Assembly (NCBI GenBank): GCA_900556705.1
Contig: USPT01000001.1
Location: forward strand, 1 to 32,930
Length of the DNA stretch: 32,930 nt
Reading direction: 5' to 3'
From: an uncultured Collinsella sp.
GTDB taxonomy: Bacteria; Actinomycetota; Coriobacteriia; Coriobacteriales; Coriobacteriaceae
A model generated the notes under the pieces. The model did no database searches. It was not told the origin of the DNA and saw only the letters and a list, made by a program, of their open reading frames with translations. This document shows, piece by piece, positions 1-32,930 of this stretch. The translations under genes and the position numbers were made by a program. The stretch's first letter is position 1, and every line of letters starts with the position of its first letter.

Positions 1-2
1 TA

Positions 3-1586
3 GCTACGACCTCGGCATTCGAGATCTTGGGCCCCGTCATGGTCGGCCCCAGCTCATCGCACACCGCCGGCGCCCTGCGCTGCGCCCAAGTTGCCGCCAG
101 CCTGTTGGAAGGCCGCATCACCAAAGTCACCTTTGGCCTGTGGAACTCCTTCGCCCACACCTACCGCGGCCACGGCACCGACCGCGCGCTCGTCGCAGGC
201 ATCCTGGGCCTCGACACCGATGACGAGAACATCAAGCAGGCCTTCGACCTCGCACGCGAGCAGGGCCTCGAATATCACTTTGGCATCAAGGGCGACGACG
301 CCTCCATCCACCCCAATACCGTCGACATCGACATGGTCGACGACACGGGCGCCACGGCACAGGTCCGCGGCGAGAGCCTGGGAGGCGGCAAGATGCGCAT
401 CAGCCGCATTAACGGCGTCGGCGTCGACATCTCGGGCATGTATTCCACGCTCTTCATGGCGCACAAGGACGTTCCCGGCGTGCTCGCCGCGCTCACCAAC
501 CTGCTCGCCTACGCCCATGTAAACATCGCCTTCTGCCGCACCTACCGCACCGAAGTGGGCGGCCAGGCCTACTCCGTCTTTGAGACCGACGGCGCGCCCG
601 ACGACACCGTCGTCCCCATGCTCCGCAAGCTCGACAATGTCGATTACGCGACCTTTATCGAGCTCCCCGGTTCTGCCTCGTCGCTCTCCCCCGGCGTCTC
701 GGCTAAGGAGATCTTCGACGACGGCGAGCAGCTGCTCGATGCGTGCGAGGAACTGGGACTCAGCATCGGTGCCGTCATGGCCGTTCGCGAGGCACGTCTG
801 ACCGGCGAGGCCCACGCCGTCGCCGCCATGCGCCGCGTGCTCGACGTCATGCGCGAGGAGACAACGGCCCCCATCGCCAATCCGCAGCGCTCGCTCGGCG
901 GGCTTATCGGCGGCGAGGCCAAGCTCGTCGAAGCAACCCGCTGCAACGATTTGAGTGAAAGCCTGATGGGCCCCGTCCAGACCGAAGCCGTGGCCCGCGC
1001 CATGGCCGTGCTCGAGCGCTCCGCCACCATGGGCGTGATCGTCGCAGCTCCGACGGCAGGATCCGCGGGTGTCGTGCCCGGCTGCGTGCTGGCGCTCGCC
1101 GATCACCTTCAGCTCGACGACGAGCAAGTCATGGACGCGCTCTACTGCGCAGCCGCCATCGGCCTCAACCTCACCACAAGCGCCTGCGTTGCCGGCGCCG
1201 AGGGCGGCTGCCAAGCCGAGGTCGGAAGCGCCGCCGCCATGGCAGCCGCCGCGCTGGTGCAGATGCTCGGCGGCACGCCCGAGCAGGCGCTTGACGCCAG
1301 TTCCATCGCGCTGAGTAACCTGCTGGGCCTCGTTTGTGACCCCGTCGGTGGCCTCGTGGAGGTGCCCTGCCAAAACCGCAACGCCATCGGCGTGGCAGCG
1401 GCCTTTAGCTCGGCACAACTCGCCCTCGCAGGCATTAAGAGCCTGGTGCCGTTTGACCAGATGGCACATGTCATGCTCTCAGTGGGCCACGCGTTGCCGG
1501 CCACGCTGCGCGAGACGGCAAAGGGCGGCATCGCGCAGGCTCCGGCCGCACTTTCGGCCTGTGCAAAATGCGGTGTGTGCGGATAG
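3..1586 (+). CDS. sdaA: L-serine dehydratase, [4Fe-4S]-dependent, single-chain beta-ACT-alpha fusion (5' end probably just outside the window)
   Basis: Frame is open from position 3: ATTSAFEILGPVMVGPSSSHTAGA is the SdaAB N-terminal signature. It is followed by GHGTDRA, an ACT-like segment (HKDVPGVLAAL) and the SdaAA motifs APTAGSAG, GGCQAE, CDPVGGLVEVPC and LRETAKGG. Confidence 0.93.
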   Translation, partial: ATTSAFEILGPVMVGPSSSHTAGALRCAQVAASLLEGRITKVTFGLWNSFAHTYRGHGTDRALVAGILGLDTDDENIKQAFDLAREQGLEYHFGIKGDDASIHPNTVDIDMVDDTGATAQVRGESLGGGKMRISRINGVGVDISGMYSTLFMAHKDVPGVLAALTNLLAYAHVNIAFCRTYRTEVGGQAYSVFETDGAPDDTVVPMLRKLDNVDYATFIELPGSASSLSPGVSAKEIFDDGEQLLDACEELGLSIGAVMAVREARLTGEAHAVAAMRRVLDVMREETTAPIANPQRSLGGLIGGEAKLVEATRCNDLSESLMGPVQTEAVARAMAVLERSATMGVIVAAPTAGSAGVVPGCVLALADHLQLDDEQVMDALYCAAAIGLNLTTSACVAGAEGGCQAEVGSAAAMAAAALVQMLGGTPEQALDASSIALSNLLGLVCDPVGGLVEVPCQNRNAIGVAAAFSSAQLALAGIKSLVPFDQMAHVMLSVGHALPATLRETAKGGIAQAPAALSACAKCGVCG

Positions 1587-1600
1587 CGGCAAAGAACGAC

Positions 1601-1633
1601 TCAAAGGTGGGACAAATGTCCCACCTCTTTTGA
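1601..1633 (+). terminator. Probable intrinsic terminator after the serine dehydratase
   Basis: AGGTGGGACA-aa-TGTCCCACCT inverted repeat (1605-1626) followed by CTTTT, shortly after the stop codon. Confidence 0.7.
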
Positions 1634-1735
1634 ATGCCACCGTTTCCGTACCACAAACAGCAGGGCAATCGCTATAATGCAAGCCCAGTAAAAACACGAT
1701 GAACCGCAAGGCGAAAATCGAAGGATATGCATACG

Positions 1736-3469
1736 ATGTCGCAAAACGATCGAACTCAACTGATTCCCGATCCGCAGCAGCCGAGCAGGCACACCGGCGG
1801 CGTTCAGTCGCCGCGTCCTATCGCGCCGAGCCACGGTCAGCAGCGTGGTGCGGCAAACGCTTCCCAACGCCCGAACCAACAGCGACAGCAGCGTCAACAA
1901 CGTCAGCAGCGCCAGGCAAACGGCAATGCGCCCAAGCAGCCCCCCACGCACGCTCGAGGCGATCGCGGCCCCGCGCGCAAACCCGCCGAGAACAATAAGT
2001 CGGGCAAAAAGACGACGCTCTTTGTCATCCTGGGTCTAATCGTCATTGTCTATATCGTAGGCGTCGTAGCGTTTTCGCAGGTAGCCTACCCCAACACCAC
2101 CATTGCCGGCGTCGACGTCTCCTTCTCCAACGCTTCGTCTGCCGCCACCAAGGTCAACTCGGCATGGAAGCACTATAAGCTCACCGTGACAGGCGATGAC
2201 TTTAGCTGGACCTATCAGCCCGAGTCCGATGAGCCCATCGTCGACGGCGAAGCTGCCGCAAAAGAAATCATTAGCCACAACGAAGCCTTTATTTGGCCGG
2301 TCCGCCTTGTGGAATCCTTAAGCGGCAAGACCAAAACAACCGCTACCTCCAACGAAGTCGATCTTGATCAAGACGTCGACCTGTCCATGCTCTCCGACGC
2401 CTTTGACCAAAAGAAGTTTGAGGAGGACCTGGGCGCCGCTATCGACGAGTTTAACGAGGGCCGTTCGGGCACGTTCGAGGCCAATAGCTCCTATGACGAG
2501 CAGGCCGGCAAGTTTACCGTCGAGAAGGCGCGCTCCAACGAGAAAATCAACCGCGAGCATGTCATTAAGTATGCCGAGCTCGAGCTTGCCTCGCTGGCCG
2601 AGTCCGTAGATCTTTCCAAGCTCGGCAACGATGCCTATGAGCCGCTCAATGGAACGCTGACCGATGATCAGATTCAGGCCGCATGCGATGCCGCCAACAA
2701 CTTCCTGGGCGTCAACGTGACCCTCAAGCTCAACGGCGAGGATGCCGGCAAGGTTGATGGCAGCTCCGTATTGCAGTGGATCAGCTTTGCCGATCCCGCC
2801 AACCCAACGCTCGATACGTCGCAGATCAGCAACTGGGCAGCCGAACTCGCCAACGGCTTTAATACCGTGGGCTCCACTCGCTGGTGGACGCGCGCCGATG
2901 GCAAGCAGTGCGCCGTCGAAGGCGGCGACTTTGGTTGGTCCATCGACAGCAGCTCGCTCGCCAAGCAGGTCGAGGACGCCATTAACAACAAGCAGACCGG
3001 CGAAATCGAGATCAAGTACTCCCAGAAGGCCGACACCTTTACCGCAAAGGGAGAGCCCGACTGGAAGGCGTATATCGACGTCGACTTGTCCGAACAGCAC
3101 GCGCGCTACTATGACGAGAGCGGAAATATCGTTTGGGAGGCCAACTTTATCTCGGGCAAGCCGGGCGAGGACGCCACGCCCGAGGGCGTCTGGCAGATCA
3201 ACAGCAACGACGGCGGCAGCACCCTGATCGGAGCCAAGGACCCCAAGACCGGTAAGCCCAAATACGAGAGCCCGGTGAGCTACTGGATGCCTTTTGAGGG
3301 CAACATGATCGGCTTCCACGATGCCACCTGGCAAAACGACAAGAGCTTCGATAATGCCGAGTCGTACAAGTGGTGCGGCAGCCACGGTTGCATCAACCTG
3401 CGCCTGGCAGACGCCAAGGCACTTCACGACTGCATCAAAGTCGGCCTGTGCGTGGTTGTCCACTCGTAG
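1736..3469 (+). CDS. Membrane-anchored L,D-transpeptidase (YkuD family) with PG-binding-like domains
   Basis: Low-complexity N-terminus, one TM segment (LFVILGLIVIVYIVGVVAF), and C-terminal YIDVDLSEQ...ATPEG...GFHDATW...GSHGCINL catalytic motifs. ATG 1736 was chosen for its spacing from GAAGGA (1720-1725); ATG 1727 is the alternative. TATAAT at 1673-1678 may be its -10 box. Confidence 0.9.
   Translation: MSQNDRTQLIPDPQQPSRHTGGVQSPRPIAPSHGQQRGAANASQRPNQQRQQRQQRQQRQANGNAPKQPPTHARGDRGPARKPAENNKSGKKTTLFVILGLIVIVYIVGVVAFSQVAYPNTTIAGVDVSFSNASSAATKVNSAWKHYKLTVTGDDFSWTYQPESDEPIVDGEAAAKEIISHNEAFIWPVRLVESLSGKTKTTATSNEVDLDQDVDLSMLSDAFDQKKFEEDLGAAIDEFNEGRSGTFEANSSYDEQAGKFTVEKARSNEKINREHVIKYAELELASLAESVDLSKLGNDAYEPLNGTLTDDQIQAACDAANNFLGVNVTLKLNGEDAGKVDGSSVLQWISFADPANPTLDTSQISNWAAELANGFNTVGSTRWWTRADGKQCAVEGGDFGWSIDSSSLAKQVEDAINNKQTGEIEIKYSQKADTFTAKGEPDWKAYIDVDLSEQHARYYDESGNIVWEANFISGKPGEDATPEGVWQINSNDGGSTLIGAKDPKTGKPKYESPVSYWMPFEGNMIGFHDATWQNDKSFDNAESYKWCGSHGCINLRLADAKALHDCIKVGLCVVVHS
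1877..1915 (+). repeat. Degenerate 9-bp tandem repeat encoding (QQR)x4 in the L,D-transpeptidase N-terminus
   Basis: caacagcga cagcagcgt caacaacgt cagcagcgc cag. Confidence 0.8.
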
Positions 3470-3601
3470 TGCAACGCGCACATTCCTACAACATGGAGCT
3501 GCTGCGACCAATCTAACAGTTCCGAAAGAAACCGTCCCATGCGCCCGCCCCAACCGGTGGGCGCATATACTTATCGAGGTACTTTCTATAAAGGAGACGC
3601 T

Positions 3602-5038
3602 ATGCCGAATGTCCCCACGACCACCCCGGGCCCGGATGATACCGAGCACACGCCCGAAGATGTCACCGAAACGATTCCTCTGATTACAAACGTACATGCC
3701 GATAAGCAGAGCGGACGCGCGAACGATGCGACCGAGATTTCCGATGAAGAGGCATATGCCAAGCTCAAGGCAAAACGTGCCGAACGTCGACGCAAAAAGC
3801 TCATCCGACGCGGTATTGCCGCCGGCGTCGTGGGTACCATCGCACTCATTGCCATTGTCGCAACCCTGGTTATCAATGCTCAGCCACAGGGCGCTAGTGG
3901 GCCTGTGACCGACATGGTGACCGAGGGTCCGTTTACCACAACGGTCGAGGCGAAAGGCCAGCTCAAACCCATTTCGTCCTCAGTGGTCTCCCCTTCTGTC
4001 GACGGCACGGTCGATTCGATCAACGTGCAGGCAGGCCAATCCGTCAACGAGGGCGACGTGCTTATGACCATTAAAAATGACGAGCTCGATCGCAACGTTG
4101 CCGAGGCGCAGCGTGCAGTTGCTGCCGCTCAAGAAGACCTCGCCAACGCGCAGAAAGCCGCAGCTGCCGCACAGGCCACCCCAACGACGGACGTCGATGG
4201 AGCTTCCGCAGCGGCTGGCGTCTCCGACGCATCAACGGACACGAACGCCGTATCGGCCGCGCAGCGCAGCCTCGCTTCGGCCCAGGCAAACCTCGATCAG
4301 GCGAACGCCAAGGCAGGCAGCCGTACGGTCACGGCCCCGAGCTCGGGCAGCATCGTGGAGCTCAACGCCAAGGTGGGCGCCACGGTAACAGGCGGCATGA
4401 TCATGGGCGAAAGCGATACGAGCGGCGGCAAGCAGTGCATGCAGATCGCCGACCTGTCCAAGATGAAGGTGACCGTGCAGGTGGGCGAAAAGGACATCGC
4501 AAAGATCGCCGTTGGACAGAGCGCCAACGTCACGTATCCCGCATTTCCCGATATCGTGAGCCAGGGCACCGTCACGGCTATCGCGTCGGTGGCAAACTCC
4601 GACGCCGCCAACGGTGGCGGCGGCAGCGTAACCTTTAACGTCGACATTCTCATCGAGGCGCCCGACGCGCGCCTGAAGCCGGGCATGACGGCCGAGGTAT
4701 CGGTGGTGACCGAGCAGCTCGACGACGTGGTGATGGTGCCGACGATGGCGCTCATGACCGAAGACGGCGAACACTATTACGTCAACGTGGCGACTGATGA
4801 CGAGGGCAAGCAAACCCGTCGCGTGAAGGTGACCGTCGTGACGCAAAACGACAACGAAGCCGTAGTCGGCAAGACACAGGTCAAGCGCGACGACCAGGGC
4901 AACGAGATCAACCCCAACGTGCCGGTTACCAAGCTGCGCGATGGCGACGCCCTCGTCATGGACACCGGAGCGGACGCAACGGCTGACGGCGGCTACGGCG
5001 CGGATTCGGGCAGTATGTCTGCCGACGAGGGCATGTAA
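3602..5038 (+). CDS. MacA/YknX-like membrane fusion (adaptor) protein
   Basis: RBS AAGGAG upstream of ATG 3602. N-terminal TM segment, lipoyl-like motifs (GTVDSINVQAGQSVNEGDVL; VTAPSSGSIV), coiled hairpin and the LKPGMTAEV motif. Confidence 0.88.
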   Translation: MPNVPTTTPGPDDTEHTPEDVTETIPLITNVHADKQSGRANDATEISDEEAYAKLKAKRAERRRKKLIRRGIAAGVVGTIALIAIVATLVINAQPQGASGPVTDMVTEGPFTTTVEAKGQLKPISSSVVSPSVDGTVDSINVQAGQSVNEGDVLMTIKNDELDRNVAEAQRAVAAAQEDLANAQKAAAAAQATPTTDVDGASAAAGVSDASTDTNAVSAAQRSLASAQANLDQANAKAGSRTVTAPSSGSIVELNAKVGATVTGGMIMGESDTSGGKQCMQIADLSKMKVTVQVGEKDIAKIAVGQSANVTYPAFPDIVSQGTVTAIASVANSDAANGGGGSVTFNVDILIEAPDARLKPGMTAEVSVVTEQLDDVVMVPTMALMTEDGEHYYVNVATDDEGKQTRRVKVTVVTQNDNEAVVGKTQVKRDDQGNEINPNVPVTKLRDGDALVMDTGADATADGGYGADSGSMSADEGM

Positions 5039-5811
5039 TGCGTCCCGTTATCGACATCCGCAACGTGCACCGCATCTTTGAGAGCGAGACGGGGTGCGTC
5101 CACATCCTGCATAACGTGAGCCTGGCGGTAGATCCCGGCGAGTTCGTCGCCATTACCGGCCCTTCGGGCTCGGGCAAATCAACGCTCATGAACATCCTAG
5201 GCTGCCTGGATAAGCCGACGGCGGGCGACTACTACCTGCAAGGGCTCAACGTTGCCGAGCTCGACGATGACGAGCTCACCGAAGTTCGCGCCCTGAGCAT
5301 TGGCTTTGTCTTTCAGAGCTTCAACCTGCTGCCGCGCCTGTCGGTTATCGAAAACGTCATGCTGCCGCTGGCCTACACCAATGTGCCCCGTAGCCAGCGC
5401 GAAATGCGCGCCGTGCACGCGCTGCAGGCCGTCACGCTGCCGGTCGACCACTGGGACCACCGCATATCCGAGCTCTCGGGCGGCCAGATGCAGCGTGTCG
5501 CCATCGCACGCGCCCTCGTCAATGACCCGCCCATCATTCTGGCCGACGAGCCGACGGGAAACCTTGACTCCGCCACCGGAGCGCTTGTAATGGAGACCTT
5601 CCATAGACTTCAGGAGCGCGGCAAAACCATCGTTCTTATCACACACGACCCCGGCATCGCCGCCGAAGCCGACCGTGCCGTGACCATCCGCGACGGTCGC
5701 ATTCACGACGGCGCGTATATTCCACATGCACCGCGGACCCTGCGCAGCGCCGTAGATAGCCTGCCCATGATTTCCGCCTCCGCTAACCCGCCGAAAGGAG
5801 TGATGGGATGA
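5038..5811 (+). CDS. MacB/YknY/LolD-type ABC ATPase
   Basis: Walker [19 protein letters not shown], signature [28 protein letters not shown] overlap with the upstream gene. Confidence 0.93.
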
Positions 5812-7022
5812 GCGCCCGCGATCTCATCCAGGAAGCCCTTCACTCGCTCGAGGCCAACAAGGGGCGCAGCCTGCTCACCATCCTGGGCATTGTCATCGGC
5901 ATCGCCTCGGTTATCGCCATGACTTCGCTCATCGGCGGCATCCAAAACAGCCTGGTCAACAGCCTGGGCCTCAACGCAGCTCGTATGGTTCAGATCTATT
6001 CATCCCAAGAACTCACCGATTCTGACGTTCAGAAGCTTCAAAAACTAGTGCCGCAGATAGAGCAGATCGGAATAGTCGACAGCGCGTACACCGAGTACAA
6101 GACCGGCGATAAAAGCTATACCGTCATGGCACAAGGTGTCGATAGCGACATGCTCGACGCCGTGGGGGCCAGCAAGCTCGTTGCGGGGCACACCTATTCC
6201 CAGGCCGAGTCCCAATCAGGCTCGCGCGTGGCGCTCATCAGCCGCAACGGCGCCGATCAGCTGTACGGCAACGAACAGGACGCGGTAGGCAAGACTATTG
6301 AGGTCTCCAACGGCGAGGTACAGATTGTCGGCGTTATCGACGGCGGCAGCGACTCCATGGGCTCGCTCACGCTGTATATGCCACGCGAAACCATCTCTGG
6401 GCTGTTTAGCGACGAGAATCCTTCATTCCCCAGCGTGACGGCACTTGCCGCCGAGGGCACGGACATGGATGAGCTTTGTAAGACCATCGAGTCCAAGGTG
6501 CGCGCGATGAAGGGCATCGAGGAGGAGGATGAGTACGACAGTGTATCAGCAACATCCATGAAAAGCGCCATCGATACACTCAACTCCTTTATGGGCGCGT
6601 TCTCGCTCATCATGGGCTCTGTCGCCAGCATCTCGCTGCTTGTCGGCGGTATCGGCATTATGAATATGATGCTCACCAACGTAACGGAGCGCATCCGCGA
6701 GATCGGCATCCGCCGTGCTCTGGGCGCCAGTCGTCGCGATATCACCGCGCAGTTTTTGGCCGAGTCTTCGGCGCTGTGCGTCACCGGCGGACTGTTGGGT
6801 GTCCTGATTGGCTATCTGCTGGCCTGGGCTCTTGCGATGTTTGCCTCCGGATCCGGGATTCTTGGCGAGCTAGGTGCCAGCGGGCAAATCACACCGAGCT
6901 TTTCAATCGCCACGGTATTGCTGGCCTTCGCCGTCTCCGTCGGCATCGGCGTAATCTTTGGCTTCTACCCCGCTCGCCGCGCGGCAAAGCTCGACCCGGT
7001 GGAGTGCCTACGCTACCAGTAA
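5808..7022 (+). CDS. MacB/YknZ-type ABC permease (FtsX domain)
   Basis: RSLLTILGIVIGIASV, VGGIGIMNMML.NVTERIREIGIRRALGA and FGFYPARRAAKLDPVECLRY. ATGA overlap with the ATPase. Confidence 0.93.
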   Translation: MSARDLIQEALHSLEANKGRSLLTILGIVIGIASVIAMTSLIGGIQNSLVNSLGLNAARMVQIYSSQELTDSDVQKLQKLVPQIEQIGIVDSAYTEYKTGDKSYTVMAQGVDSDMLDAVGASKLVAGHTYSQAESQSGSRVALISRNGADQLYGNEQDAVGKTIEVSNGEVQIVGVIDGGSDSMGSLTLYMPRETISGLFSDENPSFPSVTALAAEGTDMDELCKTIESKVRAMKGIEEEDEYDSVSATSMKSAIDTLNSFMGAFSLIMGSVASISLLVGGIGIMNMMLTNVTERIREIGIRRALGASRRDITAQFLAESSALCVTGGLLGVLIGYLLAWALAMFASGSGILGELGASGQITPSFSIATVLLAFAVSVGIGVIFGFYPARRAAKLDPVECLRYQ

Positions 7023-7034
7023 GCCACCACCAAC

Positions 7035-7103
7035 AAGTTGCGGTGAATTAGGGACTGAATATGCTATCTAGTAGCAAAACAGACACTATTTCACCGCAAC
7101 TTA
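7035..7103. repeat. Palindromic REP/MITE-like element, copy 1 (full)
   Basis: Left arm AAGTTGCGGTGAATTAGGGAC (7035-7055) and right arm GACACTATTTCACCGCAACTT (7082-7102) are inverted repeats. The same arms recur at 30597-30665, and a right arm alone occurs at 28914-28935. Confidence 0.85.
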
Positions 7104-7110
7104 TTTAAGG

Positions 7111-7230
7111 GCTGCTTGCGGCAGTTCCGGGCGTCCTCCTCGAGCTATTGGCGGATGACGGTCTTGTACGGCTCGAGCTTGCTCGGGGCGCTCCTCCTCG
7201 CGGGCGGGAGGACGCGCAGGCGCGGCGAGC
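7111..7230 (-). pseudogene. istA: IS21-family transposase (IstA) fragment with an in-frame stop
   Basis: The minus strand reads SPRLRVLPPARRSAPSKLEPYKTVIRQ*LEEDARNCRKQ, matching the IstA N-terminal pattern SKLDPYK..I..WL.ED...PRKQR. TAG at 7145-7147 sits where Trp (TGG) is expected. The fragment is truncated at both ends. Confidence 0.7.
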
Positions 7231-7232
7231 GC

Positions 7233-8006
7233 CTAGCGCGCGAACTCCCGTAAGAGTGCGTCTTCCACTTCCCGAAGCGAAAGGCCCCCGTCTCCCTCGG
7301 CGGGACGGGTGACCACGATGCAGCGCGCTCCCACGTCGCGCGCGGCGGCAAGCTTCTCGGCCGTGCCGCCTACGGTTCCCGAGTCCTTGGTCACAAGCCA
7401 CTGGGCTCCCACCTGCCGAAGCATCGCCTCGTTGAGCTCGCGGGTGAAGGGCCCCTGCATGCCGATGACGTGCGACGGCGAAAACCCCGCGTCGATGCAC
7501 TTCGTTATAGCACCGGGCAGCGGGAGCACACGCACGAAGAAGCGCTCCGAGAAATCGGCGACGCGCGTATAGGGAGCAAGCTCCTTGCTCCCCGTCGTGA
7601 GAAGCGCGCGACCCGGGTTCTCGGAGAGAAAGCGCGCCGCGCAGGCGATCGACGCGACCGACACGACGCCTTTGGGCAGCGCCTCGGCCGCACGCGCAAG
7701 GCGCAGACATCGTACACCCACGGCAAGCGAAGCGGCCCGGATGTTGCCGCTGGCGAGCGTAGCGAAGGGGTGCGTGGCGTCGACGACGATGCGCGCGCCG
7801 GAAAGCTCGCGCTCCATGTCGGCCTCGTCGAGCCTGCTCGCATGCACCTCGATGCCCGGAAGCTCGCCCAAAAGCTCGCCTCCGTACTCGGTTGCCGCGT
7901 AGGCACGGGCGGGGATGCCCGCCCCGCTCGCCCATTCGCACAGAAGGCGGCCCTCGGTGGTGCCGGCGAAGATGCGCAGCGCCGGCGCAGATGCGGGCGC
8001 CGTCAC
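7233..8006 (-). CDS. cbiJ: Cobalt-precorrin-6A reductase (CbiJ/CobK)
   Basis: IFAGTTEGR, VVDATHPFA, LLTTGSKEL, RVLP, GMQGPF, VTKDSG. GTG start overlaps the cbiC stop (GTGA). Confidence 0.92.
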   Translation of the reverse strand: MTAPASAPALRIFAGTTEGRLLCEWASGAGIPARAYAATEYGGELLGELPGIEVHASRLDEADMERELSGARIVVDATHPFATLASGNIRAASLAVGVRCLRLARAAEALPKGVVSVASIACAARFLSENPGRALLTTGSKELAPYTRVADFSERFFVRVLPLPGAITKCIDAGFSPSHVIGMQGPFTRELNEAMLRQVGAQWLVTKDSGTVGGTAEKLAAARDVGARCIVVTRPAEGDGGLSLREVEDALLREFAR

Positions 8007-8644
8007 TTCGGGCCGCCTGGGCGCGTGATCTGGTAGAGCAGCGCGTTCATAATGGCGGCCGCCACGGTCGAACCACCCTTGCGACCCCTCGCGACGATGG
8101 CCGGCGCGCGTCGCGCGAGTAGCTCCTCTTTCGCCTCGACCACGTTCACAAACCCGACCGGCACCCCAACGACGAGCGCGGGCGCGATCTTCCCCTCGTC
8201 CATGAGCTCGGCGAGGCGCAGAAGTGCTGTGGGAGCGTTGCCGACGGCCACGATGAGCGGACCCTCGATGCCGCAAGCTTTGTCCATGCTCGCAACGGCG
8301 CGAGTCGTGCCCGCGGCGCGCGCAGCCACGGCGACATCAGGGTCGGCCATGTAGCACACGGCCTTGCAGCCGAGCTTCGCGAGCGCAGGCTTGCTTATGC
8401 CTGCGAGCGCCATGTTCGTATCGGTGAGCACCGTGGCCCCTGCGCGCAGTGCGTCGAGCGCACAGTGCGCGGCGTCATGGGTGAACACGAGGGAATCGGC
8501 GTACGAGAAGTCGGCAGTGGTGTGGATGACGCGCTTCACGACGGGTTCTTCGAGCGGCGGGAACGTGCGGCCGCCGAGCTCTTCGGTGATGATCTCGAAG
8601 CTGCGCCGCTCGATGTCGCCGGGCGCCATCTCCTTGGAATCCAT
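8003..8644 (-). CDS. cbiC: Cobalt-precorrin-8 methylmutase (CbiC/CobH)
   Basis: IERRSFEII, RVIHTTAD, VGNAPTAL, PVGFVNVVEAKE, GRKGGS.VAAAIMNAL. Confidence 0.95.
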   Translation of the reverse strand: MDSKEMAPGDIERRSFEIITEELGGRTFPPLEEPVVKRVIHTTADFSYADSLVFTHDAAHCALDALRAGATVLTDTNMALAGISKPALAKLGCKAVCYMADPDVAVAARAAGTTRAVASMDKACGIEGPLIVAVGNAPTALLRLAELMDEGKIAPALVVGVPVGFVNVVEAKEELLARRAPAIVARGRKGGSTVAAAIMNALLYQITRPGGPK

Positions 8645-9160
8645 CTAGTACTCCACTCCTTCCCTTGCACATATCCCCTGCTCGTAGGGGTGTTTCTCGC
8701 ACCGCATCTCGGTTATGTAGTCGGCCTTCTCCACGATCTTGCGGGAAGGCGCGCGCCCGGTGAGCGCTACTTCGACGCCGCGCGCGGACATATCGAGCGC
8801 GCGGTCCACGAGCGCCTCGTCGACAAGCCCCTTCGAAAGCGCATCGAGCGCCTCGTCGAGCACGAGCAGCCCCTCCTGCGCGCCCTCGAGCTCGGCAAGC
8901 GCGGAAGCGAGGTTCCCATCGTGCAGCTCGCGCGTCGCGGCAAGTTCTTCCGACGACATCGACCAGGTAAACTTGTCCGACACCTTCCCCGCGAACACGG
9001 GCACGCCGAAATGCTCGGCGAGCAGGCGCGCCTCCCCGCTTTCGCCGTCTTTCAGGAACTGCACGACGACGACGCGGCGGCCTGCGGCGAGCATGCGAAG
9101 GGCGAGGCCCATCGCCGCCGTGGTCTTGCCTTTGCCGTCGCCATGATACACGTGAATCAT
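8645..9160 (-). CDS. cobO: Cob(I)yrinic acid a,c-diamide adenosyltransferase (CobO/BtuR type)
   Basis: MIHVYHGDGKGKTTAAMGLALR, VQFLK, LVLDE, LTGR, ADYITEM...KHPY..G..AREGVEY. ATG 9160 overlaps the cbiP stop. Confidence 0.93.
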   Translation of the reverse strand: MIHVYHGDGKGKTTAAMGLALRMLAAGRRVVVVQFLKDGESGEARLLAEHFGVPVFAGKVSDKFTWSMSSEELAATRELHDGNLASALAELEGAQEGLLVLDEALDALSKGLVDEALVDRALDMSARGVEVALTGRAPSRKIVEKADYITEMRCEKHPYEQGICAREGVEY

Positions 9161-10656
9161 ACGCCCTCCTCGATAATGCGGTAGACATACTCCATGTCGA
9201 GCGCTCCGCGCACGACGTCGGCCAGGCGGTCGAACTCGCGCGCACGGTGATCGGCCGCGGACGCCGCGCCCGCAGCACCCACGACGCTCTCGGGCAGGCC
9301 GCGCATGCGCGCGAGCGAGCGCGCGAGGGCGAGCGCCACCCCCGGTTCGTCGAACAGGCCGTGGAGATAGGTTCCGAACACGTTTCCGCAGGCCGCGCCT
9401 TCTGGTTTGCCGCCAATCGTGCCCGCAGGGGCGCAGGAGACGGTCGTTTCGCCGTCGTGAATCTCGTACCCACGCGCCGTCATGCCGTTCCACACCGAGA
9501 ACGCGCCTTGGGCGCCCGTGATGCGCAGCTCCGACTGGGCGAGGCGCTTTTCCTCCTTGAACACCGTACTTGCAGGGATGAGCCCGAGCCCGCGCGCGGT
9601 GCCAGCGCCTTCCCTGCCGTGCGGGTCCGAAAGCTCGTCTCCCAAAAGCTGGTAGCCTCCGCATATGCCGAGCACCGGCGTGCCCGCGCCCGAAAGCGCG
9701 CGTACACAGGCTCCGATGCCGCTAGCCGCAAGCCAGCGCGCGTCGTCGACCGTGGACTTCGAGCCGGGAAGCACCACCAGGTCGGGTCGGCCCAGATCGG
9801 TCGTCGAGGAAACGTAGCGCACGCCCATGCCGGGCACGCGCGAAAGCGGGTCGAAGTCGGTGAAGTTCGACAGATGCGGAAGGCGCACGACGGCGACGTC
9901 GATGACGCCGCGCGCCTCGCGGGCAGTTAGGCGCGGCGCGAGCGAGTCCTCGTCGTCCAGGTCGAGCGTAAGATACGGCACGACCCCCACGACGGGAACC
10001 CCGCACATTTTCTCGAGCGGAGCCAAACCCGGACGCAGGATTTCCACATCGCCGCGGAACTTGTTCACCATAAGCCCCCGCAAAAGCGCGCGGTCCTCGG
10101 GCGCAAGGAGCGCGACCGTGCCGTAGAGCTGGGCAAACACCCCGCCTGGGTCGATGTCGCCCGCGAGCAGCACGGGGGAGGACACGGCGCGCGCGAGCCC
10201 CATGTTGACGATGTCGTTTTCGGCAAGGTTGATTTCGACGGGACTGCCGGCGCCCTCGATGACGATGACGTCGTTTTCCTCCGCGAGCGAATCGAACGCC
10301 TCCAAAATCTGCGGCATGAGCGCCTTCTTTCGCGGGAAGTAGTCCCTCGCAGCGAAGGCTCCCTGCGCCTTGCCGGCCACGATGAGCTGGCTTCGGTGAT
10401 CGCTTTCGGGCTTGAGCAGGATGGGGTTCATGCGCACGTCGGGCGCGATGCCGCACGCCTCGGCCTGCATGATCTGAGCGCGCCCCATCTCGAGCCCGTC
10501 GGCCGTGACACCGCTGTTGAGCGCCATGTTCTGGCTCTTGAAGGGAGCCACGCGCAGGCCGTCCTGCGAAAGCACACGGCACAGCCCCGCCGCAAGCAGG
10601 CTCTTCCCCGCGTTCGACATGGTGCCCTGGATCATGATGGGCTTCGCCCTACCCAC
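9157..10656 (-). CDS. cbiP: Cobyric acid synthase (CbiP/CobQ)
   Basis: GTG 10656 after GGAGG. IMIQGTMSNAGKS, PFKSQNMALNS, MNPILLKP, EGAGSP.EINL, SNFTDF, GICGGYQ, GTYLHG. Confidence 0.95.
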   Translation of the reverse strand: MGRAKPIMIQGTMSNAGKSLLAAGLCRVLSQDGLRVAPFKSQNMALNSGVTADGLEMGRAQIMQAEACGIAPDVRMNPILLKPESDHRSQLIVAGKAQGAFAARDYFPRKKALMPQILEAFDSLAEENDVIVIEGAGSPVEINLAENDIVNMGLARAVSSPVLLAGDIDPGGVFAQLYGTVALLAPEDRALLRGLMVNKFRGDVEILRPGLAPLEKMCGVPVVGVVPYLTLDLDDEDSLAPRLTAREARGVIDVAVVRLPHLSNFTDFDPLSRVPGMGVRYVSSTTDLGRPDLVVLPGSKSTVDDARWLAASGIGACVRALSGAGTPVLGICGGYQLLGDELSDPHGREGAGTARGLGLIPASTVFKEEKRLAQSELRITGAQGAFSVWNGMTARGYEIHDGETTVSCAPAGTIGGKPEGAACGNVFGTYLHGLFDEPGVALALARSLARMRGLPESVVGAAGAASAADHRAREFDRLADVVRGALDMEYVYRIIEEGV

Positions 10657-11872
10657 GGGTATCGACCTCCTTCGCCGAGCCTCGGCCATCCGCGCCCGCC
10701 ATAGCGCCGCTGCAAGAAGCGCCGCCCCGTTCGTCGGGTTCGCCTTCGCCCGATGCGCCTTCCGCCCGAAGCGCGCGGCTGAACGCCATCGCAAGCCGGG
10801 CATTCTCCTTGTGCGTGCGCACGGCGACGCGGCACCAGAAACGGGACAGTATCGAAAACGAGTCGCACGTGCGGACCAAAACCCCCTGTTTATACAGGCG
10901 CTCGGGGATGTCTTTCGCCGGCGTGCGGACTAAAAGGAAGTTCGCATCCGACGGCACGACGGAAAGCCCGAGCGAGGAGAGCTCGTGGGAAAGCCACGCT
11001 CGCTCGCCCGCCAATACATCGCGCGTGCGCGAGACGTATTCGACGTCTTCCAGGGCGGCGATGCCCGCGGCCTCGGCGACCGAGGAGACGGGCCACGCCT
11101 GCCCCGCCCGACGAATCCCCTCGATGAGTTGGGCGTTTCCGCTGATCAGATACCCCAACCGCAACCCTGCCATTCCGTAGAGCTTGGTGAACGCGGAGAG
11201 CACGGCCACATGGTGCGAACACGCGGCGCGTGCGGCCACGCTCCTTTCGCGGGCGTCGGGCGCAAATCCGAGGAAGCACTCGTCCACGACGAGCAGCGCG
11301 CCCACCTGCTCGCAGCGGCAAGCCGCGGCATCGATCACGCGGGGGTCGACGAGGCGCCCCGTCGGGTTGTTCGGATTGCAGAGGTACGCCACGTCTCCCG
11401 GCCCCTCGATCGCGCGGGCGAAGGAGGCGGGCACGTCGAAGTCATCCGCCTCGGAGAGCGGGAACTCCTGCACGCATGCACCGTAGTACGATGCCGCCTC
11501 CGCATATTCAGAGAACGTCGGCGCGCACACGACGATGCGTTTCGGGCGTACCGCCGCGGCGAGCCGCCAGATGATGTCAGACGCGCCCGCGCCGCAGACG
11601 ATAGTATCTTCGGGAATGCCCTGGGCGCGCCCTAGGGCGCGAACGAGTGCGAGGCTTTCCCTATCGGGGTAGGCGTCGATTCGAGAAAGCGCCTTGCAAG
11701 CTGCGGCGACGGCGCGCGGCGAGGGGCCTGCCGGATTCACGTTCACCGAGAAGTCAATGAGGTCGGAGGCGCCCCCTTCGCAAGCGATGCCGAGCGATTG
11801 CGAGCTGCCCCCATGCGTACGGGCGCGCAGGATTCCCCCGGCAGCCTGGGGCGCGGCGTGGTCTTCCCTCAT
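10649..11872 (-). CDS. cobD: L-threonine-O-3-phosphate decarboxylase (PLP-dependent)
   Basis: HGG motif, DFSVNVNP.G, CNPNNPTG, VVDECF, SAFTKLYGMAGLRLGY (PLP lysine). Lies directly downstream of cbiB. Confidence 0.88.
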   Translation of the reverse strand: MREDHAAPQAAGGILRARTHGGSSQSLGIACEGGASDLIDFSVNVNPAGPSPRAVAAACKALSRIDAYPDRESLALVRALGRAQGIPEDTIVCGAGASDIIWRLAAAVRPKRIVVCAPTFSEYAEAASYYGACVQEFPLSEADDFDVPASFARAIEGPGDVAYLCNPNNPTGRLVDPRVIDAAACRCEQVGALLVVDECFLGFAPDARERSVAARAACSHHVAVLSAFTKLYGMAGLRLGYLISGNAQLIEGIRRAGQAWPVSSVAEAAGIAALEDVEYVSRTRDVLAGERAWLSHELSSLGLSVVPSDANFLLVRTPAKDIPERLYKQGVLVRTCDSFSILSRFWCRVAVRTHKENARLAMAFSRALRAEGASGEGEPDERGGASCSGAMAGADGRGSAKEVDTRG

Positions 11873-12846
11873 GCCATCGCCCCCACGGCGAGCACGACCG
11901 CCGCGCGCGCGGCGCCGAAGACGACGAGCGCGCATACGGACGCGGCGAGCATGAGCCTTGTCGCCCGTGCGATGTCGCCCCACTCGATTTCGCGGGACGC
12001 GTCGCCTATCGTCGGTTTCTCAACGAGCTTGCCGAAATACACCGCGGGTCCCGCCAGGCGCAGCCCGAGCGCGCCCGCGCACGCTGACTCGGTCTGCGCC
12101 GAGTTGGGGCTCGCATGGCGACGCCTGTCGCGGCGCCAGATGCGCGCCGCCCCGCGCGCGTCGAGCCCGACGATCGGGCACACGGCGATCATGAGCAGGG
12201 CCGATAAGCGCGAGGGAATCCAGTTCACCGCATCGTCGAGGCGCGCCGAGGCGCAGCCGAAGTCGATGTAGCGCTCATTTTTGTAGCCCACCATGCTGTC
12301 GAGCGTGTTCACCGCCTTGTACGCCATGCCCAAGGGCGCACCCCCGATCATAAGGTAGAAAAGCGGCGCGATGACGCCGTCGCTCGCGTTCTCCGCCACC
12401 GTTTCCACGGCGCCGCGCGCAACGCCCTGCTCGTCGAGAACAGACGTGTCGCGTCCCACGATGAGCCCGACGGCTTCGCGAGCCGCGACAAGGCCGCCCT
12501 TCGAGAACGCGCGGGCCACGGCCAGGCTCTGGCGGCGAAGCTCGCATGCCGCGAGAATCTGATAGCTTGCCCATGCCTCGGCCACGAAGCGCAAGCCGGA
12601 GTGAACCATGCCGCAAAGATGCAGGATTCCCCAGGTCAAAAGCCCACACGCAAGCGGAAGCGCCACGGCGAGCACAAGCCCTGCGGCGCGCGTGCCCGCG
12701 GACGTTTGCGGGAATGCGCCCCGCAGGCGGCCTTCGGCCCACGTGATCGCGCGCCCCATGGCGACGACGGGATGGGGAAGCCAGCGCGGGTCGCCGAAGG
12801 CAAGGTCGGCCGCGAACCCGGCGGCGACGGCAAGAATCGTCATCAC
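11869..12846 (-). CDS. cbiB: Adenosylcobinamide-phosphate synthase (CbiB)
   Basis: GDPRWLPHPV, IVGRDT, AVETVAENASDGVIAPLFY, YKAVNTLDSMVGYKN, H.SPNSA, YFG....KPTIG. Start is GTG 12846 or ATG 12843. Confidence 0.95.
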   Translation of the reverse strand: MMTILAVAAGFAADLAFGDPRWLPHPVVAMGRAITWAEGRLRGAFPQTSAGTRAAGLVLAVALPLACGLLTWGILHLCGMVHSGLRFVAEAWASYQILAACELRRQSLAVARAFSKGGLVAAREAVGLIVGRDTSVLDEQGVARGAVETVAENASDGVIAPLFYLMIGGAPLGMAYKAVNTLDSMVGYKNERYIDFGCASARLDDAVNWIPSRLSALLMIAVCPIVGLDARGAARIWRRDRRRHASPNSAQTESACAGALGLRLAGPAVYFGKLVEKPTIGDASREIEWGDIARATRLMLAASVCALVVFGAARAAVVLAVGAMA

Positions 12847-13844
12847 CGGGCATCGCCCCCCGAAGCGGGGCGAACGTCGCGAAGGCAGCGCCCATCCCAG
12901 GTGGCGGCCCATGCACCACCCGGCTCGGTATGCACGTCGAAGTATCCCATTTTCGGGACAGCTAGCTCGGAGAGCAGCGCTTTCACGGTACCCGCGTGAA
13001 CGACGAAGACGGCGCGCCCACTCCCCTGGGCGCGCTCCGATTCGCACGCCTCCCGAAACGCCGCGACGACGCGGCGGGTGAAATCGCTCTTGCCCTCGCC
13101 ATGCGGGCAGCGCGTCTCACACCAGGAGTCTACCCAGGCGCGGTAACGCGCATCCTCTTTAAGTTCGGCGGCGCTTCGCCCCTCGAAGTCGCCGAAATCT
13201 ATCTCGCGCAGACCGGGGCACGCCATAAGCTCCGCGTTCGGGAAGAGAATGCGTGCCGTCTGGTCGGTGCGGGCCATGCCGCTCGTGATAACACGGAACA
13301 CGTCACGATCGCACGCGAGGTCGCGCAAAGCGCGCTCGCCCGCGCTCGACAGGGGCTCGTCGGTGCCCGCCCCGCTGTAGCGATGGTCTTCCGTGCCCGC
13401 CGTGGCACCATGGCGCACGAAGATGACTTCCAAAGGCGCGCCCGCGCCCAGCGTCCCTCGAGGCGCATCGGCAAGGTTTCCTTTGATGACCTGGGGAATC
13501 CCGCACGTCATGCGCACGACGACGTCGGCGCGCGCAGCGAGCGCGCATCCCAGGCGCCCCGCGCGCTCGCGCCATTGGGCGTCTTCCGCACGCATAGGGA
13601 CGACCCCCGAGCCGACCAAGGTCAGAATCACTGCGTCGAAGCCAATCAGCCGCTCGAGCGCCCGGTCAGCGTCGAGCGTGCGTACGAGTTCCTCAGCACG
13701 GTACGCGACACGGCCGGCAAAAACCGCGGGCACGACGCCCTCCGCAAGCTGCGCCGCGTCGACGAAATCGTCCGCCGCGAACCCGAGCTTTTCGCGCACG
13801 AAGGTCCTCTTCCCCGAATGCGCGCCACCTACCACGAGCATCAT
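12843..13844 (-). CDS. cobC: Fusion of a short CobU-like P-loop domain and a histidine phosphatase (alpha-ribazole phosphatase, CobC-like)
   Basis: N-half: MMLVVGGAHSGK...VGSGVVP....WRERAGRL...LAARADVVVRMTCGIP. C-half: RHG motif (IFVRHGAT), LREIDFGDFEG, VVHAGT. ATG 13844 overlaps the cobS stop. Confidence 0.8.
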   Translation of the reverse strand: MMLVVGGAHSGKRTFVREKLGFAADDFVDAAQLAEGVVPAVFAGRVAYRAEELVRTLDADRALERLIGFDAVILTLVGSGVVPMRAEDAQWRERAGRLGCALAARADVVVRMTCGIPQVIKGNLADAPRGTLGAGAPLEVIFVRHGATAGTEDHRYSGAGTDEPLSSAGERALRDLACDRDVFRVITSGMARTDQTARILFPNAELMACPGLREIDFGDFEGRSAAELKEDARYRAWVDSWCETRCPHGEGKSDFTRRVVAAFREACESERAQGSGRAVFVVHAGTVKALLSELAVPKMGYFDVHTEPGGAWAATWDGRCLRDVRPASGGDAR

Positions 13845-14608
13845 AGGAGCATGCCCCCCGCCACCAGCATGGCAAGCATCGCGAGCTCGGCCCATTGCAG
13901 AAACCATCCGGCCAAATCCCCCGTCACCCCGCCGAAGCGGGACAGGGCAACATGGCGATACCACGCGAGCGCCAAAAGCCCCGCCACCGCCATAAGGGCG
14001 CCGACGGCCCGAGCGCACGCGACCATCCCTGCAGCCGAAGCCGCAGCGAAAGCGCAAAGCGGCACGACGATCGCCGCGCGCTTCTTCGAAGGCGAGAGTC
14101 CCGCGGCCATGCCGTCCGCCCGAGCGGCAGGCCAACATTCAACGGCGAGCCCCGAAAGCGCGCGGGAGAACACGAGCGAGCACAGAAGCGCAAGGAACGT
14201 CCCCGCCGTAAGCGGCAGCGCGGTGAACAGGGAAAACTGCAGAATAAGGTACACGACAACACCGATGACCCCGAAGGCGCCCGCCCGCGGGTCGTGCATG
14301 ATCTCGAGCTTTCGCTCGCGTGGGGCCCAACTTGCAAGCGCATCGGAGGTGTCGCAGAGCCCGTCTAGGTGGATGCCTCCCGTCACCGCCACAGGCAGCG
14401 CCACGAGCACAGCCGCGACGATGGTCGCGGGCACGCCGAACAGGTTCGCCATGTACCCCCACGCCGTCATGAGGAAGCCTTCCGCAACGCCCACCAGGGG
14501 AAACGCGGCAAGCGCATGGGTTGATCCGAAATCGGTCCAGGTCGATTTCGGGACGGGGATGCGCGAGAACGTTCCGAACGCCGCGCCGATTGCCTCTGCT
14601 ATCTTCAC
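13841..14608 (-). CDS. cobS: Adenosylcobinamide-GDP ribazoletransferase (cobalamin synthase)
   Basis: FSRIPVP, FPLVG, TGGIHLDGLCDTSDA, LEIMHDPRAGAFG, FGGVTGD..G. GTG 14608 overlaps the cobU stop. Confidence 0.95.
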   Translation of the reverse strand: MKIAEAIGAAFGTFSRIPVPKSTWTDFGSTHALAAFPLVGVAEGFLMTAWGYMANLFGVPATIVAAVLVALPVAVTGGIHLDGLCDTSDALASWAPRERKLEIMHDPRAGAFGVIGVVVYLILQFSLFTALPLTAGTFLALLCSLVFSRALSGLAVECWPAARADGMAAGLSPSKKRAAIVVPLCAFAAASAAGMVACARAVGALMAVAGLLALAWYRHVALSRFGGVTGDLAGWFLQWAELAMLAMLVAGGMLL

Positions 14609-15153
14609 CTTGTAGGCCCTTCGCCTTTCATCCACACGGGAATCCCGCATACCACTTCGACTGCGCGGTCGGCCAGCGCCGCCACGCCCGCGTTCACGCG
14701 CGCAAGCGCGCGCCTCCATGCCTCGGTCCCCTCATCGTAGCGCATCCCATCGGCGAACACGTCGACGGAGACCACCACCGTATACGCAGCGGCCTGAGCG
14801 AGCCGTTCGATGCCTCCGAGCACCTCGCGCGCCGCAGCGTCGGGGTCACGTGGGGACAAGCCGCCTTCCGCGAAAAGCTCGTTCGCAACCAGGTTGCCCA
14901 CGTCCTCCAAAAGAAGCGTGCAGCCGCGCGGAAGCCCGGACACTGCGGCGCCCACGTCACGCGTGCGCTCGAGGGTGGAAAACCCCTTGCCCTCGCGCAG
15001 CGCCCGATGGCGCGCGATGCGGCGGGCGCCCTCTTCCCCGAAGGGCTCCATCGTTGCCAGGTACACGCGGGGTCCGTCGTGCCCGAGGCACAGGGACTCG
15101 GCGTAGGCGCTCTTGCCGCTCGCGGCGGCGCCGATGACGAGCGTTACCGTCAT
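14605..15153 (-). CDS. cobU: Bifunctional adenosylcobinamide kinase / adenosylcobinamide-phosphate guanylyltransferase
   Basis: LVIGAAASGKSAYAE, YLAT, RIARHR (conserved His), LLED..NL.ANE, ADRAVEVVCGIP. ATG 15153 overlaps the cobT stop. Confidence 0.92.
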   Translation of the reverse strand: MTVTLVIGAAASGKSAYAESLCLGHDGPRVYLATMEPFGEEGARRIARHRALREGKGFSTLERTRDVGAAVSGLPRGCTLLLEDVGNLVANELFAEGGLSPRDPDAAAREVLGGIERLAQAAAYTVVVSVDVFADGMRYDEGTEAWRRALARVNAGVAALADRAVEVVCGIPVWMKGEGPTR

Positions 15154-16292
15154 TTCCCGGCCTCGAAATGCTCGTAAGCAGCCATGCCAGTCGCCGTGAA
15201 CGTCTTCCCATCCCGGTACACGCGCAGCGCCGAATCCAGAAGGGGCAGATACGCCATGGCGCCCGCGCCCTCGCCCAAGTGCATGCCTGCGTCGAGGGGT
15301 GCCTTTATGCCGAGCTCGCGAAGGAGCTCCTGGCTTGCGGGTTCGCTTGATGTGTGGGTGCCCACGAGGTAACCCAAGGCGTTGGGGCACAGGCGCGCCG
15401 CGCACAGGGCCGCCGTGCAGGATATGACCCCGTCGAGGAGCGCCGGCGCCTTCGAGGCCGCGGCCCCCAGGTAGAAACCGCACATCGCCGCGATGTCGAA
15501 GCCGCCCACCTTCGAGAGCACGTCGATCGGGTCGGCGGGATCGGGCGAGTTCGCGTCGATAGCGCGCTCGACCACGTCGCGCTTGCGCGCGAGCGAGGCG
15601 TCCGAGAGCCCCGCGCCGCGCCCGACGAGACTCCGCGCGTCCGTCCGGAGGAGCACTGCGGCCACCGCCGCCGAGGTGGTCGTGTTGCCGATGCCCATCT
15701 CGCCCGCGGCGAGAAGGCGCACGCCGGCGCGGGCAAGCCCGCACGCGACGGCGATTCCGACCTCGATCGCGCGCACGGCCCCATCGCGAGACATAGCGGG
15801 GCCGTACGCGATGTTGCCGCTCCCCCGCCGCACGTTCGCGCGCACCATGCGCGCGTCTTCTATGCCCCAGGCCATACCCACGTCGACGGGCACGACCTCG
15901 GCACCCGCGAACGCCGCCATGCGGCAGGCGCTCGTGGCCCCCTCGCACATGTTGCGCGCGACGACTCGCGTCACGTCTTGCCCGCTTTGCGACACGCCTT
16001 CGGCAACGACCCCGTTGTCGGAGAAGAATACCGCGAGCGCACGGGGAAACTCGACCACCTCGGCGCTCCCCTGAGCTGCGGCGATACACGCGACGGCGTC
16101 TTCAAAGTCGCCCAATCCCCCCAAGGGGTGCGCGATGGAGTCCCACGCGGCGTACGCGGCGGCGCGGGCGCACTCGTCTGCGGGCGCAATCCGGGAGAGC
16201 GCGGCTTCGAGCACGGCGCCCGGCGCCGACGAGAACGCGCGCTCGACTTCCTCGCGGATGCAGGCAAGCGCGGTTTCGGTTGCTTCAGCCAT
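15150..16292 (-). CDS. cobT: Nicotinate-nucleotide--dimethylbenzimidazole phosphoribosyltransferase
   Basis: PLGGLG, SDNGVVAEGVSQ, GEMGIGNTT, VGRGAG, VGGFDIAAM.G, LDG.I, MHLGEGAG. Confidence 0.94.
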   Translation of the reverse strand: MAEATETALACIREEVERAFSSAPGAVLEAALSRIAPADECARAAAYAAWDSIAHPLGGLGDFEDAVACIAAAQGSAEVVEFPRALAVFFSDNGVVAEGVSQSGQDVTRVVARNMCEGATSACRMAAFAGAEVVPVDVGMAWGIEDARMVRANVRRGSGNIAYGPAMSRDGAVRAIEVGIAVACGLARAGVRLLAAGEMGIGNTTTSAAVAAVLLRTDARSLVGRGAGLSDASLARKRDVVERAIDANSPDPADPIDVLSKVGGFDIAAMCGFYLGAAASKAPALLDGVISCTAALCAARLCPNALGYLVGTHTSSEPASQELLRELGIKAPLDAGMHLGEGAGAMAYLPLLDSALRVYRDGKTFTATGMAAYEHFEAGK

Positions 16293-17667
16293 GCCGTCTC
16301 CTCTCTGCGAACGACGCTGCGGCAGACGCGAACGCGCGCGCAACGTCGGGGTTCGCAGGATAGTACACATGCGGGAAGCCCGCAACCAGGGACGGGGTGG
16401 TCGTCATGCACGGCCAGCCCTTGTCGCGCCGGGGCTTCTGCGCCCAGAAGTCGCCGCCCGGGCAGGTGGACTGCCAGTAGTGGAACTCGTGCGCGCGGAT
16501 GCGTGTGCCGCGCGGCCCGTAGAGCCCGTCGCGTTGAGAAGTGAGCTCCACGTACCCGAAATGGGACAGCCTTCCCCCGTTCTCGCTTACGCCCTCAAGG
16601 GCGCCCGCAACAGGCCAGCGCCGCCCCTCGCTATCGGCGATTTCGCGCTGCAGATACAGAAACCCACCGCATTCGGCGACCGTCGGCATGCCAGATTCCA
16701 CCGCGCGCCGCACCGCCTCGCGCATCGGCGCGTTCTCGGAGAGCTGCCGCGCATGGAGCTCCGGGTAGCCGCCCCCCAGATAGAGGGCGCTTGTCCCCCG
16801 GGGCAACTCGCTATCACACAGGGGGCTGAAAAAGGCCAGCTCGCAACCCAGGTCCTCGAGCGCGCGCAGGTTCTCCTCGTAGTAAAACGAGAACGCCTCG
16901 TCACGCGCGACGGCGACGATGGGCCGCGCTCCCGCGATCGGCTCCAACCGATAAGGTTCCTCGCAGATATCGGGTGCCGTCGCCGCTATTTCAAGCAAGC
17001 GGTCGACGTTGACGCTCTTTTCCACCAGCTCGGCCATCTTGTCGATGCGCGCGGAGAGCTGCTTGACTTCGTCGGCGGTCACAAGCCCCAGATGCCGGCT
17101 TTCGAGCGAGAACGCCTCGTCGGCGGGAATATTACCCAAAACCGCGACGCCCGTGTGCTTCTCGATCGCAGGCGCCGCGTAGGCGCAGGCAGCGGCGCTC
17201 GTCTTGTTCAGCACGACGCCGCGCACGTTCGCACAAGGCAGGAACTCGGCGATGCCGCGGATTACGGCGGCGAGCGATAAAGACGCCCCGCGCCCGTTCA
17301 CCACTAAAACGACCGGCGTTTCCGTGTCGCGCGCAACCTGGTAGCTGCTCGCGTCGGCCACGCCGGGCGCCATGCCGTCGTAGAAGCCCATGACCCCCTC
17401 GAGCACCGCGACATCCGCGCCCGCGGCGCCGCGTGCGAGCAGGGCGCGCAGCGTCGGGGCGTCGGTGAAGAAGCCGTCTAAGTTGCCCGAGCGCGCACCC
17501 ACGACGCGGCGATGAAAGAGCGGGTCAATGTAGTCGGGGCCGCATTTGAAGGCCGCGCATGCAAGGCCGCGGCGCGCGAACGCGCGCAGGAGCGCGCACG
17601 TTACGACCGTCTTGCCGCTCCCACTCGAGGGCGCAGCGACCATGAAGCGCGGGATGGACGTGCTCAC
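16285..17667 (-). CDS. cbiA: Cobyrinate a,c-diamide synthase (CbiA/CobB)
   Basis: SGSGKT, FKCGPDYIDP, EGVMGFYDG, ESRHLGL, DEAFSFYY, GGGYPEL, AECGG, HEFHY. GTG 17667 overlaps the cbiET stop. Confidence 0.95.
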   Translation of the reverse strand: MSTSIPRFMVAAPSSGSGKTVVTCALLRAFARRGLACAAFKCGPDYIDPLFHRRVVGARSGNLDGFFTDAPTLRALLARGAAGADVAVLEGVMGFYDGMAPGVADASSYQVARDTETPVVLVVNGRGASLSLAAVIRGIAEFLPCANVRGVVLNKTSAAACAYAAPAIEKHTGVAVLGNIPADEAFSLESRHLGLVTADEVKQLSARIDKMAELVEKSVNVDRLLEIAATAPDICEEPYRLEPIAGARPIVAVARDEAFSFYYEENLRALEDLGCELAFFSPLCDSELPRGTSALYLGGGYPELHARQLSENAPMREAVRRAVESGMPTVAECGGFLYLQREIADSEGRRWPVAGALEGVSENGGRLSHFGYVELTSQRDGLYGPRGTRIRAHEFHYWQSTCPGGDFWAQKPRRDKGWPCMTTTPSLVAGFPHVYYPANPDVARAFASAAASFAERRRHG

Positions 17668-18911
17668 CGGGCGCCGCCTTCCCCACCTGCACCACGCGCG
17701 CTGACGAGGAACACGGGGTTTTGCGCCTTCATAAGATGGTGCGAGCCTACAGCCTCGGCACGGGCGGCCGACACCTGGCACGCCTCGAACCCCTTAAAGC
17801 GCGAACCCGAGAGGAGCGCGCACGCCTCGGTGAGCGTCTCAACAGTGACGCATGGCACGCACAGGCGAACCTGCGAGTTCTTCTCGAGCGCTGCCTCCAC
17901 GATGGAGGGAAGCTCGCCCGCGCTCCCGCCGACGAACACAGCGTCGGGAACGGGCAGTTTCGCGAGCGCTTCGGGGGCGACACCGGGGACCGCATGCACG
18001 TTGCCGCACCCGAATGCATCCGCGTTCTCTCGGATGAGCCGCACGCCGGCCGCGTTGCGCTCGACCGCCCATACCGACCCCGCTCGCGCGACGAGCGCCG
18101 CCTCGATCGACACGCTCCCCGTGCCGGCTCCGACGTCCCACACGGTGTCGGTAGCGGTAAGGCGCAGCTTCGCGAGCGCGACTGCGCGCACCTCCTGCTT
18201 GGTCATGGGAACGTCGCCGCGGATGAAGAGCTCGTCGGGAATGCCCGAGGAAGCGTACGGCCAGCGGGAACTCGCGGCGCGGGATGCGAACTCGATAAGC
18301 ATCACGTTCAAGTCGTCGAACGTCTGACCTGCGATTTCACTTGCGGTCGCGCAGGTGATGCGCTCGTCGGGGTACGACAGGCGCTCGGCCACCGTCACGC
18401 GCGCATCCCCGAAGCCCGCCTGCACAAGCTCGCCCGAAAGCCGCGAGGGGTCTTCCCCGCCCGACGTGACGAGAAAGAGCTCACCTGCGCGCTCGGCCTC
18501 GGCCACGATGTCGCACGCCACGCCGTGAGCGCTCGCGAAGCGCCAATCCTGCCATGGACGCGCGAGGCGCGCGGCGAGATAAGACGCTGAGCTTATGCCG
18601 GGAACGACGCGCACGTCCACCTGCGCGTCGCCGGAGAGCGCCTCCACCAGGCGGCGCGCGCCGCTGAACAGCCCCACATCGCCCGTCATCACGACCACGG
18701 CGCGCCGCCACGACGCCGCATCGGTGAGCGCGGCGACGATGTCCGCCGTCTTCACGAGCTCGCATCTCACCACGTCGGGCGGCACGTCGATGCCGGCAAG
18801 CGCGCGATGAGCGCCGATGACCACGTCGGCGAAGTCGATAGCGTCGAGCGCCGCGCGCGAGAGCAAGTCGGGGTTTCCGGGCCCCGCCCCGATGATCGTT
18901 ACCTTTCGCAT
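17664..18911 (-). CDS. cbiET: Bifunctional cobalt-precorrin-7 C5 / -6B C15 methyltransferase (CbiE-CbiT fusion, CobL-like)
   Basis: CbiE part: IIGAGPG, TGD.GLFSG, PGISS, SAHG, ERLSYPDERI. CbiT part: GIPDELF...PMTKQEVR, WDVGAGTGSVSIE, VFVGGS. Confidence 0.93.
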   Translation of the reverse strand: MRKVTIIGAGPGNPDLLSRAALDAIDFADVVIGAHRALAGIDVPPDVVRCELVKTADIVAALTDAASWRRAVVVMTGDVGLFSGARRLVEALSGDAQVDVRVVPGISSASYLAARLARPWQDWRFASAHGVACDIVAEAERAGELFLVTSGGEDPSRLSGELVQAGFGDARVTVAERLSYPDERITCATASEIAGQTFDDLNVMLIEFASRAASSRWPYASSGIPDELFIRGDVPMTKQEVRAVALAKLRLTATDTVWDVGAGTGSVSIEAALVARAGSVWAVERNAAGVRLIRENADAFGCGNVHAVPGVAPEALAKLPVPDAVFVGGSAGELPSIVEAALEKNSQVRLCVPCVTVETLTEACALLSGSRFKGFEACQVSAARAEAVGSHHLMKAQNPVFLVSARGAGGEGGAR

Positions 18912-19642
18912 GGAATCTCCCGATACCCGCGCGGCGTGACCATACGGCCGCCTACGAGCTTCGTGTTCGCGTTGCCGACGAACACGGTGGTGAACATGTC
19001 GGCGTCGATCTCCCCCAGCTCAGAGAGCCTACACATGCCCGACTGCTGCCCCTCGCGCCCGATGTTGCGTACCCAGCCGCAGAGCGTGTCGGGGGCCTTC
19101 CATTCGAGCATAATCTTCGCCGCGCGTGAGAGCCTGTCGGCGCGCTTTCTGCTGCGCGGGTTGTACAAACAGATGCAGAAGTCGGCGCTCGCCACGGCGG
19201 CGAGCCTGCGCTCGATGACCTCCCATGGCGTGAGCAGGTCGGAGAGCGACACGACCGCGAAGTCGTGGGCAAGCGGGGCGCCGAGCACCGCCGACCCGCT
19301 CTGAGCCGCGGTGGCCCCGGCGATAACTTCCACGTCTACATCGGGGTAGTCCTCCGCAAGCTCCAGCACGGGGCTCGCCATGCCGTACACGCCCGCGTCA
19401 CCGCTGCACACAAGCGCCACGGCTTCTCCGCTCTGCGCGCGCGAAAGCGCCAGGCGGCACCGTTCGACCTCGTGCATCATCGGCGTCGCGAGATGCGCCG
19501 CGTCGGGCACGGCGGCGAGCGCGAGCTCCACGTATTTCGTGTACCCCACAACGATGTCCGCCGCCTCGAGCGCGCGCCGGGCCGCAATCGTCATGCCGTC
19601 GGGGCCGCCCGGGCCGATCCCCACCACGAAGAGCTTTCCCAT
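18899..19642 (-). CDS. cbiH: Cobalt-precorrin-3B C17-methyltransferase (CbiH/CobJ)
   Basis: VVGIGPG, VGYTKY, EVERC, SGDAGVYGMA, GAPLAHDF, SLSDLLTPW, YNPRS..R, MVTPRGY. Start is ATG 19642 or GTG 19645. Confidence 0.95.
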   Translation of the reverse strand: MGKLFVVGIGPGGPDGMTIAARRALEAADIVVGYTKYVELALAAVPDAAHLATPMMHEVERCRLALSRAQSGEAVALVCSGDAGVYGMASPVLELAEDYPDVDVEVIAGATAAQSGSAVLGAPLAHDFAVVSLSDLLTPWEVIERRLAAVASADFCICLYNPRSRKRADRLSRAAKIMLEWKAPDTLCGWVRNIGREGQQSGMCRLSELGEIDADMFTTVFVGNANTKLVGGRMVTPRGYREIPCER

Positions 19643-20775
19643 CACCGCTCCTTAAACGAAAGTTCGATAGTTACCTTGGAAAACGCGACGGTCACGCCGC
19701 TGTGAGCGAGCTTCGGGAAGATAAGTTTGCCCCCGTCCGCGAGCGCCGCGCGCTCGCACACGTTGTCGACCCCCACCGTCGCGCGCACGAAATCAGATGG
19801 CGAAACGCTGCCATCGACTTGCGACAACTCATCTGCGGAATACGTCACAAGCGGAATATTGCGCGCGCGGCAGAAGGCGAGCAGACCCTCCTCGTGCGCC
19901 TTCACGTCGATCGTCGCCGCCTCGCGCACGGCCGAAGGCGAGATGCCCGCCTGCCCGCACGCGAGAAGAAACGCCTCCCCGATCGCTTCGGCGCACGCAC
20001 CGCGACGGCACCCTATGCCCGCAACGATACAGGGCACGACAAGGCGAAGCGGCTCGGGCGCAGGCGCCTGCGCCCGCATGCCTGCCGGCATCCCCGTCTC
20101 ACCGGCGGGCACGACCTCGTCCGTTGTCTCCGCCGCGCGAACGAACGCGCCTGCATTCGCGCCAGCGAACGGCGACACGACGATATCGGCCCGAGCGCGG
20201 TCGGACGCAATGTCTACCCCCTCAGGCGGCTGTCCCGAAATCGGCATGTCGGAATAGAGTGCCACGCGCCCGCCCGAAAGCAGCCGCGCCGACACTCGCT
20301 TGATGGCCTCGGGATTCGAAACGGCGAGCCCCGCACAGCGCGCCCACGTATCCACCGCCCACACGCCGCGGACGTCGGTCGCCGTGGTGATGACGGGGAT
20401 GGCCCCTACCGCGCGGGCCACAGTTTGCGCAAGCTCGTTCGCACCGCCCAAATGCCCCGACAAAAGCGGGACGGCAAAGCGCCCCGCCTCGTCAATCACC
20501 ACAACCGCGGAATCGGTTGCCTTCGAAGCGACATGCGGCGCGATCGCCCGCACGGCGATGCCCGCCGCGCCCACGAACAGAAGCGCGTCCGACGCTTCCC
20601 ACGCGAGCGCCGTCCATGCGCGCAGGTCGGCCTTCCCCTCGCCGAACCCGCGCGAAACGGAAACGTCCCAGCCAGGGTCATCTTCACCTGTCTGCGCGCA
20701 ATCGGAAAGCGCGCGTGCAGTGCGCTCCGCCAACGCATACCCCCTCTCAGTGAACGCTATGCAGGAAATCCTCAT
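19642..20775 (-). CDS. cbiG: Cobalt-precorrin-5A hydrolase (CbiG)
   Basis: GAAGIAVRAIAP...K.TD.AVVV.DE.G, LLSGHLGGAN, PVITTATD, GIGCRRG, SDFV...VGV.NVCERAA. Confidence 0.93.
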   Translation of the reverse strand: MRISCIAFTERGYALAERTARALSDCAQTGEDDPGWDVSVSRGFGEGKADLRAWTALAWEASDALLFVGAAGIAVRAIAPHVASKATDSAVVVIDEAGRFAVPLLSGHLGGANELAQTVARAVGAIPVITTATDVRGVWAVDTWARCAGLAVSNPEAIKRVSARLLSGGRVALYSDMPISGQPPEGVDIASDRARADIVVSPFAGANAGAFVRAAETTDEVVPAGETGMPAGMRAQAPAPEPLRLVVPCIVAGIGCRRGACAEAIGEAFLLACGQAGISPSAVREAATIDVKAHEEGLLAFCRARNIPLVTYSADELSQVDGSVSPSDFVRATVGVDNVCERAALADGGKLIFPKLAHSGVTVAFSKVTIELSFKER

Positions 20776-21009
20776 CTAGCGCACCACCATCGTCGAGAAG
20801 TAGCTGCCCCGATCGGGCACATCGTCAAGCGAGCGGTACACGCGCTCGCCCGGAAGCCCACAGTCCTCTACGAGCTCGGCACCGTCAAAGGCGCCCTCCT
20901 CGCGAAGAATGCGCTTCGTGTCCGCAAGCGAGCGGCGCGCCTTCATGACCACCTTCGTCCCCGGCCAGCCGATTGCGCGGCCCACCTCGTACAGCACGCC
21001 TTTACTCAT
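20776..21009 (-). pseudogene. cbiL: Internally deleted cobalt-precorrin-2 C20-methyltransferase (CbiL/CobI) remnant, 77 aa
   Basis: N-terminus MSKGVLY(E)VG is joined directly to the CbiL C-terminal region GTKVVMK...VEDCGLPGERVY...YFSTMVVR. It lacks the GPGDP SAM-binding motif and the central core. It occupies the cbiD-cbiG interval, with ATGAGTAA coupling to cbiD. Confidence 0.8.
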
Positions 21010-22186
21010 ACGTCGCCCCCAATACCCCGATAACTGCATCGGCGCCCGACGTGCGGAAAAGCTCGCGGCGCTCGGCGTCGAACACGACCGCGGCGATGTC
21101 GCATGCGCCCGCCGCGCGGCGGCGCAACCTGTCCTCGATTGCCGCAGCGAGCGAGGCGCACGCAGCGTCCCCCACGCCGGCGGCCTCGATTACCTCGAGT
21201 GCCGCCGTGGTCGTGACGGACGTCATGATCTCGCGCACGGTCTTCGCGCCCGCGCCGGCCATGGCCGCGTGGGCGGCCAGAATCTCCGCGCGGCAGTCGG
21301 CGGTACGCGAATGGGTGTCCATGATACCGCCCGCGACCTTCACCAACTTGCCGATGTGTCCCACAAGAAGGACATTGGTAAATCCCTCGCGAATGCAGCA
21401 ATCAATCGCATCGCCCACAAAGTTGGAGATGAAGACCACCGGCGCACCGTTTAGGTGGAAATGCCCTGAGATGAACTGCGCGCCGTAGTTGCCGGGCGTG
21501 AGCACGACTCCGCACCGCCCCATAGCCGCATGCTGCCGGATCTCGAGCTCGATACTGTCGCGCAAGGCAGCGAGGCTGCGCGGCTCGACGATGCCCGTCG
21601 TGCCCAGGATGGAGATGCCGTCCTTTATCCCCAGGTGCGGGTTGAAGGTCTTTTCGGCAAGGGCAACACCCTCGGGTACCGAAATTGTCACAGCAATATC
21701 TCCAGAAAAGCCGTGCACGGCGCACACCTCGCGCACCGCCGAAGTGATCATCGCGCGCGGCGTCGCGTTGATGGCGGCCGCCCCCACCGGCTGCTCGAGC
21801 CCGGGCAACGTCACGCGCCCCACGCCCACGCCGCCGTCGACGGAAACTTCCGATTCGTGCGCGGGTACGTCCTTGCTGCCCGCAGCGCCCGTGCCCGACC
21901 CCGCATGTTCCACGCGCGCGTACACGAGCACGCCGTCGGTCACATCGGCATCGTCGCCTGCGTCCTTTCGCACGGCACACTGGGCGCACCCCTCGCCGAT
22001 GCATGCGTCGACCACGTTCGCCTCGACGGGCAGCCCGCCGGGGGTGACGATCGACACGAGGCCGACGGGCTTTCGTGACAAGAGCATCTCGCAGGCCGCC
22101 TTCGCCGCGAGCGCGGCGCAGCTCCCCGTGGTGTAGCCGCAGCGCAGGCGGGTCGTCCCGGTATATATGTAGTGCTCGAAGGCCAC
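21002..22186 (-). CDS. cbiD: Cobalt-precorrin-5B C1-methyltransferase (CbiD)
   Basis: LRCGYTTGSCAALAAKAA, KDAGDDADVT, GVGRVTLPGL, AINATPR, KTFNP.LGI..GISILGTTGIV.P, GH.GKLVK.AGG...THSR. GTG start at 22186. Confidence 0.95.
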   Translation of the reverse strand: MAFEHYIYTGTTRLRCGYTTGSCAALAAKAACEMLLSRKPVGLVSIVTPGGLPVEANVVDACIGEGCAQCAVRKDAGDDADVTDGVLVYARVEHAGSGTGAAGSKDVPAHESEVSVDGGVGVGRVTLPGLEQPVGAAAINATPRAMITSAVREVCAVHGFSGDIAVTISVPEGVALAEKTFNPHLGIKDGISILGTTGIVEPRSLAALRDSIELEIRQHAAMGRCGVVLTPGNYGAQFISGHFHLNGAPVVFISNFVGDAIDCCIREGFTNVLLVGHIGKLVKVAGGIMDTHSRTADCRAEILAAHAAMAGAGAKTVREIMTSVTTTAALEVIEAAGVGDAACASLAAAIEDRLRRRAAGACDIAAVVFDAERRELFRTSGADAVIGVLGATYE

Positions 22187-22187
22187 G

Positions 22188-22979
22188 CTAGCTGCTCGCC
22201 TTCCGATACCCCGTGGAAAACGAAGGGTCGTAAAGCTTGCTGCGCTCGTACGACTCCGCTTGCGCGCCGTTGTGTGCAAGCCTGCCGCGAGCTCCGAGCA
22301 CGCGGCCCACCACCACGAGCGCCGTGCGGTCGATGCCCTCTCGCGCGCCCGCATCGGCGAGCGTGCGCACTGTGCATCGCACCACGCGCTCCTCAGGCCA
22401 GGTCGCCTTGTACACGAGCGCCGCCGGCTCATCGGAGCTGCGGCCCGCGGCCAAAAGCTCGGCGGAAAGCTCGGCGAGCATACCCGAGCTCAGGAAGATG
22501 ACCATAGTCGAGCCGCTTTCCGCCATGGTGCGCATGCCCTCGCCCGCGGGCATGGGGGTGCGCCCGGAAAGCCGCGTGATCACGACCGACTGGCTGATTC
22601 CCGGCAGCGTATATTCCTGGCGAAGCGCCGCCGCGGCACCGCAAAAGCTCGACACGCCGGGCACCACCTCGTAGTCCACGCCGCGCGCGTCGAGCGCGTC
22701 CATCTGCTCCTGGATGGCGCCGTACAGGCACGGGTCGCCCGTGTGCAGGCGCACCACTTCCTCGTCCCGCGCATCTGCCGCGCACATCACGTCGAGCACT
22801 TCCTCCAAGGTCATGTGCGCGCTGTCATAGACGATGCAGGATTCCTTGCACTCGGCGAGCAGCTCGGGGTTCACAAGGCTCCCCGCCCAAACGACCACGT
22901 CGGCCGCGCGCAAAAGGCGCGCCCCGCGCAGCGTGATAAGGTCGGCGGCGCCCGAGCCAGCGCCAACGATATGAATCAT
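22188..22979 (-). CDS. cbiF: Cobalt-precorrin-4 C11-methyltransferase (CbiF/CobM)
   Basis: MIHIVGAGSGAADLITLRG, AGSLVN, RLHTGDP..YGAI.EQ, E.TLPG.SQ, YKATWP.E, RSKLY...F. RBS GGAAGG upstream of ATG 22979. Confidence 0.95.
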   Translation of the reverse strand: MIHIVGAGSGAADLITLRGARLLRAADVVVWAGSLVNPELLAECKESCIVYDSAHMTLEEVLDVMCAADARDEEVVRLHTGDPCLYGAIQEQMDALDARGVDYEVVPGVSSFCGAAAALRQEYTLPGISQSVVITRLSGRTPMPAGEGMRTMAESGSTMVIFLSSGMLAELSAELLAAGRSSDEPAALVYKATWPEERVVRCTVRTLADAGAREGIDRTALVVVGRVLGARGRLAHNGAQAESYERSKLYDPSFSTGYRKASS

Positions 22980-23110
22980 CCGAGCCTTCCCTTCCCGTTT
23001 CTCATCGCAACCGTTTACGCTGCCATTCGCGCAGCGGCCAAAACACGGCGCCCGAAGCGGCAATCGGCGCAAATACGCAGGCAGGAGGCGCAATGCCGCC
23101 CGCCCTGGCT

Positions 23111-23139
23111 TTGACACGTTCAAAAGTGCCCACTATCAT
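23111..23139 (+). promoter_or_regulatory. Sigma70-type promoter for the riboswitch/cbiK operon
   Basis: TTGACA (23111-23116), 17-bp spacer, TATCAT (23134-23139). Confidence 0.75.
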
Positions 23140-23172
23140 AGTAAAAGATTCGGCAACGAGCATATGACAATC

Positions 23173-23321
23173 GGATAAAAGGAAATGACCGGCGCGGCGC
23201 CCGCACAGCCCGCGCTGGCTTGCGGAGGGAACCAGGTGGGAATCCTGGGCAAGGGACATTACTGTATAGGACGCGCGGGCGAACCGCCTCGCGCCCCAAG
23301 CCAGACTGCTTCGCCTTTTCC
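23173..23321 (+). promoter_or_regulatory. Cobalamin (B12) riboswitch; boundaries approximate
   Basis: Core AGGGAA-CCAGG-TGGGAAT-CCTGG...ACTGTA...AAGCCAGA, with closing helix GGATAAAAGG/CCTTTTCC. Located in the 5' leader of cbiK and the transport genes. Confidence 0.85.
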
Positions 23322-23437
23322 TCACGGCATCGCCGTGGCGTTAGCTCCTTGTGAACCCCGAGGGGTGCGCTTTTCTTTCGCTTGTGCCGACAAGCAACTG
23401 TCGCCGGGGGACCGGCAAACCGAGGAAAGGAAAAACC

Positions 23438-24364
23438 ATGTCCGACCAGATGTCACGCCGCGGCTTCATGGGCGCCGCAGCAACCGGAGCCGTCGCGCTC
23501 GCTGGAGTCGCGCTCGCGGGCTGCTCCAACACCTCCGCGAGTTCCGAGAAATCGAGTGAAAAGGAGAAGGCCGTGAAGCCGGTCATCCTCGTCACGAGCT
23601 TCGGCACGAGCTACAACGACTCGCGCCACATCACCATCGGCGCCATCGAAGACGCTATCCGCGAGAAGTACTGGCAGGACTACGACATCCGCCGCGCCTT
23701 CACCGCGCAGATCATCATCGACAAGCTGAAGAAGCGCGACGGCATCACGATCGACAACATGACCGAAGCGCTCGACCGCTGCGTGGAAGACGGCGTGAAG
23801 GAAATCGTCGTGCAGCCGACACATCTCATGGGTGGCCTGGAATACACCGACGTGAAAGACGAGCTCGACAAGTACGCTGACAAGTTCGACAAGATCTCGC
23901 TCGGCGACCCGCTGCTCACCTCCGACGACGACTACAAGAAGGTGGCCGCAGCCATTAAGGAGAACATGGCGTCCTTCGACGACGGCAAGACGGCGCTGTG
24001 CCTCATGGGCCACGGCACCGAAGCCGATTCCAACGCCGACTATGCCAAGATGCAGGAAGTGTTTAAGAACGAGGGCTTGACGCAGTTCTTCGTCGGCACC
24101 GTCGAGGCTGAACCGACCTGCGAGGATGTTATCGCCGCCGCGAGCGCCGCAGGCTACAAGAAGGCCGTGCTCGCGCCGTTCATGGTGGTCGCGGGCGACC
24201 ACGCGAACAACGACATGGCAGACGAGACCGACCCCGACAGCTGGGCTGCGAAGTTCGTGGCCGCCGGCTTCGAAGTGACGTGCCTGCTCCAGGGTCTGGG
24301 ACAGAACGTCGCGGTCGACGACATCTACGTCGCGCACGTGGACGACGCCATCGCCAAGCTGTAA
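23438..24364 (+). CDS. cbiK: CbiK-family cobalt chelatase carrying a Tat signal and lipobox (exported lipoprotein)
   Basis: MSDQMSRRGFMG (twin-arginine) and ALAGC lipobox. ILVTSFGTSY, RRAFT, QPTHLM.G.EY, MGHGT, VGTVE, VAGDHANNDM carry the metal-ligand His/Glu/His. Confidence 0.92.
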   Translation: MSDQMSRRGFMGAAATGAVALAGVALAGCSNTSASSEKSSEKEKAVKPVILVTSFGTSYNDSRHITIGAIEDAIREKYWQDYDIRRAFTAQIIIDKLKKRDGITIDNMTEALDRCVEDGVKEIVVQPTHLMGGLEYTDVKDELDKYADKFDKISLGDPLLTSDDDYKKVAAAIKENMASFDDGKTALCLMGHGTEADSNADYAKMQEVFKNEGLTQFFVGTVEAEPTCEDVIAAASAAGYKKAVLAPFMVVAGDHANNDMADETDPDSWAAKFVAAGFEVTCLLQGLGQNVAVDDIYVAHVDDAIAKL

Positions 24365-24373
24365 ACTCGCCGC

Positions 24374-24446
24374 GCACGGGGGCGCCGGTCGCGTCCCCGT
24401 GCAACGGGCATGCGCCTTCCCCGACCGACGGCGCATGCCCGTTGCA
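24374..24446. other. Tandem intercistronic stem-loops after cbiK
   Basis: 12-bp stem (24374-24385 with 24391-24402, one G-U pair) and a perfect 17-bp stem TGCAACGGGCATGCGCC / GGCGCATGCCCGTTGCA (24400-24416 with 24430-24446). No U-tract follows. Confidence 0.7.
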
Positions 24447-24509
24447 TTCGCGTCCCGCCCTCCCACCGCACGAGCGGGCGGTCGAAGCGATTGAAAGGAA
24501 CCTCCCTCC

Positions 24510-25043
24510 ATGTTGAAGAAAACCCTCGCCTTCGCCCTGTCAGCGGCGCTTTTCGCGTTCTCGCTCGCCGGCTGCGGCGGAAATTCAATCGACAGCGCAA
24601 AGGCAAGCGATGCCGATTCCCAGGAAAAGACCGAACAGGCGGCCGATGCGCCCGAGGGCGCAAGCGCTGCCCCCATCACCGCCGACAAGGTGGCCGACGG
24701 CACCTATCCGATCACCGTAGATTCCAGCTCGAACATGTTCAGGATTGTGGACGCCCAGCTCATCGTGGAAAACGGCTCCATGCACTGCGTGATGACGCTT
24801 TCCGGCACGGGCTACGGCAAGCTCTTCATGGGCACGGGCGACGAGGCTGCCGCCGCGAGCGAGGCCGACTTCATCCCCTATGTGGAAAACGCGGAAGGCA
24901 AGTACACCTACGACGTGCCCGTTGAAGCGCTCGACGAGGACACCGCCTGCGCCGCGTGGAGTATTAGAAAAGAGCAGTGGTACGACCGCACGCTCGTGTT
25001 CGAATCCGCCGGCGTCGATCTGCGCGCCGACGCACTGAAGTAA
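24510..25043 (+). CDS. Uncharacterised lipoprotein with one NEAT-like beta-rich domain
   Basis: RBS GAAAGGA, signal peptide with SLAGC lipobox, acidic linker, then DGTYPITVDSSSNMFRI...TLSGTGYGKLFMG...TYDVPVEALD...WYDRTLVF. Confidence 0.75.
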   Translation: MLKKTLAFALSAALFAFSLAGCGGNSIDSAKASDADSQEKTEQAADAPEGASAAPITADKVADGTYPITVDSSSNMFRIVDAQLIVENGSMHCVMTLSGTGYGKLFMGTGDEAAAASEADFIPYVENAEGKYTYDVPVEALDEDTACAAWSIRKEQWYDRTLVFESAGVDLRADALK

Positions 25044-25047
25044 CGCC

Positions 25048-26619
25048 ATGCGGTCGATTCTTCCCAAGGGGGAAAGCAGGAAGCGTCGCAGCATCGCGGT
25101 GCGCGCGATCGCCTGCGTTCTCGTCGCCCTGTTCGCGCTTCCCTTCGCGGGGTGCAGTGCGAGCCCGAACGCGACCGGTGGCACGGCAGGCTCTCAGGAA
25201 TACACTGTGAGCGTCTCGCTCTCCGGCGGGTCAGGGCGCGCAAGCATCGCCTCACCCACCACAATTGTGAAGGATGGCGACACCTACACCGCGACCATCA
25301 CCTGGTCGAGTTCGAACTACGACAAAATGACCGTCAACGGCGTGGACTACGCGCCCGTAAACGACGGCGGCAACTCCACGTTCGTGATACCCGTCACGCT
25401 CGACGAGGACATCGCCGTGTCGGCCGAGACCGTCGCCATGTCAACGCCGCACACCATCGACTACACGCTCCACTTCGATTCATCCACCATGAAGGAGAAA
25501 TCGGGCGACGAAGCAAGCGGCGGCTCCCCTGCGGGAACGGCTTCAAACGCCGCGGCCGACTTCCACAACGCCGATTTGGGCTGCGGCTGGAAGCCGACGG
25601 GGACGCTTCAGCTTGAATACGCCGAGCACTTCACTGTCGACGAGTACGAAGGCGGCCTGCGGCTTATCTGCATTTCGAACGGGGAGCGCTTCCTCGTGGT
25701 GCCGCAAAATGCAAAGGTACCTGATGGGTTGAGCTCCGACATCGCGGTCATAAGGCGCCCCGCCGACAAGGTGTACCTCGTGTCGTCGGCGACGATGTGC
25801 CTGGTCGACGCGCTCGATGCGAACGACAATATCCTCATGTCGGGCACGAAGGCCGACGATTGCTCGGTCGCGGGCTTTAAAAGCGCGCTCGAAAGTGGGG
25901 CGATCGCCTACGGCGGCAAGTACAGCGCGCCCGACTACGAGCGAATATCGGCCTCGGGCTGCACGCTCGCCATCGAGAACACCATGATCAACCACACGCC
26001 CGATGTGAAGGAAAAGCTGCAGAAACTCGGGCTCGTCGTGCTCACCGAACAGTCGTCGAGCGAGCCCGAAGCACTCGGGCGCGTCGAGTGGATTAAGCTT
26101 TTCGGCGTCCTGTTCGACAAGGAAGACGAGGCCGCGCACCTGTTCAACGAGCAGAAGGCCCGCGTCGAGCAAACGTCGGGGCTCGCGTCGTCAGGTAAAA
26201 CCGTGGCGTATTTCTACATTAACTCGAACGGGGCCGCCGTCACGCGGCGGGCGGGCGACTACGTGGCGCAGATGATCGAGCTTGCAGGCGGCAGCTACGC
26301 GCTCGATGACGCGCAGACGGCGTCGACGTCAGGTTCGTCAGTAACGCTCGAAATGGAGCGCTTCTACGCGACGGCGAAGGATGCCGACATCATCGTCTAC
26401 AACGGCGCCATCGACAAATCGGTTGCCACCTTGAACGACTTTGTAGGCAAAAACGCGCTATTGTCGCAGTTCAAAGCCGTGAAGAATGGCAACGTCTGGG
26501 TCACAAGCGCCGACATGTACCAGCAGATGACTTCTACCGCCGACATTATCGACGAGCTGCACGGGGCGTTCACCGGCGATGACGCGAGCGACTTCCATTA
26601 TCTGAGGAAGCTTGGCTAG
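25048..26619 (+). CDS. ABC substrate-binding lipoprotein: N-terminal NEAT-like domain fused to a BtuF/iron-chelate-type binding domain
   Basis: FAGC lipobox, then the domain EYTVSVSLSGGSGRASI...AMSTPHTIDYTLHFD and a linker. The C-terminal domain LEYAEHF...GKYSAPDYE...E.EALGRVEWIKLFG...GNVW resembles B12/Fe-complex binding proteins. Confidence 0.85.
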   Translation: MRSILPKGESRKRRSIAVRAIACVLVALFALPFAGCSASPNATGGTAGSQEYTVSVSLSGGSGRASIASPTTIVKDGDTYTATITWSSSNYDKMTVNGVDYAPVNDGGNSTFVIPVTLDEDIAVSAETVAMSTPHTIDYTLHFDSSTMKEKSGDEASGGSPAGTASNAAADFHNADLGCGWKPTGTLQLEYAEHFTVDEYEGGLRLICISNGERFLVVPQNAKVPDGLSSDIAVIRRPADKVYLVSSATMCLVDALDANDNILMSGTKADDCSVAGFKSALESGAIAYGGKYSAPDYERISASGCTLAIENTMINHTPDVKEKLQKLGLVVLTEQSSSEPEALGRVEWIKLFGVLFDKEDEAAHLFNEQKARVEQTSGLASSGKTVAYFYINSNGAAVTRRAGDYVAQMIELAGGSYALDDAQTASTSGSSVTLEMERFYATAKDADIIVYNGAIDKSVATLNDFVGKNALLSQFKAVKNGNVWVTSADMYQQMTSTADIIDELHGAFTGDDASDFHYLRKLG

Positions 26620-27664
26620 CGTCATGAGAAGCCGGCTTTCCATGACATACGACGAATCGGGGCGCGCCGCGCGGTGTCGCGTCGTGACGGCGCTGCTCGC
26701 TGTTGCCCTCATCGTGCTCGTCGGGGCCAACCTGTGCATCGGGAGCGTGCTCGTGCCCGCAGACCACATCCCCGGTATCCTTTCGGGCGGCGCGGCCAAT
26801 TCCATGGAAAGCCAAGTCATCTGGGAGATTCGCCTGCCGCGTGTGCTTTCAGCCGTGCTTCTCGGCGGGGCGCTTTCTCTCTCCGGGTTCCTGCTGCAGA
26901 CGTTTTTCAACAACCCCATCGCCGACCCGTTCATCTTGGGCGTCTCCTCGGGCGCAAAGTTCGTCGTCGCGCTTACGATGATCGTGCTTCTGGGCGCGAA
27001 CCAGGCCATGTCCTCGCCGGCCATGGTGGCCGCAGCGTTTCTGGGATCGCTTATCACCATCGGCTTCGTGCTCCTCATCGCACAGCGCATAAGTTCCATG
27101 GCCATGCTCATCGTGGCGGGCGTCATGGTGGGATACATCTGCTCGGCGGCGACGAACTTTCTCATCGCCTTCGCCGACGACCAGTCCATCGTGAACCTGC
27201 ACAACTGGTCTTTGGGTAGCTTCTCAGGTTCGAGCTGGGACGACATCGCGGTCATCGCGGTCGTGGTGATCACCGTGAGCGCATGCGTATTCGCGATATC
27301 GAAGCCCCTTTCCGCCTTCCAGCTGGGAGAAGCCTACGCGAAAAGCGTCGGCGTGAACGTCGCACGCTTCCGCGTGGTGCTCGTCCTTCTAGCGAGCATG
27401 CTCTCCGCCTGCGTGACCGCGTTCGCTGGTCCGGTGTCGTTCGTAGGCATCGCGGTTCCGCATCTCGTGAAGTCGGCGCTGAAGTCGTCGAAGCCCATCC
27501 GCGTGATTCCTGCGTGCTTCTTGGGAGGCGCCATCTTCTGCGCGGGCTGCGATTTGATCGCGCGCACGCTGTTCTCCCCCGTCGAGCTTTCCATCAGCGC
27601 CGTCACCGCCATCTTCGGCGCGCCGGTGGTTATCGCACTCATGTTGAAGAAGCGGGTGAGGTAG
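26612..27664 (+). CDS. FecCD/BtuC-family ABC permease
   Basis: IRLPRV, LLQTFFNNPIADPFILGVSSGA, W.LGSF, LGEAYAKS.G, GPVSFVG.AVPHL, CDLIAR. Start is TTG 26612 or ATG 26624. Confidence 0.93.
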   Translation: MASVMRSRLSMTYDESGRAARCRVVTALLAVALIVLVGANLCIGSVLVPADHIPGILSGGAANSMESQVIWEIRLPRVLSAVLLGGALSLSGFLLQTFFNNPIADPFILGVSSGAKFVVALTMIVLLGANQAMSSPAMVAAAFLGSLITIGFVLLIAQRISSMAMLIVAGVMVGYICSAATNFLIAFADDQSIVNLHNWSLGSFSGSSWDDIAVIAVVVITVSACVFAISKPLSAFQLGEAYAKSVGVNVARFRVVLVLLASMLSACVTAFAGPVSFVGIAVPHLVKSALKSSKPIRVIPACFLGGAIFCAGCDLIARTLFSPVELSISAVTAIFGAPVVIALMLKKRVR

Positions 27665-28879
27665 ATGGGGGAATTCATGCCGCGGCCCAAAACGCTCAGA
27701 GGGGAGTCGAACCTCGAAACCCCGGTCGAAACGCAGGCTGACGGAGCGCCGCTTTTCCGCATAAGCGACCTGTCGGCGGGCTACGACAAGAAGGTCGTAG
27801 TCGAAGGCGTCGATCTGGAGGTTCGCGCGGGCGACGTCGTGGCGCTCATCGGGCCGAACGGCTCGGGCAAGTCGACCATCTTGAAAACCATCACACGCCA
27901 TCTGGCACCGCTTGCCGGCGCGGTCGAGCTCGACGGGCGAGAGATTTCCCGATGGAAGACGGCGGAGTTCGCAAGGAACCTTGCCGTTATGCTGACAGAT
28001 CGCCCCCGGACCGAGCTCCTCACCTGCCGCGATATCGTAGAGGCGGGAAGGCATCCCTACACCGGGCGAATGGGCACACTCTCGCCTGACGACTACAGTC
28101 GGGTCGACGAGGCCATGAAAACCGCACATGTGGAAGAGCTCGCCGAGCGCGACTTCATGCAGATAAGCGACGGGCAACACCAGCGCGTCATGCTCGCACG
28201 CGCCATCGCGCAGGATCCGCGTGTGCTCGTGCTCGACGAGCCCACATCGTATCTCGATATCCGCTACCAGATCGACCTGCTGCGAATACTTCGCCACCTT
28301 GCGAAATCGCGGAATGTGGCTGTCATCATGTCCATCCACGAACTCGAGCTCGCGCAGAAAAGCGCCGACAGGGTGATTTGCGTGAAGGACGGCCGGGTCT
28401 TCCGCGCCGGCGCACCCGAGGACATATTCACGCGCGAGACGATTGGCGAGCTCTACGGCCTTAAACATGGCACCTTCAACGAGCGCTTCGGCAGCGTGGA
28501 AATTGGGCGCCCACACGGCGATGCGCACACGTTCGTCATCGCCGGCGCAGGTACGGGGTCAGCTGTGTTTCGCCAGCTAATCCGGCAGGGCAAGGCGTTC
28601 TACGCGGGCGTTCTGCACGAAGGGGACATCGACTGCGAGCTTGCGCGCGACCTGGCGACGGAATGCGTGGCCGAGCGCGCCTTCGAGCCGATCGGGGATA
28701 AAACCATAGCCCGCGCCAAAGAGCTCCTCGTTCACTGCGCGCGTCTTATCGTGTGCCCCGCCGCCTTCGGCACCATAAACGCCCGCAACGCAGAGCTCGT
28801 CGAGTTCGCACGATCGCATGGTATCGAGGTCATGCGAGCGTGCGAAGGCGCATCGGAGGATTCCATTGGATACGCCTAG
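27665..28879 (+). CDS. FecE/BtuD-family ABC ATPase with a C-terminal extension
   Basis: GPNGSGKST, GRHPY, ISDGQHQR, VLDEPTSYLD, SIHEL. An extra ~125-aa C-terminal segment begins at FVIAGAGTG. Confidence 0.92.
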   Translation: MGEFMPRPKTLRGESNLETPVETQADGAPLFRISDLSAGYDKKVVVEGVDLEVRAGDVVALIGPNGSGKSTILKTITRHLAPLAGAVELDGREISRWKTAEFARNLAVMLTDRPRTELLTCRDIVEAGRHPYTGRMGTLSPDDYSRVDEAMKTAHVEELAERDFMQISDGQHQRVMLARAIAQDPRVLVLDEPTSYLDIRYQIDLLRILRHLAKSRNVAVIMSIHELELAQKSADRVICVKDGRVFRAGAPEDIFTRETIGELYGLKHGTFNERFGSVEIGRPHGDAHTFVIAGAGTGSAVFRQLIRQGKAFYAGVLHEGDIDCELARDLATECVAERAFEPIGDKTIARAKELLVHCARLIVCPAAFGTINARNAELVEFARSHGIEVMRACEGASEDSIGYA

Positions 28880-28913
28880 GCGCGGTCCAAGAAATCGTCC
28901 GCACCCCCTATCT

Positions 28914-28935
28914 GACCCTATTTCACCGCAACTTA
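28914..28935 (+). repeat. Solo right arm of the REP/MITE-like element; right direct repeat of the island
   Basis: GACCCTATTTCACCGCAACTTA; the 18-bp core is identical to 7086-7103. No local left arm is present. Confidence 0.85.
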
Positions 28936-29067
28936 GAGAGCGTAAGGTATAACGCTTCACCCCAAATCAAATTGATTCGTTGAATAGACACATTACAAAT
29001 CTTTAGACTTCGTTTAATCCACAAGTGGGTATTATCACACACAAGGCGCACGTGAAAGGATATACCC

Positions 29068-30501
29068 ATGTCGCTTACACAGTCAGCAGAGCGTGCAGCG
29101 CTCAACAAGCTCATCGATTATCTCGACGACAACCCGCAAGAAAACATCGACAAAATCATGGACCTCGTGAAAAAGCTGGTCCCCAATCGCGTATTTCCTG
29201 TACAGCGAGAGGCATTCACCAATGTCATCAAGAGCCGCGGCAATTGGTATGACCTGATTATGCGTGTGTTCAGCCTTAATCCCCAGATGCGAACCAAACT
29301 GCTTAAGACCCTCATTGTCGACGCCAACCTGCTTGCTTGGCCAGAGCAGGAAAAGAACCGCGAAAAGTACCAGTGCAACGTTCCGTGGGCCATCCTGCTC
29401 GATCCCACGAGCGCCTGCAACCTGCATTGCACGGGCTGCTGGGCCGCCGAGTACGGCTACAAGCAGAATCTCTCGTTCGAAGACATCGACTCTATCGTTA
29501 CGCAGGGCAAAGCTCTGGGTACCCACATCTACATCTACACTGGTGGCGAGCCATTGGTGCGCAAGCGGGACCTCATCCGAATTTGCGAGAAGCACCAGGA
29601 CTGCGCATTCCTGTGCTTTACCAACTCCACGCTGATCGACGAGGCCTTCTGCGACGATATGATTCGCGTAGGTAATTTTGTCCCTGCCATCAGCGCCGAG
29701 GGCAATGAGCACACCACCGACGCCCGTCGCGGCGAGGGTACCTACGCAAAGATCGAGCACGCCATGAAACTCCTGCGCGAGCGCGACTTGCCGTTTGGTA
29801 TCTCCACCTGTTGGACCAGCGCCAATGCCGATACGGTTGCTACCGAGGAGAACATGGACTGGATGATCGGCGAGGGAGCACTCTTCTGCTGGTACTTCCA
29901 CTTTATGCCGGTTGGCCGCAATGCAACCCCCGAGCTCATGCCCACGCCCGAGCAGCGCGAGCACATGTATCACTTTATCCGCGAGATGCGAGAGAAGAAG
30001 CCGCTGTTTACGCTCGACTTCCAAAACGACGGCGAGTTTGTAGGCGGATGTATCGCCGGCGGCCGCCGCTACCTGCACATCAACGCCGCCGGAGACGTGG
30101 AGCCGTGCGTGTTCATCCACTACTCAAACGCCAACATCCACGATGTGAGCTTACTCGACGCGCTGCGCTCTCCCCTCTTTATGAAGTACTACGAGAACAT
30201 GCCGTTTAACGACAACTACCTCAAACCATGCCCCATGCTCGAGAATCCAGACGTACTGCCCAAACTGGTCGCCGAGAGTGGCGCAATGAGCACCGACCTA
30301 ATCGAGAAGGAGTCACCCGAGCAGCTGCGCGAAAAGACCCAGGCTGCCGCCGAGGCATGGTCACCTGTCGCCGACCGCATCTGGAACGACTCCGACGATC
30401 CGCTATACGCCAAGCGTCACGAGGACAAGTCGCAGGGCATGGCCGATAGCGACATGCACAAGTTCGAAAAACAGGGCCGCATACTCAAAAACGGCGATTA
30501 A
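29068..30501 (+). CDS. Radical SAM protein with a SPASM/twitch-like C-terminal domain; function unknown
   Basis: CNLHCTGC (CxxxCxxC), YTGGEPL, FTN.TL, GGCIAGGRRYLHINAAGDVEPCVF, PCPMLENP. RBS GAAAGGA. Confidence 0.9.
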   Translation: MSLTQSAERAALNKLIDYLDDNPQENIDKIMDLVKKLVPNRVFPVQREAFTNVIKSRGNWYDLIMRVFSLNPQMRTKLLKTLIVDANLLAWPEQEKNREKYQCNVPWAILLDPTSACNLHCTGCWAAEYGYKQNLSFEDIDSIVTQGKALGTHIYIYTGGEPLVRKRDLIRICEKHQDCAFLCFTNSTLIDEAFCDDMIRVGNFVPAISAEGNEHTTDARRGEGTYAKIEHAMKLLRERDLPFGISTCWTSANADTVATEENMDWMIGEGALFCWYFHFMPVGRNATPELMPTPEQREHMYHFIREMREKKPLFTLDFQNDGEFVGGCIAGGRRYLHINAAGDVEPCVFIHYSNANIHDVSLLDALRSPLFMKYYENMPFNDNYLKPCPMLENPDVLPKLVAESGAMSTDLIEKESPEQLREKTQAAAEAWSPVADRIWNDSDDPLYAKRHEDKSQGMADSDMHKFEKQGRILKNGD

Positions 30502-30534
30502 TGCTGCCCTACACGACAAACGCTCAGAAATGAA

Positions 30535-30576
30535 GCGGAGCAGTCTCGAGGCTCATCTTCGAGGCTGCTCCGCCTT
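30535..30576 (+). terminator. Hairpin between convergent genes, probable terminator
   Basis: GCGGAGCAGTCTCGA (30535-30549) pairs with TCGAGGCTGCTCCGC (30559-30573). The U-tract is weak. Confidence 0.6.
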
Positions 30577-30596
30577 ACCATCAAAACAGTTTTACT

Positions 30597-30665
30597 AAGT
30601 TGCGGTGAAATAGGGACCAGAACGGCCTTCCAATAGCCAAAACGATCCCTATTCCACCGCAACTT
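30597..30665. repeat. Palindromic REP/MITE-like element, copy 2 (full)
   Basis: AAGTTGCGGTGAAATAGGGA (30597-30616) and TCCCTATTCCACCGCAACTT (30646-30665). Same arms and length as 7035-7103, with a different spacer. Confidence 0.85.
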
Positions 30666-30689
30666 CTTTAAGTTGTTGAATTATCAATG

Positions 30690-31301
30690 CTATTCCAAGC
30701 GAGATTCCAGACTCGACAGGCCATTAAGAGTCAGGTCGTTGGCGACCTCAGAGACGCGCTCGATAGGAACCGAGCCGTCAGACAGTGCCCACGTGCGATA
30801 GATACCGATAATACCCGATAGCAAAAACGCCAGGTAGTAATCGAACATCTCGTCCTTGAGACCTTGGGGCAGCAGATCGCGCTCGGCAATCTCGTGCTCG
30901 AGCGGCGCACGAAGACGAGCCATAAAATCATCGAGCGGAATGTTCTCGATCAGTTGACGATTGAGCACCAGGTTGTTGCACAGTGCCTCGTTAACAGTTT
31001 TAAAGAAGGTCGCCGCCGCGCCCAGGGCGCGCTCGTTGGTGTCGCCGTCCATGGAAGCAAGCGTTTTCTCGACCGAGTCGACAATCATCTCCACCACATC
31101 GACGGCAATGGCATCGAGCAGGCCGTCAACCGTACCAAAGTGAACGTAAAAGGTCTTGCGGTCGACATTGGCCTCGCGCGCGATGGCACTCACCGTAATG
31201 TCTGCCAGCGGCTTTTCCATGAGCAGGCGCTCGAAAGCGGAAAGGATGGCATTACGGCTGCGAATGATGCGACGATCAAGACGCGGTTTGCTGGTTGCCA
31301 T
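30690..31301 (-). CDS. TetR/AcrR-family transcriptional regulator
   Basis: DRRIIRSRNAILSAF.RLL, ITVSAIAREANVDRKTFYVHF helix-turn-helix. RBS GAAGGGA upstream of ATG 31301. Confidence 0.93.
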   Translation of the reverse strand: MATSKPRLDRRIIRSRNAILSAFERLLMEKPLADITVSAIAREANVDRKTFYVHFGTVDGLLDAIAVDVVEMIVDSVEKTLASMDGDTNERALGAAATFFKTVNEALCNNLVLNRQLIENIPLDDFMARLRAPLEHEIAERDLLPQGLKDEMFDYYLAFLLSGIIGIYRTWALSDGSVPIERVSEVANDLTLNGLSSLESRLE

Positions 31302-31417
31302 GGGCGTGTCCCTTCGATATGCGAGCATTCATCAACAGATGAGAGATAATCTACGTAAGAGGATTATCCCCCATACAGCACAAATATGCCCCGCATCATG
31401 AAGAACGCACGACTGTC

Positions 31418-32725
31418 CTACTGCGACTTAGGGTGCTTCTTCTTATTGAGTACCGACGGAGATACGCGAATACCGTCGCCTGTCTGGCGCACATAGGCTT
31501 TATGAGCCGGCTTAGCGGTCCCAAAAGCCTTCTGAGCCTGCTTCTTGGGATCAACGGTAACAGCATTCGTGGGGTGGGGCTTTGTGGGCGCAGAGGGCGT
31601 TTGAGGAGTGCGACCGAGCTTGCGCATCACGCGATCCCAGCGCGCATGGATGCTCTCGTTGTGGGCACTCTTAAGGCCCAGCAGGGGCGCAGCCAAAATG
31701 GTCGGCGCAATAAACGTAATGAGGCGCCACAGCAGATAGCCGGCGGTCGAAGCCGACCCAAAGAAATGACCCAAGAACAATGCAAAGCCGCCCTCAGCTC
31801 CACCAGTTCCACCAGGCAGGGGAACCGCAGAGCTCAGCAGCTGGACAAAGGCGCTCGCGGCCATGACCGAGAAAAAGTCGACCTCGTGATGGCCAAAGGC
31901 AAGCATCAGGAAATACGGAACCAGATAGAAAAACGCGAGCTGGAGCATGGTGATAAACACGGTGAGCAGCATGGAAGAAAAATGTCCGGCCGAAAGCTTG
32001 AACTTCTCGGAGAAGGAGTAGATCTCGCCATCGACAAACGTGCGCCATCCCTCGATCTTAGTGGCCGAGACACCAATGCGCTCAAGCCAATTGATGATGC
32101 AATGGGCGACGCGCGTGACGGTCTTAGGCATGAGCGCGACGGCGAAGATGCCCAGCAAGATGCAGCAGTGCCCACCAAAGCTAAAGACACACAGCAGCGT
32201 CATGTCGCCATAGCGCTCGGCAAAAAACGGCATGCGAGCAAGCAGTAGGATAGCGCCCCAGGCAACGAGGCCAAACTGATACACGATAAAGCGCGTGAAC
32301 TGCGTGGCGCCAGCCTCGCCGACATTTTGGCCCGCCTTGGTCAGGCGGTAGATCTGGGCGGGAGTCGAGCCCATCATCATGGGCGTCAGGTTGCCAAAGA
32401 AAATGCCGCTCGCTTCGACCGAAATCAGGTCGCGGATGCCGACGGGTGAATATGGGTCGAGCCAGACGGCGATCGCATAGGCCACAATGCCAAAGAACAG
32501 ATACATGAACATGCAAAGACACGCGACAACGAGCCATGGCGCCTGGACGCTCGACATTGCGGCCCAGAACTGCCCCATCTGCCCGGTTACCACCAGATAG
32601 ACGATATAACCCACCAGCACGACGCCGATAAAGATGGCGCCGCGGCGTGCGCTCTTATTGTCATCTCCGCCCGAGGCCTCAACCTCGACCTGGGGCTTAG
32701 ACGTATGCCGAGAGGACTCCGTCAT
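31418..32725 (-). CDS. Lysylphosphatidylglycerol synthase TM-domain (UPF0104, flippase-like) membrane protein
   Basis: Multiple TM segments; FFGNLTP...GS.PAQ.Y.L.K.G, PLPGGTGGAEG.F..F, LLWRLITF; basic C-terminal tail. RBS AGAAGGAG upstream of ATG 32725. Confidence 0.85.
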   Translation of the reverse strand: MTESSRHTSKPQVEVEASGGDDNKSARRGAIFIGVVLVGYIVYLVVTGQMGQFWAAMSSVQAPWLVVACLCMFMYLFFGIVAYAIAVWLDPYSPVGIRDLISVEASGIFFGNLTPMMMGSTPAQIYRLTKAGQNVGEAGATQFTRFIVYQFGLVAWGAILLLARMPFFAERYGDMTLLCVFSFGGHCCILLGIFAVALMPKTVTRVAHCIINWLERIGVSATKIEGWRTFVDGEIYSFSEKFKLSAGHFSSMLLTVFITMLQLAFFYLVPYFLMLAFGHHEVDFFSVMAASAFVQLLSSAVPLPGGTGGAEGGFALFLGHFFGSASTAGYLLWRLITFIAPTILAAPLLGLKSAHNESIHARWDRVMRKLGRTPQTPSAPTKPHPTNAVTVDPKKQAQKAFGTAKPAHKAYVRQTGDGIRVSPSVLNKKKHPKSQ

Positions 32726-32833
32726 GAGACTCCTTCTAACAGTCAAAATATCTTGGATATTGTACCCGTAAGGGCCATAGGCAGAACGCAAAGCTTTGGT
32801 TCAAACGGGAATTGCAGACGGTTGTTTGATAAC

Positions 32834-32865
32834 AAAAAACCCGGACTTCCATGGGAAGTCCGGGT
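32834..32865 (-). terminator. Intrinsic terminator of the tRNA gene
   Basis: ACCCGGACTTCC-atg-GGAAGTCCGGGT hairpin, followed by a T-run on the minus strand. Confidence 0.85.
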
Positions 32866-32875
32866 ATCAGATGCG

Positions 32876-32930
32876 TGGTAGCCCGTACCAGATTCGAACT
32901 GGTGATCTCCGCCTTGAGAGGGCGGCGTCC
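32876..32930 (-). tRNA. tRNA-Glu (anticodon CTC); 5' part lies beyond the window end
   Basis: Minus strand reads GGACG-CCGCC-CT-CTC-AA-GGCGG-AGATC-ACCAG-TTCGAAT-CTGGT-ACGGGCT-ACCA: anticodon arm, T-arm and an encoded CCA. Confidence 0.95.

Follow-up and report, generated by a model that had tools for sequence, protein, structure and literature searches.

A cobalamin gene block in Collinsella lies at a split copy of a dispersed, REP-like hairpin element

Results

Genes at the B12 locus

The window analyzed here is a 32,930-nt stretch of DNA from an uncultured Collinsella sp. (GCA_900556705.1 USPT01000001.1:1-32930). On its left side, a macB-like permease gene (5808–7022, + strand; Pfam MacB_PCD and FtsX), with orthologues of 87–99% identity in relatives from the genus, stops 12 nt 5′ of the left arm of a hairpin. 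A cobalamin biosynthesis operon (7233–23123, − strand; Pfam and NCBIfam) contains cbiJ, cbiC, cobA/btuR, cobQ, a cobD-type aminotransferase gene, cbiB, cobC, cobS, cobU, cobT, cbiA, cbiET, a TP methylase gene, cbiG, a cbiL fragment, cbiD, and another TP methylase gene. It is followed by cbiK and the genes of a BtuF/FecCD/BtuD-like ABC importer, assigned by profile matches, together with one unknown ORF (23351–28879, + strand). The cbiL fragment encodes 87 C-terminal residues (20776–21039, − strand; NCBIfam TIGR01467 positions 161–229) and was left by a 446-bp deletion, as seen by comparison with the full gene in a relative (G009). This truncation is found in the present genome and in six relatives, and the B12 cluster that carries it may be incomplete.

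To the right of the block are a radical SAM/SPASM-type gene (29068–30501, + strand; Pfam and NCBIfam) and a tetR-family regulator gene (30690–31328, − strand), which adjoins macB in genomes with an empty site. The radical SAM gene is present at >90% identity in 4 of 24 relatives from the genus; it lies to the left of the cob genes in G019 and occurs without them in G135. It is thus a separate, independently placed cassette of variable position.

A Pfam scan identified no integrase, recombinase, or transposase among the 40 ORFs of the window, 31 of which are in the interval, in agreement with the sequence-only reading of an island that lacks an integrase. The only tRNA in the window (32879–32930) is outside the block, and the target repeat is multi-copy, so there is no single-copy att site. 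A cobalamin riboswitch was not found by Rfam at gathering thresholds across the whole window or at E ≤ 1 over 22900–31000. The expectation of atypical composition held for the operon, which has a GC content of 68.1% against 60.1 ± 3.0% for the assembly (z = 2.65), is a 16-kb segment that forms the GC-richest stretch of the assembly, and holds the top two of its 127 5-kb windows, but not for the cbiK-btuD part (23351–28879), where GC is an ordinary 62.4%.

Repeat copies that bracket the block

The direct repeat previously read at the two ends of the block was recovered as described, with 22-mers at 7082–7103 and 28914–28935 that are identical at 21 of 22 positions and share an 18-bp core (CTATTTCACCGCAACTTA, 7086–7103 and 28918–28935). 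The left copy (+ strand) is 129 bp from the cbiJ stop (7233) and is the right arm of a complete palindrome, whose arms (7032–7057 and 7080–7105) are 85% complementary. The full element at 7035–7102 folds into a hairpin at −31.6 and −35.6 kcal/mol (z = −9.5 and −10.0). The right copy begins 34 bp past the ATPase stop (28879). It is a solo arm that lacks a partner, and the fold of 28890–28945 gives a z of +0.38. An inverted pair around the whole block (7035–7058 and 28911–28934) is 88% complementary over 24 nt. A third copy, identified by repeat comparison and folding as a full hairpin, is found between the radical SAM and tetR genes (30597–30665; −32.5 and −45.6 kcal/mol, z = −7.4 and −8.5); neither this copy nor the genome-wide occurrence of the repeat is recorded in the sequence-only reading.

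The 22-bp repeat is one arm of a dispersed hairpin family

By analysis of the whole assembly (1.33 Mb), we identified 33 full elements and 4 solo arms in this genome. Each element has a 22-bp stem and a variable loop of ∼20–25 nt and is ∼70 nt in all; the 22-bp repeat is one arm of this larger hairpin. A 14-nt core of the arm has 22 exact matches in 1,331,647 bases, 57 at ≤1 mismatch, and 70 at ≤2 mismatches. Arm matches are similarly abundant on the plus and minus strands of G021 (43 + 43, 86 in total), G020 (41 + 45, 86), and G003 (26 + 25, 51), against 0–2 matches for a reversed-pattern control. Related complete genomes contain about 25–45 full elements each, which in G021 are scattered across the whole genome rather than arrayed, and G015 contains none. 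Among the matches listed in public data, 77 of 80 loci carry Collinsella titles.

The elements are extragenic and lie just 3′ of genes, with one more element flagged inside a called ORF. Gene context was taken from a stop-anchored GC3 caller, after a 240-nt open-frame window was discarded for producing spurious frames through the arms. This caller is crude and miscalled 2 of 30 genes in the window. Of the 25 elements for which it identified both neighbors, 12 are at convergent junctions, 13 are at tandem junctions, and none is at a divergent one, compared with 242 divergent junctions among 983 in the background. Elements occupy 12 of 188 convergent (∼6%) and 13 of 553 tandem (∼2%) junctions.

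The predicted folds are stable, with minimum free energies of −31.6 to −45.6 kcal/mol and z-scores of −7.4 to −10.0, and four inner stem pairs show compensatory changes. The element matches no Rfam family at gathering thresholds across the window or at E ≤ 1 over 22900–31000. The loops are longer than a simple terminator scan allows, so it flags none of the elements, and this result is uninformative on terminator function. Based on these properties, the repeat is a dispersed, REP-like hairpin family, and it appears to be undescribed in print as far as our literature search reached. Supplementary tables of one study list candidate structured RNAs from Collinsella, with 243 mentions, in a table that gives no sequences (PMC8040213).

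Relatives contain a single unsplit element at the cob insertion point

We asked how the locus is organized in a draw of 151 genomes from the genus, which are mostly metagenome bins, assemblies of a kind that tend to break at repeats. CobT is present in 64 of the 151, so the block is not part of the genus core. The macB and tetR genes are contiguous in 18 of the 151 genomes, 15 of which have one unsplit element between them (G021, G006, G022, and G111 are examples) and 3 of which have a different hairpin. The predicted empty site therefore exists: relatives without the cob genes break exactly at the repeat, with one palindrome joining macB to tetR. The specific junction that had been anticipated, macB-palindrome-radical SAM without cob, is present in one genome, G135. 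In G148 the IS3-type insertion sequence described below is found inside the macB-tetR element, and in G015 macB adjoins an LPG synthase gene and the cob genes are absent. None of 20 genomes without cob at this locus contains CobT elsewhere.

Comparison of occupied and empty sites places the breakpoint at the arm/loop boundary of the element. The left arm that remains 12 nt after macB has its orthologue in the left arm found at empty sites, and the loop and right arm that follow it in the 7035–7102 element (loop2-R2) are missing there. At the other end of the block, the right junction of G010 consists of an insertion sequence end followed by loop1-R1, flank, and tetR, which match the loop, right arm, and flank of empty sites. 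The corresponding segment of the present genome (28909–28936, + strand) is a shortened loop remnant and the right arm of the split element, which holds the right copy of the 22-bp repeat (28914–28935); it is homologous to loop1-R1 of both G010 and the empty sites.

These comparisons bear on whether the repeat is simply so frequent that it brackets the block by coincidence. There are 70 arm matches in 1.33 Mb and three sites within the 33-kb window, as such an explanation would have it, but elements are found at only ∼6% of convergent and ∼2% of tandem junctions, and by our arithmetic the expectation that two given junctions both have one is ∼0.002–0.004. In addition, the halves at the two cob ends match the halves of the empty-site element, flank for flank. 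Chance bracketing is contradicted by the empty-site sequences themselves, and we regard it as hardly credible.

The right junction retains the end of an IS3-type insertion sequence

The 43 nt at 28866–28908 (+ strand) are identical (blastn, 100%) to the last 43 nt (positions 1257–1299) of a 1,299-bp insertion sequence that is intact in G021. This remnant includes the terminal inverted repeat ...GTCCGCACCCCC, and the ATPase gene ends within it, taking its final three codons and its stop from the insertion sequence. The domain order of the intact insertion sequence, HTH_21, rve (DDE), and rve_2 in Pfam, consists of IS3-family domains. The sequence CCCTATCTGA (28906–28915) does immediately precede CCCTATTTCA (28916–28925), as had been read, but the apparent junction microhomology is the right end of the IS3-type insertion sequence (terminal ...CACCCCC) abutting the remainder of the loop. 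A separate candidate for its left end, TGGGAAGG... beside btuD, was ruled out, as the ends of intact copies are GGGGGTGCGGAC; the stretch after btuD is the gene's own stop codon and 3′ region.

Of five intact copies in G021, three are within loops of the element and two are in other hairpins, and all five are flanked by 3-bp duplications. For the G021 copies and the one in G148, these duplications are TTT, AAT, TTT, TTA, TTT, and GTT. Judged from these insertion sites, the preference of the insertion sequence may be for hairpin loops in general. A truncation at position 701 is common to G013, G019, and G002. The right copy at the B12 locus would thus be solo because the insertion sequence landed in the loop of an element and a later deletion took its 5′ half together with the left arm.

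Elements recombine as ordinary repeats at a second locus

On contig C49, a gene is located between two elements, and both G021 and G005 lack this gene and keep one element each. The crossover is in the left arm in one of these genomes and in the right arm in the other, and these different positions fit homologous recombination rather than a fixed cleavage site. These data demonstrate that the C49 elements behave as ordinary substrates for repeat-to-repeat recombination and that the repeats mediate gene loss. At a third locus, yaaA, no gene insertion or deletion was found; the element is present or absent within two haplotypes whose flanking sequence also differs, so that no clean boundary is readable, and a target-site duplication of the element was not found at this one present/absent site. 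In a comparison for a MITE parent, the only insertion sequence studied here has ends that differ from those of the element.

An alternative, in line with the sequence-only reading, is that the elements are true recombination sites and that an unlinked site- or structure-specific enzyme moves cassettes of one or more genes plus a hairpin, including the 22-kb cob block. The breakpoint exactly at an arm/loop boundary, the elements that flank the radical SAM cassette at two alternative positions, the single genes found between two full elements at several places in this genome, and the conserved outer arms, covarying inner stem, and free loop, which resemble folded recombination sites, are as this explanation would predict. 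It is countered by the different crossover points at C49, by the lack of an integrase or recombinase in the interval, and by the dispersal of the elements, which form no array. In addition, the insertion sequence enters at the same arm/loop boundary that marks the cob junction, and matches to Y1 transposases do not adjoin elements. On balance we find an enzyme of this type quite improbable.

Age and direction of the event

A tree of three flanking genes was built with FastTree and midpoint-rooted. All 17 cob-bearing genomes group together as a clade in this tree, and 18 genomes with an empty site, among them G148 with its insertion sequence in the element, fall outside it; deeper lineages are empty. 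G111 and G135 lack the cob genes, yet they are nested within the cob clade. The best match to CobT outside the genus is 49% identical. On the evidence of the tree, the island is of long standing and has become fixed in a single large clade, with no visible mobility today. Since relatives have an unsplit repeat at the same spot, the block is best read as an old insertion at a hot-spot repeat, and the event was probably a gain; its direction is uncertain insofar as the tree behind it was midpoint-rooted and built from three flanking genes, which recombine.

The opposite direction would require no integration at the repeat: the cob genes would be old at this site, the hairpins at the ends of the operon would be its own 3′ hairpins, and the empty sites would be later deletions. 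Elements lie 3′ of genes genome-wide, element-to-element deletion is seen at C49, and two genomes without cob are inside the cob clade; moreover, B12 synthesis is commonly lost in gut bacteria. This account, which we consider rather unlikely, is opposed by the GC anomaly of the operon, by the absence of cob genes elsewhere in empty-site genomes, and by the number of losses, since at least three further independent ones would be needed to account for G015 and the 18 empty-site genomes that fall outside the clade. It also conflicts with the right junction. Because the truncation of the insertion sequence at position 701 is shared, the left arm at this junction was lost before the clade diversified, and precise left arm-loop1-R1 sites therefore could not be regenerated from it. 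For the same reason, the single elements of G111 and G135 are not derivable by simple deletion from the present cob architecture, and the reading favored below has to invoke allele exchange at this locus as their probable origin, which counts against it.

Discussion

Based on the above comparisons, we propose that the REP-like family provides portable homology and a target for an insertion sequence and that the cob block inserted at a split element with no dedicated integrase, a reading to which we assign a probability of roughly 0.6. Before the cob genes arrived, one element would have been located between the convergent macB and tetR genes. The cob/btu block would then have come between the left arm and the loop of this element in an ancestor shared by one large clade, producing a left junction of left arm-new loop-new right arm and a right junction of (left arm)-old loop-old right arm. 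The loop-preferring IS3-type insertion sequence would have entered the arm/loop boundary of the right-hand element, and a deletion would have taken its positions 1–700 along with the left arm there. A second deletion in the present genome would have left 43 nt of the insertion sequence and a shortened loop, and hence the solo arm. The relative order in which the insertion sequence and the block arrived, like the route of recombination, is our most plausible reconstruction. The cob block, the radical SAM cassette, and other genes would move by recombination between dispersed elements or between copies of the insertion sequence, with exchange of whole alleles via flanking genes as a second route, and a recombinase that is island-encoded or dedicated would probably not be involved. 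A point against the proposal is that a donor outside Collinsella, to which the GC content points, would leave the second loop and the right arm of the left junction unaccounted for.

This proposal retains from the sequence-only reading the breakpoint at the repeat, the empty sites, and the absence of an integrase, but not the role of the repeat as an island-specific att site or as mobilising ends, which is not supported for a dispersed REP-like family. Likewise, nothing requires an enzyme supplied in trans, as elements at the second locus recombine as ordinary repeats.

REP and BIME sequences are extragenic 3′ palindromes, present in tens to hundreds of dispersed copies, that act as rearrangement hot spots. 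The Collinsella element resembles those of Enterobacteria and Pseudomonas in being a short, imperfect, dispersed palindrome that is extragenic, 3′ of genes, lineage-specific, and able to form a stable hairpin, as well as in being a hot spot for insertion sequences and rearrangement. It differs in its unrelated sequence, its host (an actinobacterial gut genus), its longer stem (22 bp), its large and variable loop, its lower copy number (about 25–45 full copies), and its lack of a matching Rfam family.

IS1397 and ISKpn1, of the IS3 family, insert into REP sequences. The Collinsella insertion sequence is like REP-targeting ones in its IS3-family transposase domains, its copies in palindrome loops, and its 3-bp duplications, but it is distinct from them, with other terminal repeats (GGGGGTGCGGAC...) and with two of the five G021 copies in other hairpins. 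Other insertion sequences described in the literature as inserting into REP sequences, with Tobes and Pareja (2006; PMC1525189) among the sources, include ISPsy8, ISPa11, ISPpu9/10, and ISRm19/22.

Two inverted, conserved arms that flank a spacer in a multi-copy hairpin are also reminiscent of REPIN-RAYT systems. In such systems, the repeats flank a companion gene, present in single copy, for a Y1 (IS200-like) transposase. This reading was rejected, as no Y1 transposase is beside any element: the PF01797 matches of five genomes do not adjoin arm matches, and those on contigs C50 and C33 of the present genome and at 216, 775, and 890 kb in G021 have no arms nearby. Classical genomic islands share with the cob locus a 22-kb accessory block of atypical GC content, flanking direct repeats, and a precise empty site. 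Unlike such islands, the block has neither an integrase nor a tRNA target, its direct repeat derives from a dispersed family, it is fixed and syntenic in a large clade, and its sole trace of a mobility gene is the remnant of an unrelated insertion sequence.

Several features are similar to those of integron cassettes with attC sites, namely the imperfect palindromes 3′ of genes, conserved in their outer and variable in their inner parts, the cassette-like presence or absence of genes, and the alternative positions of the radical SAM gene. However, the Collinsella elements are dispersed rather than in one array, their crossover points vary, and no integrase-attI platform was seen; in the attC consensus, the GTT/AAC core motif order is opposite to that of the Collinsella element. 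It is a highly speculative idea that the hairpins are nevertheless working exchange sites, between which an unlinked structure-specific enzyme moves genes plus a hairpin, such as the radical SAM gene, an oxidoreductase gene, or even the 22-kb B12 block. One candidate for the enzyme is the IS3-type transposase, which seeks loops and belongs to the insertion sequence whose right end marks the right boundary of the island. If true, a dominant human gut genus would have an integron-like cassette economy without an integron platform.

Collinsella is a common genus of the human gut, and the corrinoid capacity of its species matters for cross-feeding. In the reading that we favor, with the B12 block inserted at a split REP-like element, the cluster would be a clade-specific insertion with an exactly defined site at which unoccupied alleles persist (CobT in 64 of 151 genomes). 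A REP-like family in an actinobacterial gut genus, together with an insertion sequence that targets its loops, offers a handle on the turnover of accessory genes, and the repeats could be used as a marker to find further variable loci in Collinsella.

Arms of a hairpin element flank the cobalamin block

The sequence CTATTTCACCGCAACTTA occurs twice in the window, at positions 7086–7103 and 28918–28935, and the 22-mers that start at 7082 and 28914 and bracket the cobalamin (cob) block are identical at 21 of 22 positions. The left 22-mer is the right arm of a complete palindrome (arms at 7032–7057 and 7080–7105), and the partner arm of the right 22-mer is absent. This arrangement, a 22-bp repeat with a full palindrome on the left and a solo arm on the right, is the one described in the sequence-only reading, and it was correct on re-reading the window. 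A third, full copy of this ∼70-nucleotide arm-loop-arm element, which that reading had missed, is present at 30597–30665, with the radical SAM gene on one side and tetR on the other. When folded, the two full copies in the window gave energies of −31.6 to −45.6 kcal/mol (z = −7.4 to −10.0), and the solo arm region gave z = +0.38.

To the left of the block, genes for a serine dehydratase, an L,D-transpeptidase, an HlyD-like protein, an ABC ATPase, and a MacB-like permease (macB, 5808–7022) are all on the forward strand. The block itself contains a 16-kb cob operon on the reverse strand (7233–23123), followed on the forward strand by cbiK, an unknown ORF, and genes for a BtuF/FecCD/BtuD-like importer (23351–28879). 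To its right are the radical SAM gene (29068–30501, forward strand) and, on the reverse strand, tetR and an LPG-synthase-like gene. The ORFs of the interval had no matches to integrase, recombinase, or transposase families, in agreement with the earlier claim that the island lacks an integrase. Between cbiK and the binding-protein gene, two overlapping ORFs (24410–25043; 171 and 177 amino acids) had no match in Pfam or NCBIfam; this region is conserved at 87–99% identity in the relatives checked. No cobalamin riboswitch was found in the divergent promoter region that separates the two cob operons (23124–23350) or in the rest of the stretches scanned (Rfam gathering thresholds over the whole window, E ≤ 1 over 22900–31000).

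Within the cob operon, cbiL, which encodes cobalt-factor II C20-methyltransferase, is reduced to an 87-amino acid C-terminal fragment (20776–21039, and 20733–21077) by a 446-bp deletion relative to the relative G009, in which the full gene encodes ∼229 amino acids. A short cbiG-cbiD gap (228 bp versus 684 bp) was also present in genomes G002, G016, G023, G007, G024, and G004. As judged from this deletion and the short gap, the window genome and these relatives may be unable to make corrins de novo.

The element belongs to a REP-like family

In the assembly that contains the window (G000; 1.33 Mb, 249 contigs, 57% complete), the 14-nucleotide arm core has 22 exact copies, 57 copies when one mismatch is allowed, and 70 when two are allowed. 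These cores form 33 full elements, with a nearly fixed spacing between arms, and four solo arms. When a 16-nucleotide pattern was searched with up to two mismatches, the arms matched 43 + 43 times in the complete genome G021, 41 + 45 times in G020, 26 + 25 times in G003, and not at all in the outgroup G015 (reversed control patterns gave 0–2 matches). When both arms were searched in exact form in one genome per prokaryote species, at least 125 stretches were recovered; among the 80 matches listed, 77 were titled Collinsella, two "uncultured bacterium," and one Methanobrevibacter smithii. This distribution points to Collinsella as the source of the window. This last record (L043) has a perfect copy of the Collinsella element on a 4-kb contig and probably reflects misbinning.

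Alignment of the 33 elements defined a stem of 22 bp with a nearly invariant outer part (GTTGCGGTGAAATA / TATTTCACCGCAAC), an inner part that exists in three covarying versions (GGGAC/GTCCC, GTTCC/GGAAC, and CGGAC/GTCCG), and a variable loop. Throughout the G000 genome, a G-rich run (outward consensus about A-T-K-R-G-G-G-G) is found just beyond each arm on both flanks, so the palindrome extends weakly past the 22-bp stem. The 25 elements with a called gene on either side, a count that leaves out eight elements at contig ends and includes one flagged within a called ORF, comprised 12 in convergent, 13 in tandem, and none in divergent contexts, compared with 188, 553, and 242, respectively, for 983 background junctions, as called by a crude stop-anchored procedure that was wrong for 2 of 30 window genes.

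Among known kinds, the closest is the REP/BIME class, along with the REP-targeting insertion sequences (PMC1525189). Matches to the Y1 transposase (PF01797) were present in all five genomes searched, and none adjoined an arm match; because no Y1 transposase was found flanked by copies of the element, we rejected a REPIN-RAYT system. The element as an integron and the block as an integrase-type island were also rejected, and the element is not demonstrably a MITE. No Rfam family matched the element, and no description of it was found by arm sequence or among the papers listed for Collinsella palindromic or repetitive extragenic repeats. The passages of PMC7771070 and PMC8040213 examined do not describe this family, and it may be among the many Collinsella RNA candidates that the latter tabulates without sequences.

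Empty sites place the block between the left arm and loop of one ancestral element

Flanking and cob genes were located in 24 relatives of the genus. The complete macB-cob-tetR order was present in 11 of them, and a partial order was found on short contigs in five more. In the complete genome G021, as well as in G006 and G022, macB adjoins tetR with only one full element between them, which begins 12 nucleotides past the macB stop codon; these are empty sites. In G010, which contains cob and lacks the radical SAM gene, the right junction consists of the end of an insertion sequence (IS) and then TTTAGG...loop-right arm-AGGGG... leading to tetR; the part after the IS end is the empty-site element from loop to right arm, together with its flank. 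Beside macB, the left arm is retained and is joined there to a different loop and right arm. This distribution locates the block precisely at the boundary of left arm and loop in the ancestral element.

We also compared the 1-kb empty junction of G021 with 151 genomes of the genus. The match was contiguous across macB-tetR in 18 genomes, with one element in 15. At one contiguous site (G084) the loop of the element is deleted, and the empty sites of G115, G134, and G157 contain an unrelated GC-rich hairpin in place of the element. In G148 a 1.3-kb IS lies within the macB-tetR element, and G135 has the order macB-one element-radical SAM gene-tetR without cob, the order foreseen in the sequence-only reading. 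The two halves of the junction were apart in about 85 of the 151 genomes (22.0–24.2 kb between them where both were listed on one contig), and cob content was verified in the 16 relatives with a complete or partial gene order described above. CobT was detected in 64 genomes of the 151, and in 52 of the 102 that are of high quality; it was detected in none of the 20 genomes without cob at this locus. These data demonstrate that a single ancestral element of a REP-like family stood between macB and tetR and that the block ends at its arm/loop boundary.

An insertion sequence forms the right boundary of the block

The 43 nucleotides ahead of the right-hand arm (28866–28908) are identical to positions 1257–1299 of a 1,299-bp IS3-type IS that has ends GGGGGTGCGGAC...GTCCGCACCCCC and a transposase with HTH_21, rve, and rve_2 domains. 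In G021, three of the five intact copies are in loops of the element and two are in loops of other hairpins, and all five have a 3-bp duplication. The IS within the macB-tetR element of G148 is in the same orientation as the one at the cob junction and 1 nucleotide off its position. Judged from its insertion sites, this IS prefers hairpin loops. IS1397 and ISKpn1 are reportedly REP-targeting insertion sequences with which it can be compared.

The cob junction retains IS positions 701–1299 in G013, 701–840 and 1176–1299 in G019, 701–781 in G002 (with a similar junction, by eye, in eight further genomes), and 1257–1299 in G000 and G010. The common start at position 701 points to one old truncation, with loss of the 5′ half of the IS and of the left arm of the right-hand element. 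The loop at the right junction is ∼19 nucleotides shorter in G000 than in G010. Through a later deletion in the window, the ATPase gene runs into the transposase tail and takes its last three codons and stop codon from the IS. The adjacent sequences CCCTATCTGA CCCTATTTCA, which had been taken for junction microhomology, are instead the IS terminus (a C run), after which come the shortened loop and, beyond it, the arm. The right boundary of the block is thus formed by a loop-seeking IS.

A probable gain of the cob block

In a local FastTree phylogeny of macB, tetR, and LPG-synthase nucleotide sequences from 37 genomes (midpoint root; G014 and G015 excluded as too distant), the 17 cob-bearing genomes all fell within a single clade, and 18 genomes with empty sites lay outside it, among them G148 with its IS-carrying element. 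A quick protein tree built with IQ-TREE for 22 genomes, G014 and G015 among them, agreed, with an SH-aLRT value of 96 for the cob clade. In G015, which has no elements, macAB homologues adjoin the LPG-synthase gene and cob is absent. The GC content of the cob operon is 68.1%, versus 60.1 ± 3.0% for 127 5-kb windows, and the two highest windows are in the operon; the importer part is ordinary (62.4%). Outside the genus, CobT had a best match of 49% identity. Two Collinsella contigs (C46 of G050 and C25 of G121) encode CobT proteins 53–56% identical to that of the window, a distance pointing to another cob cluster of separate origin within the genus.

Together, the trees, the G015 arrangement, composition, and sequence distance favor a single gain at the base of the large clade. 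Against this reading, the tree is local, its flanking genes recombine, and two genomes without cob (G111 and G135) are nested within the cob clade. For the single elements in these two genomes, exchange of whole alleles is the better explanation, since precise single elements are not producible by deletion from today's cob architecture.

Elements recombine at another locus

On contig C49 of G000 (L166, 1495–2744), two full elements enclose a GFO/IDH/MocA oxidoreductase gene, an arrangement common to most relatives. G021 and G005 lack this gene and have exactly one chimeric element each; in G021 its inner stem and loop match the right-hand copy and adjoin the left flank, and in G005 they match the left-hand copy and adjoin the right flank. 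These crossovers in different arms show that there were two independent deletions, the signature of recombination between repeats, and elements thus recombine elsewhere in the genome. At yaaA (G000 contig C9; the third locus tested), there is no gene indel, the downstream element is present or absent within two diverged haplotypes, and a target duplication was not readable, so gene loss between elements was supported at one of the two extra loci tested. G000, G020, and G021, which belong to different clades, have nearly identical element-bearing haplotypes at yaaA, and this similarity suggests interspecies allele exchange.

The radical SAM gene, a radical SAM/SPASM gene with weak NirJ/AhbD-like NCBIfam matches, is present at >90% identity in only 4 of 24 relatives, and most cob-bearing relatives lack it. 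It is to the right of cob in the window, G009, G024, and G013, to the left of cob in G019, with macB and cbiJ as its neighbors, and alone between macB and tetR in G135, and we conclude that it is a separate cassette. The G019 copy has an internal TAA.

A model for assembly of the locus

The feature recognized in the sequence-only reading is real and its empty site exists; the mechanism is more ordinary than an integration target or mobilizing ends served by an enzyme in trans, as that reading had proposed. A dedicated recombinase is not needed, though it is compatible with the evidence. We propose that the block would have entered by recombination, one side using the left arm of the element and the other possibly a resident copy of the IS, a route for which a G148-like state is a plausible intermediate. 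In this model, an element and the same IS would both have been present in the donor; a donor outside the genus leaves the second loop and right arm of the left junction unaccounted for. Subsequently, the repeats and their flanks would have reshuffled the radical SAM cassette and produced the empty alleles.

Follow-up and report, generated by a model that had tools for sequence, protein, structure and literature searches.

The Isd and Hbp relays (Staphylococcus aureus IsdA/B/C/H to IsdE to IsdF, Bacillus anthracis IsdX1/X2, and Listeria Hbp2 with Lmo2184) place surface NEAT-fold domains ahead of an ABC importer of the FecCD type and its class III binding lipoprotein. In Isd-type relays the receptors are further anchored by sortase, expression responds to iron and an enzyme degrades haem; YxxxY, the haem-ligating motif of NEAT domains, lies on the last strand. 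Riboswitch-controlled corrinoid importers of the BtuFCD type, which in Bacteroides are joined by the extra surface capture proteins BtuG and BtuH, contain no chelatase; BtuG is a beta-propeller. The diderm Desulfovibrio vulgaris reportedly (Lobo et al., in 2008) keeps a second, cytoplasmic CbiK, the B12-regulated copy being the periplasmic one. In Desulfovibrio one B12 element stands over both cbiK-cbiL and btuCDF (PMC545781); this system has no NEAT-fold proteins, and the role assigned so far to its exported chelatase, CbiK(P), is haem-related. In Porphyromonas gingivalis ihtABCDE, a CbiK-family surface lipoprotein, FetB/IhtB, adjoins a binding protein, permease and ATPase, and an outer-membrane TonB-dependent receptor is used instead of NEAT domains. 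The cluster has been interpreted as serving iron, haem or Mn-porphyrin, and no riboswitch link appears in the portions of its literature that we draw on. In vitro, FetB loads a porphyrin with Co and Mn, and the cells depend on fetB for producing Mn-PPIX (PMC13065792). The route to precorrin-2 is missing from P. gingivalis, which nevertheless carries later cbi genes (PMC6461909).

The locus described here lies in a 32,930-nt stretch of DNA from an uncultured Collinsella sp., hereafter the window. Five forward-strand genes follow one another in the order cbiK (23438..24364), a 177-aa lipoprotein (24510..25043), a 523-aa lipoprotein (25048..26619), a FecCD/BtuC-type permease (26612..27664) and an ABC ATPase (27665..28879). 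This agrees in content and extent with a preliminary description, which had proposed three lipoproteins followed by a BtuC/BtuD-type ABC pair at 23438..28879. The arrangement shares with the Isd and Hbp relays its overall layout of surface NEAT-fold domains, class III binding lipoprotein and FecCD-type importer; it differs from them in attachment, which is by lipid anchor or by fusion to the binding protein and not by sortase, in its apparent B12-riboswitch rather than iron control, and in having an exported chelatase and linkage to cbi genes. The window's operon contains neither sortase-signal receptors nor haem-degrading genes, its proteins carrying lipoboxes instead, and no exporter gene. 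A literature search found no published description of the cassette.

The first gene encodes a CbiK-family class II chelatase (Pfam CbiK, 265 bits) that is exported, as in D. vulgaris and P. gingivalis, judging by an N-terminus in which the lipobox ALAGC (Cys29) comes after SRRGFMG. The signal is TAT-like (16.2 bits against a model cut-off of 16.7), and together with the lipobox it sets the protein apart from a cytoplasmic cbi-pathway enzyme; against the NCBIfam equivalog the protein scores 225.4 bits, below the cut-off of 400 bits. Its matches in the PDB are 1qgo (1.6e-44), FetB (9b86, 1.7e-37) and CbiK(P) (2xvx, 1.1e-32). Three residues, H192, E223 and H255, are invariant across 26 cassette CbiKs and align with the His, Glu and His that form the metal site in the Salmonella enzyme. 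Of the 56 cassette CbiKs whose N-terminus is complete, 54 carry a lipoprotein signal. The exported protein is the only CbiK/CbiX chelatase match in each of four complete Collinsella genomes as well as in G064, G023 and G296; in G020 and G156 a weaker CbiK match accompanies the exported one.

The next two genes share a domain that we call A in the 177-aa lipoprotein (residues about 60-166; lipobox SLAGC, Cys22) and B in the 523-aa lipoprotein (about 25189-25491; lipobox FAGC, Cys36). In the latter, Peripla_BP_2 covers only residues 245-488 (1e-30), indicating an extra N-terminal domain, so that domain B precedes a class III substrate-binding protein (about 25570-26616) in one fused chain. The pattern common to A and B, noticed by eye in the preliminary description, reflects real homology, at 25% identity and E 3e-5 by BLASTP, and at a probability of 97.6% and E 3.1e-12 over 97 columns by profile-profile comparison with hhalign, in which signal peptides and fused forms were excluded from the profiles. 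AF2 models of the two lipoproteins reached pLDDT >90 over residues 55-165 of the 177-aa protein and 85 for the 523-aa protein. Foldseek matched the two predicted domains to NEAT (E 1.5e-4 and 5.7e-5), the best matches of domain A being NEAT without exception. With VIA-align, domain A superposed on 4h8q (Z 10.7, rmsd 2.3 Å, 98 residues aligned) and domain B on 4h8p (Z 12.1, rmsd 2.6 Å, 101 residues aligned); rows 1-43 of each list were NEAT or Shp chains, and unrelated folds appeared only from Z 5.3 (A) and 5.9 (B) downwards. The suggestion that both small domains are NEAT-like thus stands, since nothing else matches the predicted structures comparably, and on these models A and B have the NEAT beta-sandwich fold. 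In this they differ from the capture proteins BtuG and BtuH.

Unlike Isd and Hbp domains, these domains score below the gathering score of Pfam NEAT (PF05031, 32.8 bits): domain A reaches 13.1 bits (E 0.13), the window's domain B gives no match to this model, and relatives of the two range from 18 to 32.2 bits. The YxxxY motif is absent from both. Domain B has H-x-x-x-Y in its place, with an invariant Tyr and a nearly invariant His, and domain A has an invariant W-Y-D with a single Tyr. The shared fold by itself reveals no ligand.

The family profile of the binding protein finds Lmo2184 (5joq, 2.2e-8), which we take to be a haem-type binding protein, as its best solved relative, against E 0.14 for BtuF (5ysc); the binding protein also gives a weak match to IsdE (E 1.9e-4). 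For the permease and the ATPase, the best NCBIfam models are corrinoid ones, as in BtuFCD. The permease (Pfam FecCD, 272 bits) scores 208 bits against BtuC, below the cut-off of 334, and the ATPase scores 247 bits against the corrinoid ABC transporter ATPase PRK09536 over positions 2-349 of 402, below the cut-off of 537. The Pfam set expected of BtuFCD (FecCD permease, ABC ATPase, class III binding protein) is therefore complete, and equivalog-level matches to BtuC, BtuD or BtuF are not reached. At its C-terminus the ATPase is extended by about 125 residues, which match nothing in Pfam. Each of the four complete Collinsella genomes has the cassette permease as its only FecCD match.

Upstream of the five genes, and outside 23438..28879, lies a reduced cobalamin-riboswitch aptamer (23184..23315, forward strand), with the core GGGAACCAGGTGGGAATCCTGGGC and, at 23298-23315, the sequence AAGCCAGACTGCTTCGCC, which in the alignment resembles the B12 box. 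The claim that a cobalamin riboswitch precedes the operon holds in the form of a conserved, reduced homologue and not at full score: RF00174 matches 23184-23294 (+) with only 16 bits (E 0.049 in 341 nt, under E-value thresholds) against a gathering score of 31.5 bits, at which the window contains no Cobalamin riboswitch. The element is kept in three diverged relatives (L112-L114), with covariation in 8 of 40 predicted pairs; in this comparison of four sequences the core and an AGCCAG..GCC box are invariant. The L113 orthologue covers the full model (27.6 bits, E 2e-5, below the gathering score) and is the sole RF00174 match in that whole genome. Judged by sequence, then, the window's element is a reduced but conserved Cobalamin riboswitch homologue. 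Just upstream of related cassettes, riboswitches at or above the gathering score were found in 25 of the 27 metagenome loci given to Rfam, and also upstream of the cassettes in L116 and L117. Downstream of the aptamer, a hairpin scan found a terminator-like hairpin with a T-rich tail (23344..23376, +), a candidate expression platform whose stem, GTGAACCCCG..GG, is kept in the four lineages.

The order CbiK, domains A and B, binding protein, permease and ATPase is kept in 80 metagenome loci, many of them near-duplicates of each other. CbiK lies directly upstream in 56 of the 59 loci with enough upstream sequence, and the binding protein (55/55), permease (50/51) and ATPase (39/40) are retained almost throughout. 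The cassette is embedded in cbi operons. A true CbiL, taken as one above the TIGR01467 cut-off, lies inside the cassette in L117, directly after the ATPase in L190 and L158, and 2.4 kb downstream in L187, L189, L195 and L197; in the last six, no ring gene besides cbiL was found in the DNA examined. CbiD is present in 110 of the 112 carrier genomes of the class sample, and in the two without it the cassette is at a contig end. The expected tie of the small-domain homologues to B12 functions was thus recovered, both through cbi genes and through riboswitches (the metagenome loci above and 2/6 loci in Coriobacteriia). Given the cbi neighbourhood and the kinship of the carriers, this co-occurrence is worth four or five independent lineages at most.

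In the window, a divergent cobamide gene cluster occupies 7233..23123 on the reverse strand, identified by Pfam, NCBIfam and a CbiJ match. From its promoter-proximal gene (22188-23123) to its distal gene (7233-8276), the order is cbiF, cbiD, a cbiL remnant, cbiG, cbiH, cbiET, cbiA, cobU, cobS, cobC, cbiB, cobD, cbiP, cobA, cbiC and cbiJ. The cbiL remnant (20776..21009, reverse strand) retains C-terminal codons only, about 78 from the first Met, of which 62 residues align with positions 230-290 of full CbiL. CbiL is full-length in L112-L114 and in 22 of 151 Collinsella genomes, and was not found at full length in the four complete ones. The early pathway was not found: HemB occurred in none of 144 Collinsella genomes, HemC in none of 5 genomes, HemD in none of 4 Collinsella genomes, and SUMT above its cut-off in none of 5 genomes. 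C. aerofaciens has been described as a possible precorrin-2 auxotroph and listed as requiring B12 for growth (PMC6593275). New in the present analysis are, for the four complete Collinsella genomes, the exported CbiK as sole chelatase, the permease as sole FecCD protein and searches that found no HemB, HemC, HemD, SUMT or full-length CbiL, and, for other genomes, the position of the cassette directly beside cbiL.

The operon probably lets a cell that cannot make the starting material of the B12 ring take B12-type molecules from its neighbours. We favour, at a little short of an even chance, a B12-feedback-controlled, Isd-like surface relay for B12-branch tetrapyrroles, with cobalt inserted by the surface CbiK ahead of import. 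The homology of the two domains, their NEAT fold and their association with B12 genes support the Isd-like relay put forward in the preliminary description, which named corrinoids, an earlier tetrapyrrole or cobalt as alternative substrates. For its binding and hand-off steps, its substrate and chelation at the surface, we infer the following course. The NEAT-fold lipoprotein would capture the ligand at the cell surface, and the lipid-anchored CbiK would load Co2+ into a sirohydrochlorin-type precursor that other organisms nearby release in metal-free form. The product would be handed to domain B and from there into the cleft of the binding protein to which that domain is fused, to be imported by the FecCD/ATPase pair. 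CbiL and the other cbi enzymes would complete the cobamide, and AdoCbl would switch the operon off via the leader RNA. Complete corrinoids probably enter through this importer too. The narrower proposal, that cobalt is inserted outside the cytoplasm by a lipid-anchored CbiK acting as sole chelatase, and that a metal-free isobacteriochlorin, scavenged from neighbours by cells unable to make precorrin-2, thereby passes as cobalt-sirohydrochlorin via the two NEAT-fold domains to the importer and CbiL, is doubtful. If true, it would supply the missing uptake route of tetrapyrrole-precursor (precorrin-2) salvagers, and domains A and B would be the first of the NEAT fold to bind a tetrapyrrole other than haem.

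The close linkage of the cassette to CbiL, the enzyme that uses CbiK's product, was counted for the relay, as were the conserved cassette order with its riboswitches, the invariant metal-site residues, the exported CbiK as sole chelatase, the early genes not found, CbiD in nearly all carriers, the profile match to Lmo2184, the in vitro activity of FetB, the Desulfovibrio arrangement and the possible precorrin-2 auxotrophy of C. aerofaciens. Also for it, G254, which has hemB and hemA, carries a signal-less CbiK of 268 aa on its hemB contig in addition to the exported one. Counted against it were the rarity of full CbiL in Collinsella and the remnant in the window, the corrinoid character of the best permease and ATPase models (though below cut-offs), the second CbiK match in G156 and G020, and the gut tetrapyrroles on record, for which only uroporphyrin III in stool is cited, not sirohydrochlorin (PMC6461909). 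In the window lineage, imported Co-sirohydrochlorin would have no next enzyme, so that the early-precursor branch may be vestigial there and the corrinoid branch alone still used. As C. aerofaciens is listed as requiring B12 and has a sole FecCD-type permease, the importer may have to carry complete B12, unless an ECF-type importer does so.

The main rival, corrinoid uptake only, we regard as somewhat less likely. Here complete cobamides or cobinamide would be the ligands of the NEAT-fold domains and binding protein, in the manner of BtuG and BtuH, which serve BtuB in Bacteroides; the CbiK-fold lipoprotein would bind or chaperone a tetrapyrrole without catalysis. Importers of B12 are typically under B12 riboswitches, and this reading agrees with the sole FecCD permease in four complete genomes of a species listed as B12-requiring, with the family models of permease and ATPase, and with a cassette that is intact though cbiL is truncated in the window lineage. 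It leaves unexplained the invariant chelatase metal-site residues in 26 exported CbiKs, an exported CbiK as the sole chelatase where cbi ring enzymes are kept, cbiL alone travelling with the cassette, and CbiD in all carriers bar the two contig-end cases; the binding-protein profile is also closer to Lmo2184 than to BtuF.

That same profile, together with the binding protein's weak IsdE match, would fit haem or iron acquisition as proposed for IhtABCDE or in Isd, in which NEAT domains bind haem and the surface CbiK removes its iron or binds it. The closest structures to domains A and B are all haem-binding NEAT domains, and FetB/IhtB and D. vulgaris CbiK(P) bind haem (PMC12094164; PMC13065792). 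We consider this improbable, as B12 riboswitches rather than an iron signal control 25/27 loci, the cassette sits within cbi operons, YxxxY is replaced by HxxxY in domain B and a single Tyr in domain A, and the operon has no haem-degrading gene; FetB, moreover, neither chelated Fe nor acted in reverse on haemin (PMC13065792). Very improbable is a module that serves mainly as a cobalt importer, in which a tetrapyrrole, foreign or made by the cell, would be charged with cobalt by the surface CbiK and re-imported as its carrier. CbiM is present in 4/4 complete Collinsella genomes, Collinsella cannot make the carrier itself, and the window's operon has no exporter. In its favour, G254 makes its own precursors, yet one of its loci, behind an ArsR-family regulator, joins the exported CbiK with two NEAT proteins and with an exporter of the ABC-2 type; CbiM was not found in G156, and Delta-proteobacteria with cbiK were noted as lacking known cobalt transporters (PMC545781).

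RNA-library contigs pass through the terminator-like hairpin of the window and are uninformative on switching either way. Contigs from two studies start at 23148 and 23158, without loose ends, close to a promoter-like site at 23111..23139 (+; TTGACA, 17 nt, TATCAT; 11/12 consensus positions). A consensus promoter scan gave 2 sites in this region, where shuffled sequence would give 1.4; the site and the contig starts are a weak hint at most. A near-perfect hairpin of about 20 bp, which has no T tail, lies between cbiK and the next gene (24398..24448, no strand assigned).

Five genes stand in a row on the + strand of the window: cbiK (23438-24364; Pfam, NCBIfam), genes for lipoproteins of 177 aa (24510-25043; lipoprotein signal SLAGC) and 523 aa (25048-26619; lipoprotein signal FAGC; Peripla_BP_2), a FecCD permease gene (26612-27664; Pfam) and an ABC ATPase gene (27665-28879; Pfam, NCBIfam). 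The order claimed in the preliminary description, three lipoproteins followed by an ABC permease/ATPase pair, is thus present in full, with lipoprotein signals at the N-termini of the first three products. The CbiK N-terminus carries SRRGFMG followed by ALAGC and scores 16.2 bits against the TAT model (cut-off 16.7). A cytoplasmic CbiK translated from a later start codon was ruled out because the family as a whole conserves the export signals. In the 523-aa protein, Peripla_BP_2 spans residues 245-488 (Pfam), leaving an additional N-terminal domain. Between cbiK and the 177-aa gene lies a near-perfect hairpin (24398-24448; ~20 bp, 11-nt loop) without a T tail, which may be a processing or stabilising element; small strain-to-strain indels occur just 3′ of it (24471-24503). 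A divergent cobamide cluster on the minus strand comprises cbiF, cbiD, cbiG, cbiH, cbiET, cbiA and later genes to cbiC and cbiJ. RNA-library contigs from four studies cover the operon; these are uninformative on level, strand or a single transcript and may include DNA carry-over.

The two small domains, denoted A (177-aa lipoprotein) and B (N-terminus of the 523-aa lipoprotein), had been described as sharing a pattern by eye and recalling NEAT domains, and both observations hold. The 177-aa protein aligns with the N-terminus of the 523-aa protein at 25% identity (BLASTP, E 3e-5), and a profile of stand-alone domain A matches the binding-protein family profile (probability 97.6%, E 3.1e-12) over 97 columns that fall outside the signal peptides, establishing their homology. 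In Firmicutes the domains are fused in a single lipoprotein of ~290 aa, and these fused relatives score 29 to 32.2 bits against Pfam NEAT, slightly under the threshold of 32.8; domain A of the window reaches only 13.1 bits. AlphaFold models have pLDDT >90 across the cores of both domains. The top Foldseek ranks for domains A and B are solely NEAT (IsdX2-N5, E 1.5e-4; IsdX1, E 5.7e-5, TM 0.68), and the first 43 VIA-align rows for either domain are NEAT or Shp (domain A, Z 10.7, rmsd 2.3 Å over 98 residues, unrelated folds from Z 5.3; domain B, Z 12.1, rmsd 2.6 Å over 101 residues, unrelated folds from Z 5.9). Structure prediction and the two structural comparisons therefore agree that the modelled domains both have the NEAT fold.

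The haem-ligating signature of NEAT domains is YxxxY. This motif is absent from domains A and B. Domain B conserves HxxxY on its last strand; in domain A, WYD is invariant on the last strand and an SSSxMF loop is conserved. Searching PDB with the fused A+B profile gave IsdX1 as the sole match, at an E-value (0.24) too weak for mapping ligand residues. A complex prediction of CbiK 45-308 with domain A 55-172, with alignments supplied, was neutral on binding (score 0.00, mark 0.32).

CbiK matches Salmonella CbiK (1qgo, 1.6e-44), P. gingivalis FetB (9b86, 1.7e-37) and D. vulgaris periplasmic CbiK (2xvx, 1.1e-32). Residues H192, E223 and H255 are invariant across 26 cassette CbiKs, the cassette being these five genes or their equivalents in relatives, and we take them to align with the metal-site residues of Salmonella CbiK. 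According to the available text of one study, FetB is a surface lipoprotein that loads a porphyrin analogue with Co and Mn but with neither Fe nor Ni, has no reverse activity towards haemin and is required for Mn-PPIX formation (PMC13065792). The best NCBIfam model for the permease is BtuC (208 bits, cut-off 334). For the ATPase the best model is an archaeal corrinoid ATPase (247 bits, cut-off 537), and the match spans a C-terminal extension of ~125 residues (about 280-404) that has no Pfam match and is common to that model and the Firmicutes cassette ATPases. RNA-library contigs from other strains are longer by ~90 bases around 27700, in the 5′ part of the ATPase gene. The binding-protein part matched nothing in PDB by phmmer at E 0.001 or better; its family profile matched Lmo2184 (5joq) at 2.2e-8 and BtuF (5ysc) at only 0.14. 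Lmo2184 presumably serves the Hbp/SrtB haem locus of Listeria as its binding protein.

The proposal that the operon lies behind a cobalamin riboswitch stood in part. No Cobalamin riboswitch reaches the Rfam gathering score (31.5 bits) in the window, and RF00174 matches at 23184-23294 with only 16 bits under E-value thresholds. Three relatives, only ~47-69% identical in their cassette proteins, conserve this intergenic element with an invariant core (GGGAAyCAGGTGnnAATCCTGnGC), an invariant AGCCAG..GCC box and covariation in 8 of 40 predicted pairs. At L113, a locus from a diverged relative, the element reaches 27.6 bits across the full RF00174 model with a shortened P6 region, and the genome contains no other RF00174 match. 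Across four complete genomes from the window's group, RF00174 gave no match at E 0.01 or better. The element is flanked 5′ by a promoter-like site (23111-23139) and 3′ by a terminator-like hairpin (23344-23376) bearing a T tail. RNA-library contigs from two studies start at 23148 and 23158 and extend into the operon, which is only a weak hint. We read the element upstream of cbiK as a reduced cobalamin riboswitch, its function being putative in the window's lineage. No riboswitch was detected for the divergent minus-strand cbi operon (22980-23183 region). At L120, a similarly arranged locus, two Cobalamin riboswitches occupy the intergenic region, one per direction (108 and 60 bits).

The association of the domains with B12 riboswitches and cbi genes was supported at other loci and in other genomes. 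The fused A+B alignment, searched against metagenome contigs, yielded 80 loci, many of them near-duplicates; the best 80 loci of a genome-contig search were all Collinsella. CbiK lies directly upstream in 56 of the 59 metagenome loci with sufficient upstream sequence, and a lipoprotein signal is present in 54 of the 56 with a complete CbiK N-terminus. Downstream are the binding protein (55/55), permease (50/51) and ATPase (39/40). Rfam was run on 27 of the 80 loci, picked for upstream sequence and size. In 25 of them, all but L119 and the CbiK-less L124, a Cobalamin riboswitch of 39 to 114 bits lies just 5′ of the leading cassette gene. At least three cbi ring genes occur within 10 kb at 7/80 loci, and tblastn (queries without CbiX) found no second CbiK homologue in the sequence of those seven.

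Two loci from distant Coriobacteriia, L116 and L117, also have riboswitches (70 and 84 bits). Their same-strand order is domain A, lipoprotein CbiK, a PF04071 Cys-rich protein, cbiL (L117), membrane-anchored domain B, binding protein, permease, ATPase, cbiD and cbiF. The PF04071 protein is small and cytoplasmic (82 bits; L116 10482-10865, L117 6085-6390), and the CbiKs of these loci have an extra N-terminal region of ~100 residues.

Among 401 Coriobacteriia genomes, in which the window's assembly was counted apart from 144 Collinsella, domain A occurs in 112 (105/144 Collinsella; 6/124 genera overall). CbiD is present in 110 of the 112 carriers, and in the other two the cassette lies at the end of a contig; as the carriers are kin and the genes neighbours, such co-occurrence counts stand for at most four or five independent lineages. 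HemB is found in 0/144 Collinsella and in three carriers (G210, G254 and G296). The domain A of G150 and G210, from another family, is 96-97% identical to that of the window, and these may be mis-binned Collinsella contigs or a recent transfer. G254 has hemB and hemA and encodes two CbiKs, an exported one and a signal-less 268-aa one on the hemB contig; G296 has HemB, yet only an exported CbiK. A second, weaker CbiK match occurs in G020 and G156.

As the window's assembly is only 57% complete, we used the genomes of relatives to examine the pathway. Each of four complete Collinsella genomes, all single-contig, has the exported CbiK as its sole CbiK/CbiX match and the cassette permease as its sole FecCD match. 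CbiJ and CbiM are present in all four; HemB, HemC and HemD have no match and SUMT has none above cut-off.

Between cbiD and cbiG the window retains only the last codons of cbiL (20776-21009, minus strand; ~78 from the first Met), so the step after cobalt insertion is missing in its lineage. The same remnant occurs in all four complete relatives. Full-length CbiL is encoded at the three loci from diverged relatives (L112-L114). Among 151 sampled Collinsella genomes, 22 encode it, always adjoining cbiD, so cbiL is polymorphic within the genus. True CbiL (above the TIGR01467 cut-off) is also encoded immediately 3′ of the ATPase gene at two metagenome loci (L190, L158) and 2.4 kb downstream at four (L187, L189, L195, L197). 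The available sequence of these six loci contains no other ring genes.

Taken together, the module resembles an Isd-type relay that has been redirected to the B12 branch. The reading we favour, held at slightly less than even confidence, is a relay in which exported CbiK would insert cobalt at the cell surface as one step. It is favoured because the chelatase site is conserved, because exported CbiK is the only chelatase where ring enzymes are kept and precorrin-2 synthesis is lacking, because a separate cytoplasmic CbiK occurs in a genome that synthesizes its precursors itself, and because cbiL, the user of the CbiK product, is the one ring gene travelling with the cassette. In Desulfovibrio, cbiL is likewise joined to cbiK, with a single B12 element covering cbiK-cbiL and btuCDF (PMC545781). 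The main rival, uptake of corrinoids only, is a serious possibility that we hold with less confidence; it fits the B12 requirement of C. aerofaciens stated in the accessible part of PMC6593275, the presence of just one FecCD importer and the truncated cbiL. Surface cobalt insertion and corrinoid uptake may also both apply, with one importer serving several cobalt tetrapyrroles and the early branch decaying in the window's lineage. Uptake of haem or iron fits less well and is improbable, and capture of cobalt itself is less probable still.

Several gut bacteria keep corrin-ring enzymes without the steps making the ring precursor; Shelton et al. termed them "tetrapyrrole precursor salvagers", already described in the part of PMC6461909 available. 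The same missing-precursor puzzle was reportedly raised for P. gingivalis by Roper et al. in 2000. C. aerofaciens is a possible precorrin-2 auxotroph (Rodionov et al., PMC6593275, accessible part; also PMC8123684) and a predicted cobalamin producer (PMC4403557). We found no uptake route for tetrapyrrole precursors in the literature consulted, and the cassette is a concrete, widespread candidate. The parts have precedents in NEAT relays, BtuFCD importers and the exported CbiKs of D. vulgaris and P. gingivalis; our search of mainly open-access literature found no paper describing the cassette or NEAT-fold proteins under B12 control. New here are the stand-alone linkage between cassette and cbiL and the genome-level picture of Collinsella, in which the chelatase and the FecCD importer are each the only one, the early pathway is lacking and cbiL is polymorphic. 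If corrinoid-only uptake is correct, the cassette would still represent the first system in Gram-positive bacteria for capturing B12-type molecules at the surface and would add a new ligand class to the haem-relay fold. The cassette is also relevant to the reliance of Collinsella, a genus abundant in the human gut, on its neighbours for B12.

A radical SAM/SPASM gene (29068-30501, + strand) adjoins the operon and was rejected as a module member because no homologue adjoins the cassette at any of the 80 metagenome loci. Even its best matches, the tetrapyrrole-modifying NirJ2 and AhbD, are weak (71-77 bits, far below cut-offs). The variant locus L115 (G254:C18:1-14000), which has no FecCD importer in the 14 kb available, carries in order genes for an ArsR-family regulator, a CbiK with a TAT-lipoprotein signal, a tandem A+B NEAT-fold protein anchored to the membrane through its C-terminus, an ABC-2 type exporter and another anchored A+B protein, followed by cbiL, sirC and hemA. 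A tRNA gene on the minus strand (32879-32930; Rfam, 35.4 bits) is interrupted by the window end.
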